NCBI GenBank assembly: GCA_011911785.1
Contig: GCA_011911785.1_4084.1
Origin: a phage
Direction: 5' to 3' (one strand)
Length of the DNA stretch: 64,000 nt
Below the pieces are notes generated by a model. The model was not told the origin of the DNA and did not search any database. It saw nothing but the letters and a program-made list of their open reading frames with translations. Shown piece by piece: positions 1 through 64,000 of this stretch. Within the stretch, counting starts at the first letter, position 1. Each line of letters opens with the position of its first letter. Both the position numbers and the translations under genes were made by a program.

Positions 1-86
1 CTGGAAATAAGTTTTTAAATGGAAGACATAAGTGTAGAATACAAAAGAATAATTTTTATCTTCCAAGTACAATAATCAGTGAAGAT

Positions 87-2126
87 GTGTATTATTTAAA
101 ACTACATTGTAAGCGTGATGGTACATTTAATAACGTGGAAAGTGTTGTTTTCAATTTACAGGCTATTAACGTCATGCATTTTGGGAACATTTCACCATCA
201 GGATTATTGCGTGCCAACAAAGCAACTGTTACATTTGATAGTAAAGAAATATGGGTAACACCTGGATTAACTGTTACCGATGATGAACAGTTATATTGTA
301 TTGGAGACATAGAGTATGGTTCAGATAGTACTTTATTCATTCAAGGCTTCGGTCGTAAACGTCCGTATCAACCAAATGTAGATAGTGCCGTTGACACCAG
401 TCCACGTGTATTCTTCCCCGCTTATCGCTTGCTTGATATAACAGAACAAGATTTACCGTCTCGACATATTACAGGTAAAGCAGCTTACTTACGACCAGAT
501 GACTTAGCGTTTCCGGTTGACGGAATTAATAAAGAAGTTAAAGTTAATATAGTTGATGATACTGGTAAGATTACAAAAAGTGGGCTTTCTTTTAACCCGA
601 ATGGACAATTCTTACAAACATTTTTACATGAATCAGAACCAACTGACGTTTACTTTAAGGTAGAAATCGTAGATATTCTCAAAACCTACAATACACTTTC
701 TGAACGTTTTGCTATTGATCAGCGTTTTAAAGCATATCAAATGTGGGTATGTCCAAACGATGTATCTACTATTGCTGCTACTGATGAAAAACCAAAACCT
801 AATCATTTATATCAATTAAGAGATAACGTTGTGTATCCATATGTTATTAGTGGTGAATATGATGAAGGTATGATCAAACCATTATTCAAAAGTTCTGATT
901 GGAATGATTTGGGTTATTATGATGTGTCATTGGGTAGTGGTATTATTGGTGAAAAGCGTATGTTCCGTTTCTTGGAAAACGCCGCTGAAGGTTCATCTAT
1001 ACAAATAATTACCGATCCTGACTTGGGAACTATACACGTTGGAGAATACTTCGGTCATACAGTATATCCTCAAATACTTACTAATAGTAAGAATCAAGTA
1101 TCTTGTGTATTAGTGGGCGGTGATGACATAACAAAATATGGATTGGATCTTACACCTGATGGGTATCTTGTAGGTACAGCATATGCATTAAGCACTGATT
1201 TTAGTGCCAATGATGATATAAAATTGAATTTCCAGGTTGAAGTTTATGACACTGAAGGTAGTAGTGTTATTGGTGATTTCAAATTAAAAATCGTTCGCGG
1301 GTTGGGGCAAAATCATTTGAGTTCACATATTGTTCCATCTGTTCAATTTGAACGTGAATGGTTTAAATGTATCAGTACTCAAACATTTGCTAATTATGGT
1401 TTCCATCGTCAATCTGATGACAGATATGGTTTACAGAAAGTTCCTAGGATTCTTCTAAAAGAAAACTTTGTTAGTCAAAACTATAATTACACTAACTTAA
1501 ATGATTTGAAAAAAGTTCTCCGTGAGAATATAATAGATCCATCAGGGGCGACAATCCCTAACGGTAAATTCAAGATGGTTATTGGTAATTACAAAATCAT
1601 GTCAGCACTTGACAACAAAGGAAACCTTCTGTATGATTTAGTGTTTAGAGAGTTACATCCAGAAGGAACACAAGTTGCTGTTTCTACCAATCCCAGAATC
1701 TACACAAACGTAGATAACGGACTACTTGCCGAATTATTTGGTTTACGCCAGAATATTTACAAGGCTGTTGGTGAAGACACAACCAACTTGGTAAAAGACC
1801 CAACAGACTTAGTTAACCGTGGGTTATATGTTGATGCTATACCAGGTATAAGTGATGAGATGATTGATACTGTTCCACGCTTCATGAATCATCCATATAT
1901 TGAAGATGGGATTGAGAAAAAATTTATGCCTATCATTCCAGTAGCATACTGCTTACCTGGTAAGGGTGAAGCGTTTTTCCAAATGTTATTACAAAACAAC
2001 GAACATAGTTCAATGGTTAGTACTGAATTTGAAGTAACAGCAGTTGAATTCGGATACTTTGCTCAAGATCATGAGCGTTATGTACATGATACATTTAGAA
2101 TTGCATTACAGAATGATATAATATAA
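87..2126 (+). CDS. hypothetical protein (679 aa)
   Basis: Long ORF with GTG start; in-frame stop at 36-38 upstream; no motif recognised. Confidence 0.6.
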   Translation: MYYLKLHCKRDGTFNNVESVVFNLQAINVMHFGNISPSGLLRANKATVTFDSKEIWVTPGLTVTDDEQLYCIGDIEYGSDSTLFIQGFGRKRPYQPNVDSAVDTSPRVFFPAYRLLDITEQDLPSRHITGKAAYLRPDDLAFPVDGINKEVKVNIVDDTGKITKSGLSFNPNGQFLQTFLHESEPTDVYFKVEIVDILKTYNTLSERFAIDQRFKAYQMWVCPNDVSTIAATDEKPKPNHLYQLRDNVVYPYVISGEYDEGMIKPLFKSSDWNDLGYYDVSLGSGIIGEKRMFRFLENAAEGSSIQIITDPDLGTIHVGEYFGHTVYPQILTNSKNQVSCVLVGGDDITKYGLDLTPDGYLVGTAYALSTDFSANDDIKLNFQVEVYDTEGSSVIGDFKLKIVRGLGQNHLSSHIVPSVQFEREWFKCISTQTFANYGFHRQSDDRYGLQKVPRILLKENFVSQNYNYTNLNDLKKVLRENIIDPSGATIPNGKFKMVIGNYKIMSALDNKGNLLYDLVFRELHPEGTQVAVSTNPRIYTNVDNGLLAELFGLRQNIYKAVGEDTTNLVKDPTDLVNRGLYVDAIPGISDEMIDTVPRFMNHPYIEDGIEKKFMPIIPVAYCLPGKGEAFFQMLLQNNEHSSMVSTEFEVTAVEFGYFAQDHERYVHDTFRIALQNDII

Positions 2127-2139
2127 TAGGAGAAAAAAT

Positions 2140-2448
2140 ATGTTCAATCCATTTTTTGACCCTTCTGGTATGAGTGATAAAGAACTCCAACAAAAGATTA
2201 ATGATCAAAGTTTACGTATTAGTTCCGCTCGTGCCGCTGGCTTGAGTGATTCTATCATTGGTAACATGCAAATAGTACTGAATCAGTGCTATGAAGAAAT
2301 GACTTTACGACAAGGTAGAAAAGAGAAAGACACATACGAAGATACTGATCCATGTATTTTTGATATGAATTCTTATCTATCAGATGAAGAGGATAGTAAA
2401 AAGAAAAATGAAAGTTCAAGGAAACAGATATATAAGTCCCAATGGTGA
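2140..2448 (+). CDS. hypothetical protein (102 aa)
   Basis: ORF preceded by AGGAG RBS (taggagaaaaaatATG). Confidence 0.6.
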   Translation: MFNPFFDPSGMSDKELQQKINDQSLRISSARAAGLSDSIIGNMQIVLNQCYEEMTLRQGRKEKDTYEDTDPCIFDMNSYLSDEEDSKKKNESSRKQIYKSQW

Positions 2449-2926
2449 TGTTAAATGTAATTTGAATGCTGTAGTTTATGCTATGAATTGTGGGTCTGAT
2501 ATACAGTACTTACAATTACAAGATATAGATGAACAAGAGCGTTTGAAGTTTAACGATAACTGTAAAAAATTTGGACTAGAGCAACGTATGTTGGATTATA
2601 CAATTGACCATGATAGTAATCATGAGTTATGGCGTTATGATCCAATGTATGACAATATCAATCTAAGAGAATTCTTTTTACAAAAGTGTTCCACACCTGA
2701 AGCAAGACAGCGTGTGGAATACGAAATTGATTTATACGAACAATATAATATGACAAAGCTATTGCGTTGTATGATATGGTTGGTAGATTATATGGAAGAG
2801 CACAACATCTTCTGGGGCTTAGGGCGTGGTAGTTCTGTAGCCTCATATTGTCTGTTTCTGATTGGTTTGCATATGGTTGACTCATTGAAGTATGATCTCG
2901 ATGTGAACGAATTTCTGAAATGGTAA
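2384..2926 (+). CDS. hypothetical protein (about 170-180 aa)
   Basis: ORF overlapping the previous stop; true start may be 2408 or 2483. Confidence 0.45.
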   Translation: MKRIVKRKMKVQGNRYISPNGDVKCNLNAVVYAMNCGSDIQYLQLQDIDEQERLKFNDNCKKFGLEQRMLDYTIDHDSNHELWRYDPMYDNINLREFFLQKCSTPEARQRVEYEIDLYEQYNMTKLLRCMIWLVDYMEEHNIFWGLGRGSSVASYCLFLIGLHMVDSLKYDLDVNEFLKW

Positions 2927-2984
2927 CGAAACATGTGATATAATGGTTGTTGTGACGTTATAGCACTTAGAAAAGGGATTTTAT

Positions 2985-3347
2985 ATGTCAAAACATACTA
3001 CTTATCGTGGCACTATCATTGATATGGATATGCTAAAATATCAGAACCAACATCAGGTTGCATTGGGTAATGCTAAACTAAATGCTCGTGGTGATAAAAT
3101 TGGTTCTGGTGGAACTGTAATTAAAACTCGTGAAGAACTACTTCAAGAGAAAGAACGTGAAATGCAAATTCCTGACTATATTCCAGAACATCAGGCACAA
3201 AGCACTGATTATTCTGATGATGGTTGGGATGATGCAAGCTTTGAAGTTGAGCATGTCGTTGTACAAAACGAAGAAACAGTTGATCCTTCAGTTGCACCTG
3301 AAGAGAAGAAAGCACCACGCAGAGCAAAAACTAAAGATCAGGAGTAA
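2985..3347 (+). CDS. hypothetical acidic protein (120 aa)
   Basis: ORF with upstream purine-rich RBS. Confidence 0.55.
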   Translation: MSKHTTYRGTIIDMDMLKYQNQHQVALGNAKLNARGDKIGSGGTVIKTREELLQEKEREMQIPDYIPEHQAQSTDYSDDGWDDASFEVEHVVVQNEETVDPSVAPEEKKAPRRAKTKDQE

Positions 3348-3352
3348 TACAA

Positions 3353-3676
3353 ATGTCTAAAGTTATGACAGCATGTAAGGGAAAAGTACTGGTTACTGAT
3401 TTAGAACATGGCGAACGAAAAACTGCTGGTGGAATTGTTTTAACAAATGATGACGGTAAAATTCGTGGTATTCGTTGTCGTTGGGCTAAAGTTTATTCAG
3501 TTGGTGAAGATATAACTGATATTAAAGAAGGTCAATGGATTCTTATTGACCACGGTCGCTGGTCCAGAACTATTGAGGTTGATGGTGTTCAATTAAACTT
3601 AGTTGATTACCCAGCCGCAGTATCTTTGGTTTCCGATGAAGACCCACGTACTTCAGTACAAACATTTGGACGTTAA
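3353..3676 (+). CDS. GroES-like co-chaperonin (Hsp10 family)
   Basis: 107 aa; KTAGGIVL motif as in GroES (KSAGGIVL); glycine-rich beta-hairpin pattern; RBS aggagtaatacaaATG. Confidence 0.65.
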   Translation: MSKVMTACKGKVLVTDLEHGERKTAGGIVLTNDDGKIRGIRCRWAKVYSVGEDITDIKEGQWILIDHGRWSRTIEVDGVQLNLVDYPAAVSLVSDEDPRTSVQTFGR

Positions 3677-3730
3677 TTATAAAAGTAAGCTCGGAATATA
3701 TATTCTGGGCTTTTTATTTGGTTATATAAT

Positions 3731-4000
3731 ATGATTACAGATAATGATAAGTTTAGCTTTTCGGATGTTCAACTTGTTTCAAAGAATAATAGGTTTTTGT
3801 TTGAAGATAGGAAGAATACCAAATATGTTTATGAAGTATCTCACGATGTATTTAAGCACTTACTTGTAGTTGCTGCAAATGCAAAAGCACGTGGCATTGA
3901 CAATAAAGTAAATTCTTTTGACTATCTCTTTAATCAGTTGGAGATGACAGAAGACCTATTCACCGCACTACTATACCATCTATCAGATTGGACTCACTAA
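3731..4000 (+). CDS. hypothetical protein (89 aa)
   Basis: ORF in gene-dense + strand context. Confidence 0.5.
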   Translation: MITDNDKFSFSDVQLVSKNNRFLFEDRKNTKYVYEVSHDVFKHLLVVAANAKARGIDNKVNSFDYLFNQLEMTEDLFTALLYHLSDWTH

Positions 4001-4019
4001 TTTACATGAGGAATAATAA

Positions 4020-4973
4020 ATGACTACACTATGGACTGAAAAATATCGCCCACAAACCCTAGAAGATTACGTTTTCAAAAATGATGCTCTTCGTAAAAAG
4101 ATGGAAGAATGGATTTGTACTGGCAATATTCCACATATTGGATTCTTTGGTCCCGCTGGTACAGGAAAAACTTCAGCGATTAAAGTACTACTAAATGGAC
4201 TTGAAGCTAATGGTCACCTGGACCCAAGTGATGTAACAACTCTAAACATGTCAGATGAGGGTATTGATGCTGTGCGTGATAAGATTGACGCAGCCGCAAA
4301 ACTATCATGTTTTGGACGTTATCGTGTATTTGTTCTGGAAGAAATGGAACAGATGAACCACAAAGCACAAGGTAGCCTGAAGCGTGTAATGGAAGATTAT
4401 CACGAGAATGCTCGTTTTATTCTAACCAGTAATGAGCCACATAAAATTTTGAAACCTATTATTTCTCGTGTGCAAGTAATTACAATCGAGAAGCATGATA
4501 TGGAACAGTTTATGACCCGTATCATCAACGTACTGTTAGCTGAGGGTGTAGATTTATCATCCGAAGAAAGTATTGATCAAGTGCAGCAATACATCAATGC
4601 ATCGTACCCTGACTTCCGCAAAACATTAAACGTATTGCAGAGTTCAGTAGTTGATGGTAAACTAGTAAAACTAGAAGACAGTATTGAGAATTCTGCTGGG
4701 TATCGCACGGCAATCGTTGATGCATTAAAGGCGGGAAACATTCGTCAGATGCGTGAGCAGATTGTTCAAAATATCCCTGATGACGAAATGGATGCATTTT
4801 TCTCGTATCTGTATCGTAATGCAGAAATGTTCAGTACTGATGAAATCACACTAATGAAAATCAAGGTTAAAATCCGTGATGCAGTTGTCAAACAATCAAC
4901 AGTTTCTGATCGTGAGATGAACCTGAGTGCATTACTATGTGAAATTGACTTGATTTGTTCAGGAAATATGTAA
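4020..4973 (+). CDS. sliding-clamp loader ATPase subunit (T4 gp44 / RFC small subunit-like)
   Basis: Walker A GPAGTGKT; EKYRP N-terminus; SRV(C)-like motif; YPDFRKT box resembling T4 gp44 FPDFRKT; 317 aa vs 319 aa for T4 gp44. Confidence 0.8.
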   Translation: MTTLWTEKYRPQTLEDYVFKNDALRKKMEEWICTGNIPHIGFFGPAGTGKTSAIKVLLNGLEANGHLDPSDVTTLNMSDEGIDAVRDKIDAAAKLSCFGRYRVFVLEEMEQMNHKAQGSLKRVMEDYHENARFILTSNEPHKILKPIISRVQVITIEKHDMEQFMTRIINVLLAEGVDLSSEESIDQVQQYINASYPDFRKTLNVLQSSVVDGKLVKLEDSIENSAGYRTAIVDALKAGNIRQMREQIVQNIPDDEMDAFFSYLYRNAEMFSTDEITLMKIKVKIRDAVVKQSTVSDREMNLSALLCEIDLICSGNM

Positions 4974-5593
4974 TGAAACAACGTTGTGTAGTATGGGATT
5001 GTGATGAAGTGCTATTGGACCACATTGGTGGTCTATATAATTTTGTTAAAGAACATTATGATATTCATCCAGAAACACCATATCCAGAAAAATATGATTT
5101 GTGTCAGTGGTTGGGTGGAATTACTCAACCTGAAGTTCAAGAGATTCTAAAACACTTCAACCATCGTTCTTATGAGTTTGGTCTACTTGACCCAGTAGAA
5201 CATAACACGGTTGGAATTATGCAAGAATTACGTGATAAGTTCCCATATGATAAATTTGTAGTACTGACTAAATCTGGTACATTCGGTCACGGGGAAGTTC
5301 TCCGTAAGGTGAATCTCATTAATGTATTTGGTGAAGGTATTTTTGATGATATCATTATCATTGAAATGTATGAATCCAAAAAATCAGCACTAATGAAATT
5401 AAAAGCTCAATATGACGTTAAATTTTTGATTGACGATTATATTAAAAATATAGAAACGGCTATAGAGTTGGATATACCTGCTGTTATGATGTGTGCGTGT
5501 CATAACCATGAATACAAGCATAACAACGGCTTTGATTATGTTAATAATTGGAGCGAACTTCGTCTAAAAATTTACGAACTAATGAAAAAATAA
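4973..5593 (+). CDS. HAD-superfamily 5'(3')-deoxyribonucleotidase-like protein
   Basis: N-terminal DxDxV-type motif (VVWDCDEVLLD); start refined to ATG 4973 overlapping the upstream stop. Confidence 0.5.
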   Translation: MKQRCVVWDCDEVLLDHIGGLYNFVKEHYDIHPETPYPEKYDLCQWLGGITQPEVQEILKHFNHRSYEFGLLDPVEHNTVGIMQELRDKFPYDKFVVLTKSGTFGHGEVLRKVNLINVFGEGIFDDIIIIEMYESKKSALMKLKAQYDVKFLIDDYIKNIETAIELDIPAVMMCACHNHEYKHNNGFDYVNNWSELRLKIYELMKK

Positions 5594-5597
5594 CAAT

Positions 5598-5628
5598 AGG
5601 GGAACTTGATTCCCCTTTCATTGTTTTC
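5598..5628 (+). terminator. putative intrinsic terminator
   Basis: GGGGAA-loop-TTCCCC hairpin followed by T-rich tract. Confidence 0.45.
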
Positions 5629-5676
5629 AAAGTAGTAAATAATATAAATGTTCAAGTTTTTAAGGGAATAAAAAAC

Positions 5677-6252
5677 ATGGAAGATATGAATACAACAGAC
5701 AATGCTATCCAGCAATTATATGATAATTCTGGAATGTTAGACATTCTTCTGGCGGTTGAAAAATATTTTGATGACAATGATTTATATGCCTATACTGGTG
5801 TAATTGAAGGTGAACTAGTTGAGGGACCAAATGTTACTAAGTACTGGTGTACTGTTACATTCAAATATTATAGAGAAAACTTTCCAGATCCAACAGCATT
5901 CACAGTTTTAGAAAAACATGGAACTAAAGTTCAAGTTAAAGCTGATTACGAAATACGACCAATTGCGAAGCCTCGTAGTCGTAATGATATGAAAACACAA
6001 GCAACTCAACATGGATCAGTGAATGTACCAAGAACCGAAAGAGTACCAGTACTACTAGTTCGTTTTCAAATACCGCGAAATCTAATTAATCCAGAAAGCT
6101 TTGATGAATACAAACTAATGGCATCTGAATTTAATAGTAATCCAATGAACTTAGATCAAAATTCACCTGATATGAGTATGGAAGATGAGCAGGATGTTCA
6201 AGAATTAGATGCAGAATTTGGTGCACCTGATGAACAGAAAGGAGGAATGTAA
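5677..6252 (+). CDS. hypothetical protein (191 aa)
   Basis: Start refined to in-frame ATG 5677 with RBS aagggaataaaaaacATG downstream of the hairpin. Confidence 0.55.
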   Translation: MEDMNTTDNAIQQLYDNSGMLDILLAVEKYFDDNDLYAYTGVIEGELVEGPNVTKYWCTVTFKYYRENFPDPTAFTVLEKHGTKVQVKADYEIRPIAKPRSRNDMKTQATQHGSVNVPRTERVPVLLVRFQIPRNLINPESFDEYKLMASEFNSNPMNLDQNSPDMSMEDEQDVQELDAEFGAPDEQKGGM

Positions 6253-6932
6253 TGTCTAAACAATTAAATGAACAGGGATTGCGTCCTGAAGTGCTTAAAG
6301 ACCTGATTTACCCTATTATCAGTGTTGATGAATATACGCCTAAAATTGAAGATGGTAATATCGTTGTTATGTTTCAGGTGTTGAATAATTTTGATGCTGC
6401 ATATGATTTGTCCTCTTTCATTGAGAAATCACCAATCACTGCGGTAGATACTGAAGCTGCTGAAACACCTAACCTAGATGGTAGATATCAAGTATTTGTT
6501 GAAATGGAACGTAATGCAGAGTTTCCAGAAAAATTACTAACTCTAATTAAGACTATTGAAAACATTTGTCCAAATCCAGGATGGAAAATACAGCTTTATG
6601 GTGTTAATGATCCAATTGATGTAGACTTTGATGAAGTTCAGCAACGTGTTGAATTGGGAACACCAGATGCACTAAGTGAGTTTTTGGATTATGCTGGCGT
6701 AACTGTACTCAAAGAGGGTAATAACCTAAAACTACAAACCGTGTATGGTGATTTATGTTATAGTACTGGTAGTGGTTTTGCATCTGAGGAATACATCAAA
6801 TCTATGCTGAAAACTGAAACCAAATTAGATACATCAAGACTTAGTTCTATATTAGGTGAAAACTATACAGTACTACGTAGTGGTAATCAGTATATAGTTG
6901 GTAGAGATGGGAAGTATCTGGTGCTAAGATGA
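6252..6932 (+). CDS. hypothetical protein (226 aa)
   Basis: RBS aaaggaggaatgtaATG; ATGA-type overlap with upstream stop. Confidence 0.6.
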   Translation: MSKQLNEQGLRPEVLKDLIYPIISVDEYTPKIEDGNIVVMFQVLNNFDAAYDLSSFIEKSPITAVDTEAAETPNLDGRYQVFVEMERNAEFPEKLLTLIKTIENICPNPGWKIQLYGVNDPIDVDFDEVQQRVELGTPDALSEFLDYAGVTVLKEGNNLKLQTVYGDLCYSTGSGFASEEYIKSMLKTETKLDTSRLSSILGENYTVLRSGNQYIVGRDGKYLVLR

Positions 6933-7747
6933 GAATTTTAAATATGTTGAAATCTCTACATGAAAGTACTAAATTGGTTCAGGATGAAAAGTATCGTCGC
7001 AGTACTACAAAAGATTTAGCTTGTAGAATGTATATGCGTAGATTTGAGATTTCAAGGATTGGTAAGGGATGGGATGACATTAAACGTGATGATATCGATC
7101 CCGATGCAATCTTTAAAGCATATATGGCACGAAAGGTTTTCATTAATGAAAAAACATTTTATATTGACAGTGATAGAGAACGTGAAGTACAATTCACAAA
7201 AGGATTGTGGAAAATCTGGTGCATTGAGACATTTGGTGAGTTGTTACCTGAACCACCAGTACCAGAGACGTACAAAGAACTAAAGAACATCTTTGATAAT
7301 GAACATATACATATGAATTTTTCATTATATGAGACTGTCAATGAGGCATTGTTCTATGGTGAACTACACGGTCATAATGAATATTTTAGTTCTATGGTAG
7401 AGTTTGATTTGTTTTGTCATTTACCTGGGGTACAAAGCTGGACATCTGATCAGTACAGAGCCAGTAAGGTTGACAAACGTAAATTTTCAGCACAGAGATT
7501 TGTACAAGCAGCAATGGGTATGTATAAACTGGACTATCTGAACTGTCCAGAACCATATAAACATTTTTGGAAAGAAAGAGCACAGAAATGTTTAAACTAT
7601 GCTATCATACGTCTTATGGAAGTTTACATTTTAAAATTTAGGAATGCAACGGTGTATGATATGCCGGAGCCACCTAAAGATGAGAAGTACCCACCAGTTA
7701 AGGGTTTCAACTGGTACAGAGAGAAGAACAACAAAGGGACGTGCTAA
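6929..7747 (+). CDS. hypothetical protein (272 aa)
   Basis: ORF overlapping upstream gene by 4 nt. Confidence 0.6.
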   Translation: MRILNMLKSLHESTKLVQDEKYRRSTTKDLACRMYMRRFEISRIGKGWDDIKRDDIDPDAIFKAYMARKVFINEKTFYIDSDREREVQFTKGLWKIWCIETFGELLPEPPVPETYKELKNIFDNEHIHMNFSLYETVNEALFYGELHGHNEYFSSMVEFDLFCHLPGVQSWTSDQYRASKVDKRKFSAQRFVQAAMGMYKLDYLNCPEPYKHFWKERAQKCLNYAIIRLMEVYILKFRNATVYDMPEPPKDEKYPPVKGFNWYREKNNKGTC

Positions 7748-7763
7748 GGTGCGTCCTTTTTTC
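7736..7763 (+). terminator. intrinsic terminator
   Basis: GGACG-loop-CGTCC hairpin followed by TTTTTTT. Confidence 0.6.
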
Positions 7764-7772
7764 ATTTAGGTG

Positions 7773-7801
7773 TTGACAATACTAATCAAGTTAGATAGAA
7801 T
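7773..7801 (+). promoter_or_regulatory. sigma70-like promoter
   Basis: TTGACA, 17-nt spacer, TAGAAT. Confidence 0.6.
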
Positions 7802-7837
7802 AGCATTATTGATTTACTATTAATTAAAAAGAGGCTG

Positions 7838-8959
7838 ATGATGAAAGGAAAATATTTTTTCATTGAGAACAAACAAGAAATTGAAATCCAAGAGTTTGAT
7901 TACCAGTTTGTGTTGAATTCATTACTGAAAAAGTATGATCGTCGCGACAATAAAAAGTACTTTTATAATGTAATCGTAAAACGTACTTATGATTCAATGG
8001 GAAATCCCGAATTTGATGTTCGTAATTTAGAACTATCAAAAATTTACTATTCAAACACACGTTTGAATATGTTAGATCTCATGAAAGATGAAATTCATTT
8101 TAAAAATATTCAGATTCGTGATTTACCAGTGCCCCCACTTGAGCGTGAATACGAAGCATGGAAAGAAGGTCGTCTTAAACCACGTCCAGAACTTGCAGTG
8201 GTTGAAGTGCCAGCACCAATTGTTCTGACTAAAACACCAATTGATCCAGAAGATGAACGCATTGCGGATATCGAACAATGGATGGAATTTCCTGAAACTA
8301 TTAAAAAGGATTCTGTAAAAGTACTGGATTGGTTCGTAAACTTACCAGTATGTGCACAGGAAGTTGGTGTGAAGATTCAAAAAATTTCAGAGCGTCAATT
8401 GGACCTTAATGATGCATTACATAAGCATAGTGATTATGTTAGAACATTAATGAATAACTTAACCACTGCACTTGAATCGTTATTCCCATTGAAACCAACA
8501 TTTACACAAAAACTGTTTGGTAAAGCTGATATAAAGGTTCAACAGGCCGATTTACCTAAAGTAATGAAAGCATTGAATGATGCAGTGAAATATGATACGA
8601 ATAAGTTTAGTGGTTTAACTTCATTGTTTAATGAAATTCGAACTGAAGTTCGTGATATTAAAGATGAATTAGAATACGGAAAAATTGGGTGTGAGTATGC
8701 TATTCGTCGTTTGGATGATGCATTTGAATATGAACTGACTCTTGAACGTATCATGAAAATGAGCATTACCGCCGCAATGACTGAAGCTAGTATCGTTAAT
8801 GTGAGTAAACAGTATCAGATTGATATGAATAGAATGGTAGATATCCAAACTATTACTATTCCGTTGATTATCAATCGTTTACAGACACAAGTTGGAAAAG
8901 CAGTAGACGCAGATACCGCCGCGATCATTCGCAACTTAGCTTACGGCGATAAAGAGTAA
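7838..8959 (+). CDS. hypothetical protein (373 aa)
   Basis: ORF with RBS aaaaagaggctgATG downstream of a promoter. Confidence 0.6.
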   Translation: MMKGKYFFIENKQEIEIQEFDYQFVLNSLLKKYDRRDNKKYFYNVIVKRTYDSMGNPEFDVRNLELSKIYYSNTRLNMLDLMKDEIHFKNIQIRDLPVPPLEREYEAWKEGRLKPRPELAVVEVPAPIVLTKTPIDPEDERIADIEQWMEFPETIKKDSVKVLDWFVNLPVCAQEVGVKIQKISERQLDLNDALHKHSDYVRTLMNNLTTALESLFPLKPTFTQKLFGKADIKVQQADLPKVMKALNDAVKYDTNKFSGLTSLFNEIRTEVRDIKDELEYGKIGCEYAIRRLDDAFEYELTLERIMKMSITAAMTEASIVNVSKQYQIDMNRMVDIQTITIPLIINRLQTQVGKAVDADTAAIIRNLAYGDKE

Positions 8960-8968
8960 AAATAGTTG

Positions 8969-8997
8969 TTGACATAACTGTGTGTTGCTCGTATAAT
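8969..8997 (+). promoter_or_regulatory. sigma70-like promoter with dyad symmetry around the -10
   Basis: TTGACA, 17 nt, TATAAT; inverted repeat GTGTTGCTC / GAGCAACAC brackets the -10. Confidence 0.6.
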
Positions 8998-9044
8998 GTT
9001 TATCACAGAGCAACACTATCTTAAATTAAATGAGGAATAACCTA

Positions 9045-10172
9045 ATGTCCGAGAAAGAAATCAATCCAAAAAAAGCAACTACCAAAACTTCTAAGCGTAC
9101 TACGACCAAAACCAAAGGTAATACTTTTGATGCGAGTGATATTTTCGACCAACAGTCTAAGACGTTACCAGTACTGAAAGATACAAAAGGTAACACTATG
9201 TCTTTAACTGTTCAGAACATTAACACCATTGGAACAACTGCTGGTGCAGGTGTCGGACGACTGGCTGATGAAATCATGTCAAAAGTGAACGTCACTGATG
9301 ACAATACTGAATTTGGTAAATCAATTACCACAATTTTATCACTAACCCGTGCTGTTGATATTGACAGTCTACAAGATGATAAATCAATTGTAGGTTGGGT
9401 CAAAAAACTCTTTGTCAATGCAAAACAGAAAGTTGGTGATCAGTACAAGAATAGTAAAGAGCAGATTGATGAAATCATGAACACACTCCAGGTTGGTATC
9501 AATCGCCAACATAGTGAATGTGAGTGGTTGGATACTGCTTACAATGAGAATAAAGCCTATCTATTTGAATTACGCGATACGCTGGTTGAATTGGAACAAG
9601 TTACAAAAACTCAAGATGCTAAACTGGAAGAAATGCAAGCGAACCCTGATGTGGATTCTTTCGCAATCCAAGAGCAGAAGATGATTTGTGAAGCATTGTC
9701 TAAACAGGAAGATAAGATTCGCCGTCTTATCATGATGTGTGAGCTTAGTGGCCCTCGTCTGATGAGTATGAAGAAAGTGAATCTAAACACTGTATCTAAA
9801 TTTGAAGATCTGAAATCTGTTGTCATCCCTGCATGGAAATCACAACTAGCAGAACAATTGATTTCTGAACGCCAACGCAAAGATAATGAGTTGGGTAATT
9901 TGATTGATAATGAAACTAACCGTTTACTTGAAGTGAACTCCAAAATGGTAGCAACTAATATGTTAGATGCTGCTAAAGCTAATAACCGTGGTATTGTGGA
10001 TATTAAAACATTGCGTAACGTACACAAAACAATGATCGATAGCATCGAAGCAGTACTGATTGAAGAGAAGAAAGGTAAGGAAGAACGTGAACGTGCTAAA
10101 CATGAAATTGCACAGTTGTCCTACGAACTTGAAGAAACTCTTCGCGAAATTGCTGACAAAGCTAACAAGTAA
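9045..10172 (+). CDS. hypothetical coiled-coil protein
   Basis: Start refined to ATG 9045 (RBS tgaggaataacctaATG); K/E-rich heptad-like C-terminal half. Confidence 0.55.
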   Translation: MSEKEINPKKATTKTSKRTTTKTKGNTFDASDIFDQQSKTLPVLKDTKGNTMSLTVQNINTIGTTAGAGVGRLADEIMSKVNVTDDNTEFGKSITTILSLTRAVDIDSLQDDKSIVGWVKKLFVNAKQKVGDQYKNSKEQIDEIMNTLQVGINRQHSECEWLDTAYNENKAYLFELRDTLVELEQVTKTQDAKLEEMQANPDVDSFAIQEQKMICEALSKQEDKIRRLIMMCELSGPRLMSMKKVNLNTVSKFEDLKSVVIPAWKSQLAEQLISERQRKDNELGNLIDNETNRLLEVNSKMVATNMLDAAKANNRGIVDIKTLRNVHKTMIDSIEAVLIEEKKGKEERERAKHEIAQLSYELEETLREIADKANK

Positions 10173-10175
10173 TAG

Positions 10176-10204
10176 TTGACATATAAATGTGCCCATTGTA
10201 TAAT
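10176..10204 (+). promoter_or_regulatory. sigma70-like promoter with hairpin-embedded -10
   Basis: TTGACA, 17 nt, TATAAT; inverted repeat ATGTGCCCATT / AATGGGCACAT flanks the -10, followed by T-rich tract. Confidence 0.6.
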
Positions 10205-10237
10205 GGGCACATATTTTATTAATTATCTAAGGATAAT

Positions 10238-10939
10238 ATGATGGCAGATAAAGTTACACACTATGCAGTTGATATTGAATCTTTCGGAACTCCAGAACGT
10301 AGTGGTTATGATATTACCATTCCAAATTACGCAATTGTTTTAGTTCCAACTAACCCAATGAAAGATATCTCACGTTATGCATATGTTAAACTACCATTCC
10401 AAAAACAAATTGATGCTGGTCTTAAAGTTGATGCAGGTTCAATGAACTTTTGGATGAATATGTGTCAAAATGATCATAAAGGTGCATATGAAGAAGTAGT
10501 TAGTACACTCACGTTGACAGAACCAGAAATTATTTCCGGTAGTCAAAACAATTTGTATAAAACAAAAAATGTACTTGATTTGTGGAATGCACTTCGTTAT
10601 GATCTTAATGGAAATGAGAACAATATTGAAATTTGGGGTAATGGCTGTCACTTCGATTGTAGTATTCTTCAAGCAAACCATCGTAAAATGTTTGGTGTGG
10701 GCGAATTGTGGAAATACAATGCACCACAGAATGCCCGAAGTGTTAAGAATCGCCTAACTGAAGATGAAAAATTTGACATGGATTCCATTGTTGATGTACA
10801 ATTGAAAAAGTTTGTGGAGATGGTTGCTGATCATGGTCTTTATGGTCTAGAACTTCACCACCCATTATTCGATGCAGCACGTGAAGCTATCCAGGTTTCA
10901 TATTGCTTAAATGCAATCAACGAACGCGGAAACTATTAA
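10238..10939 (+). CDS. DEDDh-type 3'-5' exonuclease (DnaQ/DexA-like)
   Basis: Exo I-like YAVDIESFG, Exo II-like WGNGCHFDCSIL, Exo III-like HHPLFDAAREA. Confidence 0.6.
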   Translation: MMADKVTHYAVDIESFGTPERSGYDITIPNYAIVLVPTNPMKDISRYAYVKLPFQKQIDAGLKVDAGSMNFWMNMCQNDHKGAYEEVVSTLTLTEPEIISGSQNNLYKTKNVLDLWNALRYDLNGNENNIEIWGNGCHFDCSILQANHRKMFGVGELWKYNAPQNARSVKNRLTEDEKFDMDSIVDVQLKKFVEMVADHGLYGLELHHPLFDAAREAIQVSYCLNAINERGNY

Positions 10940-10949
10940 AGGTAACACA

Positions 10950-12047
10950 ATGAACTTAGCAATTCTTCTAATACCAAGTTTGATAGTTGTTCTAATCATG
11001 AAGTTCAAATACCATACTGCCATAACAACAAAGGAATTGCTAATTCATACTGGAATTTGCTTTCTTGCAGCGGTGTTGGTATTGGGAACATCATACTTGA
11101 TAAACTACAGCCAACTTCGTGATGTTGAAATTCTAAATGGTCAGGTTACAGAGAAATACAGCCAACGTGAGAACTGCACATCACAATCAAGTTCTTGTAA
11201 ACACTATACTTGGCATGAGCGTTGCTGGACTACCTATGATTCTAAAGGTCGCTCACAACGTGAATGTGAATCTTATAAGGTATTCGACTATCCGTATGAG
11301 ATTGATTGGTACGTTAAAAGCACTGTTGGTAAGTTTGAGATTGAAAGGGTCAATAGACAAGGAACACAAACTCCACCACGCTGGCAAGAAGTGAAAATTG
11401 GTGATTATGCAGCAGCAGAAAACACATACATAAATTATCTATTTGCAGATAAACACTCATTATTCAGTACTGAAGATTTGATTTCTATGTATGATAAAGA
11501 ATATCTGGAATCTTTACCTGAATATCCAAGTATTAGTGATTATTATAAAACACACCACGTTATTAATAAAACTGATTACGATGTGAGTGGGTATGATGAA
11601 TATTTACGTGAAGTGTTAAAAACATTAGGTGCACAAAAGCAAGTAAACATTCAAGTACTAGTATATGATTATCATGACGTGAATTTTGTTGATGCAGTAA
11701 CCTCAATCTGGCGTGGTGGCAAGAAGAACGATGTGATTATGTTCTTTGGTATCAGTAATGATGGTGTCGTTAAATCATTCAATAGTACGTCATTCGCTAA
11801 AGGTATGAATAATGAAGAATTGCATTCTAAAATGCGAATGGATGCGTTAAATGAAGTATTAACACTTGACTTACTTAAAGTTCAGGTTCATAATATACAG
11901 ACTAAGTTTGAACGTCTGTCGAATAAAGAGTTTGAATACATGGCAGTTAAAATGGAACCACGAAAAGATGTTATGATTGCTGCATCTTTGATTCTCATTG
12001 TACTGTCGATTGTTGTTGGTCTTTATATGAAGGAAAATAATGTATGA
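10950..12047 (+). CDS. membrane protein (N- and C-terminal hydrophobic segments)
   Basis: Start refined to ATG 10950; hydrophobic stretches at both ends. Confidence 0.55.
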   Translation: MNLAILLIPSLIVVLIMKFKYHTAITTKELLIHTGICFLAAVLVLGTSYLINYSQLRDVEILNGQVTEKYSQRENCTSQSSSCKHYTWHERCWTTYDSKGRSQRECESYKVFDYPYEIDWYVKSTVGKFEIERVNRQGTQTPPRWQEVKIGDYAAAENTYINYLFADKHSLFSTEDLISMYDKEYLESLPEYPSISDYYKTHHVINKTDYDVSGYDEYLREVLKTLGAQKQVNIQVLVYDYHDVNFVDAVTSIWRGGKKNDVIMFFGISNDGVVKSFNSTSFAKGMNNEELHSKMRMDALNEVLTLDLLKVQVHNIQTKFERLSNKEFEYMAVKMEPRKDVMIAASLILIVLSIVVGLYMKENNV

Positions 12048-12598
12048 ATAAGCCTCTGATTTTGTTGGTTGGTGTGTTGGTGATTTTTGTTATTGGTGTG
12101 TTTGCAACTGTAAGTATGTATAGTTCAGCACATGATAGTGCAGTGAATTTTGAAGGTAATATTAAAAAGTACTACGATGCATCTGAAAGTCAACTGAGCA
12201 GTTATACACTAACTATTCAAGAAAAGGTTCAAGTATCGGACAAATATAAGGATGCATTGAAAGAGACAATCGAAGCGTACTTTAAGGGACGTGAAGGAGT
12301 TGATCAGAAATTTGTAATGTCACAGATTCAACAACAAGTTCCAAATCTTGATCCTAAGATTTATCAAGAGTTGATGGTTACAATTGATGCAGGGCGTGAG
12401 AAGTTCAATAACTTGCAGAAAATGAAAATTGAACAATGTACTGATTATGAGAAATTCCGTAAAGGTTTCTGGAACTCAAAAATCATCGATTCTAATACAT
12501 TCCCAAGTAAAGATATTGAACATTTGTGTACTGTTGTTTCTGATACTCGCACTAAGAAAGCAATGGAAACTGGTATTCAGGAAGTAATTAAATTGTAA
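12044..12598 (+). CDS. membrane-anchored protein (184 aa)
   Basis: Single N-terminal hydrophobic helix; ATGA overlap with upstream gene. Confidence 0.55.
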   Translation: MNKPLILLVGVLVIFVIGVFATVSMYSSAHDSAVNFEGNIKKYYDASESQLSSYTLTIQEKVQVSDKYKDALKETIEAYFKGREGVDQKFVMSQIQQQVPNLDPKIYQELMVTIDAGREKFNNLQKMKIEQCTDYEKFRKGFWNSKIIDSNTFPSKDIEHLCTVVSDTRTKKAMETGIQEVIKL

Positions 12599-12603
12599 GT
12601 ATT

Positions 12604-12633
12604 TGGGGAGTACATTATTGTACTCCCTTTTTA
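12604..12633 (+). terminator. intrinsic terminator
   Basis: GGGAGTACA-loop-TGTACTCCC hairpin followed by TTTTT. Confidence 0.65.
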
Positions 12634-12647
12634 ATAGGATATAAACT

Positions 12648-13229
12648 ATGTTTTATAATGAAACTCTTAAGTTGTTCGAGCGTATAGCAGAAATCAAAAA
12701 GCGTGCATATGATAATATAATTCTTCCTTATAGTTTTGAATCAGATACTATAATTTTTAAAATGAAACATCATGCTCGTCATTATGAATTTATTTTAGGG
12801 ATAAAAGAACCTAAAATTGAATCCAATGTTCCAAATATATCATCATCTATCGCAGTTCCAAGCGGTGTAAATATTGCCCACGGTCATCCAATGACAATTG
12901 CGGCAACTTCATCCAATACGATTATTGAGCGTTATATTAAAGTTTGTACAACAACAGCTATGCAAAATATCATATCAGTTGAGTGGAGTGAACTACCAAG
13001 TAACTTCATTTACTTCACCAATAGTAATGGTACAACATCTGAGAAAGAATCTATGGGTAATAAGATTATGTCAGCTATGATTCTACATGAAAAAACGCTT
13101 ATCAATGGTGAAATATATTCATTAGAAGACAATCCAGATGCATTTATTAAAGACATTGAGGGTTCCAATAAATTTAGTATTTTAGAAGTATTAAATCTTG
13201 AAAAGGATTATAAACATGCAATACGATAA
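12648..13229 (+). CDS. hypothetical protein (193 aa)
   Basis: ORF following a terminator. Confidence 0.55.
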   Translation: MFYNETLKLFERIAEIKKRAYDNIILPYSFESDTIIFKMKHHARHYEFILGIKEPKIESNVPNISSSIAVPSGVNIAHGHPMTIAATSSNTIIERYIKVCTTTAMQNIISVEWSELPSNFIYFTNSNGTTSEKESMGNKIMSAMILHEKTLINGEIYSLEDNPDAFIKDIEGSNKFSILEVLNLEKDYKHAIR

Positions 13230-13746
13230 TAAAGATCTACCATATCTCCCCGATCTGGAAAGAGGTGTTAATGAGTTCGTTCAGGTAATATCAGAGTGGG
13301 ATGTATCAGTATTTTCATATAATCGTAAGAAGGATTTCGAATATAAAGGCGTTCATTTTTTTATCACGGATAATTTAATAACCCTGCAATCTAAAATAGA
13401 AATGTTTGGATCTTTAGACCCCATATATCGTCAGCCATATTCTGATCCATACAAAGAAAATATTGCAAGAATGTTTGAAAATAGAACAAGACAATATACC
13501 CGAAATTATTTTGGTACTTTCGATTTCACTAAAAAAGGTACATTGGTTGGATATACCATATCAACAGAATCTTTCACATCTATACATAGTGTGATTCTTG
13601 GTGAGAAAAAAATGTTAGTTAATAATGAAGATTGGTTAGACCGTGAAAATTTTCATGAATATGCATTTCAGCATTCTGTAGCAAATCCAAAAGAACCATT
13701 TGATGTGTTCTTTATTTCTAATGTATTAAGAATGTTAGGAGAATAA
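13216..13746 (+). CDS. hypothetical protein (about 176 aa)
   Basis: Start refined to ATG 13216 with RBS aaaggattataaacATG. Confidence 0.5.
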   Translation: MQYDNKDLPYLPDLERGVNEFVQVISEWDVSVFSYNRKKDFEYKGVHFFITDNLITLQSKIEMFGSLDPIYRQPYSDPYKENIARMFENRTRQYTRNYFGTFDFTKKGTLVGYTISTESFTSIHSVILGEKKMLVNNEDWLDRENFHEYAFQHSVANPKEPFDVFFISNVLRMLGE

Positions 13747-13747
13747 T

Positions 13748-14101
13748 ATGTTGATTTACTTATGTGTGCTTTTGGTTTCATTGGTTGTAGCAGTATTAGT
13801 ACTGAAAACTATTTCAACTATTCGTTCTAAAATTGATAAACATCAAGAAAATTCTGTTATCGATTTAGTTATGGATTTTCCTAAAATCAGTGCAGCCGTT
13901 GTTTTTGTTGTTATGTTATTTGGAACATACTGCGTAAAAGGCTACCTCTATGGTATGTATGATTGTAGCGTTCGCTCATATTCACAAGGTGTCGAAACTG
14001 ACTATAGCTGGTACTATGGTAAGTGTCGTTTTAAAAATGAGCATGGTATTTGGGTAGATTTTGATAAACTACGCGGAACACCATCAGGTGATGAAGAATA
14101 A
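13748..14101 (+). CDS. small membrane protein (117 aa)
   Basis: RBS ttaggagaataatATG; two hydrophobic segments. Confidence 0.55.
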   Translation: MLIYLCVLLVSLVVAVLVLKTISTIRSKIDKHQENSVIDLVMDFPKISAAVVFVVMLFGTYCVKGYLYGMYDCSVRSYSQGVETDYSWYYGKCRFKNEHGIWVDFDKLRGTPSGDEE

Positions 14102-14595
14102 TGTTTGAATTTCCTGATGAACAACCAAAAAACTACATTGACTGTACTGAAGATGGATACACGCATATCAATATCTACAGTAAAGGGAAAACTAAGCTAG
14201 GGAGAGATTTATCTAATTTTTCTCCCCATAGCTTTACACTAGAACCATATGGATGGTTTCCTTCGGTTGAGTCTTTTTATTTCTGGTTCCTCACTGGACA
14301 ACAGCATGAAGAACTTAGAAAGGTATCAGGAGCCGCAGCGAAAGCCGCTGCAAACAAATATATGCATGACCGTATAGAGATGACACCTGAGCGATTAAAT
14401 GTAATCCAGGATGCGATATGTGCTAAAATAATGCAGAATCCTGAACTTGCTGAACGATTGCGTAAAAGTACTCTGAAGTTTGAGCATTATTATTTGTATG
14501 GTGGTAAGATTATTGATGTTAGTGATGACCACCGTTGGTTTGTTCAGACCTTTGAGGATATCAGAACAGTACTGAAGGAGATGAATAATGGATAA
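14101..14595 (+). CDS. NADAR-domain protein (YbiA-like)
   Basis: SNF...F...S.E..Y core and C-terminal KF..ELAERL..EHY pattern resembling E. coli YbiA. Confidence 0.55.
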   Translation: MFEFPDEQPKNYIDCTEDGYTHINIYSKGKTKLGRDLSNFSPHSFTLEPYGWFPSVESFYFWFLTGQQHEELRKVSGAAAKAAANKYMHDRIEMTPERLNVIQDAICAKIMQNPELAERLRKSTLKFEHYYLYGGKIIDVSDDHRWFVQTFEDIRTVLKEMNNG

Positions 14596-14863
14596 AGTGA
14601 AAATTTGTTGTCTTGAATGTGAGATGTTTGTCACTCCGTCTGATACAATGTTGACAATAGAGGAACAAGTCTTTCCATTAAGAGGTGGCTATATAAAATT
14701 ACCAACACCATTTTATAGTACATCTTGTTCAATATGTGGTAATGAACTTGTTCTTCATGAGTTGAATCACGTTAATATTATGGTTGTAAATGCAATTAGT
14801 TCGTATGCAAAAGAATTGGTTAGAAATGACAGTTCATTTGCACATTTATGGGGTTTCAACTGA
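14588..14863 (+). CDS. zinc-ribbon small protein
   Basis: Two CxxC pairs (CCLECEM / CSICGNE). Confidence 0.5.
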   Translation: MDKVKICCLECEMFVTPSDTMLTIEEQVFPLRGGYIKLPTPFYSTSCSICGNELVLHELNHVNIMVVNAISSYAKELVRNDSSFAHLWGFN

Positions 14864-14864
14864 T

Positions 14865-15137
14865 ATGAATCATTCAAGAACTTGTTGGATATGTTACAAT
14901 AAGGATGTAGATCATACTCTTGAACTTGAATATATGGAGATGAACTATGCAACAGACGTAAGATCATTTTCTGCTGGTCGTGTTATAATAAAAACACCAC
15001 AATATCAGTGTTTGTGTTCAGTGTGTGGTGGGAATGGTGTATATCGCAATGAGGTTCAAATGGTAAATGATGCTATTGAGCTTTATTTTGGACAATATGT
15101 TTTGGATTTATATAAAAATGAACAAACTAACATTTGA
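14865..15137 (+). CDS. zinc-ribbon small protein (paralog of 14588..14863)
   Basis: Start refined to ATG 14865; CWIC / CSVCGGN pairs. Confidence 0.5.
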   Translation: MNHSRTCWICYNKDVDHTLELEYMEMNYATDVRSFSAGRVIIKTPQYQCLCSVCGGNGVYRNEVQMVNDAIELYFGQYVLDLYKNEQTNI

Positions 15138-15348
15138 TGCAACCCCAATAAATGAACTTTTAGTGCCCAGTGAAGGAAGCACTGTTAAAATGAACATGTA
15201 CTGGATTGTCAAAGATGGAAATGTATTCAGACATAAAATAACAAAAGTATGGCAATGTAACAAAAATGAAAGTATTGTTAAGATGATAGCTAATACTGTA
15301 GATGGTGCTGAAGTTGTTTTTATGCCGTATGCATATATTAAGGAATAA
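15118..15348 (+). CDS. hypothetical protein (76 aa)
   Basis: Start refined to ATG 15118. Confidence 0.45.
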   Translation: MNKLTFDATPINELLVPSEGSTVKMNMYWIVKDGNVFRHKITKVWQCNKNESIVKMIANTVDGAEVVFMPYAYIKE

Positions 15349-15350
15349 AC

Positions 15351-15527
15351 ATGAAAAAAGAGTTGACAATATTCGTCATTCCAACTATAATGTTGATATT
15401 GGCTCTGGTGTTCCCACAATCACATGTGGTTATGCTTAACATCATAGAACTAATTTTATTGGTAATACACTGTATTGTCTGTTACTATTACATTAACAGT
15501 AATGAGGATCGTGATGAAGTATTATAA
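15351..15527 (+). CDS. possible small hydrophobic protein (58 aa)
   Basis: Untracked ORF with RBS aggaataaacATG; two predicted hydrophobic helices; overlaps a promoter-like motif. Confidence 0.3.
   Translation: MKKELTIFVIPTIMLILALVFPQSHVVMLNIIELILLVIHCIVCYYYINSNEDRDEVL
15363..15391 (+). promoter_or_regulatory. sigma70-like promoter (possibly internal)
   Basis: TTGACA, 17 nt, TATAAT. Confidence 0.45.
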
Positions 15528-15936
15528 AATTCGTATCATTACCAGTTCAGGGGCATCAGCGTGGATTTTTTATGATCTTCCAGATTCATATACCATCGAT
15601 GATGTAAAAGATTTATACTACGAAGATAACAATTGGGTTTTTGATTTAGAATCCAAAAGTGTAGAGATTGATGAGATTACTGAACAAGAATACAAGATTG
15701 GCACACAAGCTATGAAGTACTTTGAACGTAATCTTAAAATGTTACAGGAAAATGTGTTCCCTGTAAAAGAATGGGCAATTCTCCTTGCTAATTCCAATAA
15801 ACCTGTTAGAATTGGTTATCCAAACTTTCATATGGTATATCGTATGAATGAAAATCGTGAATTGAGTTATCAATTTGATTACGATGCTGCTAAGTTTGGT
15901 GTTCTGAAATCGTTTGAAAAGGCATATCCAGTATGA
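15514..15936 (+). CDS. hypothetical protein (140 aa)
   Basis: Start refined to ATG 15514 with RBS aatgaggatcgtgATG. Confidence 0.55.
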   Translation: MKYYKIRIITSSGASAWIFYDLPDSYTIDDVKDLYYEDNNWVFDLESKSVEIDEITEQEYKIGTQAMKYFERNLKMLQENVFPVKEWAILLANSNKPVRIGYPNFHMVYRMNENRELSYQFDYDAAKFGVLKSFEKAYPV

Positions 15937-16268
15937 GTAAAGATAGCAAAGAGTTTATGTTGCGTTGTACTTGTGGTGATAAAAATGAACATTGTGTTCA
16001 CATTGCACAATTTGACTTGACAGAAGAACACGGTGATGATAAACTTGGTCAATGTACAGTCAGTATGCGTTTGAATCCTTTTCTTAAATGGTACAAGCGT
16101 GTATGGGTTGCAGTGAAGTATGTTTTTGGTCGCAATGACTTTCATTACGTAGAAGCTGAAATTGATGTTGACATTCTTAAAGAAGTTGTGTTACAATTAG
16201 ATGATACACGAACTGATGAGGAAAAGAAAGACGCACGAAATAAACGTAGTGATGTGAAGGTTTTATGA
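15933..16268 (+). CDS. hypothetical Cys/His-rich protein (111 aa)
   Basis: CTCGDKNEHCVH motif; ATGA overlap. Confidence 0.5.
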   Translation: MSKDSKEFMLRCTCGDKNEHCVHIAQFDLTEEHGDDKLGQCTVSMRLNPFLKWYKRVWVAVKYVFGRNDFHYVEAEIDVDILKEVVLQLDDTRTDEEKKDARNKRSDVKVL

Positions 16269-16459
16269 ACGTCGAGTTGATTGAAAAAAAGTACTGTACA
16301 AATTGCAATACAGCGTATACAATACAAGGTATGTTAGTTTGTACAACATGTCAGGCAACAGAAACAGCAACATTTTTGGTTGATGACCGATTCAGTGATT
16401 TGAAACAATTCAAAGCTAATCGCAATCTCCGTAACTTTAGTGATATGAATAAGGAATGA
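16265..16459 (+). CDS. zinc-ribbon small protein (64 aa)
   Basis: CTNCNTAY...CTTCQ two CxxC pairs. Confidence 0.5.
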   Translation: MNVELIEKKYCTNCNTAYTIQGMLVCTTCQATETATFLVDDRFSDLKQFKANRNLRNFSDMNKE

Positions 16460-16893
16460 ATATGAATCTTGAACAAGTAATCCGTAACAACCCATTCTTC
16501 GCAGAAAACCCTTCTCGTGTAATTGAAGCGATTAAAGTTGAAGAGCTAATGATTACCGTCAAATATAAAGAAGAAGGTGATGAAATTAGTAGCGTAGTAT
16601 GTGCTCTTCGTGCACCTTTCCGTAAAGAAGCAGCTAAGAAACCAGCATATGTACTATCTATCTGCTTGGGTTGTGTAGTTAAACTGGTTGTTGATGAAAA
16701 TAGTTTCAACATCAAGGTTGCACCAACTAATGATGATGAGAATGTTGATCTCAACTTTGATGGTGGGTTGCCAGAAGAAGAATTCTTCCAACAGTCACTT
16801 GTTGTAGATTTCCGTTCAGTAACTTATGACCATATCAAACTAATCAATGAAATGGTTGATATCGTCGCTAAGTTCGAAGAAGAAACCGCATAA
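16456..16893 (+). CDS. EEYFQ-motif family protein (family A)
   Basis: C-terminal PEEEFFQQSLVVDF...YDHIKLINEMV. Confidence 0.65.
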   Translation: MNMNLEQVIRNNPFFAENPSRVIEAIKVEELMITVKYKEEGDEISSVVCALRAPFRKEAAKKPAYVLSICLGCVVKLVVDENSFNIKVAPTNDDENVDLNFDGGLPEEEFFQQSLVVDFRSVTYDHIKLINEMVDIVAKFEEETA

Positions 16894-16904
16894 TATAAAA
16901 AGAA

Positions 16905-16938
16905 ATAAGGCTCTCAATCGGGAGCCTTATATTCATTT
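16905..16938 (+). terminator. putative intrinsic terminator
   Basis: AGGCTCTC-loop-GGGAGCCT hairpin then T-rich. Confidence 0.5.
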
Positions 16939-16970
16939 GTTAAATAAGACAAAGTAAAGGAGTACTTAAT

Positions 16971-17522
16971 ATGATCGAACAAATTCAAAAATTCACGAAC
17001 CAAATTGTAAATTTCCTAGCAGATAAAGAAGGATTCAGTACTGAAGTTACACATCACGGTGTTAACCTTAACGTTACTGCACCAAGCGGTGATGTAACGT
17101 CATATGACATGTATGAGTTATTGCTTTATACAATGGCAGTACGCAAAATAGGTTCTGATATAGAGCTAAACATCAATACTGATGACAAAGGGAACAATAT
17201 TTTTGCTATTAATACGGATGCTAAACTTGATGTAATTGCAGAAATTCAAAAAATTAACGAGTCATTTATTAATTTCCAACATGATACGATACAATCCGTT
17301 TTTATTGGTCATCAAACATCTGAAAGTGTTTGCCCTTTTTGTGTAATGACTCTCTATAAGAATGGTAATTGGATGCGTCATGATTTGGCTAAAGCTGAAG
17401 TTCTTTATGCCATTACACATGGTATGAAACTTGAACTAGATGACAGTGCTTTTGTCTTTAAGAAACTAAGAAAATTAACACTAGATGTTCAGACTAAATT
17501 AAAAGAACTTAATGATAAATAA
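16971..17522 (+). CDS. hypothetical protein (183 aa)
   Basis: RBS aaaggagtacttaatATG. Confidence 0.6.
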   Translation: MIEQIQKFTNQIVNFLADKEGFSTEVTHHGVNLNVTAPSGDVTSYDMYELLLYTMAVRKIGSDIELNINTDDKGNNIFAINTDAKLDVIAEIQKINESFINFQHDTIQSVFIGHQTSESVCPFCVMTLYKNGNWMRHDLAKAEVLYAITHGMKLELDDSAFVFKKLRKLTLDVQTKLKELNDK

Positions 17523-17631
17523 TTATGCCAGTAATGGCTAACATATTATTATGTTATTTTTCCTCCCTTCTATAATAAAATTAATTTATTATATTTTCCA
17601 TTTCTTATTGTACATTTTATATCTTTTCGTA

Positions 17632-17655
17632 CTGCCCCTCCCAGGGGCATTTTTT
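17632..17655 (+). terminator. intrinsic terminator
   Basis: TGCCCC-loop-GGGGCA hairpin followed by TTTTTT. Confidence 0.6.
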
Positions 17656-17670
17656 ATATTAGGATAAAGT

Positions 17671-18066
17671 ATGTTAGGTAGTAGAATAGGCAGCATCGTC
17701 ACAATTAAACTTTCTTATTATCTAAATGATTTTTCAAAGATCGATTTATCAAAATATCAGCAATCATCATTCTATTATGAATCATCTGAGCATAAATTTT
17801 CTATCAGCAAAGAACCGGTAAAACTAAAGTATCAGGGGGTTGCAGAAAAGAATGAATTCGTGTATGATTATGGTATGGACAAAATTGTATTCACTGAATA
17901 TACTAAGGGTACAAGACCTACATGGAAAGCGGATTATCATAGAAAATCATTCATCAATATACATAAGTATCTTGACGAAGAGCATTACTTTCAACAGTTG
18001 CTTTTGGAGGATTTACCATTCACTATTGATGATCTAAAAACATTATTTAAGTACTATGCGATATAG
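17671..18066 (+). CDS. EEYFQ-motif family protein (family A)
   Basis: C-terminal DEEHYFQQLLLEDLPFTIDDLKTLF. Confidence 0.6.
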   Translation: MLGSRIGSIVTIKLSYYLNDFSKIDLSKYQQSSFYYESSEHKFSISKEPVKLKYQGVAEKNEFVYDYGMDKIVFTEYTKGTRPTWKADYHRKSFINIHKYLDEEHYFQQLLLEDLPFTIDDLKTLFKYYAI

Positions 18067-18083
18067 TACTAAAGGAGATACAT

Positions 18084-18518
18084 ATGATTATATCATTCAA
18101 AAAAGTACTAAAATATTTCCAAAATAATAAACTTAAAGATATGAAAGTACGTGTCAATTTCTTTGCTAAAAGTGTGTGGTTTTGTACAGAGGATGAAATT
18201 AAGGTTAATGTAAGATTAACTGATTCATATGAAATAATTCGCCTGTACGCAACCATTGATGGTGTGGATACCAAGATATCATACATTTCAACGAGTGGTA
18301 CGTTGATCATGAGTACGCGAGAAAATGAAACTGATACATTCAATGAAATTAAGATAGAAAACATCCATGAAATCACATCTGAAGAGATACTATTTCAACG
18401 TTCACTTGTTGACAATGTACTAGATTTAACATATGATAATATCATACTAATTCACAAACTGCATGATGAGGCAAAAGCGTTTGCTCTAACCAAATTCGGA
18501 GAATTGGATGATAAGTGA
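18084..18518 (+). CDS. EEYFQ-motif family protein (family A)
   Basis: C-terminal TSEEILFQRSLVDNVLDLTYDNIILI; RBS aaggagatacatATG. Confidence 0.65.
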   Translation: MIISFKKVLKYFQNNKLKDMKVRVNFFAKSVWFCTEDEIKVNVRLTDSYEIIRLYATIDGVDTKISYISTSGTLIMSTRENETDTFNEIKIENIHEITSEEILFQRSLVDNVLDLTYDNIILIHKLHDEAKAFALTKFGELDDK

Positions 18519-18933
18519 CCTGTTGAATATTGATATCACTAAACTAAAAATTACCGATTGTGGTATGTGTGTCAATGATAAACGTAAGATTGATTATGCT
18601 ATACTTACTGATGGCAATAAATCTCTTTGGTATGATAAATCTGTAGGAATTCAATTTAGACATAGTTCTAGTACTGAAAAGTATTCAGAGACATTAGATT
18701 ACATAAGTAATGGTAGTATTATCTATGTAAAATATTCAGAATCTGGAAAAATTACAAATACCATTACATTCAATGAAAAGAAGTACTCTGAAGAAGAATT
18801 CTTTATGGTTAGTACTTTGTATGATTTTGGGTGTATCAGGTACTGTGATTATGTTAAAACATTGGACATTTCCAATAAGATCTATTCAATACTTGAGCAA
18901 TATGAAAAGGAGATTGTAGATGACAGTAAGTAA
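18508..18933 (+). CDS. EEYFQ-motif family protein (divergent)
   Basis: C-terminal SEEEFFMVSTLYDF (Q replaced). Confidence 0.5.
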   Translation: MISDLLNIDITKLKITDCGMCVNDKRKIDYAILTDGNKSLWYDKSVGIQFRHSSSTEKYSETLDYISNGSIIYVKYSESGKITNTITFNEKKYSEEEFFMVSTLYDFGCIRYCDYVKTLDISNKIYSILEQYEKEIVDDSK

Positions 18934-19330
18934 ATGTTACATTATCATTCGTGAAGACTTAGATATGCCAGTTGGGAAGCTTGCTGCTCAGGCGGGTCAT
19001 GCGGTTGATTCTATCTGGTCCACGATTACCGTTGCTGGTACATCAATTCGTGGTTGTAATGCTGTTGGTGAGAACCCAAGAGATGAAGATGAAAAGATCC
19101 TGAACGATTTCAGTACTTGGGTACAGGACGGTCGTCGCAAGATTATCTTAAAGGCTAAATCTGAAGAACAGATGCTTAATCTATTCGATAAAGTGAAAGC
19201 TGAAGGATTCACTGCAACTAAGATTCATGATTATGGATTCAACCATTTTGATGGTCTAACATTAACTGGATTCGTTGTGTTCCCGTGCACTGACGAAGTT
19301 AAAGCATTGAAAAGGGTAAGATTATGGTAG
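18920..19330 (+). CDS. PTH2-family peptidyl-tRNA hydrolase
   Basis: IIIREDLDM-PVGKLAAQAGHA resembles the PTH2 signature (R.DL.M..GK.AAQ..HA). Confidence 0.7.
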   Translation: MTVSKCYIIIREDLDMPVGKLAAQAGHAVDSIWSTITVAGTSIRGCNAVGENPRDEDEKILNDFSTWVQDGRRKIILKAKSEEQMLNLFDKVKAEGFTATKIHDYGFNHFDGLTLTGFVVFPCTDEVKALKRVRLW

Positions 19331-19704
19331 ATGAATTGGATAGAAAAATTGATGCTTTGTATAAATCAATTGAAACCAATGAGGTTACTGTATATTATGG
19401 GAGACAGAGTGTACAACAATCAAATTCATGTTTACGTTTAACCATAACCTTAGATTCAAGAGATAATCCATATACTTGTGTTTTCAAAGAAAGAAACACA
19501 ATTGAATGGATTGGTTGGTATATAGATGACCGTCTTTCATACCTTTATGATTTTGAAAATTATGATGGTTCAGAAGTTTACTTGAATTCAACTGAAGAAG
19601 AATTATTTCAACTATCATTAATTGAAAAACATGTAATGTCATATGACAATTTACAAAAAATCAAGTCAATAATGAATTATGCTCTATCTAAGGTAAAGCA
19701 ATGA
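19324..19704 (+). CDS. EEYFQ-motif family protein (family A)
   Basis: C-terminal STEEELFQLSLIEKHVMSYDNLQKI. Confidence 0.65.
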   Translation: MVDELDRKIDALYKSIETNEVTVYYGRQSVQQSNSCLRLTITLDSRDNPYTCVFKERNTIEWIGWYIDDRLSYLYDFENYDGSEVYLNSTEEELFQLSLIEKHVMSYDNLQKIKSIMNYALSKVKQ

Positions 19705-20141
19705 ACATTAAATTAGTTAAAAAATATATCAGTACTTTTAATAAAATTAAATTTATCAACGATGGTTTGACTGATCCTGAAGAACAAATTAAAAATACCA
19801 CATACGTAGGTCAGAATTGCTTTAAGATTATTATTGAAAATAATGTATTATCATTATCAGTTAATAATCTGGTATATGGTGATCAGATGTATATCGTGCA
19901 CAATGTTAATAACAATAACTTAGAAATTATGCTTCGTGATGATAATGTTATCAAAATATATCAGGTACAAAATGTAAGTGAATGCACTACTGAAGAGGGG
20001 TATTTCCAGGAATCACTGGTTCAAACATTTAATATTGATTTCAAGGATTTAAAATATCTCATGAGTACGCTAACAAAAATGCGTTCAGCTATCTTTAACA
20101 TCTTTTTTATTGATGAACAGCGACAAATGGATGTAAAATGA
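19701..20141 (+). CDS. EEYFQ-motif family protein (family A)
   Basis: C-terminal TTEEGYFQESLVQTFNIDFKDLKYL. Confidence 0.65.
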   Translation: MNIKLVKKYISTFNKIKFINDGLTDPEEQIKNTTYVGQNCFKIIIENNVLSLSVNNLVYGDQMYIVHNVNNNNLEIMLRDDNVIKIYQVQNVSECTTEEGYFQESLVQTFNIDFKDLKYLMSTLTKMRSAIFNIFFIDEQRQMDVK

Positions 20142-20560
20142 ACCCAAGAGATTGTTTTGATTTGTTAAAGGGAATGCCTATAGATTCACTAGTACCTGAT
20201 AATAGGTTTGAGCACAATCTTGATTTTCATGGTGAAAATTACAATGTATATATAAGCTACAGTGATGATGAGAGTGAAGAACTAACATTTGTGTTCATTT
20301 ATAATGTTTTTGAAGGTGATAAGTTGTTGGATGTTGAAATTGCATCATATACTGTCACAAATCAATACGTTATCGAAGATGAACTTCGCAACAAATTTGA
20401 TATAACACTGTACAGTACTGAAGAAGAGTTGTTTCAGTTAAGTACTATCAGTGATGTGTGCACAACCGTCGAAGAGTTAGCAGACGTTAAGAAAATCATT
20501 GACACTGTGTACAACAAGATATACAATACATTCCATATTGAGAAACAATTGAAAGGGTAA
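20138..20560 (+). CDS. EEYFQ-motif family protein (family A)
   Basis: C-terminal STEEELFQLSTISDVCTTVEELADV. Confidence 0.65.
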   Translation: MNPRDCFDLLKGMPIDSLVPDNRFEHNLDFHGENYNVYISYSDDESEELTFVFIYNVFEGDKLLDVEIASYTVTNQYVIEDELRNKFDITLYSTEEELFQLSTISDVCTTVEELADVKKIIDTVYNKIYNTFHIEKQLKG

Positions 20561-20564
20561 CACA

Positions 20565-20825
20565 GTGACTACAGTAGTTCGTAAACGCCACATGATGAAC
20601 ATGGATGAATTCCGTACATTTGACAAATATCGCACTATGTTTCGTATGCTGACACAGGGGCGTCCAATTGTCATTGTAACAGAAAATTACATGTCACCTG
20701 AAATCATGTTTGGTAATTATGAAAAGGTTTTCATGTTGTATGTGAAGCGTGGATTATTAACTATCAAGACCTTAGCAGAAGCAACTGATGAAGACATGGA
20801 TGGTGATAACACGTTTACCATGTGA
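20565..20825 (+). CDS. hypothetical protein (86 aa)
   Basis: ORF with GTG start. Confidence 0.4.
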   Translation: MTTVVRKRHMMNMDEFRTFDKYRTMFRMLTQGRPIVIVTENYMSPEIMFGNYEKVFMLYVKRGLLTIKTLAEATDEDMDGDNTFTM

Positions 20826-20901
20826 GGAACTATGAGCGAAAAACCAAAAGAACCATTAGACCGTGATGATGATTACTACGACGAACGTTATGGTGATAAA
20901 G

Positions 20902-21153
20902 ATGAGTGAACATAGTGCAGTGCTAAAAAAGATTTTAAATGATCTGGGTAGTGAAATTGAAGTTTCAGACGAAGAATATGAATTTTGGAAAAAGGATTTT
21001 GAACAACTGTCCGAGAGTGATAAAGTGTTCAATATGATTGGTGTTGTCAGTCAGTACTTACTCGGTGGTGGTCGTGCTAGTGCTTCAATCCTTGCATCGG
21101 CAATCATCTGTACTGCCCGATGGTGTCAAGAAAAAAGTATTGACGATTTCTAA
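20902..21153 (+). CDS. hypothetical protein (83 aa)
   Basis: Start refined to ATG 20902. Confidence 0.45.
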   Translation: MSEHSAVLKKILNDLGSEIEVSDEEYEFWKKDFEQLSESDKVFNMIGVVSQYLLGGGRASASILASAIICTARWCQEKSIDDF

Positions 21154-21211
21154 ATTAGGAGATATAATGTTTGTATCAGAGAGAAAGAATGTATAAGGAA
21201 TTATATTTTGC

Positions 21212-21240
21212 TTGACAATGGAGCAATAATATTATACAAT
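21212..21240 (+). promoter_or_regulatory. sigma70-like promoter
   Basis: TTGACA, 17 nt, TACAAT. Confidence 0.5.
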
Positions 21241-21384
21241 TAATCAATCTTATACAACGAGGAAACTCCAATTGAAATATGTAATACTCCTTATTCCAGT
21301 GGGGTCATTCCGTGAAATTCTACCTACTGATGTACTGGATGGTCTTAAAAAGAGAAATCCACATAAGTTTTAAATAGTATTAAA

Positions 21385-21425
21385 AAGGACAATACTGGGC
21401 GAATATTCGTCCAGTATTTTATTTT
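21385..21425 (+). terminator. putative terminator (imperfect hairpin)
   Basis: ACTGGGCG-loop-CGTCCAGT then T-rich tract. Confidence 0.35.
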
Positions 21426-21439
21426 ATAAAGGATTATAG

Positions 21440-22300
21440 ATGGAACCGATACGTGTACTATCTTTGTTCAATGGGATGAGTGTAGGATATATTGCATTAC
21501 AAAATGCTGGTATAGCAGTTGATAAGTACTACTCATCTGAAATTGACAAATTTGCTATAGCTGAATCCCAGGCTAACTTTCCTGATATCATCCAATTGGG
21601 TGATGTAACCAAATGGAAGGAATGGGATATCGAATGGGACAAGATAGATCTACTGATGGGGGGTTTCCCTTGCCAAGCATGGTCAGTGGCGGGTAAACAA
21701 GGTGGATTAACTGATATCCGTGGTCAACTATTTCTGGTTATGGTTGATATATTCAATCATATTAAAAGTTTAAATCCTAACTTGAAATTCTTATTCGAGA
21801 ATGTTAAGATGAAGGAAGATTTCAAGGAATATATCAATGGTATATTGCAACTAACCCCAGTACTGATAAACTCCCAGCATTACACGCCTCACTTCAGGCA
21901 ACGTTACTACTGGTACAGTACTGATAAGTTATTCATACCACCTGCAATATCCAAAGCCCCAAAGCTTCAAGATATACTTGATGATGGTTGGTACACAGAC
22001 AGAACCGCTTCGTACTGTATTGATGCCAATTACTTCAAGGGTGGAGATCCGAATCAGTACTTCAATAAGTCAAGAAGACAAATCGTTTTCAAAGACCCTG
22101 ATATCAACAGGAACTTCCTGATTGAGAAGGGTAAACGAAATGTGGACTATCGACATTTGACAGTGCAAGAGTGTTGCATTTTACAGGGAGTTGATGTAAA
22201 CTATTTCAAAGTGTCAAGTAACACACAAGCGTACAAAATGCTTGGTAATGGCTGGACAGCACCTGTTATAGAACATTTACTTCGTGATATATTCTTTTAA
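21440..22300 (+). CDS. DNA (cytosine-5)-methyltransferase
   Basis: Motif IV GGFPCQAWSVAG, motif VI FENVKM, motif VIII-like RQRYYW, motif I-like LFNGMSVG; short (286 aa). Confidence 0.8.
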   Translation: MEPIRVLSLFNGMSVGYIALQNAGIAVDKYYSSEIDKFAIAESQANFPDIIQLGDVTKWKEWDIEWDKIDLLMGGFPCQAWSVAGKQGGLTDIRGQLFLVMVDIFNHIKSLNPNLKFLFENVKMKEDFKEYINGILQLTPVLINSQHYTPHFRQRYYWYSTDKLFIPPAISKAPKLQDILDDGWYTDRTASYCIDANYFKGGDPNQYFNKSRRQIVFKDPDINRNFLIEKGKRNVDYRHLTVQECCILQGVDVNYFKVSSNTQAYKMLGNGWTAPVIEHLLRDIFF

Positions 22301-22315
22301 CCATTAGAGGCACAA

Positions 22316-23700
<1,385 letters not shown>

Positions 23701-23704
<4 letters not shown>

Positions 23705-24144
23705 CAGTACTGCACCAATTAAAGAAAGTTAAACATCCGGTAGTTTATAATGATTGGCTACGCCAGAAGGAGATGGGGGACTTTTACTACCCAAAGTCTA
23801 AAGTACTGGCAACGTCAAAAACTATATACCTGAAATATAACGATGAAGATTGTTTGTGTATTCAAATGGGATTCCATCCTAAAGTTGGATTGTTTACATC
23901 AAATCAAACATTTTATAAATTTAGAATTCAAAAAGATACATTTAGTATTCACATTGAAAAGCATGACGTAGAAGATACAATATATCGTGTGGAAAGTGAG
24001 CCTTTGAATCTTGTTGGGATTCCGTACAATAATTTAGAAGAAATGTACTTTCAGCAGTTGACAATACAAGAAGACTTTGGTATGATAGGACTTCAAGAGT
24101 TAGAGATGATTAAACAAATTCGTGATATCTACTTTAAGGAGTAA
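23701..24144 (+). CDS. EEYFQ-motif family protein (family A)
   Basis: C-terminal NLEEMYFQQLTIQEDFGMIGLQELEMI; ATGA overlap. Confidence 0.6.
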
Positions 24145-24146
24145 TT

Positions 24147-24290
24147 ATGCCAGTGCGTAACAGTACATCACGCTTTACACTTCAACAGAAAGCAGATCTT
24201 CTGAATATGGCTAATAAAGATTCTAATTTTTACTATCTAGTACTTGGTGGTTCAGTTGAAAAGATTGATCTACGCGAGTGTATGAAATAA
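24147..24290 (+). CDS. small hypothetical protein (47 aa)
   Basis: Untracked small ORF with RBS taaggagtaattATG. Confidence 0.4.
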   Translation: MPVRNSTSRFTLQQKADLLNMANKDSNFYYLVLGGSVEKIDLRECMK

Positions 24291-24302
24291 TAAGGGGACA
24301 AC

Positions 24303-24473
24303 ATGAGTCTGAGTGAATCCTGGAAACAGTTCAAAGAAGAGATTGGTTATCGTGGTGTATCGATTGAACCAATCAATCGTACTGAAAGCATTAAGGCCAG
24401 TACTAACGGTACTACCTATGACCGATATGACCCACGATACGGGTTACATGAAGAAGTCAAAAAAGAAGATTGA
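24303..24473 (+). CDS. small hypothetical protein (56 aa)
   Basis: Untracked small ORF, RBS aaggggacaacATG. Confidence 0.4.
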   Translation: MSLSESWKQFKEEIGYRGVSIEPINRTESIKASTNGTTYDRYDPRYGLHEEVKKED

Positions 24474-24499
24474 CAATATATCGAGAGTGTGTGATAATA
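24471..24499 (+). promoter_or_regulatory. sigma70-like promoter
   Basis: TTGACA, 17 nt, GATAAT. Confidence 0.5.
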
Positions 24500-24536
24500 C
24501 TCTCGTCTTTTAATTAAACAAAAAGGTAAAATAAAA

Positions 24537-25103
24537 ATGGCTGGATGTGAAAAGATTTGTGAATACAGTGATGAATACATTGGACATGAAATGTATCACC
24601 ATAAACGTAACCATATTCAAGTACTATCTAAGCACAGAAAACATTTCCGTGGTAAAGAGGCAACTCTTTTTGTTTTTGAAAATGGTTTGAAAGAAGTTTG
24701 GAAATCAGGTGGTCAATCCGACGCATCATTGGAATGTGTGAATCCAAATCCAACAGAAGAGAATTGGGATAATTATGAATACTTCCGCATGTTTAAACGT
24801 ACACCGTGGGGTAAATCCGAATGCTATGCTGTGTTTTTTGAAAACCTCGATGAATACAAAGCTGCACTGAAACAGTTCCAGCAACGACTGGTAATGGAAT
24901 ATGCATATTACCTGTACGTACCAGATGTACCAGGTAAAGTCGGTGGTATGTATCTTAACTTCTCAACTGATCTGAGTGCAGTTAAGCGTCGTTTGCGTCG
25001 TCTGGTAGGCACACGCAATCTTAAAATCAAATACATGAAAGGTGATTTCTGCGATTTCTATAATGAACAGAAATTGGTTAGAATCGGTTCAGAGGACATG
25101 TAA
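24537..25103 (+). CDS. hypothetical protein (188 aa)
   Basis: ORF with RBS aaaaaggtaaaataaaaATG. Confidence 0.6.
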   Translation: MAGCEKICEYSDEYIGHEMYHHKRNHIQVLSKHRKHFRGKEATLFVFENGLKEVWKSGGQSDASLECVNPNPTEENWDNYEYFRMFKRTPWGKSECYAVFFENLDEYKAALKQFQQRLVMEYAYYLYVPDVPGKVGGMYLNFSTDLSAVKRRLRRLVGTRNLKIKYMKGDFCDFYNEQKLVRIGSEDM

Positions 25104-25357
25104 TGGAACATCTTAAAACTATATGGGAACAAGTGAAAATCATCGTTGAATGTGTGGTATTCGCTCTTATGTCCTTAATCACAATTGTAGTTGCTTTGAT
25201 TCCATCCATCATTTATCAATATAATGGTGGAACTAACACTGATATTGACTTAGCATTGCGTATATTAGGTTTTGTGATTTGGCTCCTATTTGTTGTTTGG
25301 GTGATGAACCGCAAAAGTCCATATGAGCAAGATGAGAAATCGGATAATGAGTATTGA
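25103..25357 (+). CDS. small membrane protein (84 aa)
   Basis: Two hydrophobic helices. Confidence 0.55.
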   Translation: MEHLKTIWEQVKIIVECVVFALMSLITIVVALIPSIIYQYNGGTNTDIDLALRILGFVIWLLFVVWVMNRKSPYEQDEKSDNEY

Positions 25358-26141
25358 AAAGATATTAAAAGATAACTTAACAAAGTACTTGATGAATTGC
25401 GACCGTGATGTACGCCGTAATTTTAACGGGTACTTAAAACGTTATCCTTACATCATGTTTTGTCCTATTAAAATTAATAACGAGGAAGAACACGATTGTC
25501 TTCACATTGGATTCACAAATCGTGTACTGAATAAAAGTGAATTGTCTGATTCGGACGTATGGATTGAAACAGATGCACATGAGACTAATGTTTTCTATCT
25601 GTATACTCCATATGCAGAGATTGTACATAACATATGTGATGCTGTATTCATTAGTACTGATGAGTTTCCAAAACTTTATATAAAGCCAGCACCACTTAAA
25701 GTTGCTATCAATGCACCATCTGTCGGGGAGGATGTATTTGGTACAATACAGTACTGTGTAGAAGAACATTTGGATCGTGAGATTTCAATTGAAATGGCAG
25801 ACATGCTTGCTGATGCTGTATCTGAATGTACGGCCCTTGAAAGTTACCTTATATATGATAAATCGTATTATAATTTTAATAACATTGTTGAAGGTGAAAT
25901 CACAGTATGTATCAAATACAACAGTGAAGTTATTGGGTTTGTTCATTGTAAAGGGCATGATTTGTACCGTAAGAACATATCAGTTGTTGATCTAGAGAAA
26001 TGGAATCAGGTGATGGATTTAATCATTGACAACAGCGGTGTAAATGATATACTCGTTAAACAATATAGAGTAATCAACCCTAAAGATGACTGTGATTTGT
26101 ACTTCCCAGTACAAGGTGTAACTGACGAGGATAAGCGATGA
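25323..26141 (+). CDS. hypothetical protein (272 aa)
   Basis: ORF; start uncertain (25323/25335/25350). Confidence 0.5.
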   Translation: MSKMRNRIMSIEKILKDNLTKYLMNCDRDVRRNFNGYLKRYPYIMFCPIKINNEEEHDCLHIGFTNRVLNKSELSDSDVWIETDAHETNVFYLYTPYAEIVHNICDAVFISTDEFPKLYIKPAPLKVAINAPSVGEDVFGTIQYCVEEHLDREISIEMADMLADAVSECTALESYLIYDKSYYNFNNIVEGEITVCIKYNSEVIGFVHCKGHDLYRKNISVVDLEKWNQVMDLIIDNSGVNDILVKQYRVINPKDDCDLYFPVQGVTDEDKR

Positions 26142-26401
26142 AAATTTTAGAATACGTATATGGCAGTGAACATCAAAGCACTCTTTATGTTGGTAATGAA
26201 TTCAGTCCAGACCCTCTGGATATGTTACAACGCATTCAAGGGTTGAAGAAAGATATCAGTACTAAGGAACCGTTTGTTAAGCGTGTTGACGTTCAATCAC
26301 GCAATCCAGAAGAATATATTACCACAGATGCTGATATTAAAAAACTTCTTGCAAAGAATGGTTATGTTGAGTATAATCCTCACATCGTCAATCTTCAATA
26401 A
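26138..26401 (+). CDS. hypothetical protein (87 aa)
   Basis: ATGA overlap with upstream gene. Confidence 0.55.
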   Translation: MKILEYVYGSEHQSTLYVGNEFSPDPLDMLQRIQGLKKDISTKEPFVKRVDVQSRNPEEYITTDADIKKLLAKNGYVEYNPHIVNLQ

Positions 26402-26411
26402 GGGAAAGCGA

Positions 26412-26687
26412 ATGACCGAATCAACAGAAGTACTGAAAGAACGCCTATCTAAACTCCGTGAAGAACGCCGCATTGTTCGTCTGGATTGGGATATTCTTAA
26501 CCGCAAGGATGAACAATCCTATGCCAACTGGAGTTCAGATAAAGTTCGTAACGAACGTTCTAAAGAAGATGCTAAACAATTTTCAGCACTGTCCAAGCGT
26601 CTATCATGTCTGAATAGTGAGATTACTGGAATTCAAAAAGAAATCACTGAGCGTTTACTATCTGAACTGAGATCAATGTATGAATAA
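26412..26687 (+). CDS. hypothetical coiled-coil protein (91 aa)
   Basis: Start refined to ATG 26412 with RBS agggaaagcgaATG. Confidence 0.5.
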   Translation: MTESTEVLKERLSKLREERRIVRLDWDILNRKDEQSYANWSSDKVRNERSKEDAKQFSALSKRLSCLNSEITGIQKEITERLLSELRSMYE

Positions 26688-26976
26688 ACATGAAGTTCTA
26701 GTTTTTGATAATAAGTTCTATGTACCAACATGTGGAAGTACTGAATCATATTATCTAATTAATAATATCATGTCAGCAACCCAAACGTGTTGCCGTCAAC
26801 GTCCAGGTGAGTACGAGTTCAGCCAGACTATCGGGTATTACCGTTATACTGAGTTGGAAAGTTTCACAATTGATTCTAAAAAAGTTATTGACGTTCTTAT
26901 CAGTAACGGTTACAATGAACAAGAATCAAATAACACTGATTTACCTGTAGTTGAGATTGTTCTAAAAAATTCTTAA
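26680..26976 (+). CDS. hypothetical protein (98 aa)
   Basis: ORF. Confidence 0.5.
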   Translation: MNKHEVLVFDNKFYVPTCGSTESYYLINNIMSATQTCCRQRPGEYEFSQTIGYYRYTELESFTIDSKKVIDVLISNGYNEQESNNTDLPVVEIVLKNS

Positions 26977-27095
26977 GAAGTTGTGGAACAATTTCGAATC
27001 CAATGATATAATGTTTTCATCGGCAGATGTTAAAATGCAAATCACTTCCTCAATGATTGAGGGTTCTATAAAAAAGAAATAAAAGGGTATTAACA

Positions 27096-27305
27096 ATGGC
27101 ACAAGAAATTAAAGCACAAGTACTAGACGTAACTGATTTTGACCGCACTGTAAACTACATTCAGTTCCAAATTCACCAAGCGGAAGAAGCACTTGCTCAA
27201 TTCCACGGTACTGGTGCTAAGCCAATCATGTTCGCTCATCTCATCACTTGGAAGAAAAATCTCCAAGAAGAACTACACGAACTGCGTAAAGCAAATCGTA
27301 AGTAA
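27096..27305 (+). CDS. hypothetical protein (69 aa)
   Basis: RBS aaaagggtattaacaATG. Confidence 0.55.
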   Translation: MAQEIKAQVLDVTDFDRTVNYIQFQIHQAEEALAQFHGTGAKPIMFAHLITWKKNLQEELHELRKANRK

Positions 27306-27315
27306 TTAGGGTTTA

Positions 27316-27345
27316 TGCCCTGTCCATATGGATGGGGCTTTTTAA
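27316..27345 (+). terminator. putative terminator
   Basis: Imperfect palindrome around CCATATGG followed by TTTTT. Confidence 0.45.
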
Positions 27346-27370
27346 TCAAAAGTATAGAGGAAAAAAGAAA

Positions 27371-27910
27371 ATGGGTGTAGAATATTATTTTTTATTTGGA
27401 TGCCTTAGTGTTCTGGTGTTGATAACAGTAGGATTAATTATTAATACATGCATAAGTGGTTCTAAATATTTTCGTTCTTTCCAGTTTCTTATGTCAGCTA
27501 TGTCATATAATAAAGAAGCTGATACAGCCATTAATCTATTACTAGATAAGACTGAAGCTGGAATACTTATTGCGAAATTATCACCATCTGATGACACGAT
27601 TATGTTTGTCAATCCTAACGATGAAGAAACAACACTTGTAGCAAATCAATATCGCACTAGTCATGCAGATCCACGTTATGTTAAAGTTCTTAATTCAGAA
27701 GGTGAAATCTGGATTGGTTCTAAATACTATGCTTATGGATACATCCATCGTTACTACGGTCAACGAAAGGAAGAATTTTATAAGAAACGTCCAAGTTTAA
27801 ATACATTTAAACGTATTCTAAAACTTGAACACGAGTTAAAGAAACCAAGTTCAGAAAACGCAGCACCAAATCATGTGCATAAGCGTGATAGTGATATCGT
27901 GGAGTTATAA
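27371..27910 (+). CDS. membrane-anchored protein (179 aa)
   Basis: Start refined to ATG 27371 (RBS agaggaaaaaagaaaATG); N-terminal hydrophobic helix. Confidence 0.55.
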   Translation: MGVEYYFLFGCLSVLVLITVGLIINTCISGSKYFRSFQFLMSAMSYNKEADTAINLLLDKTEAGILIAKLSPSDDTIMFVNPNDEETTLVANQYRTSHADPRYVKVLNSEGEIWIGSKYYAYGYIHRYYGQRKEEFYKKRPSLNTFKRILKLEHELKKPSSENAAPNHVHKRDSDIVEL

Positions 27911-28206
27911 TGTCACCAGATGAAGCAAGTAAAGTCCTCGTTGAAGTTCAAAATCGACTTCTACACGTAATGGACGCAGTAAAAGATTTACCACAAGGAT
28001 ATCAGTACAAGGTTCGCGAAATGCTTTCTTGTGCTGAAACCGTAGTCTCGATGTATTGTGATGTTCAACACGGAATTATCCCTGAAGTTCTGAAGAAAGA
28101 TGTAACAGAAGAACGAGAAATCCCTGAAGAAGTTCAGGTAACACAAGTTGTTAAACAAAAAACAATCCTTGATATTAGTGATATCAATCTAGACTTAGGA
28201 GATTAA
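27910..28206 (+). CDS. hypothetical protein (98 aa)
   Basis: ATGA overlap. Confidence 0.55.
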   Translation: MSPDEASKVLVEVQNRLLHVMDAVKDLPQGYQYKVREMLSCAETVVSMYCDVQHGIIPEVLKKDVTEEREIPEEVQVTQVVKQKTILDISDINLDLGD

Positions 28207-28208
28207 AA

Positions 28209-28352
28209 ATGAGTTCACAGAAAGTTGATTTGGTTTTAAAACTCCAAGAGATTCAAGCACTTGCAAAAAATCTCGATGAAAAAAGTACTAAAATGGTAGA
28301 CGACCTCTGTGCATCTATTTTAGTAGTGTTTGCTGAAGCAGAAAAGAAATAA
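28209..28352 (+). CDS. small hypothetical protein (47 aa)
   Basis: Untracked ORF, RBS aggagattaaaaATG. Confidence 0.4.
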   Translation: MSSQKVDLVLKLQEIQALAKNLDEKSTKMVDDLCASILVVFAEAEKK

Positions 28353-28360
28353 AATATATT

Positions 28361-28390
28361 ACCCAGTACTTAGATACTGGGTATTTTTTT
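28361..28390 (+). terminator. intrinsic terminator
   Basis: ACCCAGTA-loop-TACTGGGT hairpin followed by TTTTTTT. Confidence 0.65.
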
Positions 28391-28401
28391 AAGGAAAATT
28401 C

Positions 28402-28794
28402 ATGACTGATACTGACTTACAAAAACTCATTGATTACATCTATGAAATGGTTCAAGATAAAAACAATATAAATTACATAGCTTCCGGCTCAAAACCAATT
28501 GGAAATGTAATGACATATTCTTTGTCTTTGTGGTTACATCAGTACTATAAGGTTGATTGTGTGTATTATCGCCCAGATATCAATGCATTTTATTTTGTGA
28601 ACCCAGCAGTATTGTTTGACCGATCAAAGAAGCTTCCAGATGATGAATCATTTATACCTAGTCCATTCTATGTATCCGAATCAGACGAAGACGAGTTCCA
28701 AAAAAATACTTCTTTAGAACGTGGTGCGGGATGTATCCCTTATAAACTCAAAGATAAAATTGATTTCATTGTAGAAGTTATGAAAACATGTTGA
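28402..28794 (+). CDS. family A-related protein (DEDEFQK subgroup)
   Basis: C-terminal SESDEDEFQKNTSLERG, similar to SDAEDEFQKRTVYEN in 33029..33412. Confidence 0.5.
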   Translation: MTDTDLQKLIDYIYEMVQDKNNINYIASGSKPIGNVMTYSLSLWLHQYYKVDCVYYRPDINAFYFVNPAVLFDRSKKLPDDESFIPSPFYVSESDEDEFQKNTSLERGAGCIPYKLKDKIDFIVEVMKTC

Positions 28795-28843
28795 TAAGTA
28801 CAGTGAACTATGATATAATACTATGACTTACTAAGGAGAACAT

Positions 28844-29413
28844 ATGAACTTTATTAAATTCAACTCATCTGAGTCAGAATCATACTTTAATACAAATAAT
28901 AAATTTAATATTATTCTTAAAGACGGAACGGTTGTTATCGGAGTATCATTGCTTTCATTTGATGGCGAAAAACTCAAAACTGTTTATAAATTCACCAATC
29001 TTGATGGTGATTACTGGGATACGTCAGATGTATCTAAAATTTGCACACATTATGTATTTGAATCTATTGAAGTTGGTGATGGCTGGGCATTGACCTGTAA
29101 TGGTAATAAAGTATTTTCTGGTAACATATTTGGGGTAATTTCCAGTAAAGAAATCGTAGACCATCATCTTCATGTTCTCAATAATAACGCCAACACTTAT
29201 ACACCTGATAATATCAAAATTCACGATATTGTAACATATACTGATTATAATGGTTTCAGACATAAAGCAATTGTAACTGAAGTTAAAAAACCAAAAAATT
29301 ATTTCGACCACGGTTTAATTGAAGTATATATGGTAGGTGGCGAAAAACAATACTTTGATCATTTCACTTATACTGGTTGGGATAGATTCCTAACCGTTGT
29401 TGAGGAATACTAA
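28844..29413 (+). CDS. hypothetical protein (189 aa)
   Basis: RBS actaaggagaacatATG. Confidence 0.6.
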   Translation: MNFIKFNSSESESYFNTNNKFNIILKDGTVVIGVSLLSFDGEKLKTVYKFTNLDGDYWDTSDVSKICTHYVFESIEVGDGWALTCNGNKVFSGNIFGVISSKEIVDHHLHVLNNNANTYTPDNIKIHDIVTYTDYNGFRHKAIVTEVKKPKNYFDHGLIEVYMVGGEKQYFDHFTYTGWDRFLTVVEEY

Positions 29414-29414
29414 C

Positions 29415-29891
29415 ATGCCAATTCGTGGTATACCAGAACCATTAAGTGAAGTTCTTAAGAATGTCAATGTTGGAACACGAGAAGTTAATCAGCGACGTGG
29501 TAATATATATTACTTTAAAACTACAGGAATGAGTTCTATACAGGTTGTTATTGGCACATCTATTACGGTCACGCGTGTTCTTGATGGTAGTACTGACTTC
29601 GTTGGATACAATGTACTTACTAATAAAGTAACACATACATATAAATGGAGTGGTTATAAAACCATCACATATGAGTTTGACTTAGCTAGAACTGAAGAAG
29701 AACGATTTATGTTGAGTACTATTAATCCAGCAAACTATCCTGACCTTGATGCATTTTTGCTAATTTTAAAATTGTATAATGAAGCAAATGAGAAAGCTAA
29801 AGAGTATGATAGAATCATGTATGAACGTAGAAAAGAACGTTCTCAAAAAAGTTATGATCTGTATGAAAGTTACATTCATAGATCCAAATGA
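29415..29891 (+). CDS. EEYFQ-motif family protein (divergent)
   Basis: Start refined to ATG 29415; C-terminal RTEEERFMLSTINPANYPDLDAFL. Confidence 0.5.
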   Translation: MPIRGIPEPLSEVLKNVNVGTREVNQRRGNIYYFKTTGMSSIQVVIGTSITVTRVLDGSTDFVGYNVLTNKVTHTYKWSGYKTITYEFDLARTEEERFMLSTINPANYPDLDAFLLILKLYNEANEKAKEYDRIMYERRKERSQKSYDLYESYIHRSK

Positions 29892-29929
29892 AATAAATAG
29901 TTACCTATAGATTAATCTAAGGAGTAACT

Positions 29930-30280
29930 ATGTTTAAAAGTAATCTTAAAGTAGAATTAATTAATAACGAAGGTCAACGTTGGAAAGTTCTAGAAGATCT
30001 AGAATACGAGTATAACGGTATTAAAATTGTTGTTCCCGCAGGTTTCAAAACTGATTTTGCAAGCGTCCCACGTATTCGTGGTATATTTGAACTAGTCGGT
30101 AATATGGGTCACGCCGCAGCAACAATACATGACTACTTGTATAGTACTGGTATGCTATCCCGTAAAGATAGTGATAAGGTGCTACTACAGGCTCTACGTG
30201 CTACTGAAGTTGGTAAGCCACGTAGTATGATTATGTATGCTGGTGTTCGTGTATTCGGTTGGTTGTTTTACAAAAAATAA
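29930..30280 (+). CDS. hypothetical protein (116 aa)
   Basis: RBS ctaaggagtaactATG; FKTDFASVPR...HDYLY motif. Confidence 0.6.
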   Translation: MFKSNLKVELINNEGQRWKVLEDLEYEYNGIKIVVPAGFKTDFASVPRIRGIFELVGNMGHAAATIHDYLYSTGMLSRKDSDKVLLQALRATEVGKPRSMIMYAGVRVFGWLFYKK

Positions 30281-30288
30281 AACTATTT

Positions 30289-30320
30289 ATGAGTACTGCA
30301 AGCAGTACTCATTTTTTTTA
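30289..30320 (+). terminator. intrinsic terminator
   Basis: TGAGTACTGC-AA-GCAGTACTCA hairpin followed by TTTTTTTT. Confidence 0.7.
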
Positions 30321-30333
30321 CTCCGAGGTACAT

Positions 30334-30549
30334 ATGAAAGTTATTATTAATCCAGCATCAAACTTTTTTGGTGAGGTTTTCGGTGCAGACAGTATTGTGC
30401 ATAATTTTCCACGAATTGAAATCGACGGAATTGAAGTCCAACGATATGGCAACCTGTACTATGTAATAGATGAAAATGGTTCTATTGTACACGACAGTGC
30501 ATTCTTTACCGAAGAAGAGATGAAACACTTGATAGTACTGGACAAATAA
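30334..30549 (+). CDS. hypothetical protein (71 aa)
   Basis: Start refined to ATG 30334 downstream of terminator. Confidence 0.5.
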   Translation: MKVIINPASNFFGEVFGADSIVHNFPRIEIDGIEVQRYGNLYYVIDENGSIVHDSAFFTEEEMKHLIVLDK

Positions 30550-30550
30550 A

Positions 30551-30736
30551 ATGACACTAGATGAATGGCATAAAAGAAACGATAAGCTGTATGAAAATGA
30601 TATTTTCTTCTTCGCATTCGGTGGTCTTGGAAGTATTTTACGTGATAGTGATGATTACTTCAATTCGATCATTAGCTATTATGATTGCTATGGGACTATG
30701 TACGCCATAGCACGAACAACGGGATGTTACAAATGA
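30551..30736 (+). CDS. hypothetical protein (61 aa)
   Basis: ORF; N-terminus MTLDEWHKRND loosely resembles family B. Confidence 0.45.
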   Translation: MTLDEWHKRNDKLYENDIFFFAFGGLGSILRDSDDYFNSIISYYDCYGTMYAIARTTGCYK

Positions 30737-30915
30737 CACATCAAGAATGGTTAGATGAATTAAAATTCAAACATGATCATTTTGGCTTTGGTGTACGCCA
30801 GGGTCATTATGATATTTTAAAAGATAAGAACAAGTTTAAATCATTTATCTTGGATGATGATAGTAATCGCTGGTTCATCTATGAGCTTGCGGTTAGAGGT
30901 AAAAAAATTGACTAG
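30733..30915 (+). CDS. MTHEEWL mini-protein (family B)
   Basis: MTHQEWLDELKF...GHYDIL...WFIYELAVR; ATGA overlap. Confidence 0.55.
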   Translation: MTHQEWLDELKFKHDHFGFGVRQGHYDILKDKNKFKSFILDDDSNRWFIYELAVRGKKID

Positions 30916-30960
30916 TACTGATATATATGCTATTCTTTTGTTTTAATCAGGAGAACAATA

Positions 30961-31460
30961 ATGCTCATTACGCATGTACCGGAAAGTATTACTGAAATTT
31001 TAAGTAAAATTAATGTTAATGAGTTTGAACGAACCGTTCGAAAACAGGGTACTTATCACTATAAGCACAAAGATGGTGATCATCAAATAAGCTTAGATCA
31101 GAACTATCAAACTCTAACAATTAAAATGGTTACTCGCTGGAATTTCGTTCGTAAAGACACTATTATCTGTGATTTTGGTAAAAATCTACTTAGAAAATGT
31201 TTCTCTGAAACAAATGGCATCTATCCAAACCCGAATAGAATTTTTACATATCGATACATCACAGATGAAGATGTACATTTCCAAGAGAGTTTGGTATGCG
31301 ATAATAAGTACTTTCCCGCATTTTCTGATAATTTGAAGTTAAAAGAACTATATAACTATTTCTTAAACGACAATATCCTGTGGGATGAAGAATTAAAACA
31401 ACGACAAATAGAACGTGAAAAGAAAAAAGTCTGGACTGGCTCACATTGGATGCAACGTAA

Positions 31461-31464
<4 letters not shown>
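30961..31464 (+). CDS. EEYFQ-motif family protein (family A)
   Basis: C-terminal TDEDVHFQESLVCDNKYF; RBS tcaggagaacaataATG. Confidence 0.6.
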
Positions 31465-32464
<1,000 letters not shown>

Positions 32465-32474
32465 TTAAAAAAAG

Positions 32475-33412
<938 letters not shown>

Positions 33413-33429
33413 CTGTAGTATTCAGTACT

Positions 33430-33621
<192 letters not shown>

Positions 33622-33622
33622 A

Positions 33623-33680
<58 letters not shown>

Positions 33681-33685
33681 CAATC

Positions 33686-33841
<156 letters not shown>

Positions 33842-33870
33842 CAAAAACGAAATTACAATAGGAAATTAAA

Positions 33871-34056
33871 ATGCAACTTTTAATTCTTTCAATATTGTAT
33901 ATTATTATAATGGTTCCGATATCAATACGTTTAATTACAGTTGAACGATTTTTATCGAAACATGGAAATAGGTCTATGATCTTTGTACCAATCGGTCTGA
34001 TATTGTTTGGTATATTTGCATTTATAATGGGAATTAACGCTACATTCATTTCATAG
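33871..34056 (+). CDS. small membrane protein (61 aa)
   Basis: ORF with two hydrophobic segments downstream of tRNA-Asn. Confidence 0.45.
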   Translation: MQLLILSILYIIIMVPISIRLITVERFLSKHGNRSMIFVPIGLILFGIFAFIMGINATFIS

Positions 34057-34065
34057 GAAACAAAT

Positions 34066-34547
<482 letters not shown>

Positions 34548-34554
34548 AAGAACG

Positions 34555-34587
<33 letters not shown>

Positions 34588-34588
34588 C

Positions 34589-34644
<56 letters not shown>

Positions 34645-34645
34645 T

Positions 34646-34879
<234 letters not shown>

Positions 34880-34882
34880 TGT

Positions 34883-35227
<345 letters not shown>

Positions 35228-35228
35228 T

Positions 35229-35657
<429 letters not shown>

Positions 35658-35665
<8 letters not shown>

Positions 35666-36020
35666 TCTAATAGTACGTATAATGCAAGATGTTCGAAAGA
35701 ACCTTTATACAGGCAATTTTGACGATTCGAACATTAAACTATTATGTTATGATGGTTTTACCTTGGTACATCCATCTGAATCAAATAATATATACATATC
35801 ATATACTTCCAAAAATCAATTATATCAATTTGATATATATAGCACAATGGCTAAAATAACTTTGGACGTATCCAAGCAGCCTATTCTTATCGCTGTACCA
35901 GAATGCAATTACACTGAAGAATCACTGTTTCAGTACTCAATGATAAATGACATTGGCGACTTGACATTAGAAGAGATTAACGCTATACTAGATGTATCAC
36001 GTTTGATTAATGCCTACTAA
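35658..36020 (+). CDS. EEYFQ-motif family protein (family A)
   Basis: C-terminal YTEESLFQYSMINDIGDLTLEEINAIL. Confidence 0.6.
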
Positions 36021-36033
36021 TTTGGAGATTAAT

Positions 36034-36225
36034 ATGTTCTGGAATTTGTTATGTCTTTTTGGTCGTACCTTTGTTCTTGCAATTATTCATACACCAGGTA
36101 TTCGTAATTTTGTTTCTTATGAATTTAAGAAAAATTATCACAACAATACTGAAGTTCGTGCCACTAAAATGTGCAAAGACTTCAATGTAACAGTACCACC
36201 ATTTAAGAAGTACGAGGATGAATAA
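36034..36225 (+). CDS. small membrane protein (63 aa)
   Basis: Start refined to ATG 36034 (RBS tggagattaatATG); hydrophobic N-terminus. Confidence 0.5.
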   Translation: MFWNLLCLFGRTFVLAIIHTPGIRNFVSYEFKKNYHNNTEVRATKMCKDFNVTVPPFKKYEDE

Positions 36226-36503
36226 TGGAATTCATTGTAGCTCCTGAAGAACTCAAGACCTTTAAGTTCAAAGATAATTATACGTATTCAAATCATTCCT
36301 TGAATTCAATTCATGTAATTGCAATGGTTGCATCTGAATATAAAGATAACCCGTGTATTGATTTTAAAACCACTGATGGTGAATATACATGGGTGATCCC
36401 ACGAGATAAATATAGTTATCAAGGGGCAGTAGAAATTCGTGACTCGATTCTAAAACAAATCGAAGATGGACATACTCATCCTAAACTAAACATTCAGTAC
36501 TGA
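36225..36503 (+). CDS. hypothetical protein (92 aa)
   Basis: ATGA overlap. Confidence 0.55.
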   Translation: MEFIVAPEELKTFKFKDNYTYSNHSLNSIHVIAMVASEYKDNPCIDFKTTDGEYTWVIPRDKYSYQGAVEIRDSILKQIEDGHTHPKLNIQY

Positions 36504-36832
36504 AAATGTTATACCGATAGCTTCTGGAGCAGTACTGAATCCTCCTTTTTCTTTCAGAAGCTATCACATATTTTGTCGTAAAATGGTACTGTGAGTGGTT
36601 TGTCTTTCCATTCTCTCCAGGTCCAGTACCTATCATTGTAGTTCTGGAGAGATATAACATGTATAATGTTTTTTACCTCCTGTTTATCATTATATATGTC
36701 ACTAAACGAGTAATAACTACCCTCCCTCTAGGTTATTACTTTTGATTTTGGTATTGACTTTCAATGCCGCAAATGTTATACTTAAGGCTGATTCAAATTG
36801 AATCGGCCTTTTTTCTTTTTAAGGAGAACACC
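36504..36832 (+). ncRNA. ORF-free structured region (candidate leader or small RNA)
   Basis: About 330 bp with no tracked ORF; nested inverted repeats GATAGCTTCTG/CAGAAGCTATC (36516..36565) and TCTCTCCAG/CTGGAGAGA; two terminator-like hairpins with T-runs. Confidence 0.3.
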
Positions 36833-37228
36833 ATGAATTTGGTTGTAGAAGACGATATCTTTTCCGATGCTATTGAGTATATGTACAATCTTGTTAGACT
36901 TAATGAATTTGTACAACGTCATACATTGACACATAAGGATGGGATTATTACTGTTGGTGCATACATTAATGGATACTTAACCGAGTTTTACAATTGTGAT
37001 AACATTTTTATAACCATTGATAACATCACTACGACTAATGACATATCCATTGATTTATTCAAAGATCATATTGAAATTGATATAGACAAGATGATTGCCA
37101 TCGATATCGATCCTGTAATGTATGAGTTACAAGAAGAAATGTATGAGCAATTATGCTTTGTGTATGATTTGAGTAAAATTTCATTCTTTGACTTACGCAG
37201 AATCTGTTACGTAGTAGGTAAGTTATGA
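36833..37228 (+). CDS. EEYFQ-motif family protein (divergent)
   Basis: Start refined to ATG 36833 (RBS taaggagaacaccATG); C-terminal LQEEMYEQLCFVYDLSKISFFDLRRI. Confidence 0.5.
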   Translation: MNLVVEDDIFSDAIEYMYNLVRLNEFVQRHTLTHKDGIITVGAYINGYLTEFYNCDNIFITIDNITTTNDISIDLFKDHIEIDIDKMIAIDIDPVMYELQEEMYEQLCFVYDLSKISFFDLRRICYVVGKL

Positions 37229-37698
37229 CAAATATACGTGATGTATTAATGCAGTACGGTATCAGTGCTGAAATGCTTTCAGATGAAATTATTAAAAACT
37301 CTAAGATAGAATTTATGTTTAATAGACACCGTTATCCAGGTGTTTATATTAATCGATCCTGTTCATTAATTTACTTTGAATACATGGATGAATATGTTAT
37401 CATTGAAGAAATCAAACTCAATGGATGGCACTGTACAATTGAGTTAACGAAACCAAGAACCAAGAACAAAATAGTGATTAGTATTAATATCTATTACGAT
37501 ATTAGTACTGAAGATGGAGCCTCACACTTTGTTCGAGTTTTGTCATCTGATGATAATTTAAAGTTAGATTATAAATCAGAAGAAGAATACTTTCAGGAAA
37601 GTTTAATCAATGATTTAGTTTTTGATTATAACTTTTATAAAGAACTATCAAAAAACTTCGTTGAATGTATCAAACTATATGAGGAAGAGGACGAATGA
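37225..37698 (+). CDS. EEYFQ-motif family protein (family A)
   Basis: C-terminal KSEEEYFQESLINDLVFDYNFYKEL. Confidence 0.65.
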   Translation: MTNIRDVLMQYGISAEMLSDEIIKNSKIEFMFNRHRYPGVYINRSCSLIYFEYMDEYVIIEEIKLNGWHCTIELTKPRTKNKIVISINIYYDISTEDGASHFVRVLSSDDNLKLDYKSEEEYFQESLINDLVFDYNFYKELSKNFVECIKLYEEEDE

Positions 37699-38114
37699 AA
37701 AATTATAAGTTAAGTACAGAATACAATGAAATGATCATCAATGCACTTGATAATCATGGTGAGTTTCGTTATCCAGGTGAAGGATTGAACGTTTACTTCG
37801 GAGATGAAAACTGGTGCTATCTGAATAATGGTGTTCTGACTATCCATATTCAGGATATTAAAAGTGATGTATCATTTGGAATTCACCTAGTTCCCGGTAC
37901 ATTGGTTAATGACGCACGTATCAATGTTATTGTCAATGAGAACGAATTCTTTCATGATGATTTTGAAGATGTTAAAATGGCAGCTAGTAAGATGTATACT
38001 ACTGAAGAAGAGTACTTTCAGGATAGTACTGTGAAAGATATGCGAATCCCTTATGAGTTGATGGTTTCAGTACAGAAATTTATTGAGGATTTCAGATGCG
38101 ATTTGATCAAGTAG
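37695..38114 (+). CDS. EEYFQ-motif family protein (family A)
   Basis: C-terminal TTEEEYFQDSTVKDMRIPYELMVSV. Confidence 0.65.
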   Translation: MKNYKLSTEYNEMIINALDNHGEFRYPGEGLNVYFGDENWCYLNNGVLTIHIQDIKSDVSFGIHLVPGTLVNDARINVIVNENEFFHDDFEDVKMAASKMYTTEEEYFQDSTVKDMRIPYELMVSVQKFIEDFRCDLIK

Positions 38115-38563
38115 TTAATCGTGAGTACTTGGGTCGTATGGTGGGTGCTGCAATTGACATGATGGTAAAAAAGATGTGCCGTTATCATCCATCACAATGG
38201 AATGCTTCATATAGCATTGAGATATATGCATATAAACTTCATGGGGCTGCAACTTCATTTGAGAAAATTCACTCATTGAGGCTTCACATGTACAGGGGAA
38301 CCGAACGTACATACACTGTAATTGTGAATTCCGGTGGTGTTACATTACATTTAACACCATTTAATGCTGTTAATTTGGATTTAAGTTCAGTTATTGAGAG
38401 CACAGAAATCTGTCACATTGAAGTTGGTGCTAATTATCATCCATTAACCGAAGAACAGTACTTCCAGATTCAAACTCTACATGATATCCATGACTTGACA
38501 TATGAAGAAATTCGTGATTTAATAAGATTAAGTGCAATGATTCCAAATAAGGGTACAGTGTGA
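38096..38563 (+). CDS. EEYFQ-motif family protein (family A)
   Basis: C-terminal LTEEQYFQIQTLHDIHDLTYEEIRDLI. Confidence 0.65.
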   Translation: MRFDQVVNREYLGRMVGAAIDMMVKKMCRYHPSQWNASYSIEIYAYKLHGAATSFEKIHSLRLHMYRGTERTYTVIVNSGGVTLHLTPFNAVNLDLSSVIESTEICHIEVGANYHPLTEEQYFQIQTLHDIHDLTYEEIRDLIRLSAMIPNKGTV

Positions 38564-38666
38564 ACGACCACATAACTGTCTGATTTGAATGGGTTGACAT
38601 TTAACCAATGTAAAAGAATTGTTTCTATATGTAATCGAATTACATATGAGTACACGGAGATATAAA

Positions 38667-39113
38667 ATGGCATTTGGTAACATTGAAGAAGTACAACTAG
38701 TATTTGAAAACTGTGAAGTTCAAAACTTCAAGTTCACTGACATTCTGTACATGTATGTTGGTGATGAATCGCAACGTGCATATCGTTATGCTAATGGTTT
38801 GTCAATTGAATCAGTACTGAAGAAGTTTGCTATTGTCTTTAAGAAAGACACGGAGGCTGATTTTTACAACGGAACTTCATTGGTAGATCGCCTGTCAGAG
38901 CGTGATGTTACTCATGTTGTGTTCTTCGGTGCAAATGACAAAATGGCATCATATGTCATTGACTGGGGTGAATATGATTCATGTAATATGCAGTACTCAA
39001 TCAATCAGAGGTTGCAATTTACACCTGATGGACATATCATCTTCACAAGCAGTACAGAAGATATGATTAAGATTGATGCAGAAGAGATTGATTCTTTTGC
39101 GAGGTACATGTAA
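38667..39113 (+). CDS. hypothetical protein (148 aa)
   Basis: Start refined to ATG 38667 (RBS cggagatataaaATG). Confidence 0.55.
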   Translation: MAFGNIEEVQLVFENCEVQNFKFTDILYMYVGDESQRAYRYANGLSIESVLKKFAIVFKKDTEADFYNGTSLVDRLSERDVTHVVFFGANDKMASYVIDWGEYDSCNMQYSINQRLQFTPDGHIIFTSSTEDMIKIDAEEIDSFARYM

Positions 39114-39577
39114 TGCGTCCAGTACTGAAAGATATTAAATCCAGGAAATATTTTCCTGGGTTTATGGAGTACATCATTGGGTTAGCTGAATCCAAGACTG
39201 GAAATAAAATTGATATCCAACTAGGTAATGTACTTATTTGTGCAAGATCTTATCGTAATAATTTCATGGACATTTTTGAAAGATCCAATTCGATTCTTGC
39301 ATCTCTTGATTTAGAGGGCTATTTAAATGCTAAATTCGTATTGGATATATACAGTCATGGGTTTTCAATAAGACCTTATAATTCACATTACAATGATGAT
39401 CCCAAAAACTTCTTTGTGCATGTAGAAAATGTTGACCAATTCACTGACCTTAGTGATGAAAGTTACTTTCAGATGCAGGTGGCATATGACCTACAGGACT
39501 TGACACGTCAAGAAATCAATGCTATCCTCTATGTATGTTCTAAATTGAAAGAAAATGAGGTAAGCGGTCGTGTCTAA
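39113..39577 (+). CDS. EEYFQ-motif family protein (family A)
   Basis: C-terminal SDESYFQMQVAYDLQDLTRQEINAIL. Confidence 0.65.
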   Translation: MRPVLKDIKSRKYFPGFMEYIIGLAESKTGNKIDIQLGNVLICARSYRNNFMDIFERSNSILASLDLEGYLNAKFVLDIYSHGFSIRPYNSHYNDDPKNFFVHVENVDQFTDLSDESYFQMQVAYDLQDLTRQEINAILYVCSKLKENEVSGRV

Positions 39578-39998
39578 TACAGCAAAGATTAAAGTTCATT
39601 TTCGTGACACATGGAAAGACGTAGATACTGGTAACGTACTAAATGTAGAATACAGTACAGAAACAGTTCATGCCGATGATATGGGAACGGCTAAAGCTCA
39701 AGCACAGAAACTGAAAGAAACCGAAGGTGTTGCCATTTTTGAAGGGGTTGAGCATACTCGTGAATGTATCAATGTAGATGTGATTACTGAAAATGTCACA
39801 GTACTATCAAAGGAACAGATGTTTGATTTCATTTTAAATCACACTGTATCTATTACACCAGACAACACACTTTGGACCAAAACTGATGGCACAAAGGTAC
39901 GTAATAAGTACAAAGTTATAATTGATGGTATTAACTATCAGGGTTATGACCTGGTAGATGCAATAAATGAACATACTAGTAAGAGTAGAGGTTATTGA
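39570..39998 (+). CDS. hypothetical protein (142 aa)
   Basis: ORF. Confidence 0.5.
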   Translation: MSNTAKIKVHFRDTWKDVDTGNVLNVEYSTETVHADDMGTAKAQAQKLKETEGVAIFEGVEHTRECINVDVITENVTVLSKEQMFDFILNHTVSITPDNTLWTKTDGTKVRNKYKVIIDGINYQGYDLVDAINEHTSKSRGY

Positions 39999-40324
39999 AA
40001 ATGTATGCTATAATTATCACTGTAATATGTTGTGCTACTATAATCATCTGCCGTTGTATTGAAAAGAATGCACACATTCGTGGTATGGAAATTGAAAAAG
40101 AACTATATACTGAAAACATAGCAGAAAAGAAACCACAATCTCCATATAAACTTCAGAGAGATATGCATAATGAGTCAAAAACATGGGGTTATTGCATTAC
40201 TCAAAATGGCAGTCGTCTAACATCAAGTTCTGGACATTATCAAATCATCCATAACATTGATGAAGCAAAAGAACTTGTTTGGGAACTAGAGGATCTTGGT
40301 GGCTATGAAAGAACGAAATTTTGA
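39995..40324 (+). CDS. membrane-anchored protein (109 aa)
   Basis: N-terminal hydrophobic helix; ATGA overlap. Confidence 0.5.
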   Translation: MKMYAIIITVICCATIIICRCIEKNAHIRGMEIEKELYTENIAEKKPQSPYKLQRDMHNESKTWGYCITQNGSRLTSSSGHYQIIHNIDEAKELVWELEDLGGYERTKF

Positions 40325-40508
40325 AATTTACAAAACAATTCAGGAATTAAACGTAAAGCATGATATAATGCTAGATGTAGACAATAAGATTGCTTACATG
40401 AAAAAAGAAACTGTTTCAATGCTTCAGAGATTTTCACAAAAAGCATTTTTAATGAAGTTCTGTGCAGATGAGCATCTCACGGGACGAAAACTCTATAACG
40501 AGGCATAA
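40296..40508 (+). CDS. hypothetical protein (70 aa)
   Basis: ORF. Confidence 0.4.
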   Translation: MVAMKERNFEIYKTIQELNVKHDIMLDVDNKIAYMKKETVSMLQRFSQKAFLMKFCADEHLTGRKLYNEA

Positions 40509-40509
40509 T

Positions 40510-40851
40510 ATGGATTTAAGCTCAACAATTAATTTTTTGAGTGATAATTACGAAAAGGTCATATCAAGGGGTGGTATTATTATCCACCCTGTAACAAATG
40601 AAATGTTCATGGTTCGCTTTGATGCAAATTCATATGACCAAGTACTTGTAATATCACAATTTATCGATTATAATGAAGTTGTTCAATTTTGCTGTACTGA
40701 ATTCGGAATCTATCTTAAAGATGCGGAAACTAATGAGATTGGTCATTACTTATATCAAACTCTGATGGTTACTCTAGATTTTGGACTTACTTTCGAAAAT
40801 CTGGTACAATGTCACTATATGTTTAAAAACTTTCCCGCGTCTGGGAATTAA
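40510..40851 (+). CDS. hypothetical protein, possibly degenerate family A member
   Basis: Start refined to ATG 40510; C-terminal YLYQTLMVTLDFGLTFENLVQ loosely resembles the family tail. Confidence 0.4.
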   Translation: MDLSSTINFLSDNYEKVISRGGIIIHPVTNEMFMVRFDANSYDQVLVISQFIDYNEVVQFCCTEFGIYLKDAETNEIGHYLYQTLMVTLDFGLTFENLVQCHYMFKNFPASGN

Positions 40852-40861
40852 TGGAGTTCAA

Positions 40862-41704
40862 ATGTCAAACATTATCGTATTCAAAACTGTATCATTCAAT
40901 AAAGATCTTTATTCTCATTCTTATGTGTCTTCCAATAATCTCATCATTGAGTTGACAAATGGGGCAACGTTGGCGGTAGAATTCGATTCTAGTCTTGAAT
41001 CCAACGCTGCACTAAAAGAACTAGCAATGGTATTAAATGGTGAACCAGTAAACAAATCCAAACCAACTGATGGGTTGGATATGTTGGTCAATAAGATCCT
41101 AAATGGCAAATCTTCTGAAATTGTTGAACTTCTTAAAAATTGTACTGATAAAATCACTGAAACTGTTAGTACTGCAAAATCTAAGGCTGAAGATAAGCTT
41201 TATGAAGAAGCATTTAAAGTCGTTGGTGCAGCAGCAGAATCTAAGTTAAATGGTATGATTAATAATCTTGACCAAGTGCTGTCTCATATGTTCACAAAAG
41301 AATATGAAACTGAAGAACCTGAATCCCAAGAACAACCTTCCAAAAAAGAAGATGTAAAATCTAAAGTGAAATCCGCATTTACTGGTGCTAAAAAGAAATT
41401 TGGTCTATCTGAAGATATCTTTGGATATTCTGATACCACAGCACAAACCGACGATGATTCACAGTCAGATGATATTCTGATTGGTGATATGCTTGATCGT
41501 CAGTTGCGTGCTGAAATTTCAGCATTCGTTGACAGTGTTGTTAGTTCTGAACGTGCACAAGATATGTTCGAAAGTATCAGTAAGAATTTTGGTGAAGAAG
41601 AATCGAAAGCTGCTATTGATGGATTTAAAAATCTAATTTATTCCGTTGCAGTGCAGCACCAAGATAAAACATTAGAATATGTGATTCGCAATTACTTTAT
41701 GTAA
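40862..41704 (+). CDS. hypothetical protein (280 aa)
   Basis: Start refined to ATG 40862 (RBS ggagttcaaATG). Confidence 0.55.
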   Translation: MSNIIVFKTVSFNKDLYSHSYVSSNNLIIELTNGATLAVEFDSSLESNAALKELAMVLNGEPVNKSKPTDGLDMLVNKILNGKSSEIVELLKNCTDKITETVSTAKSKAEDKLYEEAFKVVGAAAESKLNGMINNLDQVLSHMFTKEYETEEPESQEQPSKKEDVKSKVKSAFTGAKKKFGLSEDIFGYSDTTAQTDDDSQSDDILIGDMLDRQLRAEISAFVDSVVSSERAQDMFESISKNFGEEESKAAIDGFKNLIYSVAVQHQDKTLEYVIRNYFM

Positions 41705-41712
41705 TGAGAACG

Positions 41713-41741
41713 AAAAAGCCTCCATATGGAGGCTTTTTTTA
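41713..41741. terminator. bidirectional intrinsic terminator
   Basis: Palindrome GCCTCCATATGGAGGC flanked by A-run and T-run, between convergent genes. Confidence 0.75.
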
Positions 41742-42896
41742 TTGTTTGTCATAACCAATCACTACAATCTTAGCATCAAATGCTTCGGCAGAAGTAATTG
41801 TAACATTCTCATCATCATCAAGCTGAATTTCACATTGAACTGCATCATTGTTATTATCATATACTTGAACAAAAACAAATTCTTTTAAGTGTCCAGTACT
41901 GGATATATTAATTTCATACATTTCACCATTGCGTGTCCATTCAGAAGAAGAGACATTTTGTACATATGGAGATGTTTGTAATGTACTACCCAATATACTT
42001 AGTTTTATAGGTGTATTATCATATATTGTTACTGTAATATCACCAGTGGAGCTAACATTAATGCCAGCAGATACCAAATTATTATGATTATCATATACCT
42101 GAATAGCTAAGTTATTACCACGCCCATGTACATCACCAGGGATTCTTGCACTATACACATCACCAGGCCCAGTACTGAATGTAGTTACTGATACAGTAGT
42201 GGTAAAGCCGTCATCATCACCAACATCTAATATATTAAAATTAACGCTTTTTGTATTATAAAAATCAGACGTAAGAGTTATAGTTGCAGTTCCGGTTGAC
42301 ATAATTTCCGGTACTGTTATAATGAATTCATCATTGACTATTGTACTCGTTGAATACTCGGACCCATCTGAAAATTTTACAGTAATTGTCATTCCTGTTG
42401 TGTTGATGGTTTGTCCAGCATTGAACAGTTTACCCGATATTTCAGTATCCCCAACATGAACTGGATTAACTAAAATATTATCTATATCACGATCAATAAT
42501 TGAACAAGTTGGTGTGTACATATCAAAAGTAACATCGGAGTTTCCAAATATCGTTTTGTGTAATTGGAATTTAGTTACAAACCCTGTTGGATCTGTAGGT
42601 TTCAATTGATTAGTGTATCCACGAACAAAGAAAGTATTCTTTGCAATAACATCCAATAATTCATCATCGGATTTTTTATAGTTAAGTAAATTTCCTACCT
42701 TATCATAAGAAGTAATTTGTACGCGTCTATATATTTTGTTTGTTACAGGATCTATAATATCAAATAGTTTATAACTACGCTGTCTGTAAATTCTTATATT
42801 TTTTAATTTGGTTCCATCGATTAGTAAAGCACCATCCACGATATAACCACATTCACCGAACTTGTATTCTCCGGCATCAGCTATGGTTCTAGACAT
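41739..42896 (-). CDS. beta-rich repeat-containing protein (possibly Ig-like / structural or adhesin-like)
   Basis: Only substantial minus-strand ORF (385 aa); S/T/N/V-rich with two C-terminal repeats (VQVYDN...ITVTI). Confidence 0.6.
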   Translation of the reverse strand: MSRTIADAGEYKFGECGYIVDGALLIDGTKLKNIRIYRQRSYKLFDIIDPVTNKIYRRVQITSYDKVGNLLNYKKSDDELLDVIAKNTFFVRGYTNQLKPTDPTGFVTKFQLHKTIFGNSDVTFDMYTPTCSIIDRDIDNILVNPVHVGDTEISGKLFNAGQTINTTGMTITVKFSDGSEYSTSTIVNDEFIITVPEIMSTGTATITLTSDFYNTKSVNFNILDVGDDDGFTTTVSVTTFSTGPGDVYSARIPGDVHGRGNNLAIQVYDNHNNLVSAGINVSSTGDITVTIYDNTPIKLSILGSTLQTSPYVQNVSSSEWTRNGEMYEINISSTGHLKEFVFVQVYDNNNDAVQCEIQLDDDENVTITSAEAFDAKIVVIGYDKQ

Positions 42897-42961
42897 AAAA
42901 CAAACCCCTCATTGTTGAAATGCTTATAAAATATTTATGATAAGGAGGGTGAAAATCGGCC

Positions 42962-42990
42962 TTGACAGACCTGTATTTTTGAGTATAATG
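42962..42990 (+). promoter_or_regulatory. sigma70-like promoter
   Basis: TTGACA, 17 nt, TATAAT. Confidence 0.6.
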
Positions 42991-43017
42991 TACATTAATA
43001 GTGAAAAGGAGTATTTT

Positions 43018-43602
43018 ATGAATGTATTAGAAAATCGTTTAATTGTTAAAAATGGCAAGATGACTGTGAAACTATACTCTGATGAAGCAGATTCTTTCAT
43101 GGCGAAGGCAATCGAAAAGTCTGAGCGATATCAAGTTCTTGCACCTGAAAACAAATCACCTTATGGGTTTAATCACGCTCATAGTCATTTTGTTGGAATG
43201 GTTTGTGAACACGCATCGTTTGTATTGTTCTCTGAAATTGAAGCCAGTACTGGTATTAAGTTAAACATTGATCCAGCATTCCAATGTGATGGACGTGATG
43301 GTGAATGTGACATTAAAGTAAATGGATTGCGTATAGAAGTAAAAGGTATTAAGTATAAATCATGGAAAGACTTTGGTCCATGTGTCAGTACTCGACAATT
43401 GAAAAACATTCAGAAAAAAGCTGATGTTATTCTGTGGGTCTTGTATAATGAGAAAAAACAAGAATTTACGTTTGAGGGATTCAATTATGTAAAAGACATT
43501 AGTTCGATTCCAGTAGTATTAACAGGTGTACCAGGTCGTCCATTAATTGAGAATCACCCAGTTATTAGTATTCTTAAGCCACTACAGGAGCTACCACTAT
43601 GA
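43018..43602 (+). CDS. hypothetical protein, possible PD-(D/E)xK-like nuclease fold
   Basis: Start refined to ATG 43018 (RBS aaaaggagtattttATG); D...ECDIKV...EVKG pattern; weak. Confidence 0.45.
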   Translation: MNVLENRLIVKNGKMTVKLYSDEADSFMAKAIEKSERYQVLAPENKSPYGFNHAHSHFVGMVCEHASFVLFSEIEASTGIKLNIDPAFQCDGRDGECDIKVNGLRIEVKGIKYKSWKDFGPCVSTRQLKNIQKKADVILWVLYNEKKQEFTFEGFNYVKDISSIPVVLTGVPGRPLIENHPVISILKPLQELPL

Positions 43603-43838
43603 TTAAATGTAATATTGAAGTAAATGAATACACTACTAATCAATATAACGGTGAGAAAGAGTTTTCATTTAGTACAGTACAACATGTATTGAATTTCCCA
43701 GTACTTCCATCTATTGGTTCAGTACTGACAATCACAAATACGTATGATACCCAGTACGAGATCCTTGATATTGAGTACAGAGCAAATCTTAGTTCCAGTG
43801 CAGATGTTGAAATCTATATCATCGTAGAAGAGGTATAA
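43599..43838 (+). CDS. hypothetical protein (79 aa)
   Basis: ATGA overlap. Confidence 0.5.
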   Translation: MIKCNIEVNEYTTNQYNGEKEFSFSTVQHVLNFPVLPSIGSVLTITNTYDTQYEILDIEYRANLSSSADVEIYIIVEEV

Positions 43839-44164
43839 TGATGTTCAAGAACTTCATTGCTATAGTAGCAGTACTATTCTTAACTACGTGCTTCATCAAT
43901 CCAGTTTATGCTGATAAAGTGCGATGGAAGGATGTTAAATCACCATCCTATTGTGCTGGTTATGCTAAGGTAAAGGATGAACAACACAATAAGCAGTACT
44001 ATAAGGATATGTTTTCATTTTACAATTCAATGATTTCAGAAACTGACTTGATGGCAAAGAGAGTTGATCGTGAAGATTTCCTTCAAGGCTATGACATGAA
44101 TGATGATGAAAAAACATTAGAATGCGTAGAAGTTTTTAATTACATACGAGGGTTTGATGAATGA
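43838..44164 (+). CDS. putative secreted protein (108 aa)
   Basis: N-terminal signal-peptide-like hydrophobic segment. Confidence 0.5.
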   Translation: MMFKNFIAIVAVLFLTTCFINPVYADKVRWKDVKSPSYCAGYAKVKDEQHNKQYYKDMFSFYNSMISETDLMAKRVDREDFLQGYDMNDDEKTLECVEVFNYIRGFDE

Positions 44165-44625
44165 CAGCACTGATATGTATTAGTCTATTTGTTATTGTAT
44201 ATCAATTGATTTTTTCTATCATTGATGATGTTGAACATATTGCATATAGTAAATCTATATCTAAGTTTGAGGGCAATCTTGCTTTTTTTAAATCATTATT
44301 TTGGACATATTTGTTACCCAAAGAATTTTTAGTTGTGTCTTCATATTATTCATCATATAATCTAAACTATAGTATTAGTGATTTAGCAAACATTGAACTG
44401 GTTTGTCGAAATGCTATTAACAATGTTAATGGATACAAAGTTGTGATGAAAAATCCAGGGGTGATCCATTTTATAGAACCAGGTAACAGCAGTTCTGAAC
44501 TAAAACTTAGTGATATGTATCTTTCATATAACTCAATGGAAAGATTCGTTTTACCACCGTACTATATTCGTTTGATCCTAAAAGCACTACAAAATAAAAC
44601 TACAGATGTTCTTGACAGGCTATAG
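44161..44625 (+). CDS. membrane protein (154 aa)
   Basis: N-terminal hydrophobic helix. Confidence 0.5.
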   Translation: MTALICISLFVIVYQLIFSIIDDVEHIAYSKSISKFEGNLAFFKSLFWTYLLPKEFLVVSSYYSSYNLNYSISDLANIELVCRNAINNVNGYKVVMKNPGVIHFIEPGNSSSELKLSDMYLSYNSMERFVLPPYYIRLILKALQNKTTDVLDRL

Positions 44626-44640
44626 GTGAAGTGATAAGAT
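44612..44640 (+). promoter_or_regulatory. sigma70-like promoter
   Basis: TTGACA, 17 nt, TAAGAT. Confidence 0.45.
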
Positions 44641-44689
44641 AGTACCAATGAAACACAACACTAATTTATAATCTAATGAGGAACCAATC

Positions 44690-45148
44690 ATGACAGTATT
44701 AGCTACCCAATTTAAACGAAATACAGAGCAACGTGAAGGTTACTTGAGTATCAGTGAAGTGGTTGAAGGAAACTTCAAACAATACATTTTCAATGCTTCT
44801 ATTAAATTAAAAGCGACAAAATCTGATAAAGATCGTGGCTTTACTAAGTGGGTGGCTTACTGGGAAGATTCACCTGTTGCAATTGAAATGACAGTAATGA
44901 CAACAGTACTGGAAACTGGATACATTAAAGCGACCATTGTAGATAAACAAGTACGAACCATTGATGAGATTGGTCCTTACCCAGCACGAAATTCTAAAGT
45001 ATTTGGTAACTTGATTGATGGTAAGTTTATGTTGGATAAAGATGCACAAGTTTATGTGATGGATAAGGTAGAAAAAGCGGCAGCTAAAAAAGAAGTTGTA
45101 AATCAAAGTCAAATTGACTTAATCAAACAAGCATGGGGTTTAAAATGA
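44690..45148 (+). CDS. hypothetical protein (152 aa)
   Basis: RBS aatgaggaaccaatcATG. Confidence 0.6.
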   Translation: MTVLATQFKRNTEQREGYLSISEVVEGNFKQYIFNASIKLKATKSDKDRGFTKWVAYWEDSPVAIEMTVMTTVLETGYIKATIVDKQVRTIDEIGPYPARNSKVFGNLIDGKFMLDKDAQVYVMDKVEKAAAKKEVVNQSQIDLIKQAWGLK

Positions 45149-45588
45149 TTTCTATCAAATCCGTAAAATACATTTATCTTCTTGGTATTTTGTCTTGGTT
45201 TGCATTACCAGTACTGGACTTCTTTCAAGTCACAGATGGTAACAAGTACCAAACAGTAGTTTCAGTGTTTTCACTTTTATTTTTTCTTGGTGTCTTTTTT
45301 TCTAGTGCTTTTATGATCTTTAGTGATGAAGACGATGCAAGACGTTTCTATGCAGTAGTTTTTGAATTTAAACACTATGGGTGGTATCTAACACTCCCGT
45401 TCATTCCATGTATCATTTATGCTTTCAACTATGAATACTATTCATATATGGGCATGGCAATGATTTTGTTTATTATCCTTGAACGTATGCGAACGGTTCA
45501 AAACAAGTTTGCACAGGAGTACGAAGACATGCAAACTGCGGAAGAGATACGTAGGAAGTCAATTCCAACAACAAAGGTAGATTTATAA
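45145..45588 (+). CDS. multi-pass membrane protein
   Basis: Several hydrophobic helices; ATGA overlap. Confidence 0.55.
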   Translation: MISIKSVKYIYLLGILSWFALPVLDFFQVTDGNKYQTVVSVFSLLFFLGVFFSSAFMIFSDEDDARRFYAVVFEFKHYGWYLTLPFIPCIIYAFNYEYYSYMGMAMILFIILERMRTVQNKFAQEYEDMQTAEEIRRKSIPTTKVDL

Positions 45589-46013
45589 TGAGAACATACT
45601 ATAAACTATTACTCGCTCCCTTTTCATTTGGTATTTTATGTCTAATCGACGTATTATGCACAAAGTATTCGATTAGTACAGTACTTAATCCAGCGTGGTT
45701 TACTATTGCTATTGTTGGATACTGTCTGTGTGCGGGTATGGCTGCTCTTATTACGTTACTAACAATTGCAATGGATAATGACGAGAAAGATAAAAACAGC
45801 TTTGCGAATGACTTTGGGTGGAAAACGATCAGTTCAGTAACTATTGTACCATTTGCATTACTGACAGTTTATTTCATTCAAATGGGTGAGATCATTCCTG
45901 GTGTTGCATCATCAATACTTTTGTTAATGACAATAGTTGTTCGTTCACGACAAAATTCAATAATCCAAGAGTTTCTTGAACGAGAGGCAAGGGAAGGAAC
46001 AAAAACATCTTGA
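45588..46013 (+). CDS. multi-pass membrane protein (141 aa)
   Basis: Several hydrophobic helices. Confidence 0.55.
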   Translation: MRTYYKLLLAPFSFGILCLIDVLCTKYSISTVLNPAWFTIAIVGYCLCAGMAALITLLTIAMDNDEKDKNSFANDFGWKTISSVTIVPFALLTVYFIQMGEIIPGVASSILLLMTIVVRSRQNSIIQEFLEREAREGTKTS

Positions 46014-46038
46014 CATAAAATGTGTTAAGGGATATAAT
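46010..46038 (+). promoter_or_regulatory. sigma70-like promoter
   Basis: TTGACA, 17 nt, TATAAT. Confidence 0.6.
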
Positions 46039-46067
46039 TATTTTATCAAAACAAAGGAGGGACACAT

Positions 46068-46319
46068 ATGAATCTCGATGTGGTGAAATCATTAACTGAA
46101 GCTTTACAGAAAAATGAAGTCCAATGTCAAGAACTACGTGACACTATTAAGGTTGAATACGCTCGACTTCAAGGTATGTTACAAGAATCAGAATGGGTAG
46201 TTACTAAAAGCATCGAAGGTATCTACAAAGATATCGAATCAATGTTCAATAAGAAAAGTAAGATTGAATCAGATTCTTTTAATAAACGTAAAGAACTAAA
46301 TGCAGTTTTAGGTATCTAA
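46068..46319 (+). CDS. hypothetical protein (83 aa)
   Basis: RBS aaaggagggacacatATG. Confidence 0.6.
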   Translation: MNLDVVKSLTEALQKNEVQCQELRDTIKVEYARLQGMLQESEWVVTKSIEGIYKDIESMFNKKSKIESDSFNKRKELNAVLGI

Positions 46320-46323
46320 GTAC

Positions 46324-46353
46324 TTGACAGTACTGAAAATATAGGAGTACAAT
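46324..46353 (+). promoter_or_regulatory. sigma70-like promoter
   Basis: TTGACA, 18 nt, TACAAT. Confidence 0.5.
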
Positions 46354-46393
46354 GTACTCCTACTTTAATTGAAAACCAAAAAGGAAAAACACA

Positions 46394-46669
46394 ATGAACT
46401 CTATTCTAGTAGCAGTAAACCTGGTTGCTTCTCCGTCTTTTGATTTTAAAAAAGTTATTTCTAATAATCTTAAAAACATTTGCCCTGATACTGAACTTAC
46501 TTTTTGTGTATTCGATTCTGAAAAAGTTACTAAAGTAGATCTTAATTATCTCATGAACGATGTTAAGAGTGTTCAAGGTAAAACTAATTTAGATGTAGTA
46601 CGTTCTGTTGCTGACGACTACGATGATGCTCTGATCATTTCTGAATCTTTTGAAGAGGGTGTACTGTGA
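46394..46669 (+). CDS. hypothetical protein (91 aa)
   Basis: RBS aaaaggaaaaacacaATG. Confidence 0.55.
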   Translation: MNSILVAVNLVASPSFDFKKVISNNLKNICPDTELTFCVFDSEKVTKVDLNYLMNDVKSVQGKTNLDVVRSVADDYDDALIISESFEEGVL

Positions 46670-47133
46670 ATAAATTAGTTCAATGGGTAGAAAAAACTAA
46701 GGTCTATCCACCGTCTGAATTGTTTTTCCAAGCTGACTCTAAGCAAGCAAAGGCAGAAAAACGCGTTGTAGCCATTTGTGAAGACCTTTATAAACTTGAA
46801 GTACATACTCTTAGTGATATGCATACTGCGTTCACAGTGCTTGCAAACGCTGCTAAACGCGATATTCATAACATGAAGATGAAGTACATTGAAGAACTAT
46901 GCGGTGTGCTTGCATTCCATGTTGAATATTCGGTTAATGCATTAGATGCTATGCATAAGAAAGATCCCATCCTCCAAGCTTATTACAAAGGATGGTCAGT
47001 AAAAGCTAAAGAGCTAAAGGATGAAATCAAAGCATTACTTATTGAATCATTCCCTGATATTGATAAGGCAATGTTACTTTCGGAGATGCAGTACTATTAT
47101 GATTCTGAAAAAGATAAGGTACTTTCTAAGTAA
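46666..47133 (+). CDS. hypothetical protein (155 aa)
   Basis: ATGA overlap. Confidence 0.55.
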   Translation: MNKLVQWVEKTKVYPPSELFFQADSKQAKAEKRVVAICEDLYKLEVHTLSDMHTAFTVLANAAKRDIHNMKMKYIEELCGVLAFHVEYSVNALDAMHKKDPILQAYYKGWSVKAKELKDEIKALLIESFPDIDKAMLLSEMQYYYDSEKDKVLSK

Positions 47134-47530
47134 ACTAATTCTAAGTAAGCCCAAAGTACAAATACAAGCTCAAGAGGCTTTTGATATATACGAGGCATTG
47201 AATAATTGTAATTATGATTTACTCAATAAGCATTGTAGATCCAAAGTAGCTCTTGATTTGATTTGTGAACAAATGACAGTTAGTAACTTTTCAAAAAATT
47301 ACAACATTCACTATTTTGGATTTGATGGTTCACCTACAAAATTTGATTATAATTCTGCTTATGCAGAATTGGTTAATAGTAAGAAAAACATCAAAATAAC
47401 TGAATTCATTGCCTTGTATTTTTTCACAAAACTTGGTATAGTAACTGGATGTAAAGATCCCTTCCCATTTGATAAGGTATTGAAAGGAAGAGAACTTGAT
47501 ATATATTCCGCATTCTTAGATAAGGTGTAG
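47099..47530 (+). CDS. hypothetical protein (start uncertain)
   Basis: Tracked ORF 47021..47530 overlaps upstream gene; first plausible ATG 47099. Confidence 0.35.
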   Translation: MILKKIRYFLSKLILSKPKVQIQAQEAFDIYEALNNCNYDLLNKHCRSKVALDLICEQMTVSNFSKNYNIHYFGFDGSPTKFDYNSAYAELVNSKKNIKITEFIALYFFTKLGIVTGCKDPFPFDKVLKGRELDIYSAFLDKV

Positions 47531-47531
47531 A

Positions 47532-48029
47532 ATGACTACAGTATATGTTGACAAGCGTGTTGGATTATTGCTCACTGATTCACGAGTAACAACCACTACT
47601 GAGAGGTACTTTCTCGGATTATTCCCGTTAAAACCAAAAAAACAATATGGTGTAGTTACTCAAAAATCATTATACATTCATGATCGTCTGTTTAGTGCCG
47701 CAGGTTCAGTGAATGAAATCAATAAAGTATTGATGTATCTGATATATGGTGATATAGTACTACCCAGTAGAAAAGAGAACTGCCATTGTGTCTTGTTGTC
47801 CAAAGATTATTGTATTCACTTAGGAACAAAGAACGGGAAGTTTTTTAAGTACCTTGAGTTCATGCATGAGGAATATGTGTTCTTCATGGGAAGTGGTGGA
47901 GAGTACATGGTTGATGCTGCTGTGCATGAGAACCAAGACACACTACTTCAAAAAATATTCAGTACTTTCAAAGAGGTAAAAAACCACGATGAATATACTG
48001 ACGACAATATTAATGTATACCAATTTTGA
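47532..48029 (+). CDS. hypothetical protein (165 aa)
   Basis: ORF. Confidence 0.55.
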   Translation: MTTVYVDKRVGLLLTDSRVTTTTERYFLGLFPLKPKKQYGVVTQKSLYIHDRLFSAAGSVNEINKVLMYLIYGDIVLPSRKENCHCVLLSKDYCIHLGTKNGKFFKYLEFMHEEYVFFMGSGGEYMVDAAVHENQDTLLQKIFSTFKEVKNHDEYTDDNINVYQF

Positions 48030-48050
48030 TTTTTTCATTAGGAGAAGTAA

Positions 48051-49013
48051 GTGAAGAAACTAGACTTAAACGCAATTTCCGAAGAAGTACTGGATGAATG
48101 TTTTGCGAATGAAGAAGTCAATCCATTGGAAGCAATTGAACCATCAGAAGTTATTGAAGATGATATTCCACATAAAGTTCGTAGTAAAAGTAACATTAGT
48201 CTCAAGCGTCCAGTAGGTGTGACTAATGAATCCATCATCGAAGAGATTCGTGCTGGAATTAATGTAAAAAAGAACACTGACCTATTACTTCGTTATAACT
48301 ATGGTATGATCGTTGATGTTGCTTCAAAGTGTACATGTTATATTCCGTTTGAAGATAAAATTGCATATGGTGTAGAAGGTTTTATGCGAGCACTTAAAAC
48401 CTTTGATCTTAGTAAGAATGTCAAATTCATTACATATGCAACAACGTCCGTTTATATGACTATGTATAATGAAAGTTCAGATGCAAATTACATGGTGTAC
48501 TTACCACGTTATATGAGCGTTCATAACATCCAAGTACGTCGATTTAATGAATCATATCAACGTGAACACGGTAAGCGACCTACACCAGAATTAATCTCTG
48601 AGAGTACTGGTATCGAGCTTCAGCACGTTAAGAACTGTTTGTTATACCAGAATGCATATACGACTCTTGATGCACAACTGGGTTCAGATTCAGACGGAAC
48701 CCTTGGGGATATTCTGAGTTCATCTGCTCGTGATTATAACCTTAATGTTGATAGCATTTGTAATCCATTACGTTATGCAATCACAGAAATCATTGACGAA
48801 TTGAGTACTAAAGAACGAGAAATTATCATGCGTGTTCATGGTCTGGGGGATTACAAAGCAGAAACCCTTCGTGAAATTTCTGATAATGGATATGTTGATG
48901 ATAAAGGAAACATTGTTAAGTCCCGTTCATCTGTGCACCGAAAATATAGTGAAGCTATTCAAAAGCTTAAAAAAATAGTACTTGAAAAAGGGTACGAATA
49001 CGAAGATTTCTAA
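48051..49013 (+). CDS. RNA polymerase sigma factor, sigma70 family
   Basis: Region 2-like GFMRALKTFDLSKNVKFITYATTSVYMTM (cf. GLMRAVEKFD...FSTYATWWIRQ); region 4-like HTH STKEREIIMRVHGLGDYKAETLREIS. Confidence 0.8.
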   Translation: MKKLDLNAISEEVLDECFANEEVNPLEAIEPSEVIEDDIPHKVRSKSNISLKRPVGVTNESIIEEIRAGINVKKNTDLLLRYNYGMIVDVASKCTCYIPFEDKIAYGVEGFMRALKTFDLSKNVKFITYATTSVYMTMYNESSDANYMVYLPRYMSVHNIQVRRFNESYQREHGKRPTPELISESTGIELQHVKNCLLYQNAYTTLDAQLGSDSDGTLGDILSSSARDYNLNVDSICNPLRYAITEIIDELSTKEREIIMRVHGLGDYKAETLREISDNGYVDDKGNIVKSRSSVHRKYSEAIQKLKKIVLEKGYEYEDF

Positions 49014-49020
49014 AGAAAAA

Positions 49021-49047
49021 GGGTTGACTTAGGTCAGCCCTTTTTTT
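49021..49047 (+). terminator. intrinsic terminator (composite module type)
   Basis: GGGTTGAC-TTAG-GTCAGCCC hairpin followed by TTTTTTT; TTGACT hexamer in 5' arm. Confidence 0.7.
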
Positions 49048-49571
49048 ATGGGACAAAATGGATGTTCATGATACAATGATATTGTACAATTCTGTTGGCA
49101 TGGATGACATGAACCTGATCCACTCGAAAATGTAGAGGGCAGTTGAGCAGTCCAGCAGTGCGAAGTGCAGAAGAAACCCGTCAGATGTGGGCATATTATG
49201 AACCCCTCACGGCAATGCGGCACTATAAAGAACCACGTTAGGATGGCTGGTGGTTCCTCGATAGACATATAAGGATAACACCTTACGAATTATCTAAGGG
49301 AGAGTTATCAAATTTTGTACAGGAAAGTTGCGTCCAAAATTTGAGTACTCACATTAAGTATTTGATTGCATAGATACTTAATGAAGATACACTATGTTTA
49401 AAAGTGTAGACCGTCATATGAAACTGAAGTAGAGAGAAACAGGATGACCCGCTTTCGTACTCATTAAGAGTAATCTTCAATGCAATAGCTCTGATACCAT
49501 CAGCGTCAAATTCCCCTCCCAGCGGGGGGAAGAAAAATCCCTTCCTCAAATCCCGTCAATATTAAAAGTCC
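49048..49571 (+). ncRNA. GC-richer ORF-free island (candidate structured RNA or foreign insert)
   Basis: About 520 bp with no convincing ORF, visibly higher GC than surroundings, several G/C-rich potential stems. Confidence 0.3.
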
Positions 49572-49600
49572 TTGACAGTTATTAATCATTCGCGTAGAAT
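49572..49600 (+). promoter_or_regulatory. sigma70-like promoter
   Basis: TTGACA, 17 nt, TAGAAT. Confidence 0.6.
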
Positions 49601-49664
49601 ACGTAGTATTAGAAGCGAACAGACATCTCGAAGAGATGGATGACTAACTATTAAGGAACATTCA

Positions 49665-49874
49665 ATGAATACTACAATCTTTTTAATTGTTGCTCTTTCA
49701 ATGCAATCCGGTGTACAAATTACCCCTATGAATTCATTAAACCAATGTTTTTCTGTACGTGATAGTACATACGAACAAGTAAACAAAAATTCTTGGATGA
49801 CAGTTAGTGAAGAACAAATGTGGTGTTACAAAAGTGATATTAAAGCGAAATTTATTGTAGGACAAACTCAATGA
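49665..49874 (+). CDS. putative small secreted protein (69 aa)
   Basis: N-terminal signal-peptide-like segment. Confidence 0.45.
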   Translation: MNTTIFLIVALSMQSGVQITPMNSLNQCFSVRDSTYEQVNKNSWMTVSEEQMWCYKSDIKAKFIVGQTQ

Positions 49875-50065
49875 TTTATCGAGTGAGGTTTGAAGTTTGT
49901 AAAATTGTTTTCAATAGCAAAGGTGAAGCCTCACTCGATGAAACTCTGCACATATATAATCTCCAATTTAGGGCAAAAACAGAAGCTGATGCATTAGTAA
50001 ACATGTTTAATTTCAACCATAGGTGCGGGTATCATTTAGTAAGAGTTATAGAGGTTAAAAAGTAA
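49871..50065 (+). CDS. hypothetical protein (64 aa)
   Basis: ATGA overlap. Confidence 0.45.
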   Translation: MIYRVRFEVCKIVFNSKGEASLDETLHIYNLQFRAKTEADALVNMFNFNHRCGYHLVRVIEVKK

Positions 50066-50095
50066 TTACCGAATGCAGTGAAGAGGAAATCTAAA

Positions 50096-50890
50096 ATGAG
50101 TACTATCGATGAATTGATTCGACGGAATTCAAAATATTACCAACCATCAGAAATTGTGGATAATATTACTAAATCTGAGTTTGGACCTAATACTCGCAAA
50201 CTCATTCATGTAATGTCTCGTGACGGCTTTAAATGTGATTGTTGTGGTGAATCCAATGTAGTATTCACTTTACATAAGCACAGTACTAAAGAACGTTATA
50301 AATTCAGACCTTATGTACTTAAAGGGAAACGTCTTGTACGCATGACGTTAGACCATAATGTACTGGACTGTCTCCAGGGTGGTAATGATAAAGAAAACAT
50401 GACTGCACTGTGTGAGGATTGTAATGCCTTACGCCAGCATAAGTTCGCAGAGTACAGCGAGTTTAAGTACTGGTATCATAATGCAGACCGTTCAATTGAG
50501 CCTAATGTAAACTACTGCTTCATTGAGTACATCAAGAATGCAAAAGATACATACATTCTTAAATCCATGTCTCCGATTACAGTGTTTCCTGAGAATCTAT
50601 TCAGTACTATGGAGCGTGATTTTAAGCGTGGTATCATCAATGCATTCAAGCACTTAGACAAAGGTATCAAACACTTTGATGTTGAATGTTTAAATTCAGG
50701 TATGAATCGTTTAGTACAAATTTACATGAAATCGTTTATAGGTATTGACAGTGCACGACTACCAGTATATAATTACTTTATTGAAAGCGTAGAAGGTGAA
50801 TCACTTCGTGATTATGGTGAAAGATTTAATAAGAAAGTCTTCACTGCAATAGCAAATGAGATTCATTACTATAAACCATATGTAATTTAA
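50096..50890 (+). CDS. HNH endonuclease (possible homing endonuclease)
   Basis: Start refined to ATG 50096 (RBS gaggaaatctaaaATG); CDCCGE...LDHNVLD...GGND...N...LCEDCNALR. Confidence 0.6.
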   Translation: MSTIDELIRRNSKYYQPSEIVDNITKSEFGPNTRKLIHVMSRDGFKCDCCGESNVVFTLHKHSTKERYKFRPYVLKGKRLVRMTLDHNVLDCLQGGNDKENMTALCEDCNALRQHKFAEYSEFKYWYHNADRSIEPNVNYCFIEYIKNAKDTYILKSMSPITVFPENLFSTMERDFKRGIINAFKHLDKGIKHFDVECLNSGMNRLVQIYMKSFIGIDSARLPVYNYFIESVEGESLRDYGERFNKKVFTAIANEIHYYKPYVI

Positions 50891-50905
50891 TTAGAGGAAC
50901 TATCA

Positions 50906-51073
50906 TGCAAATCATTATCTTAATCGTTGGTATCGGTTTGGGCATCTATGGACATTCATGGGTAACTGAGAAGTTTCCTGACACCCGTCCAGATTACTGT
51001 ACAACTAAAACTGAAAGTACTGAAAGTATTGGAACTAAGATCGATAAAGTAATCGAGGTGATTAAACAATGAT
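50906..51073 (+). CDS. small membrane protein (55 aa)
   Basis: Untracked ORF, RBS ttagaggaactatcATG; hydrophobic N-terminus. Confidence 0.4.
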
Positions 51074-51150
51074 GAAACTTAATATATTTCTGGTTGTATT
51101 CACTGTCGTTGTTATCGGTATTGGTGCACTGGCATATATCCAACCTTAAA
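51070..51150 (+). CDS. possible hydrophobic micro-protein (26 aa)
   Basis: Untracked ORF MMKLNIFLVVFTVVVIGIGALAYIQP with ATGA overlap; speculative. Confidence 0.25.
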
Positions 51151-51160
51151 GGAAAAATAA

Positions 51161-51361
51161 ATGTTTAAATCGAATACAAATGTTGGTAAGCAGGTTCAAT
51201 TACTTGAAGACGTATCCACTATGAGTGGAACCTTCACTAAAGGTCACATCATGACTATTATTGCCGAAACATCCCGTGGCTGGGACTTGGAAGATGCTGA
51301 TGGTAATCGCATCCTTGAGGCTGGCTTCTATGGTCATCGTGAATATAAAATCATTGATTAA
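51161..51361 (+). CDS. hypothetical protein (66 aa)
   Basis: RBS aaaggaaaaataaATG. Confidence 0.5.
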   Translation: MFKSNTNVGKQVQLLEDVSTMSGTFTKGHIMTIIAETSRGWDLEDADGNRILEAGFYGHREYKIID

Positions 51362-51459
51362 GGATGCAAACGTGACTTTAGAGATTATCGTTGGTATTGT
51401 TAGTTTTATTCATCTGTGTTGGTTGGTTTGGGTATATGATGATTTTTAGTGATTAACAC

Positions 51460-51487
51460 TTGACAGAAGATATCAGTACTGTATAAT
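51460..51487 (+). promoter_or_regulatory. sigma70-like promoter (GTATAATGTTTAT class)
   Basis: TTGACA, 16 nt, TG-TATAAT; downstream GTTTATATCAAA box shared with 51808 and 62687. Confidence 0.65.
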
Positions 51488-51532
51488 GTTTATATCAAAC
51501 GAAATCCACTTTAACAAATGATAGGAAATATT

Positions 51533-51811
51533 ATGTCTTTTACCAAAGAAGAACGTGACCTTATTAAAAAAGCAATCTGGTTTTATGCTAATGAAGGGGA
51601 GTGCGATGAAGAAAAAGCACGTGAACTGTGTAATATCCTTGAGCAGAAACAAGAACTGAAAGTGTATCGTATCCGTGTTTTGGATGATGGGGATCGTATT
51701 GTCCTAGCTGAAACAAAAGAAGAAGCAGAACAAATCTTCACTGATAAAAACGAAAATCCACATTGGATGGAAGAAGTCTGTGAAGTAAAAAAAGGTACTT
51801 ATATCGATTGA
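51533..51811 (+). CDS. hypothetical protein (92 aa)
   Basis: Start refined to ATG 51533. Confidence 0.55.
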   Translation: MSFTKEERDLIKKAIWFYANEGECDEEKARELCNILEQKQELKVYRIRVLDDGDRIVLAETKEEAEQIFTDKNENPHWMEEVCEVKKGTYID

Positions 51812-51836
51812 CTGTACTGAATAATAGCAGTATAAT
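51808..51836 (+). promoter_or_regulatory. sigma70-like promoter (GTATAATGTTTAT class)
   Basis: TTGACT, 17 nt, TATAAT; followed by long hairpin GGGAATGCAGTGA...TCACTGCGTTCCC in the leader. Confidence 0.6.
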
Positions 51837-51929
51837 GTTTATATCAAAGGGAATGCAGTGAAAGGAAAGACAGCATAATCGTACTCGTCACTGCGTTCCC
51901 GCCCTTTTAAATTAAATGAGGAATTAACT

Positions 51930-52238
51930 ATGTTTCAAACTAACACTCAAGGTTTTGTAATCATCGATTTGAATCAAAACAGCGGTTATTGGATGAAACC
52001 TACTGACGCATGTATGCAGTTTGATTTTTTAGGTTACAGGATTAGTGTAAGTACTGGTGCTTCTGTACTGCGTGGTGGTTGTATCGTTGAACATCTGGTA
52101 ACTGATCCAGAAGGTCGTGAGTATGAAATCGCAGGTTCAGTACAAGATGCCATTATGTTTGTATGTCAGCGTGAAATGAATGGTTCGAATTCAAATGCAC
52201 TGACTCATGCTCTTTCTCAAGAAGTGGAGGTTCGTTAA
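51930..52238 (+). CDS. hypothetical protein (102 aa)
   Basis: RBS aaatgaggaattaactATG. Confidence 0.6.
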   Translation: MFQTNTQGFVIIDLNQNSGYWMKPTDACMQFDFLGYRISVSTGASVLRGGCIVEHLVTDPEGREYEIAGSVQDAIMFVCQREMNGSNSNALTHALSQEVEVR

Positions 52239-52483
52239 TGAAATATATTGTAGCAGTACTCGTCGCATTTTTACTCACTGCATGTGATGCTTCAACCAAA
52301 GAACGAACTAGTGAGTTTGTTTTACCAACTGAACTCAAAGAAGCAGGGTGTAAGATTTATCGTATGCAACAAGACGGTGCTGGTGCATCTTTGTACACTG
52401 TGTACTGTCGTAATGCAAACACTACTACGTCTTATATGAGTGGTAAAGTTCGCGTGGATACATCTGTGGTTCATGGAGAATAA
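52238..52483 (+). CDS. putative lipoprotein (81 aa)
   Basis: Signal peptide with lipobox-like LLTAC. Confidence 0.55.
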   Translation: MKYIVAVLVAFLLTACDASTKERTSEFVLPTELKEAGCKIYRMQQDGAGASLYTVYCRNANTTTSYMSGKVRVDTSVVHGE

Positions 52484-52485
52484 CA

Positions 52486-52854
52486 ATGAGTCTTGATACT
52501 ACTCGTTCGGCAAATATCTTAAAACGTTTGAATGACGAAGAATATCTAGCTAATACACGATATCAGCTTGAAAAACTCAGTCGAAATGTAAAATATATTG
52601 ATATCACTACACAGCTTCCACTGGATGAATATCACAAGTTAAACGAAGATATTGTATATCACCCAAATGAAATTTGGATTGAGTGGGAATCATGGACCCA
52701 CTCGGTTCTCCGTATCGAGGGCTATTGTGTGAAATATGAAAGTTCACTAGGTGATTTTACAAAAAAACTGTCGATATTGTGCACTGACACACATGAAATA
52801 GTTGAGGTGAATTTGAATCATATGAAGGGTTGCCGTTGGGGAGATCTTAAATGA
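52486..52854 (+). CDS. hypothetical protein (122 aa)
   Basis: ORF. Confidence 0.5.
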   Translation: MSLDTTRSANILKRLNDEEYLANTRYQLEKLSRNVKYIDITTQLPLDEYHKLNEDIVYHPNEIWIEWESWTHSVLRIEGYCVKYESSLGDFTKKLSILCTDTHEIVEVNLNHMKGCRWGDLK

Positions 52855-53126
52855 TTAAAAAACTATTGACTGTGTTTGTTGTATTCTGTACAATGTTTCT
52901 TACAGCATGTAATGATGACGGCAGGTTAAGTGCAAAAGACTTAGCTCGATATGATTGTACATTCACAGGTAAGTCTTTTATTAACGAGTATGAGGTATGC
53001 ACACAATCAGGTCGTATCTGTGGTGGTTGGGAGAAACGTCAGGAGCGATTGTATGTATATGAATGTCCTGGGCAACTCAACAAAGTAATAAGTACTCACA
53101 AACTTGTTTATGATAAGGTTGAATAA
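52851..53126 (+). CDS. putative lipoprotein (91 aa)
   Basis: Signal peptide with lipobox-like FLTAC. Confidence 0.55.
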   Translation: MIKKLLTVFVVFCTMFLTACNDDGRLSAKDLARYDCTFTGKSFINEYEVCTQSGRICGGWEKRQERLYVYECPGQLNKVISTHKLVYDKVE

Positions 53127-53335
53127 TGACTACCAATGAAATGATGCAGGTTATCTGGAATAAAGGTTGTGATCTTAAAATCACTAGTACTGATGTTCGT
53201 GTATTCAAAACTGAATACATGGAATACTTGGACCTTGATACTTATAATAATATTGTATCAATTGAACACAAAGGTGCAGTACTGGAAACAATTGACGTTG
53301 TTCTCAAGAAAGCAACGGATTTATTGGGAGCATAA
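53126..53335 (+). CDS. hypothetical protein (69 aa)
   Basis: ATGA overlap. Confidence 0.5.
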   Translation: MTTNEMMQVIWNKGCDLKITSTDVRVFKTEYMEYLDLDTYNNIVSIEHKGAVLETIDVVLKKATDLLGA

Positions 53336-53336
53336 G

Positions 53337-53483
53337 GTGAACAATAAAGAATGGGAAGAGTACCGCAAGAAGTGCCGAGAGTTTGATAAAGAACTCACTG
53401 GTACTGTGAACGCAGTAATGTGGGTATCTGCAATAATTGCAGTACTGGGACTGTTTGCAGTTATCATTAATAAGTTTTTTTGA
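53337..53483 (+). CDS. small membrane-anchored protein (48 aa)
   Basis: GTG start; C-terminal hydrophobic helix; replaces tracked 53169..53483 extension. Confidence 0.4.
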   Translation: MNNKEWEEYRKKCREFDKELTGTVNAVMWVSAIIAVLGLFAVIINKFF

Positions 53484-53492
53484 GGAATACAC

Positions 53493-53693
53493 ATGTTTAC
53501 TTTATATCTAGCCGTAGTACTAACAAATGGTGAAATCACACGTACATTAGGTGACGGTGTATATAAAACACCTGAGCAGTGTTATTCTGCGACACACTGG
53601 CCTCGTGATGCTGGTGAAGAAACTCGTACCGAATACAAATGTATGAAGGTCAAAGGTGACTTTGTTAACCTTAAGGTCATTGAGGTGAAGTAG
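53493..53693 (+). CDS. putative small secreted protein (66 aa)
   Basis: N-terminal hydrophobic segment. Confidence 0.5.
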   Translation: MFTLYLAVVLTNGEITRTLGDGVYKTPEQCYSATHWPRDAGEETRTEYKCMKVKGDFVNLKVIEVK

Positions 53694-54199
53694 TGAATCT
53701 TAGTACTGATAAGTTTGTAAAGTTCATAGAGTTTATCAACTTCAATGAGAGCTACAATGGTACGTACAATACTATGAATATTGTATCTGATAAAGTATTT
53801 GATAGTACAATGTTCTATTTGTATGATACAAACGGTGATAAGCTGTGTGATGTTACATTCGGTATTGGTGATCTTTTTGAATCTGCGGTTTATCTATCTA
53901 AACCAACGGTGCGTGATACATATGAAATTCACTTTCATAATAGACCGAATCACAAAAACATTGTAGAATATGATATACCATCATCACACGAACTGTTCAT
54001 TGTAGATTACAGTACTGAAGAGGGTGTATTTCAAAGTTCATTGCTATACAACTTTGAACTACACGATCCTGATATTCCTAAAGTACTGGCAATTTCCAAT
54101 AAGGTATGTGAATTGCCATATAACATATACATGTCAGTTCCTGGTAAAAGAGTAGGTAATTTCTGTAAAGCCTTTGACATACAAGCGGATGATAAATGA
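53693..54199 (+). CDS. EEYFQ-motif family protein (family A)
   Basis: GTG start; C-terminal STEEGVFQSSLLYNFELHDPDIPKVL. Confidence 0.55.
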   Translation: MNLSTDKFVKFIEFINFNESYNGTYNTMNIVSDKVFDSTMFYLYDTNGDKLCDVTFGIGDLFESAVYLSKPTVRDTYEIHFHNRPNHKNIVEYDIPSSHELFIVDYSTEEGVFQSSLLYNFELHDPDIPKVLAISNKVCELPYNIYMSVPGKRVGNFCKAFDIQADDK

Positions 54200-54420
54200 A
54201 CAGATACGTGATTGAATACGTGGGTATATCTGAATTTGATAACATTCGTGGCTATGAAAAGGTCATGAGTGAACGCACGATATATGTTAGGGGTCGCGAT
54301 GAAGCCCATGTTCTCTCTTTACTGTTAAATGACCTGACAAAGTTCAATACAACAAAGACACAACGTTATATTGAAACAATTAAATCTATTAAACTTTTAG
54401 ACGAGGATGATGAAGAATGA
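54196..54420 (+). CDS. hypothetical protein (74 aa)
   Basis: ATGA overlap. Confidence 0.5.
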   Translation: MNRYVIEYVGISEFDNIRGYEKVMSERTIYVRGRDEAHVLSLLLNDLTKFNTTKTQRYIETIKSIKLLDEDDEE

Positions 54421-54629
54421 ATTTATATCTAGTAGAAGGTACAGTGCAGGTTTTCCGTTTTGATGGTGATCGTGGTATGCGTTTCTCACATGTTGAAGAA
54501 TTTAAATTTGTCGTACATGCAGAAGGTGAGTACGAAGCAGAGATTAAAGTATCTGAATCCTTTGATAAGAAAGAAACAGTAGATGTACAGTATCAGCAAC
54601 TACAATTTAAAGTGTGGCCTACGCTTTAA
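54417..54629 (+). CDS. hypothetical protein (70 aa)
   Basis: ATGA overlap. Confidence 0.5.
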   Translation: MNLYLVEGTVQVFRFDGDRGMRFSHVEEFKFVVHAEGEYEAEIKVSESFDKKETVDVQYQQLQFKVWPTL

Positions 54630-54633
54630 AAAC

Positions 54634-54662
54634 TTGACACGCATGTAAAAAGCGAGTATTAT
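54634..54662 (+). promoter_or_regulatory. sigma70-like promoter
   Basis: TTGACA, 17 nt, TATTAT. Confidence 0.55.
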
Positions 54663-54693
54663 ATCTGTATTATGAATTAACTGAGGAATACGT

Positions 54694-55359
54694 ATGCTCG
54701 CCAATTTAAGTTACATTATTAGTGATGATATGGTACAAAGTCGTGGTATGTATCTTGAGAAAGTTCCATACGATAGCGATGGTATCAAAGGAACTTTATA
54801 CGAAAGTCGTTTTGACAGAAAGCATCCATTCTGGGAAAAGGCTAATCTAACGGAAGAAGATAGTAATCGTTTATTTTGTGCTGTGCAGACGCCTACACCT
54901 GGTATATTAGCGGGTTATGGTATAGATAAAGTCATTAACTTTATGACAGACTATGAAGTTATTAAAAGTCTGCAATATATTAATACGAACAATGGTGAGT
55001 TCTATAATTCTGATGATTTTCTTGCTATGTGTAGTGCTTCATATGAGAGTGAATTATTGCCAAGTGGTAGACCATTCCCATTGTCAACACATTGTAATTC
55101 CCCTTACGGTGTAGCTGACAACTTACAGCAGATCCTTAAGAAACATAAGAATGTTCTTACATCTGAAATGGAAGTTGTTATTGGATTTCATCCAGTGTAC
55201 AAGGAAGATCAACCTGAACATGGTGGGTGGCGTTGGCATAAGCACGGCACATACATTGGTACTCATAAGAAAAAGCATGAGTACTTGTATGATGAAGAAG
55301 GTATTGATGTTGTTTATTGTTACGAACTAATCCCAGTAAAGAAAAAGGAAACACTATAA
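54694..55359 (+). CDS. hypothetical protein (221 aa)
   Basis: RBS aactgaggaatacgtATG. Confidence 0.6.
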   Translation: MLANLSYIISDDMVQSRGMYLEKVPYDSDGIKGTLYESRFDRKHPFWEKANLTEEDSNRLFCAVQTPTPGILAGYGIDKVINFMTDYEVIKSLQYINTNNGEFYNSDDFLAMCSASYESELLPSGRPFPLSTHCNSPYGVADNLQQILKKHKNVLTSEMEVVIGFHPVYKEDQPEHGGWRWHKHGTYIGTHKKKHEYLYDEEGIDVVYCYELIPVKKKETL

Positions 55360-55601
55360 TGTTAATTTTATACGTTGTACTGATTTTATTAGTTAACTTT
55401 TCTCCAACTATTTTAACTTTAGTATGGGGTAAATTTTATGATGCTGTAAAAGTATTTCTCTTGAATACTGCATGGGTATTGGTAAGTCTGACTCTTTATT
55501 GGTCTACTGATTGGATGATGATTGTGAGTCATATACTACTATATATTTCATTCCTAATGTTGTTCCAAGAAAAAGAAGTACTTGACAAACTTGAAGGTTA
55601 G
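55359..55601 (+). CDS. small membrane protein (80 aa)
   Basis: Start refined to ATG 55359; multiple hydrophobic helices. Confidence 0.5.
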   Translation: MLILYVVLILLVNFSPTILTLVWGKFYDAVKVFLLNTAWVLVSLTLYWSTDWMMIVSHILLYISFLMLFQEKEVLDKLEG

Positions 55602-55610
55602 ACCTATAAT
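55582..55610 (+). promoter_or_regulatory. sigma70-like promoter
   Basis: TTGACA, 17 nt, TATAAT. Confidence 0.6.
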
Positions 55611-55633
55611 ATCCTTCTACTAAGGGGGATATT

Positions 55634-55894
55634 ATGGCAGTAGGGTTTGGTTCACCAGATAACCACCAAGAAACGATACAAGCAACTATTGATAATGCTA
55701 TTGACTTTGCTCGCTCAAATCTGTATAGTGGTGAGTCTGAAGAGTACTGCATCGACTGTGACTGTGAGATACCAGAGAAGCGGAGGTTAGTACTGAAGGG
55801 TGTAAAACGATGTGTTCAGTGTCAATCAAAGGTTGACAAGGTATATCAAGAGCGTTATAATAGACGTGGAAGTAAAGACAGCCAACTCCGTTAA
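55634..55894 (+). CDS. TraR/DksA-family C4 zinc-finger protein
   Basis: CIDCDCEIPEKRRLVLKGVKRCVQCQ matches the C4 finger pattern of TraR/DksA proteins. Confidence 0.55.
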   Translation: MAVGFGSPDNHQETIQATIDNAIDFARSNLYSGESEEYCIDCDCEIPEKRRLVLKGVKRCVQCQSKVDKVYQERYNRRGSKDSQLR

Positions 55895-55914
55895 ATTAAT
55901 ATGAGGAACTACTA

Positions 55915-56247
55915 ATGTTATCATTTATTCTTTCTATCCCTTGTTTTGTTCTTCTTTTTGTATTACTTTTTGAAGCATTCCAGAAAGATGAAGAAGTTAA
56001 AAATGACCTACGTAAACTATTCAATCTGGATAGTCCAGTAGTTGGGATCTTTTATGTTTTAGTATGTGTGTATGCTGTTGTGTGGCTATTGGGCTTTTTA
56101 TTACCACTATCTACTGTACTTGCATGGATTTCCGTTGTTGAAAATTTAGTAGCTATTGTATGGTTTATTCAATGTTTGTTTAGTGGTTTGGTTTCTGATT
56201 GGATTTTCTTACTTAAAGTGAAGTTTAAATCAAAATCTGATAAGTAA
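55915..56247 (+). CDS. multi-pass membrane protein (110 aa)
   Basis: RBS atgaggaactactaATG; hydrophobic helices. Confidence 0.55.
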   Translation: MLSFILSIPCFVLLFVLLFEAFQKDEEVKNDLRKLFNLDSPVVGIFYVLVCVYAVVWLLGFLLPLSTVLAWISVVENLVAIVWFIQCLFSGLVSDWIFLLKVKFKSKSDK

Positions 56248-56293
56248 TAACCAAGTACTCATATAAAATACAGAATAGTATTAAATACTTGTG

Positions 56294-56331
56294 TACTAGT
56301 TAAGTACGCAAGTATTTTTTTATTATTTTGA
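56294..56331 (+). terminator. intrinsic terminator
   Basis: AATACTTG...CAAGTATT hairpin followed by TTTTTTT. Confidence 0.6.
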
Positions 56332-56338
56332 GGTTAAT

Positions 56339-56704
56339 ATGGGAAAGCTTACAATTATAATAGCCATGATAATGGCACTTAATGTTATGCCAGTTGAAGC
56401 TAACGAGGACGTTGCGTGGTTCGATTGCATAGGAAATGATGGACAGTGGCATACGTTTTCCAGTGATCCATATAATGGTACTGATATACTAATAGATGGT
56501 GAAAATTATCGTTTTGTTAGTGAAAGTAAAATTGGCAACAAAAAGGTATCGACATTTAGAACTGATTCTGGTATAATTGCTAATGTCATACTGATAGTTG
56601 ATCCTGAAAATAATACAGGGGATATATATGTAGTGGTTTACCGTGATCATTCCAATAAAAGAAGTCTGGATCTTGATAAACTTCATTTACATTGTCAAAT
56701 ATAA
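56339..56704 (+). CDS. putative secreted protein (121 aa)
   Basis: N-terminal signal-peptide-like segment. Confidence 0.55.
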   Translation: MGKLTIIIAMIMALNVMPVEANEDVAWFDCIGNDGQWHTFSSDPYNGTDILIDGENYRFVSESKIGNKKVSTFRTDSGIIANVILIVDPENNTGDIYVVVYRDHSNKRSLDLDKLHLHCQI

Positions 56705-56718
56705 TTTAAGGTAAATCT

Positions 56719-57093
56719 ATGTTCAATAGTATCATTGGGTTCTCATTAGTACTTCCACAAATCATTTTTGGTATTTGTTTTGTAACTTTTATGATGGGGT
56801 CAATCTATGGTATATGGTATTACATTTTAAAACAATCAGATGGAATCATTTTAAAAATAACAATGCATTTTGATGTGGATTCACCAGCATGGAATTCATC
56901 TATTATTACCAATACATTGTATTTTATGATGATCATTTTGGAACAATTGGGATTTGTATCTAATAGTAATGTTTCTATGACCGCAGGTATGGCAAGTATT
57001 TGTTGTTTGTGGTATATTGTTTATAAGATTGATGTGTTGTATAATATGTATCGTGAAATGGTATTGAACAGAGATATGCAGAGGAAAAAATGA
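56719..57093 (+). CDS. multi-pass membrane protein (124 aa)
   Basis: Hydrophobic helices. Confidence 0.55.
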   Translation: MFNSIIGFSLVLPQIIFGICFVTFMMGSIYGIWYYILKQSDGIILKITMHFDVDSPAWNSSIITNTLYFMMIILEQLGFVSNSNVSMTAGMASICCLWYIVYKIDVLYNMYREMVLNRDMQRKK

Positions 57094-57443
57094 TGAAAGT
57101 TATATTATTTTTTATGTGTATTATTATGTGTGGTGTCTCTTATGCTGCACCCTTAGCCGGATTGCTTTGTAAAGAGAATTCTGAACAACACATATTCCAA
57201 GGGGATTCAGATGACCTTGATATCATTTACATCGATGGTACTGAATATACATACGTTAAAGACCATACTGTTGGTGATATCAGTTTCACTGAATATGCAA
57301 AAACAGGTGACACTGATTATAGAGCCTACCTTCAAGTGAATATGATAGAGGGTGAAGACGGAACACAAGAAGTCAAACTCGTACTTAAACGTATTGGAGA
57401 TAAGGAGGCTGATTTTGGAGGTGAGTGTACATATGATGATTGA
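57090..57443 (+). CDS. putative secreted protein (117 aa)
   Basis: N-terminal signal-peptide-like segment; ATGA overlap. Confidence 0.55.
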   Translation: MMKVILFFMCIIMCGVSYAAPLAGLLCKENSEQHIFQGDSDDLDIIYIDGTEYTYVKDHTVGDISFTEYAKTGDTDYRAYLQVNMIEGEDGTQEVKLVLKRIGDKEADFGGECTYDD

Positions 57444-57450
57444 TTAAAAA

Positions 57451-57476
57451 AGGTTGACTAACGTCAGCCTTTTTTG
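57451..57476 (+). terminator. intrinsic terminator (composite module type)
   Basis: AGGTTGAC-TAAC-GTCAGCCT hairpin then TTTTT; TTGACT in 5' arm; weak -10-like TTATAC 17 nt downstream. Confidence 0.7.
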
Positions 57477-57513
57477 TTATACTTATTCCATATTAATTGA
57501 ATAGGTGCACATC

Positions 57514-57954
57514 ATGATTGTATATCGTTTTGAACTGAAATTCAGCTATATTGAACCAAATCTGGAACCAGCCAAAACGGTAGGTCCATTCGCACGATAT
57601 TCATCACGATACAGTACTGCCAATGGTTTCGACCGTCTGCGTATGACCACACCTACACAATTTCAACCAGAACCCACCGACGATGGAATTTATTCTATAA
57701 AGCGTGGCTGGGCATTTGGATGCCAAAGTTTAAACGACCTGTTCAGATTCTTTACAATGGACTTAGGTAAACTTCATCGTTCAGGATTTTCTGTTTTTGT
57801 GTATGAAGTTCCTGATAACCATGTAGACATTGGACATAACCAAGTGCAGTACTATTGTGGTAGTGCAAAACTACTTCGTATTATGTCAGTAAAGGAAGCT
57901 AAAGAAGAATTTCGTGCCACAAGATTTAATAAGGAAGAGATGGTATATGGATAA
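57514..57954 (+). CDS. hypothetical protein (146 aa)
   Basis: Start refined to ATG 57514 (RBS aggtgcacatcATG). Confidence 0.55.
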   Translation: MIVYRFELKFSYIEPNLEPAKTVGPFARYSSRYSTANGFDRLRMTTPTQFQPEPTDDGIYSIKRGWAFGCQSLNDLFRFFTMDLGKLHRSGFSVFVYEVPDNHVDIGHNQVQYYCGSAKLLRIMSVKEAKEEFRATRFNKEEMVYG

Positions 57955-58303
57955 AACATCAACACGATTTGCAAAGTTCTTGAGTTATGAGATACCACAA
58001 GATCCGTATTTCGACCAACGTGACGATGAAGATTACATAAAGTTAACTCGTGAACTACGAAACAAGTTCCAACAGATTTTAAGTTCATACACTAATACAC
58101 ATCCACATTTAAAGTACTTCATTAAGGCAGATATAGATTCAGATGATTCTGAACTATCATTCCTTGAATACACAGTGGAGTGTGTTGGGTATGTACCCGA
58201 TAATAGTGTAATTAATCACAACAAAATAAAGTTCGACTTGTACGCTATTTGTGTTATAATGAATATAATTGCACAAATGAACAACTATTCAATAGGGGAT
58301 TAA
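57947..58303 (+). CDS. hypothetical protein (118 aa)
   Basis: Start refined to ATG 57947. Confidence 0.5.
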   Translation: MDKTSTRFAKFLSYEIPQDPYFDQRDDEDYIKLTRELRNKFQQILSSYTNTHPHLKYFIKADIDSDDSELSFLEYTVECVGYVPDNSVINHNKIKFDLYAICVIMNIIAQMNNYSIGD

Positions 58304-58567
58304 ATGAAACTGAAATTGAACTATCATGGTTTTCGTCTGCGTGATGATGTGGAGTTCCTTCGTCGCACACCAGGTGCTGAGATGTTTTTAACTGAAATGG
58401 GTGTCCCATTTAAAGTCGAGCACATTGGTGACAATGACTGCCTGGTATATGATAATCAACCGGATATCAACGTTCCGTGGTATTCTGAACATATGTACAT
58501 TGATATGGCGGCTCGCTACAACTGTACGTTCGAAATTACATCTAAAGGTATTGCTATTCAATTCTAA
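58304..58567 (+). CDS. hypothetical protein (87 aa)
   Basis: ORF. Confidence 0.5.
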   Translation: MKLKLNYHGFRLRDDVEFLRRTPGAEMFLTEMGVPFKVEHIGDNDCLVYDNQPDINVPWYSEHMYIDMAARYNCTFEITSKGIAIQF

Positions 58568-58588
58568 TAGTCTGATGGACACGAGTAA

Positions 58589-58813
58589 ATGAAATACATG
58601 CTGGTGGCATTAATGTTTGTGAGCACGATAGTACAAGCCAGAATCAAGTACTTTGTGAAGTGTACAAACGTTAGCGGTGGCTACACAGAGACATATCAGG
58701 GTAAGTCGGTTAAGATGGCAATACACAATGATAGAGGAACAGTGATTTTCCTTGTGAATGATATAATCATTTTGTACAAACCAGATGTACCATGTGAAGT
58801 AAAAAGATATTAA
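58589..58813 (+). CDS. putative small secreted protein (74 aa)
   Basis: N-terminal signal-peptide-like segment. Confidence 0.5.
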   Translation: MKYMLVALMFVSTIVQARIKYFVKCTNVSGGYTETYQGKSVKMAIHNDRGTVIFLVNDIIILYKPDVPCEVKRY

Positions 58814-58818
58814 ACTAC

Positions 58819-58850
58819 GGGGTTGGCATAAGTCAGCCCTTTTGTATAAT
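58819..58850 (+). promoter_or_regulatory. composite terminator-promoter module
   Basis: Hairpin GGGGTTGGC-ATAA-GTCAGCCC then TTTTG; TTGGCA in 5' arm, 16 nt, TATAAT. Confidence 0.6.
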
Positions 58851-58858
58851 GGTGACTT

Positions 58859-59437
58859 ATGAACCGTAAAGGTAAGTTTAAAGTATCAAAGAAGAATAAA
58901 AGTGGAAGGTTCAATGATATATGCTTAGGTTTTATCAAAGCACACAATAAACTTTCTGCCCTGAGTAGAAAGATAGTATCTAACAAGATTGATATTAGAT
59001 ATATAAGTACTAACAATAGTACAGGGAAAGATGCACATCCAACTGAAAATATTATTTCAGTATCCTTCGTATACGATGGTCTGGACATTACGATAGATGA
59101 TTACAGACGATACGGTACTGGGTTTATACGTATCTATTGCAGAGATGCATCTGATAAGCCGGAACGTATTCGTATTATCGGTACATTGAGTGCTGGTATA
59201 TTTGAGTGGGAGATTGTTCAACTTAAAACTATCGATGAGTACACCACAAGTTCTAATATTATTGAGTTGAATTGTAATGTGAAAGACCTCCCAAACTTGA
59301 GCGAAGAAGAATATTTTCAAGAAAGCTTGCTAACGCCAAATTTGGATGATATAATTAAACAATATAAGACAATGGTGTACTTCTTCAAATGTATCAAACC
59401 TAAGACTTGTTTGATGAATATTGTCCGTGATCTATAA
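58859..59437 (+). CDS. EEYFQ-motif family protein (family A)
   Basis: C-terminal SEEEYFQESLLTPNLDDIIKQYKTM. Confidence 0.6.
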   Translation: MNRKGKFKVSKKNKSGRFNDICLGFIKAHNKLSALSRKIVSNKIDIRYISTNNSTGKDAHPTENIISVSFVYDGLDITIDDYRRYGTGFIRIYCRDASDKPERIRIIGTLSAGIFEWEIVQLKTIDEYTTSSNIIELNCNVKDLPNLSEEEYFQESLLTPNLDDIIKQYKTMVYFFKCIKPKTCLMNIVRDL

Positions 59438-59448
59438 CAGGAAAAACT

Positions 59449-59880
59449 ATGTGGGTTAACGTTAATAGTACTGAACTTAATGAAATTGATATCTTTGCAT
59501 TTGTTAATCTGGAAACTGATACCTTTGTTCGTGGACGTTTGTTCATGAGTTCTGCCTGTGTTCGCAGTATTGCAGTTATGGATGAACTCGGTCAGGTAAT
59601 TGAGTGCCTACCATTACCTGCATGGGCATATAGCAGTACTGAAGAAGATGTAATGCATAAGATCTTTGAAGGGATCAATAAGCTACCAGGTGCAGATGTG
59701 AAGAATAAGATATTCAACATTGAGAATAAGAACTACAGTGCAGATGTACTGCGTCCTTTAGTTGATTCAGTACTGCAAGCTGCATTAGCTAAACCTAAGT
59801 GCATTATTTTAAAGTACATTCCAGAACTTTCCCTAACTAAAGAGGATATGAAAGGATTTATATTCTCATCGGAGTTGTGA
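59449..59880 (+). CDS. hypothetical protein (143 aa)
   Basis: ORF. Confidence 0.55.
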   Translation: MWVNVNSTELNEIDIFAFVNLETDTFVRGRLFMSSACVRSIAVMDELGQVIECLPLPAWAYSSTEEDVMHKIFEGINKLPGADVKNKIFNIENKNYSADVLRPLVDSVLQAALAKPKCIILKYIPELSLTKEDMKGFIFSSEL

Positions 59881-60104
59881 TGAAAAGGTATAAAATTGAA
59901 TACCTACTTAAAGTAAGAGAGAAAAGTATTAGTAGTGAGAAATACACCAGTGAGATATTCGTCAGAGATGAGTATTACATTGGTGAAAATGAAGTTGAAG
60001 TACTGTTACAATGCATAGAAAATGAATTTCGAGATATGACACGTTATATGTCATTTGAGATATCGTGTGCAAAAGTTACATTCTTGAACAATACTTCATA
60101 TTAA
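59877..60104 (+). CDS. hypothetical protein (75 aa)
   Basis: ATGA overlap. Confidence 0.5.
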   Translation: MMKRYKIEYLLKVREKSISSEKYTSEIFVRDEYYIGENEVEVLLQCIENEFRDMTRYMSFEISCAKVTFLNNTSY

Positions 60105-60108
60105 AAAA

Positions 60109-60140
60109 GGGTTGACTTTTGTTGACCCTTTTTGCTATTC
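60109..60140 (+). promoter_or_regulatory. composite terminator-promoter module
   Basis: Hairpin GGGTTGAC-TTTT-GTTGACCC then TTTTT; TTGACT in 5' arm; TATTCT/TATAAA -10 candidates. Confidence 0.6.
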
Positions 60141-60187
60141 TATAAATATGACATAGAGGTAACATTTAATAATCTATGGAGAAAAAA

Positions 60188-61726
60188 ATGCCAGATAATT
60201 TTAAATCAAAAAGTGGGGCAACACTTTCTGGACATTCGGAGAAATGGGCTGAAAAAAATCGTCGCCAATCAAGTCATGACGCAGGTCAAGGTTCCCGTGG
60301 CTCTCGCAACCAAGGAACGGGAGAAGCGGGGAAAGCAAACACAGTTGCATCACAGGGTCTTGATACTTCAAACATGTCCCAGCATGAAAAATTGAAGTAC
60401 TTCAATAGTCTTGGTCTTTTAAATCCGCAGCAGAAGCAACAACTTGCTGCTCTGGATAAAGCACAAGAACAACCTAAAGCAGCACCTGAAGCACCTGCAC
60501 AGCCTAAAGCGGCTAATCCGGTAAAAGAACTAAGTGATAAACTTGGGAAGATCTTTGCTAACAAACCACAACTAATTCAAGGTATCGTAAAAGCACTTCA
60601 AGCGGTTCCTAAAGAACAACTCAAGGATAAAGCACAAGCTGTTCTTGATAGTATGAAAGGGAATACCAGTACTGAACCAACTGAAGTATTCAGTACTATC
60701 ATGCGTGCACTTGAAGGTAAGCCACAGGCTGATGATGATATTGAGTTTGATGAACCTGCACAAGAAGTAGCAAATCTTGACTCAATCGTTTCTACATTTG
60801 GAAAAATTGGTGCAGAAGATAAGACTAATGCACAACAAGTTAAGAATGTACAAGCTAAGTTACAAAATCGTCTTGAAGGTAAAGATGAAAAGATTAAACT
60901 TGCAGCAGATGCGTTGAAGAAAGCATTAGAATCATATAAACCTGGTGAGAAATCTCGCTTCATTACTGCAATGAATGCAGTATTCGGTGCAATGAAGAAG
61001 TATGAAGCTGAACACGGTGAGAAAGTAACTCCTGATGGATATCTCCTTCGCAAAGATGAAGAAGGTGCTGTTGACCAGAAGAACGCTGAACCAGACTATA
61101 GTGATTTACCGGATACAGTTGATATGGATGGATACATTCATCGTCCTGATATGCAAGAATTTGGTTCAGACAAAGAAGGTTTTGAACATGCTATGGCTGT
61201 GTACAAAGCATTAGTCGATAATCCACAATATGCAAATAGTTTTGTAGATGAGTTTGATAGTGCATGGAACAACTACCAAGACAAAGGATATGATTTCCCA
61301 GCAGAAGCAGCATTCTTTGAACTAGGTAAACTTCTTGCTAAAAATGGTATTAATGTTGGTTCTAATGGTGAAGCAAACACTTCGGAAATGGACGCTGAAT
61401 TGGCTAAAGATCGTAAAATGACTGATAAGTCAATTCATGAACTACAAAAGCTAATGATGTGGATTGCTGAAATTGGCAAGAAAGCTGGTGCAGATCCTAA
61501 GAGCATTAACAGCAATATTAGTTGGATTAAACATAAGGTTGATAACAATGCCCGTAAATTACAAAAGGCATGGACCGACCTAGTGAATGGTGCAGACGAT
61601 GTTGATATCGATTCACCAGAAGCATACGAGTACGCATTGAACACACTTGATAACTCTTTCCAGGATTACGAAAATGGTAACGTAACTGATTGGGAAAAGG
61701 ATATCATGCATAAGTACGGTAAATGA
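60188..61726 (+). CDS. large low-complexity K/E/A/Q-rich protein (about 512 aa)
   Basis: Start taken as ATG 60188 (RBS ggagaaaaaaATG); Gly/Ser/Gln-rich N-terminus, PKAAPEAPAQPKAANP repeat-like stretch; locally higher GC. Confidence 0.6.
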   Translation: MPDNFKSKSGATLSGHSEKWAEKNRRQSSHDAGQGSRGSRNQGTGEAGKANTVASQGLDTSNMSQHEKLKYFNSLGLLNPQQKQQLAALDKAQEQPKAAPEAPAQPKAANPVKELSDKLGKIFANKPQLIQGIVKALQAVPKEQLKDKAQAVLDSMKGNTSTEPTEVFSTIMRALEGKPQADDDIEFDEPAQEVANLDSIVSTFGKIGAEDKTNAQQVKNVQAKLQNRLEGKDEKIKLAADALKKALESYKPGEKSRFITAMNAVFGAMKKYEAEHGEKVTPDGYLLRKDEEGAVDQKNAEPDYSDLPDTVDMDGYIHRPDMQEFGSDKEGFEHAMAVYKALVDNPQYANSFVDEFDSAWNNYQDKGYDFPAEAAFFELGKLLAKNGINVGSNGEANTSEMDAELAKDRKMTDKSIHELQKLMMWIAEIGKKAGADPKSINSNISWIKHKVDNNARKLQKAWTDLVNGADDVDIDSPEAYEYALNTLDNSFQDYENGNVTDWEKDIMHKYGK

Positions 61727-61735
61727 TAAAAAAAG

Positions 61736-61769
61736 AGGTTGACTTCGGTCAGCCTTTTTTGCTATAATA
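61736..61769 (+). promoter_or_regulatory. composite terminator-promoter module
   Basis: Hairpin AGGTTGAC-TTCG-GTCAGCCT then TTTTTT; TTGACT in 5' arm; TATAAT at 61764..61769. Confidence 0.65.
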
Positions 61770-61795
61770 CTCACATAACCTAAAGGAGAAACTCT

Positions 61796-62071
61796 ATGAA
61801 CACCTACGAACGTTTAGTTGGCTCAATGCGTTATGAAGAAATTTTAAGTGATATTGAAGAACTGAAAGACTCTAAAAGTTACATCCACTTAGATGAACTT
61901 ATCGTGAAGTATGGGGAGGTTGGTGCAAAAGAATTAATTTGCTTTATGGTTCATGTTCGAAATTTAAATTACTTTGATCTTTCATCGAAGAACGGTGAAC
62001 CGAATCTTTATTATCTATATTATTTGAAACATAAAGATGCATGTAATAAATTATTCTTAGAACTTTTATAA
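61796..62071 (+). CDS. hypothetical protein (91 aa)
   Basis: RBS aaaggagaaactctATG. Confidence 0.6.
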   Translation: MNTYERLVGSMRYEEILSDIEELKDSKSYIHLDELIVKYGEVGAKELICFMVHVRNLNYFDLSSKNGEPNLYYLYYLKHKDACNKLFLELL

Positions 62072-62084
62072 CTGGAGATATCTA

Positions 62085-62345
62085 ATGCAAAACCCTGAAT
62101 TGAAAATGTTTACACAAATCCGTCTTGCTCGTGTTGAACATGACACTAACTATGTACTGAACGATGGTCCTCCACAACGCGTTGAAGTTGGTTATATTGA
62201 CGTTGATAATTCACAATCTCTTCTGATTACCATTGGATCTAACTCTTACAGTGTTGCTACACTGGAGAGTGTATTGTCCCTGGCACAATCCGCAAGGATT
62301 GCCCGTAACGCTCTTATGAACTGTGATGAACCTGATAATGAATGA
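62085..62345 (+). CDS. hypothetical protein (86 aa)
   Basis: RBS ctggagatatctaATG. Confidence 0.55.
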   Translation: MQNPELKMFTQIRLARVEHDTNYVLNDGPPQRVEVGYIDVDNSQSLLITIGSNSYSVATLESVLSLAQSARIARNALMNCDEPDNE

Positions 62346-62676
62346 TTATATGTATGAATTAAACCTGGTATCGTTTATCGTATCAGGACTAGGATGGATG
62401 TACTATATGCTTGGGTATATTTTATTATTCTTCCGATACAATACATTCTACAAACGCTATTGGGATGATGCACCAATTCACTTCTTCGCATTTGTATTCT
62501 TAACTATGGCAGTGGGTGAAGTACTGCTAACTGGTATCCAAAGTACTGGTGGAATGATGTGCACACTAACAACATTCTTTGTTGTTTTTGGGACTGTAGT
62601 TTGGTTTTTCGCGTGGGGACTCTTCTCTTTGATTATGAAACTTGAGAAACTCCGAGACAAATTACCAGAGCGTTGA
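62338..62676 (+). CDS. multi-pass membrane protein
   Basis: Hydrophobic helices; start uncertain (62323/62326/62338). Confidence 0.5.
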   Translation: MNDYMYELNLVSFIVSGLGWMYYMLGYILLFFRYNTFYKRYWDDAPIHFFAFVFLTMAVGEVLLTGIQSTGGMMCTLTTFFVVFGTVVWFFAWGLFSLIMKLEKLRDKLPER

Positions 62677-62686
62677 TGAAAAGTAT

Positions 62687-62714
62687 TTGACAAACTCAAC
62701 TAGTACTGTATAAT
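62687..62714 (+). promoter_or_regulatory. sigma70-like promoter (GTATAATGTTTAT class)
   Basis: TTGACA, 16 nt, TG-TATAAT, then GTTTATCAAG. Confidence 0.65.
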
Positions 62715-62761
62715 GTTTATCAAGGGGATGAACTTCTCATCCCTTCAATCGAGGAACTACC

Positions 62762-63316
62762 ATGATTACTTTTAAGAAAACTGCCAACCACATCCATGAA
62801 ATCTACATTAACGGTCACAAAGCTGGCCTTCTTCGTTTACTCGCCCATCATCCTGATGCTACCGTATCTGATAATGAACCTAAAGATTGGCGTGTCTTTT
62901 TCTTTGGGAAGTACAGTGATTTTCAAGTATCAAACCTGAAGAACATTCGTTCAGTGTGTACGTTAACTGAAATTAAAGAAAAATTAGCAGAAGCATTGAA
63001 AACTAATCTAGATGGAGTTCTTCCACCTGATAACTTTGTAGAGAAAGGTTATGCCTTAGCTCATTTCAAAGATGGAACTATTCAATCTATCTATACTGCA
63101 TATGAATATCAATGGACTGAGTACTTCACTTATGGCTCCCGTGATACTTTGATGGCTTCACGTAGTAAATTGGAAGAAGTATTAACTATTATAAATGAAC
63201 GTGAACGTCATTTATATGATAAACCTGAAATGTGGAGTTCAACTTACATTGACCGTATTGACTATGTTATGATGACTCCAATCTTTGACACTGCTTACTA
63301 TGATTCTATGAAATAA
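62762..63316 (+). CDS. hypothetical protein (184 aa)
   Basis: RBS aatcgaggaactaccATG. Confidence 0.6.
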   Translation: MITFKKTANHIHEIYINGHKAGLLRLLAHHPDATVSDNEPKDWRVFFFGKYSDFQVSNLKNIRSVCTLTEIKEKLAEALKTNLDGVLPPDNFVEKGYALAHFKDGTIQSIYTAYEYQWTEYFTYGSRDTLMASRSKLEEVLTIINERERHLYDKPEMWSSTYIDRIDYVMMTPIFDTAYYDSMK

Positions 63317-63327
63317 GGATAACTTAT

Positions 63328-63504
63328 ATGAAACTACGTACTCGCAATCGTTTGATGGATGAACTGTACCACGAACGCTATACATTGAATGAAGTAAAGC
63401 GTCAGTTAATGCATACCTATCAGTTACCAGCCCGTGCAGCGAAACAACGTGCTAACGAATTGCTGAAAGAAGCAATCGAGTACTGGGAATCTGATTCGTA
63501 CTAA
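63328..63504 (+). CDS. small hypothetical protein (58 aa)
   Basis: Untracked ORF, RBS taaggataacttatATG. Confidence 0.45.
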   Translation: MKLRTRNRLMDELYHERYTLNEVKRQLMHTYQLPARAAKQRANELLKEAIEYWESDSY

Positions 63505-63543
63505 TATTACGTGATATGTCACGTTAATTAAGTGAGGCGATAA

Positions 63544-63795
63544 ATGAAAATTTTATTAGTTCTAATACTACTAATTGTTTTACCATTTACTTTAGTATCC
63601 CCTGAACTTGCATGGAATGTGTTTGTGTACTTAGTATGTACTATTGTAGTAAATGGTATCTTGTTCTTAGTTCTATTCATAAATGGAATAGGACACGGTG
63701 GAGGATGGACCAGTACTGCTGATATTGTACATAAAACCACTATGTCTTTATTTGTAGTGTGGAATTTATTCTGGACTTGGTTTGTGTTCTTCTAA
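63544..63795 (+). CDS. multi-pass membrane protein (83 aa)
   Basis: RBS taagtgaggcgataaATG; hydrophobic helices. Confidence 0.55.
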   Translation: MKILLVLILLIVLPFTLVSPELAWNVFVYLVCTIVVNGILFLVLFINGIGHGGGWTSTADIVHKTTMSLFVVWNLFWTWFVFF

Positions 63796-63803
63796 TTAAA
63801 AAT

Positions 63804-64000
63804 ATGAATATAGATTTGAAAGGTGCAACCAGAACTGTTATCCTTATTGGGGATTATGCTATCAAGATTCCAACCTTCAAAAGCTGGAAGTTATTCCTAA
63901 CTGGAATGATAGCTAACCTCAATGAACGCTCATGGATGCAGTACTCCAAGCGTAGTGACAGTGGGATATGTCCTACTCTGTGGTCATCGCGAACTGGCTT
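63804..64000 (+). CDS. hypothetical protein (3' end beyond window)
   Basis: ORF from ATG 63804 runs off the window end. Confidence 0.4.
   Translation, partial: MNIDLKGATRTVILIGDYAIKIPTFKSWKLFLTGMIANLNERSWMQYSKRSDSGICPTLWSSRTG

Follow-up and report, generated by a model that had tools for sequence, protein, structure and literature searches.

Chi, which is GCTGGTGG in E. coli and a 5- to 8-mer elsewhere, is read by RecBCD or AddAB and serves as a self signal in the processing of DNA ends; it is asymmetric and skewed with the direction of replication. The uptake sequences of Neisseria (DUS) and Haemophilus (USS) are asymmetric, exact 9- to 12-mers that occur about once per kb in all frames, sometimes as pairs in terminator stems, and mark self DNA for a specific machine with a known receptor in the natural transformation of bacteria. 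KOPS and the architecture-imparting polar sequences are over-represented, skewed over a whole replichore and strictly controlled in orientation near a special locus, where they give direction. DnaG-type primases recognise 3 to 5 bases, and the primase sites are 5'-GTC in T7, 5'-GTT or 5'-GCT in T4 and 5'-CTG for E. coli DnaG. Here, we analysed the palindrome AGTACT in 64,000 nucleotides of phage DNA, referred to as the window, and in related genomes. At 98.5% identity, the window matches Escherichia phage A4 (Asteriusvirus, ~355 kb). AGTACT is present at about 5 to 10 times the chance level across one whole group of giant phages, an excess that would call for some viral machinery to read the word. 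No earlier report of this enrichment was found in the literature.

A first-pass annotation of the window had estimated by eye about 150 copies of AGTACT against about 20 expected, with about 40 of them in the 8-mer CAGTACTG. Exact counting bears these figures out: there are 162 copies of AGTACT, 38 of CAGTACTG and five of TTCAGTACTGAA, while 21 copies of AGTACT are expected from base composition and 17, 32 and 61 from Markov models of order 1, 2 and 3, respectively. No other 6-mer in the window has a higher z-score (z = 23 against order 2). Each 4-kb bin across the window holds 5 to 16 copies, and the copies lie in coding sequence in all frames, as had been claimed (53, 37 and 45 in frames 0, 1 and 2), with 25 more in intergenic DNA and two in the single minus-strand gene. 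Nearly all genes of the window run in one direction. The density is 3.1 per kb in non-coding and 2.45 per kb in coding DNA, and AGTACT shows no preference for gene starts or gene ends in the window. The intervals are a little more regular than Poisson (coefficient of variation, CV, 0.85 versus 0.99±0.08), and this slight evenness was counted in favour of a signal in replication or recombination. Close pairs are not in excess (14 observed, 15.7 expected).

The annotation had named a ratio of observed to expected near 1, once codon and dinucleotide bias are modelled, as grounds for giving up the enrichment. The ratio stays far from 1, because coding sequence holds 137 copies compared with 37.1±5.6 (maximum 54) in 300 shuffles that permute synonymous codons and keep every protein and the codon usage of each gene, and because 55 of the 104 Ser-Thr dipeptides are written AGT-ACT when 13.5 are expected. 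Moreover, the amino-acid pairs themselves have moved toward the motif, with 104 Ser-Thr against 67 expected and 160 Val-Leu against 112. The word is exact, as the target of an enzyme would be: AGTACA, AGTACG and AGTACC occur 42, 19 and 11 times, and the single-mismatch neighbours stand at about 1 to 2 times expectation, none above 2.4 times. Symmetry extends to the flanking bases (72 copies have C at -1, 80 have G at +1), and the non-palindromic forms are balanced by strand (72 AGTACV, 79 BGTACT). Since the genome otherwise heavily depletes palindromes, this excess is conspicuous. In the window, 26 of the 64 six-base palindromes are missing, GGTACC and CGTACG among them, and GCGC is absent where 31 are expected, which agrees with the annotation's argument that enrichment of a palindrome in a phage suggests a positive function. 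The enrichment is real and not compositional, and it reflects positive selection acting on DNA.

The promoter spacers, terminator stem and extended perfect palindromes listed by the annotation are all present, and are given in Table 1 with further copies. At 32490, CAGTACTG stands at an offset of -7 relative to the -10 hexamer, and early promoters of phages A4 and CBB repeat this offset. Promoter positions hold 8 of the 162 copies in the window; the other 154 lie elsewhere, and 137 of the 162 are inside genes. Pairing in a terminator is rare, with one clear case in the window.

Table 1 Features of the window that carry AGTACT or bear on its reading.
Feature	Position	Strand	Remarks
Dispersed AGTACT array	1..64000	.	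162 sites, 38 as CAGTACTG; median spacing 308 bp
Promoter-type copy CAGTACTGTATAATG	32490..32504	+	CAGTACTG immediately 5' of a TATAAT -10; pattern search
Promoter-type copy CAGTACTGTATAATG	32899..32913	+	Pattern search
Promoter-type copy CAGTACTGTATAATG	51474..51488	+	Pattern search
Promoter-type copy AGTACTGTATAAT	62702..62714	+	Pattern search
Two copies flanking a -35-like TTGACA (AGTACTTGACAGTACT)	46319..46334	+	Copies 10 bp apart
Terminator-like hairpin ATGAGTACTGC-AA-GCAGTACTCAT	30289..30320	+	AGTACT in each arm (30292, 30304), then a T-run
14-bp perfect palindrome ATTCAGTACTGAAT	34571..34584	.	Intergenic
16-bp perfect palindrome TATTCAGTACTGAATA	34691..34706	.	Intergenic
12-bp perfect palindrome TTCAGTACTGAA	36493..36504	.	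Another CAGTACTG 35 bp downstream
16-bp perfect palindrome ATTGAAGTACTTCAAT	60391..60406	.	
DNMT3-like C5 cytosine methyltransferase, 286 aa	21440..22300	+	Context only; Pfam PF00145, DNMT3A/B structure matches

The A4 genome holds at least 889 copies. The enrichment is common to all genera of the Rak2-like jumbo phages, taken here as Asteriusvirus, Alcyoneusvirus, Mimasvirus and Eneladusvirus. Every locus with a clamp loader at least 74% identical has 1.8 to 2.7 copies per kb; these loci come from phages of Escherichia, Klebsiella, Cronobacter, Pectobacterium and Serratia, and one is listed under Xanthomonas. Relatives whose clamp loader is 29 to 38% identical have only 0 to 0.7 per kb, and Vibrio phage ICP1 shows no enrichment. 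In E. coli there are 3 copies in 50 kb, about 40 times fewer than in the phage. Because density is high among the close relatives and low in both the distant ones and E. coli, the reader of the word would appear to follow the phage clade and not the host. A phi92-like coliphage avoids AGTACT, which is among its most avoided 6-mers (0 against 18.3 expected, and 1 against 14.4). Of 81 sites that align with phAPEC6, 50 (62%) have kept their place, where all 6-mers give 28% and flank identity predicts 32%; where a site is lacking, the aligned sequence is most often AGTATT. In the clamp-loader gene, the genera carry AGTACT at partly different codons. The sites are thus under purifying selection, with turnover.

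Outside the window, AGTACT is densest, with about 7 copies per kb, in the terminal-repeat/early region of both A4 and CBB, and its density drops to 1.6 per kb in late genes; minus-strand genes have a similar density. The host Chi word is also enriched and oriented in this region; A4 has eight copies on the top strand and none on the bottom, where about 0.1 is expected. The small genes of the terminal repeat are preceded by a near-consensus sigma70 promoter and a 5' stem-loop. In these promoters AGTACT occupies two fixed offsets from the -10 hexamer, -7 and -27 to -30, and the paired copies, about 20 to 22 bp apart, bracket the -35 in an arrangement kept between two genera. In the early region of A4, 20 of 48 promoter-like sequences have AGTACT at -7 and 12 have it near -28; in the terminal repeat of CBB the corresponding numbers are 13 and 21 of 47.

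One region of A4 carries the word on a single strand. Between 31.6 and 38.9 kb there are no copies of AGTACT, 46 of AGTACA (about 10 expected) and none of TGTACT; as pentamers, AGTAC occurs 56 times and GTACT not once, with about 7 expected. The words lie in all frames of unrelated ORFs. A promoter at about 31.3 kb precedes the long operon whose non-template strand carries them. The zone is also found in phAPEC6 and ph0011, and merely about one third of it aligns between genomes. Adjoining it, a stretch with a paralogous gene family (25.3-29.7 kb) has the reversed polarity, with 9 against 2 sites only. Neither the rest of A4 nor the first 40 kb of CBB showed a comparable zone. Because AGTAC stands at 56 and GTACT at 0, the zone suggests that the functional unit is strand-specific, (C)AGTAC, which is hard to square with a plain dimer site or a symmetric target of methylation. 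The annotation had proposed a binding site or a modification target; the positive selection on DNA that this implies is observed, while the symmetric forms of the proposal sit poorly with the one-strand zone.

We tentatively favour the reading that AGTACT, extended to CAGTACTG, is a positively selected cis-acting signal specific to the Rak2-like clade, read in its strand-specific form (C)AGTAC(W) by a factor that the clade encodes, most likely in replication or recombination. The palindrome would be an economical way to put the word on both strands in one hexamer, and both strands do matter, even though nearly all genes run in the same direction. A phage-encoded reader that acts on single strands would require closely spaced signals on any strand that becomes exposed, either for priming or helicase loading on a single-stranded template or as a phage-specific equivalent of Chi. 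The terminal repeat, with the densest signal, is where recombination-dependent replication would start and where the host Chi sites concentrate; the two fixed positions in its early promoters may double as an operator. According to annotation, these phages encode a T4-like primase (the gp61-like A4_45 in A4), helicases, UvsX/UvsY and a gp46/47-like nuclease. More specifically, and with somewhat greater reserve, (C)AGTAC may be a self word of these phages, read strand-specifically by a replication or recombination enzyme; CAGTACTG would then have evolved as two strands in one and been built into the terminal-repeat early promoters, and the one-strand zone would indicate that a fork or enzyme always travels in one direction beside the repeat. 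Several points count against the favoured reading. With primases that recognise 3 to 5 bases, and with AGTAC expected by chance roughly once per kb on each strand, it is hard to see why so strong an enrichment should be needed. If the reader is a primase or resembles that of Chi, wrong-strand copies should be neutral, yet GTACT has been purged from the zone. The few sites behind the reversed polarity of the neighbouring stretch, and the lack of a comparable zone in the rest of A4 and the first 40 kb of CBB, also weigh against it. Furthermore, the promoter pair at fixed positions around the -35 resembles the classical operators of a dimeric protein that binds double strands, and the exact symmetry of the 8-mer would suit such a protein as well.

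Such a binder, phage-encoded or delivered with the virion, is a possible if rather unlikely alternative. AGTACT would be its operator or nucleation site, and the protein would repress or tune early promoters and coat or organise the AT-rich genome, for instance in protection, in countering H-NS silencing or in compaction. The exact palindrome, its symmetric flanks and its near-expectation neighbours agree with this, as do the two promoter positions, roughly two helical turns apart, and the peak of density in the DNA that is expressed earliest; the virion of phAPEC6 contains an inner body, and its proteins might be injected along with the DNA. However, promoter positions account for just 18 to 24% of early-region copies and for the small minority already noted in the window, and could have come with the duplication of promoter/stem-loop cassettes. 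A symmetric dimer also leaves unexplained a 7-kb zone that has AGTACA but no TGTACT and is purged of the other-strand pentamer. No candidate DNA-binding protein was found in the window.

We consider it improbable that AGTACT is a target of DNA modification by the phage, a dense mark that would separate phage from host DNA, shield it from AGTACT-specific restriction and perhaps switch early promoters by methylation state. The specificity resembles that of a type II enzyme, phages do encode DNA methyltransferases, and host DNA has far fewer sites. To judge from the avoidance by the phi92-like phage, restriction at AGTACT probably does occur within the host range, and about 900 sites need some protection. 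Protection would lift counter-selection without explaining the enrichment or the conservation in place, and neither the neutrality nor the counter-selection expected of a restriction target is seen. GTAC as a whole is evidently unprotected, because GGTACC and CGTACG are still absent. A one-strand zone is unexpected for a symmetric methylation site. The annotation had also asked whether the phage methyltransferase targets AGTACT, which the comparison does not uphold. The A4 annotation lists only two DNA methyltransferases, and neither tracks the enrichment. The DNMT3-like C5 enzyme, whose closest solved structures are DNMT3A/B, was rejected as the writer: it has homologues in phages that are unenriched (ICP1) or avoid the word (BME3), and the RaK2 paper reports m5C at CpG in RaK2 DNA. 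The other, a small Dam-family enzyme (PF05869), is widespread in phages. No AGTACT-specific methylase, endonuclease or binding protein was recognised among the annotated phage genes, most phage genes being unannotated.

It is more doubtful still that AGTACT is a transcriptional signal, either a promoter element for the phage sigma factor or an ops-type pause or antitermination signal read on the non-template strand. The fall in density from early to late genes, the promoter association in the terminal repeat and the position of the one-strand word in a long operon would suit it, and the window contains a sigma70-family gene. Against a reading at the level of the transcript or the non-template strand, AGTACT is far above AGTACA, AGTACG and AGTACC although transcription is one-directional, so that the antisense copy must be selected too. 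The sites are unrelated to gene starts and ends, minus-strand genes are similar in density, and the zone next to the one-strand zone is reversed in polarity under the same direction of transcription.

That the excess has no function, and comes from biased mutation or repair, from codon or dinucleotide bias or from repeated cassettes that have spread, is very improbable. Early-region promoter/stem-loop cassettes are repeated and carry the motif, and AGTATT is the variant most often aligned to a site. However, the codon-preserving shuffles, the placement in unrelated genes and all frames, the conservation above background, the shifted amino-acid pairs and the single orientation of one region contradict it, and the neighbours are not depleted, unlike under a drive of the very-short-patch-repair type. 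A role as decoys for the host nucleoid-occlusion protein SlmA (site GTGAGTACTCAC), blocking host cell division, which would make good the annotation's idea of a host protein, can practically be dismissed: the core is shared and SlmA is conserved in enterobacteria, but according to PMC3020112 SlmA needs G and T in the first two positions and a purine in the third, whereas the phage sites prefer C at position 3 (G in only 16 of 162), have no GT preference at 1-2, and include one full match in 64 kb; GTNAGTACTNAC and GAGTACTC occur once each in the window.

Comparison with known systems places AGTACT as follows. With the SlmA site it shares an identical central hexamer, in flanks where the bases that SlmA requires are missing or disfavoured. 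The type II site of ScaI and Eco255I is the identical sequence, with enzyme-like precision and avoidance by another coliphage; restriction targets are avoided or neutral, AGTACT is enriched and conserved, no cognate enzyme was found here, and the phage methyltransferases point to other specificities. The pairs bracketing the -35 resemble paired phage operators and the stem-loop cassettes of T4 early promoters, but operators are few and confined to promoters, while more than 75% of AGTACT copies are inside genes throughout a 355-kb genome; a fixed position relative to -35 and -10 exists only in the terminal-repeat/early promoters of A4 and CBB. KOPS are comparable to the one-strand zone in their controlled orientation, but their strand skew is absent from the window, and a palindrome carries no directional information. 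AGTACT may, like DUS and USS, mark self DNA and can pair in a terminator stem, but frequent inverted terminator pairs are absent, and a lytic phage has no uptake step. Primase sites may be likened to AGTAC as words read on a single-stranded template by a phage-encoded enzyme at short lagging-strand intervals. AGTAC contains GTA, which we take to resemble the GTT of T4, and the polarity of the one-strand zone would fit a rightward fork leaving the promoter at about 31.3 kb. Primase sites are not visibly enriched in their own genomes, unlike AGTACT, and we know of nothing in primase systems that explains the purging of a word from the other strand. Chi and AGTACT are both short exact words, in several-fold genome-wide excess independent of coding and frame, and conserved; Chi clusters in the same phage region where AGTACT is densest. 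To our knowledge, host RecBCD does not recognise AGTACT and no reader of the RecBCD/AddAB type is known in Rak2-like phages; none is noted in the A4 annotation. Orientation matters for Chi, and it may for AGTACT, which is palindromic over most of the genome and strictly one-stranded only in the A4 zone and its homologues. If a likeness to Chi as a self signal in DNA-end processing, or to primase sites, holds, (C)AGTAC would do in these phages what Chi, or a long site for a primase or loader, does elsewhere.

The hexamer AGTACT occurs 162 times in the window, where base composition predicts 21 copies and Markov models of order 1, 2 and 3 predict 17, 32 and 61, respectively, and no other 6-mer there deviates as strongly. 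The longer forms CAGTACTG and TTCAGTACTGAA occur 38 and 5 times. Exact counting therefore bears out the over-representation reported in the first-pass annotation, and all of the examples named there are present. The sites are scattered across the whole window, the median distance between neighbours being 308 bp, and are spaced slightly more evenly than at random (CV 0.85 against 0.99 ± 0.08). Neither an excess of close pairs nor a preference for gene starts, gene ends or a location within genes was found in the window. The sole flank preference is symmetric: C precedes 72 of the 162 sites and G follows 80. Phages had been expected to deplete short palindromes, and avoidance in this genome is unusually strong: 26 of the 64 six-base palindromes are missing from the window, among them nearly all of those with at least four G/C, and GCGC (0 against 31 expected), GGCC (13 against 41) and CTAG (74 against 136) are also below expectation. 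AGTACT, at 9.6 times its expectation, is the lone strong exception. Mild enrichment can be noticed for GATATC (40 against 20 expected) and GTGCAC (17 against 9).

A crude gene call, with 128 genes of which all except one are on the plus strand, assigns 53, 37 and 45 sites to frames 0, 1 and 2 and 25 to intergenic DNA, in agreement with the earlier claim that sites fall in all coding frames. The densities of coding (2.45 per kb) and non-coding DNA (3.1 per kb) are similar. When synonymous codons were shuffled gene by gene, leaving the proteins and the codon usage of each gene intact, 37.1 ± 5.6 coding sites remained of the 137 observed, and shuffling the codon order left 19.5 ± 4.5. Together with the Markov expectations, these shuffles rule out composition, dinucleotide bias or codon bias as the cause, and the excess stands. 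Ser-Thr pairs are written AGT-ACT in 55 of 104 cases, where codon usage predicts 13.5, and Val-Leu pairs appear as GTA-CTN 68 times, against 31 expected. The dipeptides themselves are also in excess in the proteins of the window (ST, 104 against 67 expected; VL, 160 against 112), while the reversed pairs are not (TS, 65 against 67; LV, 108 against 112); selection for AGTACT has shifted protein composition. A drive by repair of the very-short-patch type is unlikely, because the single-mismatch neighbours of AGTACT are found at 0.3 to 2.4 times expectation in the window, without depletion. Selection acting on the DNA itself maintains AGTACT, preferably as CAGTACTG.

This maintenance extends throughout the genomes of one jumbo-phage clade, the Rak2-like phages (Asteriusvirus, Alcyoneusvirus, Mimasvirus and Eneladusvirus). 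Escherichia phage A4 (ON286972.1), a 355.5-kb Asteriusvirus and kin of PBECO4, 121Q and phAPEC6, matches the window at 98.5% identity from its position 271,205 and serves here as a whole-genome proxy. In an alignment of the window with phAPEC6 (32.9 kb, 78% identity), 50 of 81 aligned sites (62%) are kept in place, compared with 28% for all 6-mers and 32% predicted from local flank identity, and per-base identity is 0.85–0.90 within AGTACT against 0.79 in the flanks. The clamp-loader gene, aligned for seven phages of four genera, has one AGTACT that is common to members of three genera. The remaining sites are group-specific and the codons bearing them differ between genera, so that sites are gained and lost while their overall density persists. 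Samples of 40–50 kb from A4, phAPEC6, RaK2, GAP32, CBB, Serratia phage BF and XbC2 contain 91–111 copies each. All IMG/VR loci with a clamp loader at least 74% identical to that of the window have 38–56 copies per 17–21 kb; relatives with a clamp loader 29–38% identical have 0–15, mostly 0–5. There are 3 copies in a 50-kb sample of E. coli K-12, and 8 in 50 kb of Vibrio phage ICP1, where about 15 are expected. As counts are high in all close relatives and low in distant relatives, ICP1 and E. coli, enrichment tracks the phage clade across host genera. Two samples of about 50 kb from the phi92-like coliphage BME3 contain 0 and 1 copies (18.3 and 14.4 expected), and AGTACT ranks with the most avoided 6-mers of this phage. 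Such negative selection is expected if an AGTACT-specific restriction exists in the host range. Eco255I is a ScaI isoschizomer from E. coli.

The regional counts in A4, including the minimum implied at 100–150 kb, add up to at least 889 sites, and enrichment is present whether genes are early, middle or late and whichever strand they are coded on. Long conserved genes have a lower density. The major capsid gene lies within a 2.6-kb AGTACT-free gap, one of the longest in that 50-kb stretch.

Coordinates of features and AGTACT counts. A4 expectations come from dinucleotide shuffles, except where marked; L-numbers are the loci used for coordinates.
Feature	Sequence	Position	AGTACT observed	AGTACT expected
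Genome segment	A4	1–50 kb	229	16.5
Genome segment	A4	50–100 kb	147	13.6
Genome segment	A4	100–150 kb	at least 94 (133 strand-matches of CAGTACT)	5.8 (strand-matches of CAGTACT)
Genome segment, late genes, many on minus strand	A4	150–200 kb	78	14.6
Genome segment	A4	200–250 kb	106	14.7
Genome segment	A4	250–271 kb	28	5.4
Genome segment	A4	271–321 kb	107	about 12 (order-1 Markov)
Genome segment	A4	321–355 kb	100	11.0
Early cassette region	A4 (L094)	1–25260		
Early cassette region	CBB (L101)	1–22456		
First AGTACT-free stretch	A4	25261–29749	0	
Second AGTACT-free stretch (one-strand zone)	A4	31581–38869	0	
Major capsid gene	A4 (L098)	15170–16345	0	
AGTACT-free gap around capsid gene	A4 (L098)	14249–16889	0	
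Seven 'putative DNA condensation protein' genes	A4 (L100)	24902–33619		
C5 cytosine methyltransferase with intein	A4 (L001)	21443–23341		
C5 cytosine methyltransferase, 286 aa	window	21440–22300		
Six-tRNA cluster	window	31777–35217		
Sigma70-family sigma factor, regions 2, 3 and weak 4	window	48051–49013		
Small DksA/TraR-type zinc-finger protein	window	55634–55894		

The density of AGTACT is maximal in the terminal repeat, with about 7 copies per kb in the first 25.3 kb of A4 and in the annotated 22.5-kb terminal repeat of CBB. This early region is composed of repeated cassettes, each with a near-consensus sigma70-type promoter, a G/C-rich 5' stem-loop and a tiny ORF, and is reminiscent of the promoter-early stem-loop cassettes of T4. 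In the early promoters of both A4 and CBB, phages of different genera with different hosts, AGTACT has two fixed places separated by 20–22 bp. The first copy adjoins the -35 element (AGTACTTGCAA or AGTACTATTGACA) and is found in 12 of 48 promoter-like sequences in A4 and 21 of 47 in CBB. The second lies one base upstream of the -10 element (AGTACTGTATAAT in A4, AGTACTTTATAAT in CBB) and is found in 20 of 48 and 13 of 47, respectively. The two-copy arrangement is essentially confined to the early/terminal-repeat regions, and even there just 18–24% of AGTACT copies are promoter-associated. In the window, AGTACT is not a general promoter or terminator element, as it has no positional preference and promoter positions account for 8 of the 162 sites.

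Host Chi, GCTGGTGG, is strongly enriched in these phages and is almost always on the top (gene) strand. There are 3 top-strand and no bottom-strand copies in the window (at 3425, 49246 and 58600), and 8 and none in the early/terminal-repeat region of A4 (11726–24022), where about 0.1 are expected. The corresponding numbers are 9 and 3 in CBB (L101), 9 and 2 in phAPEC6 (L103) and 9 and 1 in ph0011 (L105). The enrichment and co-orientation of Chi at the terminal repeat suggest that these phages exploit host RecBCD there.

Just past the early region, A4 has two AGTACT-free stretches, at 25.3–29.7 kb and 31.6–38.9 kb. In the latter, the one-strand zone, the palindrome is replaced by AGTACA (46 copies, about 10 expected), together with 6 AGTACG and 4 AGTACC; the top strand has 56 AGTAC and 0 GTACT (about 7 expected). 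These AGTAC sites, whose one-strand form is CAGTACAG, are found in all three frames and in ORFs that are mostly unrelated to one another. The same zone in phAPEC6 and in the more distant ph0011 has 8–16 AGTACA and 0–5 GTACT per 2.5 kb, and its occurrence in three independently sequenced genomes rules out a sequencing artefact. Only about one third of the zone can be aligned between genomes; the one-strand property is therefore that of the region and not of particular genes, and no recognisable function was found for the genes of the zone. Recent foreign DNA is rejected as the origin of the AGTACT-free islands, as the second matches only Asteriusviruses in the phage collection and bears the one-strand form. 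The first stretch has the reverse polarity (9 GTACT against 2 AGTAC), which is weak evidence because it consists of a paralogous small-gene family. Every gene in both stretches is on the top strand, so polarity does not depend on which way the genes are transcribed. A sigma70-like promoter with overlapping AGTACT copies (about 31.30–31.34 kb) lies immediately upstream of the one-strand zone. No comparable zone was found in A4 150–200 kb, A4 321–355 kb or the first 40 kb of CBB, and A4 100–150 kb has a mild strand bias (47:20). The zone shows that selection acts on the word on a single strand and can also act against the complement of the word. This is evidence against both a simple symmetric dimer site and a methylation target that is symmetric.

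We tentatively favor a strand-specific AGTACT signal used in replication or recombination. The word could serve as a priming or loading site, or could alternatively be a phage-specific Chi-like word. According to their annotation, these phages encode a T4-like primase, helicases, UvsX/UvsY and a gp46/47-like nuclease. The AGTACT peak is located where a terminally redundant genome would start its recombination-dependent replication, and host Chi is concentrated there too.

The main rival is a dimeric DNA-binding regulator or a genome-coating protein that binds AGTACT. This would be the best account of the promoter architecture, but it leaves the one-strand zone unexplained, and we consider it rather unlikely. 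It can hold together with a replication or recombination signal, as the two are not mutually exclusive. The flanks of AGTACT exclude a decoy for SlmA, whose site, GTGAGTACTCAC, needs G and T at positions 1–2 and a purine at position 3 (PMC3020112); phage sites favor C at position 3 and have no GT, and the window has one full match. No DNA-binding domains were found in the proteins near the sigma-factor gene of the window. A4 has seven tandem paralogous genes on the minus strand that are annotated 'putative DNA condensation protein', beside a kelch-like gene. A neighboring gene has a weak RCC1-like match, and the label probably goes back to 'regulator of chromosome condensation' repeats, not to a DNA-condensing activity.

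That AGTACT is a modification target seems improbable to us. Other phages in the same host range avoid AGTACT, and a phage enriched in it must therefore protect about 900 potential restriction targets. The first-pass annotation had suggested checking whether the phage methyltransferase or host enzymes target AGTACT, an idea that fails for the phage C5 enzyme. Its closest solved relatives are the catalytic domains of DNMT3A/B, CpG is absent from AGTACT, and homologues with 46–50% identity are found in ICP1, which is not enriched, and in BME3, which avoids the site. Methylated CpG was found by bisulfite sequencing in RaK2, as stated in the RaK2 paper (data not shown). In A4 the C5 methyltransferase has a 1038-bp intein (Hint and LAGLIDADG) near the catalytic motif, which the window copy lacks; the intein has no AGTACT, and two nearby AGTACT sites of the window are missing in A4. 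The sole other annotated DNA methyltransferase of A4 is a 173-aa Dam-family protein (PF05869), and enzymes of this type are common among phages. Protection does not extend to GTAC as such, because GGTACC and CGTACG remain absent from the window, and this N6-adenine enzyme has no support as the writer. In the literature searched, nothing on this clade mentions enrichment of AGTACT or CAGTACTG, digestion with ScaI or a methylome; ten enzymes other than ScaI cut fEgEco12 DNA as predicted.

The sigma factor and the DksA/TraR-type protein of the window likely modify host RNA polymerase. A transcription-coupled signal is very improbable. The palindrome is favored over AGTACA, AGTACG and AGTACC even where genes all point one way; the reading thus involves both strands, and this speaks against a signal at the RNA level or one coupled purely to transcription. 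Six tRNA genes (Ser-tga, Gly-tcc, Ser-gct, Met, Asn and Thr) form a cluster in the window, and the spacers around it hold the longest perfect palindromes as well as AGTACT sites.

In these 350-kb phages, about 83% of genes are without known function, and we know of nothing reported on their replication, recombination or DNA marking. AGTACT is under selection in all genera of the clade, and this selection is so strong that it affects codon choice and even which amino acids are paired. The word is a direct handle on a core mechanism and can be used as bait for finding its reader. It is a rare case of an enriched palindrome in an otherwise palindrome-avoiding genome and a simple signature for spotting the clade in metagenomes, and it constrains the recoding and engineering of these therapeutic-candidate phages.

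AGTACT behaves similarly to the over-represented functional words of bacteria, such as Chi, uptake sequences and polar architecture sequences. It differs from each known family that can be tested in at least one defining feature. Chi and KOPS are not palindromes, whereas the motif is one over most of the genome. Operators are restricted to regulatory DNA and restriction targets are avoided, neither of which is true of AGTACT, and the SlmA site has flanks that AGTACT lacks.

What the first reader, a model, noticed from the sequence alone, without database searches (positions are those of the whole stretch)
3353..10939. T4-like replication and chaperone genes without T4 synteny
The clamp loader resembles T4 gp44 in length and in motifs, and a GroES-like co-chaperonin and a DEDDh exonuclease are nearby. 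However, the order and neighbours differ from T4 (no gp62, gp45 or gp43 adjacent). This suggests a distant T4-related or jumbo myovirus lineage with a rearranged early region.
Basis: partly seen in the sequence, partly recalled or inferred. Interest (0 to 1): 0.4.

Follow-up and report, generated by a model that had tools for sequence, protein, structure and literature searches.

The report
Known jumbo coliphage replication-chaperone gene block
This stretch is an ordinary, already sequenced piece of a giant E. coli phage (genus Asteriusvirus, 96-99% identical to phage A4) that carries distant cousins of three phage T4 genes in a gene order typical of its own lineage; the one real puzzle is that its clamp loader has no recognisable sliding clamp to load.

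Summary
Window 3353-10939 encodes a Cpn10/GroES-like protein (3353-3676), an RFC/gp44-type AAA+ clamp loader (4020-4973) and a DEDDh exonuclease (10238-10939). Each falls in the same PHROG as T4 gp31, gp44 and DexA. No gp62, gp45 or gp43 is adjacent.

The window is 96-99% identical to Escherichia phage A4 (Asteriusvirus, a Rak2-like jumbo myovirus), so "jumbo myovirus" is correct. The distant T4 kinship of this group has been published since 2013.

"Rearranged early region" is not supported:
- The order PolIII-alpha N-fragment, orf120, Cpn10-like, loader, NT5C-type phosphatase, two virion proteins recurs in Vibrio, Pseudomonas, Agrobacterium, Sinorhizobium and marine jumbo phages.
- The block is a mosaic of sigma-70-promoter units, a late-type structural unit and terminators.
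- gp62 and gp45 are not moved. They are undetectable in the whole genome.

Verdict: already known, low interest. A residual open question is the loader's missing clamp. The polymerase keeps a conserved aromatic C-terminal tail like T4's, which suggests a clamp exists.

The parts
2407..2925 (+). N-terminal (NTP-binding) fragment of a split, minimal DNA polymerase III alpha. It lies just upstream of the finding but is the first gene of the conserved module.
   Evidence: Pfam PF07733 at 1.3e-9 and phrog_11127 at 1e-86. The same fragment sits in the same position in L010, L012, L034, L035 and L036. Described for 'group 2.2' jumbo phages in PMC7824862.
2985..3347 (+). orf120: an uncharacterised protein with a conserved N-terminal domain of about 55 aa (motif AxGNxxxNARGDxxGxGG) and an acidic tail.
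   Evidence: phrog_14844, no Pfam or PDB match. At least 805 cluster representatives at E<=1e-3. Always found between the PolIII-alpha N-fragment and the Cpn10-like gene.
3353..3676 (+). Cpn10-fold co-chaperonin of the phage gp31 type (107 aa).
   Evidence: Cpn10 23.2 bits and phrog_931 at 1.5e-19, the PHROG of T4 gp31. Mobile loop 9/11 identical to E. coli GroES. In the alignments it has a 6-residue insertion after the loop, as gp31 does, and lacks the roof-hairpin segment.
3687..3712 (+). Terminator-like hairpin followed by a T-run, after the co-chaperonin gene.
   Evidence: 11-pair stem, then TTTATTT.
3731..4000 (+). orf89: a small protein immediately upstream of the loader. It is specific to Rak2-like phages.
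   Evidence: phrog_16539 at 5e-44. The small ORFs in the same position in Vibrio phage 2.275.O and the marine phage are not homologous to it.
4020..4973 (+). RFC/gp44-type AAA+ clamp-loader ATPase (317 aa).
   Evidence: see the observation check. NCBIfam RFC small subunit model matched over residues 2-311.
4973..5593 (+). HAD-superfamily phosphatase, probably an NT5C-type 5'(3')-deoxyribonucleotidase. Its start overlaps the loader stop (TAATG).
   Evidence: Motif I DCDEV. phrog_420 at 2e-30. Weak match to the putative deoxyribonucleotidase 3bwv. The syntenic orthologues in Atu_ph07 and Phosso pass Pfam NT5C. Overlap shown.
5598..5616 (+). Terminator-like hairpin after the HAD gene. A TATAAATG late-promoter-like box follows, before 5677.
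5677..6252 (+). Virion protein (191 aa): an alpha+beta core with a disordered acidic tail. It is not gp62.
6252..6932 (+). Conserved protein of 226 aa, annotated as virion structural. Two-domain alpha+beta fold. It is not a sliding clamp.
6944..7747 (+). orf267, function unknown, last gene of the late-type unit. The terminator hairpin 7733-7760 overlaps its end.
   Evidence: phrog_15954, no Pfam hit. Hairpin.
7773..7801 (+). Sigma-70-type promoter (TTGACA-17-TAGAAT, 11/12) in front of orf373.
7838..8959 (+). orf373, function unknown.
   Evidence: phrog_13312, no Pfam or NCBIfam hit.
8969..8997 (+). Perfect sigma-70 consensus promoter (TTGACA-17-TATAAT) in front of telA. Its -10 is bracketed by the 9-bp inverted repeat GTGTTGCTC/GAGCAACAC.
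9030..10172 (+). TelA-like (toxic-anion-resistance family) protein.
   Evidence: Pfam TelA at 5e-38 and phrog_5890 at 7e-131. [quoted passage not shown]
10176..10212 (+). Perfect sigma-70 consensus promoter (10176-10204) overlapping an 11-bp-stem hairpin (10187-10212) that also looks like the telA terminator.
10238..10939 (+). DEDDh 3'-5' exonuclease of the T4 DexA / Rv2179c-like family (233 aa).
   Evidence: PF16473 35.4 bits and phrog_255 at 5e-36; T4 DexA scores PF16473 79.9 bits and phrog_255 at 3.6e-91. D12, E14, D140, H207 and D212 are invariant.

Best explanation
The span is a segment of an Asteriusvirus (Rak2-like jumbo myovirus of E. coli), a sibling isolate of phage A4. Its genes are deep homologues, not recent relatives, of T4 gp31, gp44 and DexA. 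They sit in a gene order that is ancestral to a large assemblage of jumbo phages rather than derived from T4's.

Shown here:
- The identity of the genome.
- The family assignments.
- The intact catalytic motifs.
- The conserved order PolIII-alpha N-fragment, orf120, Cpn10-like, loader, NT5C-like phosphatase, two virion-protein genes.
- The promoter and terminator punctuation.
- The absence of gp62, gp45 and beta-clamp homologues.

Inferred mechanism:
1. The loader assembles into an RFC-like ATP-driven ring opener that places a processivity clamp at primer ends for the phage PolB. The fifth subunit and the clamp are either unrecognisably divergent phage proteins or host proteins.
2. The Cpn10-like protein forms a GroES/gp31-type lid that docks on host GroEL through its GGIVL loop. 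This would let GroEL fold phage proteins, most likely the large capsid protein, as gp31 does in T4.
3. The DexA-like enzyme trims 3' ends or oligonucleotides, and the HAD enzyme dephosphorylates dNMPs. Both feed nucleotide turnover.
4. telA, orf373 and the exonuclease gene are read early by host sigma-70 RNA polymerase. The three genes after the phosphatase gene are late virion genes.
For: Genome identity:
- 99.0% over the finding and 96.4-99.3% over 63,115 of 64,000 nt to ON286972.1.
- The A4 annotation matches every ORF.

Family assignments.

Motifs:
- Loader.
- Exonuclease.
- GroES loop.

Loader phylogeny:
- The jumbo-phage clade has 99% bootstrap support and is separate from the T4-type clade (84%).
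- Identity to T4-type loaders is 22-31%.

Synteny:
- The module is found in Vibrio phage 2.275.O, a marine UViG, PA5oct, Atu_ph07 and Phosso.
- T4-type lineages keep 45-44-62-regA-43.

Promoters and terminators: two 12/12 and one 11/12 sigma-70 sites lie in the right intergenic gaps. There are 16 terminator-like hairpins against 5.3 +/- 2.8 expected.

A clamp probably exists: the PolB of nine Rak2-like phages ends in a conserved GFFxW tail after EKST. This parallels the T4 gp43 end ...EEKASLDFLFG.

Literature:
- Rak2-like phages have distant homologues of gp43, gp44, gp41, gp61 and gp32 but not gp45, gp62 or gp59 (PMC3622015; PMC5259590).
- HSP10 in group 2 and 3 jumbo phages is proposed to recruit host HSP60 (PMC7824862).
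Against: - No clamp and no gp62-type subunit can be named, so the loader's actual substrate is unknown.
- The first acidic residue of Walker B is Glu, not Asp (LEEME), in this branch. This is conservative but untested.
- The Cpn10 Pfam score is marginal, and BLASTP to T4 gp31 finds nothing.
- The gp31-like loop insertion and the missing roof hairpin rest on low-identity alignments of 6-8 sequences.
- The temporal classes are inferred from consensus motifs only.
- The conserved position of the Cpn10-like gene inside a replication-gene cluster could mean a role other than capsid folding.
Confidence: 0.82

Rival explanations
1. One reading: a T4 relative whose early replication region has been rearranged, so that gp62, gp45 and gp43 were moved away from gp44.
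For: The three proteins share PHROGs with T4 gp31, gp44 and DexA. The literature counts 21 of 38 T4 core genes in Rak2-like phage CBB. PolB, gp32-, UvsX-, UvsY- and topoisomerase II-type genes lie within 50 kb upstream.
Against: gp45 and gp62 are absent from the whole genome, not relocated. Leave-one-out controls show the HMMs would have found them. The arrangement is shared by jumbo phages as distant from the window as T4 is by loader identity (30-34%). The loader branches outside the T4-type clade. The span mixes early-type and late-type units.
Confidence: 0.08
2. The loader gene was acquired horizontally from an archaeal or eukaryote-like RFC source, so its likeness to T4 gp44 is only the general RFC likeness.
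For: Against PDB sequences the best matches are archaeal and eukaryotic RFC small subunits (113 bits, 1e-31), ahead of T4 gp44 (78 bits) and E. coli gamma/tau (47 bits). The best NCBIfam model is RFC small subunit at 162 bits.
Against: The phage profile phrog_168, which holds T4 gp44, scores much higher (265 bits). The gene is fixed in a conserved module throughout a deep jumbo-phage clade, with a continuum of relatives from 93% down to 40% identity. T4 gp44 is itself a fast-evolving RFC-family member, so a higher score to slower-evolving RFCs is expected. No RFC sequence could be put in the tree, so the root is untested.
Confidence: 0.07
3. The loader-like ATPase does not work with a phage clamp at all. 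It either loads the host beta clamp or has a clamp-independent role in the conserved module with the split PolIII-alpha and the Cpn10-fold protein.
For: No phage clamp or gp62 is detectable. The loader is always linked to a bacterial-type PolIII-alpha fragment. The genome also has a DnaQ-like epsilon gene. In bacteria, PolIII alpha and epsilon are beta-clamp clients (established knowledge).
Against: All residues needed for an RFC-type ATPase ring are kept, including the T4 Gln118 equivalent. The PolB tail GFFxW resembles the T4 gp45-binding tail rather than the bacterial QL[SD]LF motif (plus established knowledge). No RFC/gp44-type loader is known to open a beta dimer (own knowledge).
Confidence: 0.15

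Closest known systems
Escherichia phage A4 and other Asteriusvirus / Rak2-like jumbo phages (121Q, PBECO4, RaK2, CBB, GAP32)
   Same: A4 is 96-99% identical in nucleotides over the whole window and has the same ORFs in the same order. The others are 76-78% identical over the finding. The T4-like homologues and the lack of gp45, gp62 and gp59 have been described for this group.
   Different: Relative to A4, the window lacks about 1 kb inside the cytosine methyltransferase gene and carries 520 extra nt in an HNH-like ORF. Nothing differs within the finding itself apart from about 1% substitutions.
T4 clamp loader gp44/gp62 with clamp gp45
   Same: Same length, same AAA+ clamp-loader motifs including the Gln118 equivalent, the SRC arginine and the sensor 2 arginine, and the same PHROG. 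Identity is 30%.
   Different: There is no gp62, no gp45 and no 45-44-62-regA-43 synteny. Walker B is LEEME rather than IDEFD. The loader branches in a separate clade.
Archaeal/eukaryotic RFC small subunit
   Same: It gives the best scores among solved structures and NCBIfam models, with full-length coverage.
   Different: The score is far below the equivalog cut-off (162 against 303 bits). No RFC large subunit and no PCNA homologue is found in the genome (for the gp45 type; PCNA itself was not searched with a profile).
T4 gp31 / E. coli GroES co-chaperonins
   Same: Cpn10 family and the gp31 PHROG. The GroEL-binding loop is almost identical to that of host GroES. In the alignments it shares the gp31-like extra loop residues and the missing roof hairpin.
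   Different: There is no pairwise similarity to gp31. The family has its own motif, HGRW(S/T)R. Its genomic place is between replication genes. The genome also has a second, canonical GroES.
T4 DexA (exonuclease A) / Rv2179c-like DEDDh exonucleases
   Same: Same Pfam family and same PHROG, and the five catalytic residues are conserved.
   Different: Identity is only about 20%, with a 30-40-residue insertion between Exo I and Exo II. The substrate is unknown.

Membership tests
AAA+ clamp-loader ATPase (RFC small subunit / T4 gp44 family) | Walker A P-loop GxxGxGK[ST] | tested here: met
   GPAGTGKTS. G47, G49 and K50 are invariant in 15 sequences.
AAA+ clamp-loader ATPase (RFC small subunit / T4 gp44 family) | Walker B hhhhDE with the catalytic Glu | tested here: met
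   The catalytic E108 is invariant. The preceding Asp is Glu (LEEME) in the Rak2-like/Vibrio branch. This is a conservative variant whose effect is untested.
AAA+ clamp-loader ATPase (RFC small subunit / T4 gp44 family) | Sensor 1, SRC-motif arginine finger, sensor 2 arginine, and the Gln equivalent to T4 Gln118 | tested here: met
   T136/N138, S149-R150 (SRV), P197-D198-x-R200 and Q117 are all invariant. The role of Gln118 is described in PMC8121543 (abstract).
AAA+ clamp-loader ATPase (RFC small subunit / T4 gp44 family) | Full three-domain architecture (AAA+ module, lid, collar) | tested here: met
   The NCBIfam RFC small subunit model is matched over residues 2-311 of 317, and phrog_168 over 3-314. 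The Pfam Gp44_lid score is only 19.8 bits, below its cut-off.
T4-type clamp-loader system (gp44 + gp62 + gp45) | A gp62-type fifth subunit encoded in the genome | tested here: not met
   No phrog_225 hit in the span. The gp62 HMM against all 1380 A4 ORFs gives a best E of 0.13, while held-out gp62s score E<=1e-15. The 191-aa neighbour is not gp62-like.
T4-type clamp-loader system (gp44 + gp62 + gp45) | A gp45-type (or beta-type) sliding clamp encoded in the genome | tested here: not met
T4-type clamp-loader system (gp44 + gp62 + gp45) | 45-44-62(-regA-43) gene cluster | tested here: not met
   The cluster is present in T4, RB69, KVP40, Moby and Kuttervirus, and with insertions in P-RSM4. It is absent here.
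Cpn10 co-chaperonin (GroES / T4 gp31) | Match to the Cpn10 and gp31 family profiles | tested here: met
   Pfam Cpn10 23.2 bits against a 21.1 cut-off (marginal). phrog_931 at 1.5e-19; T4 gp31 matches the same PHROG at 3.7e-50.
Cpn10 co-chaperonin (GroES / T4 gp31) | Mobile loop with the hydrophobic GroEL-binding tripeptide | tested here: met
   ERKTAGGIVLT against E. coli ETKSAGGIVLT, 9/11 identical. GGI(I/V)(L/F) is kept in six jumbo-phage orthologues.
Cpn10 co-chaperonin (GroES / T4 gp31) | gp31-type traits: lengthened loop and no roof hairpin | tested here: inconclusive
   Both traits are seen in the MAFFT alignments A4 and A6. These align 6-8 sequences at 18-27% identity to GroES and gp31, and no structure was predicted.
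Cpn10 co-chaperonin (GroES / T4 gp31) | Heptamer that caps GroEL and supports folding | not testable with these tools
   This needs biochemistry or genetic complementation.
DEDDh 3'-5' exonuclease, DexA / Rv2179c-like | Family profile match and the five catalytic residues D-E-D-D plus His | tested here: met
   PF16473 35.4 bits against a cut-off of 27. phrog_255 at 5e-36. D12, E14, D140, H207 and D212 are invariant with T4 DexA.
T4-like phages in the taxonomic sense (Straboviridae and allies) | Closest relatives among T4-like taxa | tested here: not met
   The best hits are Asteriusvirus and other Rak2-like phages. T4-type phages are at 22-31% for the loader and are absent from the hits of the GroES-like protein.
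Genus Asteriusvirus | High nucleotide identity and collinearity with a classified member | tested here: met
   96.4-99.3% identity over 98.6% of the window to phage A4, which is classified in Asteriusvirus.

The most novel reading that the evidence does not exclude
The deeply conserved block PolIII-alpha N-fragment, orf120, Cpn10-fold protein, RFC-like loader, NT5C phosphatase is a functional replication accessory unit of the Rak2/PA5oct/Atu_ph07 jumbo-phage assemblage. In this reading it works with a sliding clamp of a kind not recognisable by sequence, or with the host beta clamp. The Cpn10-fold protein and the widespread uncharacterised orf120 would then have a replication-linked role rather than, or besides, capsid folding.
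Probability: 0.15. Interest if true: 0.55.

Novelty: already known. Interest (0 to 1): 0.18.

Why it matters
As it stands, it matters little. The sequence is a near-duplicate of a published, annotated jumbo coliphage. Its partial set of T4-like replication genes has been discussed in the RaK2 (2013), CBB (2017) and jumbo-phage comparative (2021) papers.

Two things are worth keeping:
- The arrangement is not a scrambled T4 region. It is a module conserved across hosts from E. coli to Agrobacterium and marine bacteria.
- This whole assemblage keeps a motif-complete clamp loader and a polymerase with a clamp-tail-like end, but no findable clamp.

Finding that clamp, or showing that the host's is used, would close a gap in how some of the largest phage genomes are replicated.

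Tried and rejected
1. Hidden gp62/gp45. The ORFs after the loader are 191 and 226 aa, against 187 and 228 aa for gp62 and gp45.
   - BLASTP found nothing.
   - AlphaFold2 on 34-sequence alignments gave pLDDT 73.5 and 88.
   - BFVD gave only uncharacterised orthologues.
   - Rejected. The 191-aa protein's PA5oct orthologue is an MS-verified virion protein.

2. orf89 as a conserved small loader subunit. The ORFs in that position in Vibrio phage 2.275.O and the marine phage are unrelated sequences. Rejected as a conserved partner.

3. Genome-wide search for gp45, gp62 and beta clamp with unfiltered HMMs. Nothing was found, and the controls were positive.

4. Other searches that gave nothing:
   - orf120: no Pfam family in 35 members and no PDB match with the profile.
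   - Rfam on 1-13500: nothing.
   - PDB sequence search for the exonuclease: nothing.
   - orf373 as a TelA paralogue: only E 0.1, left open.
   - Supplement of PMC7824862, to see whether a clamp was scored for group 2.2: not held.

5. The first tree script timed out. A second produced NaN warnings. It was redone cleanly.

Full report
**What the window is**

A megablast of 3353-10939 against 50,697 phage records gave one match at 99.0% over the full length, Escherichia phage A4. This is ON286972.1, 355,528 bp, genus Asteriusvirus, isolated on E. coli LF82. A further 51 records matched at 76-78%: 121Q, PBECO4, slurp01, UE-S1, and Klebsiella, Salmonella, Cronobacter, Pectobacterium, Erwinia and Xanthomonas jumbo phages. 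After assembling the whole A4 record from annotated stretches, the window aligns to A4 271,205-335,714 at 96.4-99.3% identity over 63,115 of 64,000 nt. The window therefore comes from a sibling isolate of a published, annotated Rak2-like jumbo myovirus. A4 is described in PMC9355613.

**Check of the observation**

The span runs exactly from the ATG of a 107-aa ORF to the stop of a 233-aa ORF, and holds ten plus-strand ORFs.

Clamp loader (4020-4973, 317 aa):
- Pfam DNA_pol3_delta2 at 1.3e-13 and AAA at 1.4e-10.
- phrog_168 at 1.6e-78 over residues 3-314. This is the PHROG of T4 gp44.
- BLASTP to T4 gp44 (319 aa) gives 30% identity over 254 aa, E 1e-28.
- In a 15-sequence alignment the following are invariant: the P-loop (G47, G49, K50), the Walker B glutamate E108, Q117 (the T4 Gln118 position), sensor 1 (T136, N138), the SRC arginine R150, and sensor 2 (P197-D198-x-R200).

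GroES-like ORF (3353-3676):
- It passes Pfam Cpn10 narrowly (23.2 against 21.1 bits).
- It matches phrog_931 at 1.5e-19, the PHROG holding T4 gp31.
- Pairwise BLASTP to gp31 finds nothing.
- Its only BLASTP similarity to E. coli GroES is the mobile loop, ERKTAGGIVLT against ETKSAGGIVLT, 9/11 identical.

Exonuclease (10238-10939):
- It matches Pfam Rv2179c-like (35.4 bits) and phrog_255 (5e-36).
- T4 DexA belongs to both families (79.9 bits; 3.6e-91).
- D12, E14, D140, H207 and D212 align with DexA's DEDDh residues.

None of the ten ORFs hits the PHROGs of gp62 (phrog_225) or gp45 (phrog_223).

**The rest of the span**

- 4973-5593 is a HAD phosphatase. It has motif I DCDEV, and its start overlaps the loader stop as TAATG. 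Its syntenic orthologues in Atu_ph07 and Phosso pass Pfam NT5C, the 5'(3')-deoxyribonucleotidase family.
- 5677-6252 and 6252-6932 fall in PHROGs annotated as virion structural proteins.
- 6944-7747 and 7838-8959 have no known function.
- 9030-10172 is a TelA-family protein (5e-38).
- Just upstream of the finding lie a 173-aa fragment of DNA polymerase III alpha (PF07733) and a 120-aa ORF.

**Transcription signals**

Terminator-like hairpins are enriched, with 16 found against 5.3 +/- 2.8 expected. They fall after the co-chaperonin gene (3687-3712), after the HAD gene (5598-5616), at the end of orf267 (7733-7760), after telA (10187-10212) and at 12605-12628.

Sigma-70 sites lie in the intergenic gaps:
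- A perfect TTGACA-17-TATAAT precedes telA (8969-8997).
- Another precedes the exonuclease gene (10176-10204).
- An 11/12 site precedes orf373 (7773-7801).
- The gap before 5677 carries TATAAATG, close to the T4 late box TATAAATA, which the CBB paper also noted upstream of structural genes.

These are consensus matches, not measurements. They argue that the span consists of several units of different temporal class rather than one early region.

**Relation to T4**

The loader:
- tblastn against phages gave 2,508 records. Only 72 have at least 60% identity, and all are Rak2-like.
- The next tier lies at 25-33%: Campylobacter Fletchervirus, Stenotrophomonas Moby, cyanophages, Kuttervirus, KVP40, T4, RB69 and a halovirus.
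- Against PDB sequences, archaeal and eukaryotic RFC small subunits score higher (113 bits) than T4 gp44 (78 bits) or E. coli gamma/tau (47 bits). The best NCBIfam model is RFC small subunit, at 162 bits and well below its cut-off.
- In a neighbour-joining tree with 300 bootstraps, the window groups with Salmonella, Yersinia and Vibrio jumbo phages and three metagenomic relatives at 99%. T4, RB69, KVP40, Kuttervirus, PTm5, Moby and P-RSM4 form the other side at 84%.

The GroES-like protein has tblastn hits in only 89 records. All are jumbo phages of one assemblage: Asteriusvirus, RaK2, CBB, GAP32, Eneladusvirus, Vibrio 2.275.O, PA5oct-like phages, Atu_ph07, Phosso and Xoo-sp13.

The proteins are therefore family-level homologues of T4 proteins, but the lineage is not T4-like in any narrow sense. 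This agrees with the literature:
- RaK2 has distant homologues of gp43, gp44, gp41, gp61 and gp32 but not gp45 or gp62 (PMC3622015).
- CBB has 21 of 38 T4 core genes, a gp44 homologue at 30% identity, a truncated PolIII alpha and GroES-like genes. It lacks gp62, gp45 and gp59 (PMC5259590).
- A comparative study places such phages in 'group 2.2'. That group has a split minimal PolIII alpha, standalone TelA and HSP10 (PMC7824862).

**Synteny**

T4, RB69, KVP40, Moby and Kuttervirus keep 45-44-62-regA(-43). The cyanophage P-RSM4 keeps the order with insertions.

The window does not have this order, but its own order is deeply conserved.
- Vibrio phage 2.275.O (loader 51% identical): the 679-aa structural protein, PolIII-alpha fragment, orf120, the Cpn10-like gene (55%), some inserted ORFs, the loader, HAD (36%), and the 191-aa (41%) and 226-aa (37%) proteins.
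- A marine metagenomic phage (loader 40%): PolIII-alpha fragment, an orf120-like gene, an inserted PEPCK gene, the Cpn10-like gene (49%), a 77-aa ORF, then the loader.
- PA5oct, Atu_ph07 and Phosso (loaders only 30-34% identical, about as far from the window as T4 is): PolIII-alpha fragment, orf120-like, Cpn10-like, loader and NT5C phosphatase in the same order. In PA5oct and Atu_ph07 the 191-aa and 226-aa homologues follow downstream.

The arrangement is thus an old feature of this assemblage, not a rearrangement of T4's. Because these genomes are broadly collinear here, the linkage alone does not prove functional coupling. Its survival in the otherwise reshuffled marine phage is still notable.

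**The missing clamp**

A loader needs a clamp. I tested three ideas.

First, the ORFs after the loader and HAD genes have gp62-like and gp45-like lengths.
- AlphaFold2 on alignments of 34 homologues gave confident models: pLDDT 88 for the 226-aa protein and 73.5 for the 191-aa protein.
- BFVD returned only uncharacterised orthologues.
- The PA5oct orthologue of the 191-aa protein is an MS-detected virion protein.
- This idea is rejected.

Second, the 89-aa ORF directly upstream of the loader is not conserved. The ORFs in that place in two relatives are unrelated sequences.

Third, I built HMMs of gp45 and gp62 from six lineages and searched all 1,380 ORFs of at least 60 aa in the complete A4 genome with filters off.
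- The best E-values were 0.15 and 0.13.
- Leave-one-out controls recovered every held-out gp45 (E<=1e-33) and gp62 (E<=1e-15), while the best A4 ORF stayed at E>=0.026.
- E. coli DnaN found nothing (best E 0.35).

The absence reported in the literature is therefore robust at the sequence level.

On the other side, the PolB of A4 and eight other Rak2-like phages ends in ...EKST-x5-GFFxW. The aromatic end is conserved while the linker varies. This is positionally like the T4 gp43 end ...EEKASLDFLFG, which is the gp45-binding tail (established knowledge). I infer that a clamp partner probably exists and is either very divergent or host-derived. This is inference only.

**The co-chaperonin**

Alignments with E. 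coli GroES, T4 gp31, the canonical GroES of phage A4 and five jumbo-phage orthologues show several features:
- A conserved GGI(I/V)(L/F) loop.
- A 6-residue insertion after the loop, at the place where gp31 also has extra residues.
- Absence of the GroES roof-hairpin segment.
- A family-specific HGRW(S/T)R motif.

These alignments are at low identity, so the gp31-type traits are suggestive only. The A4 genome has a second, canonical GroES (Cpn10 59 bits, phrog_3188) 1.5 kb downstream of PolB, outside the window. The most likely role is a GroES/gp31-type lid for host GroEL. Its fixed place among replication genes is unexplained.

**orf120**

An exhaustive HMMER search found 805 cluster representatives at E<=1e-3. 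They share the N-terminal 55 residues, with invariant A26, G28, N29, N33, G36, D37, G40 and G43. None of 35 members has a Pfam family, and there is no PDB match. Among cultured phages the gene occurs in 85 records, nearly the same set as the Cpn10-like gene.

**Verdict**

The feature is already known. The sequence is a near-copy of an annotated genome, and the T4 relationship, including the missing gp45 and gp62, is published. Interest is low.

Two points go slightly beyond the published descriptions I could read:
- The depth of conservation of the PolIII-alpha fragment, orf120, Cpn10-like, loader, NT5C order.
- The conserved PolB tail, set against the controlled absence of any clamp.

Noticed in passing
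window 2407-2925: A 173-aa stand-alone fragment of bacterial-type DNA polymerase III alpha (PF07733 positions 16-95 only). It is the N-terminal half of the 'split minimal PolIII alpha' described for group 2.2 jumbo phages, and it is always found a few genes upstream of the loader.
   Followed up: partly
window 2985-3347: orf120 has an N-terminal domain of about 55 aa (AxGNxxxNARGDxxGxGG). The domain is shared by at least 805 protein-cluster representatives, with no Pfam family and no solved relative. In cultured phages it co-occurs with, and sits next to, the Cpn10-like gene.
   Followed up: partly
L010, L012, L034, L035, L036 compared with window 2407-6932: The order PolIII-alpha fragment, orf120, Cpn10-like, loader, NT5C phosphatase (then the 191-aa and 226-aa proteins) is kept in Vibrio, marine, Pseudomonas, Agrobacterium and Sinorhizobium jumbo phages whose loaders are only 30-51% identical.
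   Followed up: yes
L007 295-3300 (phage A4 PolB, outside the window); L025-L032: The PolB proteins of nine Rak2-like phages end in a conserved ...EKST-x5-GFFxW tail, reminiscent of the gp45-binding end of T4 gp43, although no clamp gene can be found.
   Followed up: partly
window 4326-4340 (loader residues 103-107): The Walker B box reads LEEME, with Glu in place of the usual Asp, in the Rak2-like and Vibrio branch. Marine relatives and all T4-type loaders have (I/L)DE(A/F)D.
   Followed up: partly
window 8969-9020 and 10176-10212: Both perfect sigma-70 promoters are wrapped in inverted repeats. The 9-bp arms GTGTTGCTC/GAGCAACAC bracket the -10 of the telA promoter. The -10 of the exonuclease promoter lies in the loop of an 11-bp-stem hairpin that also looks like the telA terminator. 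These may be operators or overlapping terminator/promoter designs.
   Followed up: no
window 21440-22300: The ORF corresponding to A4's 632-aa 'DNA-cytosine methyltransferase' is only 286 aa here. About 1 kb of A4 sequence (A4 292,880-293,916) is missing from the window.
   Followed up: no
window 50078-50890: A 270-aa ORF with HNH-like Cys/His motifs contains 520 nt (50116-50635) that are absent from phage A4. It is possibly a mobile homing-endonuclease gene that differs between isolates.
   Followed up: no
window 31777-35217: A cluster of six tRNA genes: Ser-tga, Gly-tcc, Ser-gct, Met, Asn and Thr. The tRNA-Gly at 32922-32997 is not annotated in the A4 record.
   Followed up: no
L007 4863-5162 (phage A4, outside the window): The lineage carries a second, canonical GroES (Cpn10 59 bits, phrog_3188) just downstream of PolB, so it has two Cpn10-fold genes, both next to replication genes.
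   Followed up: partly
L034 6335-7264 (Pseudomonas phage PA5oct): The PA5oct orthologue of the clamp loader (34% identical, E 4e-55) is annotated only as 'hypothetical protein' in the public record.
   Followed up: no

What the first reader, a model, noticed from the sequence alone, without database searches (positions are those of the whole stretch)
14101..14595. Phage-encoded NADAR-domain protein as a candidate anti-defence or ADP-ribose-processing enzyme
The ORF carries NADAR/YbiA-like signature segments. NADAR proteins are N-glycosidases, and members have been reported to reverse guanine ADP-ribosylation by DarT-type toxins. In a phage this fits a counter-defence role.
Basis: partly seen in the sequence, partly recalled or inferred. 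Interest (0 to 1): 0.6.

Follow-up and report, generated by a model that had tools for sequence, protein, structure and literature searches.

The report
Divergent NADAR-like enzyme in jumbo phage
This jumbo-phage gene, labelled "hypothetical" in databases, encodes a real but very divergent relative of the NADAR enzymes that strip ADP-ribose off DNA bases; it probably helps the phage resist bacterial defences, but it lacks one residue those enzymes need, so its exact target is unknown.

Summary
The ORF at 14101..14595 (+, 164 aa) is real. It is gene A4_101 ("hypothetical") of an Asteriusvirus jumbo phage. Pfam finds nothing at E<=10, including NADAR (PF08719) and Phage_30_3 (PF08010). Homology to NADAR is nevertheless solid:
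- The family profile hits only NADAR chains in the PDB.
- Profile-profile comparison with the T4 gp30.3 (AdfN) family gives 97.9%, E 4e-13, over 139 columns.
- Both proteins fall in phrog_652.

The protein keeps the ribose-binding Glu (E57) and the His (H129) that marks "phage NADARs". The Lys essential in AdfN and DarG1 is Leu here, and is Lys in only 27 of 166 family members.

The family is large (about 2,000 clusters at 50% identity), mostly phage-borne and unannotated. It is often fused to DUF4326, SLOG and Macro domains, and no ADP-ribosyltransferase domain turned up in the fusions or neighbours surveyed.

Verdict: a sister family of the known phage NADARs, most likely an orphan ADP-ribose N-glycohydrolase used in counter-defence. 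An anti-DarT1 role is plausible but unproven. It is a new variant of a known kind and of moderate interest.

The parts
14101..14595 (+). CDS of 164 aa: a divergent phage-type NADAR-fold protein (equals A4_101 of Escherichia phage A4)
14086..14091 (+). Shine-Dalgarno-like AGGTGA, 9 nt before the ATG. The start is coupled to the stop of the upstream ORF (TAATG at 14099-14103).
   Evidence: Read directly from the sequence.
14152..14220 (+). Family-specific N-terminal motif D18-F40 (DGxxHINxYSKGKTxLGRxLSNF). It ends in the LSNF segment shared with all NADARs. It carries the conserved basic residues K28 and R35.
   Evidence: Alignments A1 and A2. Column counts over 166 sequences: D18 162, G19 165, H22 162, N24 165, T31 160, G34 166, R35 134, N39 162.
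14269..14271 (+). Codon of E57. It is the equivalent of the ribose-coordinating Glu of NADARs (YbiA E48, AdfN E36, PnNADAR E43, E. coli C7 E88).
   Evidence: Aligned. Present in 166 of 166 family sequences.
14290..14292 (+). Codon of L64. This position holds the diphosphate-binding Lys in canonical NADARs (AdfN K43, E. coli C7 K95, PnNADAR K50). It is not Lys here.
   Evidence: Gap-free register, E+7, in four independent alignments. Family counts: S38 G35 L30 K27 A14.
14341..14343 (+). Codon of K81 (the AK motif). It aligns with PnNADAR K75, one of the residues that shield the ADPr pyrophosphate. N85 sits where PnNADAR has R79.
   Evidence: hmmsearch alignment to 8BAU. K81 is present in 165 of 166 sequences; position 85 is R/K in 116 of 166 but Asn here. 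Residue roles are from PMC11543638.
14485..14493 (+). Codons of H129-Y130-Y131 (the HYY motif). H129 aligns with the His that replaces the catalytic Glu/Asp in phage NADARs (gp30.3 H123).
   Evidence: hhalign against the gp30.3 family. H129 is present in 164 of 166 and Y130 in 164 of 166. "Histidine in phage NADARs" is from PMC11543638, PMC11257639 and PMC12945103.

Best explanation
The gene encodes a stand-alone, divergent member of the NADAR superfamily. It belongs to a large, Pfam-invisible sister family of the T4 gp30.3/AdfN "phage NADARs".

Shown:
- It has the NADAR alpha+beta fold.
- It keeps the ribose-binding Glu (E57), a pyrophosphate-facing Lys (K81) and the phage-type His (H129) at the catalytic strand.
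- It sits in a tightly packed + strand block of small genes in an Asteriusvirus jumbo phage.

Inferred:
- It is an orphan ADP-ribosyl N-glycohydrolase, with no partner toxin, made by the phage to undo or destroy an ADP-ribose-based host attack.
- The leading candidate substrate is ADP-ribose attached to a nucleic-acid base, as laid down on guanine by DarT1-type toxins. E57 and H129 would position and activate the distal ribose.
- Because the canonical diphosphate-binding Lys is Leu64, the ADP-ribose diphosphate must be held differently. The candidates are the family-specific conserved basic residues K28, R35 and R73, together with K81. The substrate preference may therefore differ from that of AdfN and DarG1.

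For: Sequence: the family profile hits only NADAR chains in the PDB. hhalign gives 92% against YbiA and against gp30.3 and 97.9%, E 4.4e-13, 139 columns against the gp30.3 family. The window protein (5e-43) and gp30.3 (9e-51) both match phrog_652, and YbiA also touches it at 1e-7.

Core residues conserved across 166 family sequences: E57 166, K81 165, H129 164, K109 159.

Function by analogy: members of all four recognised NADAR families remove guanine-ADPr in vitro (PMC11125620, PMC12945103). All three phage NADARs tested (AdfN, Bas32, Bas60) counter DarTG1 (PMC11257639).

ADP-ribose context: among 89 multidomain relatives, fusions are to DUF4326 (29), YAcAr/DprA-like SLOG (19/13), DUF488-N3a (5), Macro (3) and a canonical NADAR (1). 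This is the NAD/ADPr network described for phages in PMC9503650 and PMC7824862.

Distribution: mostly viral. There are 241 confirmed hits in IMG/VR against 21 in 185,579 species genomes.
Against: - The Lys needed in AdfN (K43A inactive) and in E. coli C7 DarG1 (K95) is Leu64 here, and that position is Lys in only 27 of 166 family members.
- The residue matching PnNADAR R79 is Asn85.
- No member of this family has been assayed.
- The window has no Pfam-detectable ART, Macro, SLOG, Nudix or DUF4326 gene.
- Gene neighbourhoods in 40 viral locus groups and 21 genome loci show no consistent functional partner.
- The fusion partners (SLOG, Macro, DUF4326) fit soluble ADPr derivatives at least as well as DNA adducts.
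Confidence: 0.55

Rival explanations
1. It is specifically an AdfN-like anti-DarTG1 factor. It removes ADP-ribose from N2 of guanine on replicating phage DNA and so rescues infection of DarTG1-carrying E. coli. This is the first reader's sharpest reading and a narrower version of the best explanation.
For: The closest characterised relative is AdfN. The phage-type His is shared. Three of three tested phage NADARs counter DarTG1. DarTG1 occurs in E. coli strains. ATP-dependent DNA ligase lies within 6 kb in 5 of 40 viral locus groups, and ligase genes also lie near the T4 and phiPMW homologues.
Against: The essential Lys (AdfN K43) is absent. T4 gp30.3 and YbiA remove G-ADPr in vitro yet fail to protect against DarT1 in cells, so activity does not predict protection. 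No DarT linkage was found anywhere in the family. The ligase proximity may be inherited synteny.
Confidence: 0.3
2. It degrades a soluble ADP-ribose-derived molecule (an immune signal or a toxic metabolite such as cADPR isomers, ADPr-1''P or NAD-derived nucleotides) rather than a DNA adduct. It would act in the same pathway as SLOG, Macro and DUF4326 activities.
For: Frequent fusions in the order Macro-DUF4326-[this domain]-SLOG, for example P0035. One protein combines a canonical NADAR with this domain, which suggests non-redundant specificities. cREC, Nudix and Metallophos genes lie nearby in several loci, and there is one Metallophos fusion. [quoted passage not shown] The altered diphosphate-binding residues are compatible with a different ligand.
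Against: Every NADAR assayed so far acts on base-linked ADPr in nucleic acids. No soluble-signal substrate has been shown for any NADAR apart from the YbiA-type activity on riboflavin intermediates. The window protein is stand-alone, with no such partners nearby.
Confidence: 0.25
3. It is a catalytically impaired NADAR-fold protein that works by binding, as a sponge or sensor for an ADPr-like ligand or as a blocker of a host protein, rather than by hydrolysis.
For: It has lost the canonical Lys and the R79-equivalent. Clearly degenerate tandem paralogues exist in other phages.
Against: The window protein keeps every family-invariant polar residue (H22, N24, E57, K81, K109, H129, Y130, R155), whereas the degenerate paralogues lose them. 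That pattern is typical of an active enzyme. The Lys is variable across the whole otherwise well-conserved family, so it is probably not part of this family's mechanism.
Confidence: 0.1
4. It is a metabolic N-glycosidase like E. coli YbiA (riboflavin-intermediate or other nucleotide clean-up) serving phage nucleotide metabolism, with no role in defence.
For: The best PDB fold match is YbiA. The only NCBIfam hit is the riboflavin-intermediate N-glycosidase model. Nucleotide-metabolism genes (RNR, thymidine kinase, nucleoside hydrolase, deoxyribosyltransferase) neighbour some homologues.
Against: The TIGR02464 hit is far below cut-off (16 against 73.7 bits). The protein carries the phage-type His, not the YbiA-type Glu. 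By profile it is closer to gp30.3 than to YbiA. The family is almost confined to phages.
Confidence: 0.07

Closest known systems
T4 gp30.3 = AdfN (anti-DarT factor NADAR), Pfam PF08010 Phage_30_3, the "phage NADAR" family
   Same: Both are about 150-165 aa stand-alone phage proteins. They share phrog_652. They are homologous over nearly the full length (hhalign 97.9%, 139 columns). They share LSNF, the Glu (E57/E36) and the His that replaces the catalytic Glu/Asp (H129/H123). Neither has a partner toxin.
   Different: - There is no PF08010 hit, and relatives reach only 20-30 bits against a cut-off of 36.
- AdfN's essential K43 is Leu64 here.
- This family has an extra conserved N-terminal DGxxHINxYSKGKTxLGR motif and HYY in place of HSI.
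- The gp30.3 C-terminal T-L-T-x-x-E-F motif is absent.
- The host phage is an Asteriusvirus, not a T4-like phage.
- Function is untested.
E. coli YbiA (PDB 2B3W), the YbiA-type NADAR / riboflavin-intermediate N-glycosidase, Pfam PF08719
   Different: YbiA has the E-x6-K pair and the Glu/Asp...WG C-terminal motif. The window protein has Leu at the Lys position and HYY. There is no PF08719 hit at E<=10. YbiA is chromosomal and lies in a LexA-controlled operon.
DarG1-type NADAR antitoxins (Geobacter lovleyi 8BAT, E. coli C7) of DarT1-NADAR toxin-antitoxin systems
   Different: DarG1 NADARs are about 230 aa with an N-terminal extension. They are encoded next to DarT1 and use E88, K95 and D171 plus K115. 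Here the protein is an orphan, the Lys is absent and the Asp position holds His. No DarT or other ART was seen among the fused domains, or among the listed neighbour families of the genome loci.
NADAR-Bas32 and NADAR-Bas60 (T5-like and Vequintavirinae phage NADARs that counter DarTG1)
   Same: They are orphan phage NADARs outside the T4-like phages, showing that phages have recruited NADARs repeatedly.
   Different: Those were found by DELTA-BLAST through conserved-domain models and cluster with archaeal or bacterial NADARs. The window family is invisible to the Pfam NADAR model. Whether they belong to this family was not tested here.
NADAR domains fused to DUF4326, SLOG and Macro in jumbo phages and giant viruses, as described by Iyer, Burroughs, Aravind and co-workers (PMC7824862, PMC9503650)
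   Same: Relatives of the window protein show exactly these architectures, for example Macro-DUF4326-[domain]-YAcAr in P0035 and DUF4326-[domain] in P0017. [quoted passage not shown]
   Different: The window protein is the stand-alone form. The papers give predictions only (soluble ADPr derivatives). I could not confirm from held text that this exact family or this phage was in their set, because no supplement is held.

Membership tests
NADAR superfamily (YbiA-like fold) | The characteristic alpha+beta NADAR fold | tested here: met
NADAR superfamily (YbiA-like fold) | Significant sequence-profile relationship to known NADARs | tested here: met
   The family profile against PDB sequences hits only 8BAU (2.8e-5) and 2B3W (1.2e-3). 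hhalign gives 92% to YbiA and 97.9% to the gp30.3 family.
NADAR superfamily (YbiA-like fold) | Match to the Pfam model PF08719 (NADAR/DUF1768) above its gathering score | tested here: not met
   No Pfam family at E<=10. None of the 16 closest homologues carries a precomputed Pfam domain.
NADAR superfamily (YbiA-like fold) | Conserved ribose-coordinating Glu (PnNADAR E43, E. coli C7 E88, YbiA E48) | tested here: met
   E57 is aligned, and is present in 166 of 166 family sequences.
NADAR superfamily (YbiA-like fold) | Conserved diphosphate-binding Lys seven residues after the Glu (PnNADAR K50, E. coli C7 K95, AdfN K43), described as largely conserved across the superfamily | tested here: not met
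   It is Leu64 in the window protein. The family has S38 G35 L30 K27 A14 at this column. The register is gap-free in four alignments.
Phage NADAR family (T4 gp30.3/AdfN) | His in place of the catalytic Glu (YbiA type) or Asp (DarG1 type) | tested here: met
   H129 aligns with gp30.3 H123. It is present in 164 of 166 sequences. The feature is as defined in PMC11543638, PMC11257639 and PMC12945103.
Phage NADAR family (T4 gp30.3/AdfN) | Match to Pfam PF08010 (Phage_30_3) above its gathering score | tested here: not met
   No hit for the window protein. Relatives P0111, P0092 and P0160 reach 30, 27 and 20 bits against a cut-off of 36. All gp30.3 relatives carry PF08010.
Phage NADAR family (T4 gp30.3/AdfN) | Same remote-homology cluster of phage proteins (PHROG) | tested here: met
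   phrog_652: window protein 5.1e-43, gp30.3 9.2e-51.
Phage NADAR family (T4 gp30.3/AdfN) | DNA guanine-ADPr glycohydrolase activity and rescue from DarTG1 | not testable with these tools
   This needs biochemistry and phage genetics. The essential AdfN residue K43 is not conserved here.
DarG1-type NADAR antitoxin | Encoded in an operon with a DarT1 ADP-ribosyltransferase | tested here: not met
   No ART or DarT domain in the window, in the fusions of 89 relatives, or in the neighbours of 21 genome loci.
DarG1-type NADAR antitoxin | N-terminal extension and the catalytic set E88/K95/D171 plus K115 | tested here: not met
   The protein is 164 aa and aligns to the core only. It has Leu at the Lys position and His at the Asp position.
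YbiA-type riboflavin-intermediate N-glycosidase (TIGR02464) | Score above the equivalog-domain cut-off, and the YbiA-type Glu in the C-terminal strand | tested here: not met
   16.1 bits against a cut-off of 73.7. His replaces the Glu.

The most novel reading that the evidence does not exclude
The family-wide loss of the canonical diphosphate-binding Lys, together with a new, almost invariant N-terminal DGxxHINxYSKGKTxLGR motif and the HYY strand, marks a NADAR-fold enzyme family with a substrate not yet described for NADARs. Candidates are a different nucleotide-derived immune signal or a different base or sugar adduct on DNA or RNA. That would make it a widespread, uncharacterised anti-defence activity present in more than 500 sequenced phages, including Asteriusvirus, RaK2-like phages, Ackermannviridae and Erwinia, Vibrio and Pseudomonas jumbo phages.
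Probability: 0.2. Interest if true: 0.7.

Novelty: new variant of a known kind. Interest (0 to 1): 0.42.

Why it matters
Phage NADARs are a recently proven class of counter-defence enzymes (AdfN against DarTG1). This result extends the class to a large family that standard annotation misses entirely. There is no Pfam hit, and all but two of the 60 listed phage records (of 533 matched) label it "hypothetical protein"; those two call it a virion structural protein. The family includes therapeutically relevant E. coli, Klebsiella and Salmonella phages.

Because it lacks a residue thought essential for ADP-ribose binding, it is a natural test of how NADARs recognise their substrate. It also bears on whether phage NADARs act only on DNA adducts or on soluble ADP-ribose signals too. 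If the protein is active against DarT1, host-range predictions for jumbo phages on DarTG-carrying strains would improve.

Tried and rejected
- **Direct single-sequence searches.** Pfam (E<=10) and phmmer against PDB sequences gave nothing. NCBIfam gave only a far sub-threshold YbiA-domain hit. Local phmmer of YbiA and gp30.3 against all window ORFs gave nothing, and there is no second family copy in the window.
- **Genomic context in the window.** The ten nearest genes and 73 further ORFs show no ART, Macro, SLOG, Nudix, DUF4326 or NAD-salvage domain.
- **Conserved-neighbour analysis of 80 IMG/VR loci (40 dereplicated groups).** The most frequent neighbour clusters have no Pfam domain and look like shared jumbo-phage backbone genes. 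Only DNA ligase (5 groups) and PTH2 (3 groups) are nameable. I rejected this as evidence of a functional partner.
- **Species genomes.** Only 21 loci were found, on megaplasmids and MAG contigs, with mixed phage-like neighbours and no toxin partner.
- **Promoter scan.** The number of sites is not above the shuffled expectation (48 against 44.9). The two perfect consensus sites are only suggestive of early transcription.
- **Whole-genome survey of phage A4 for other ADPr genes.** I stopped after the first 50 kb, where nearly everything is "hypothetical".
- **Supplement of Iyer et al. 2022.** It is not held, so I could not check whether they list this phage's protein.
- **Literature search for DUF4326 and DUF488.** It gave nothing further.
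- **Chance similarity.** Rejected, because only NADAR structures are recovered, with a wide gap to the next hit.

Full report
**1. What is there**

The window is part of an Asteriusvirus jumbo phage. Bases 13000-16000 are 99.5% identical to Escherichia phage A4 (ON286972, 355.5 kb, host E. coli LF82). The finding's coordinates are exactly an ATG-started ORF, 14101..14595 on the + strand, 164 aa. It corresponds to A4_101, annotated "hypothetical protein".

An AGGTGA motif lies 9 nt upstream of the start. The start overlaps the stop of the preceding ORF (TAATG), and the following ORF overlaps by 8 nt. The gene therefore sits in a translationally packed block of small + strand genes. That block lies between a terminator-like hairpin (12605-12628) and a perfect sigma-70 consensus site (15363-15391). 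The overall count of promoter-like sites is not above chance, however.

**2. Is it a real gene?**

Yes.
- Close homologues (78-86% identity) occur in other Asteriusvirus and RaK2-like phages.
- tblastn finds relatives in 533 phage records: Salmonella and Escherichia Ackermannviridae, and Vibrio, Erwinia, Klebsiella, Serratia, Pseudomonas and Ralstonia phages.
- An exhaustive profile search of 1.84 billion cluster representatives finds 2,069 at E<=1e-3 and 640 at E<=1e-30.

All but two of the 60 listed phage records label the matched gene "hypothetical protein", are unannotated there, or carry no annotation at all; the two exceptions call it "virion structural protein". The nearest predicted viral structures are "uncharacterized" or "DprA-like".

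**3. Is it NADAR-like?**

Single-sequence searches fail.
- Pfam returns nothing at E<=10, so neither PF08719 (NADAR) nor PF08010 (Phage_30_3) matches.
- phmmer against PDB sequences returns nothing.
- NCBIfam returns only the YbiA-domain model TIGR02464, far below cut-off (E 0.01, 16 bits against 73.7).

Five independent lines of more sensitive evidence agree that it is.
- *PDB profile search.* A profile of 76 family members hits exactly two of 177,635 PDB sequences at E<=10, and both are NADARs: Phytophthora NADAR 8BAU (2.8e-5) and YbiA 2B3W (1.2e-3).
- *Profile against single sequences.* hhalign gives 92.4% (E 5e-7) with E. coli YbiA and 92.5% (E 4.7e-7) with T4 gp30.3.
- *Profile against profile.* Against a 39-sequence alignment of the gp30.3 family, hhalign gives 97.9%, E 4.4e-13, over 139 columns. 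That covers residues 21-162 of the 164.
- *PHROGs.* The window protein matches phrog_652 at 5e-43 and T4 gp30.3 matches the same family at 9e-51. YbiA matches phrog_1017 (1e-38) and phrog_652 (1e-7), and the window protein also touches phrog_1017 (1.4e-4).

Of its two stated refutation tests, the Pfam one is formally failed and the fold one is passed decisively.

**4. Active-site anatomy**

The literature gives the functional residues (PMC11543638, PMC11257639, PMC12945103):
- a Glu that positions the distal ribose (PnNADAR E43, E. coli C7 E88, AdfN E36);
- a Lys seven residues later that binds the diphosphate (K50, K95, K43). It is essential in DarG1 and in AdfN;
- K75 and R79 of PnNADAR, which shield the pyrophosphate;
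- a catalytic acid on a C-terminal strand. This is Glu in YbiA-type and general NADARs and Asp in DarG1 types, and it is replaced by His in phage NADARs.

In the window protein:
- E57 aligns with the Glu in all four alignments and is invariant (166 of 166).
- K81 aligns with PnNADAR K75 (165 of 166).
- H129, in an H-Y-Y motif, aligns with gp30.3 H123 (164 of 166).
- The Lys position is Leu64. In the family it is S38, G35, L30, K27, A14.
- The R79 position is Asn85, although it is R/K in 116 of 166.

The family has its own near-invariant features. These are an N-terminal DGxxHINxYSKGKTxLGRxLSNF motif, R73, K109, L-P-F-x-H-Y-Y, W146 and R155.

The window protein keeps all of them. In contrast, tandem second copies in some metagenomic phages have lost E57, K81 or H129. 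So it looks like an active member of a family whose way of holding the diphosphate differs from canonical NADARs. Which basic residues substitute is an inference; I could not inspect the model's coordinates.

**5. Context and distribution**

*Fusions.* Among 89 longer relatives, the family domain is fused to DUF4326 (29), YAcAr SLOG (19), DprA-like SLOG (13), DUF488-N3a (5) and Macro (3). There are single cases of Metallophos, an Rv2179c-like exoribonuclease and a canonical Pfam NADAR.
- P0035 is Macro-DUF4326-[domain]-YAcAr.
- P0092 carries a canonical NADAR, this domain and DUF4326 in one chain.

These are the NAD+/ADP-ribose network architectures that Aravind and co-workers described for jumbo phages and giant viruses. 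They assign them mainly to soluble ADPr derivatives (PMC7824862, PMC9503650).

*Partners.* No ART or DarT domain appears among the fusions or among the listed neighbour families of the genome loci. The family is therefore an orphan, like AdfN, and not an antitoxin.

*The window itself.* It has no recognisable ART, Macro, SLOG, Nudix or DUF4326 gene. The nameable genes nearby are a TelA-like protein, an Rv2179c-like exoribonuclease (10238..10939) and a PTH2 peptidyl-tRNA hydrolase (18920..19330).

*Other loci.* Neighbour clustering over 40 dereplicated viral locus groups gave only backbone genes, plus DNA ligase (5 groups) and PTH2 (3 groups). Metallophos phosphoesterases recur near homologues in phiPMW, Desertfox and two metagenomic contigs. 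None of this is strong.

*Distribution.* The family is overwhelmingly viral. There are 241 confirmed hits in IMG/VR against 21 in one genome for each of 185,579 species, and those 21 lie on Pseudomonas megaplasmids and MAG contigs.

**6. Most likely function**

The best-supported reading is an orphan phage ADP-ribosyl N-glycohydrolase used for counter-defence.
- Shown: the fold, homology to AdfN, conservation of the Glu, the His and one pyrophosphate Lys, and phage restriction.
- Inferred: catalysis and substrate.

The leading candidate substrate is base-linked ADP-ribose on nucleic acid. Representatives of all four recognised NADAR families remove guanine-ADPr in vitro, and all three phage NADARs tested defeat DarTG1.

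Against a simple AdfN equivalence stand the missing Lys, the SLOG/Macro/DUF4326 fusion pattern, and the fact that in vitro activity did not predict protection for YbiA and gp30.3 in one study.

My estimates are:
- about 0.55 for a NADAR-type ADPr glycohydrolase in counter-defence;
- about 0.3 for the specific anti-DarT1 role, which is a subset of the first;
- about 0.25 for a soluble ADPr-derivative substrate;
- about 0.1 for a binding-only protein;
- about 0.07 for a YbiA-like metabolic role.

**7. Comparison with the known, and novelty**

The protein works like a phage NADAR and is homologous to one. It fails two formal membership criteria (the Pfam models) and one mechanistic criterion (the Lys). 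I therefore file it as a sister family, a new variant of a known kind, rather than as a plain member of the gp30.3 family.

The concept itself is established: NADARs in phages, often in jumbo phages, as anti-defence enzymes (de Souza and Aravind 2012, as cited in PMC11543638; PMC9503650; PMC11257639). A specialist would not be surprised.

Three things are new here. The assignment is concrete for this unannotated and very widespread family. The family is demonstrably a sister of AdfN. And the "essential" Lys is dispensable in it. Interest is moderate, at 0.42.

Noticed in passing
window 21440..22300 (+); compare L001 20441..22339 (phage A4 gene A4_120): The window's C-5 cytosine DNA methyltransferase is 286 aa and uninterrupted. 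The otherwise near-identical phage A4 carries a 346-aa in-frame insertion exactly at the catalytic Pro-Cys motif (GGFP|CFPAGT...VVHN|CQAWS). This has the hallmarks of an intein, so the two phages differ by the presence or absence of an intein.
   Followed up: partly
window 10176-10212 and 15363-15391 (+): There are two perfect 12/12 sigma-70 consensus promoter-like sites (TTGACA-17-TATAAT). The first overlaps an 11-bp-stem hairpin at 10187-10212. A terminator-like hairpin at 12605-12628 is followed by a 10/12 promoter-like site at 12631-12659, just before the gene block that holds the NADAR-like gene.
   Followed up: no
window 9030..10172, 10238..10939 and 18920..19330 (+): A TelA-like protein, an Rv2179c-like 3'-5' exoribonuclease and a PTH2 peptidyl-tRNA hydrolase flank the region. 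One distant family member is fused to an Rv2179c-like domain, and PTH2 is a neighbour of the family in 3 of 40 viral locus groups. This could be a weak RNA-related link or could be coincidence.
   Followed up: partly
L046 5992..6952, L047 5992..6946, L027 4670..6549, L034 4381..6831, L051 5036..6582: In several IMG/VR phages the family occurs as two adjacent paralogues. The second copy has lost core residues (E57 to A/G, K81 to E/D, H129 to Y/V/R), which suggests inactive or re-purposed duplicates.
   Followed up: partly
protein P0092 (1415 aa; domains at 10-143, 548-699, 1185-1274): A single polypeptide carries a canonical Pfam NADAR domain, a domain of the window's family and a DUF4326 domain. 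This implies that the two NADAR types are not redundant.
   Followed up: no
L004 (952-kb metagenomic contig), around 8001..13159: A family member lies on a 952-kb contig made almost entirely of genes without Pfam hits. It is near a cREC_REC domain gene, a SocA_Panacea gene and a Metallophos gene. The nature of this very large contig (megaphage or megaplasmid) was not examined.
   Followed up: no
L092, L103, L111 (Pseudomonas megaplasmids of about 1 Mb): Three of the 21 hits in species genomes are on Pseudomonas megaplasmids of roughly 0.95-1.06 Mb, an unexpected non-phage home for the family.
   Followed up: no
window 13748..14101 (+): The 117-aa predicted membrane protein immediately upstream, translationally coupled through TAATG, is conserved in the same position in 5 related viral locus groups. 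It has no Pfam hit.
   Followed up: no
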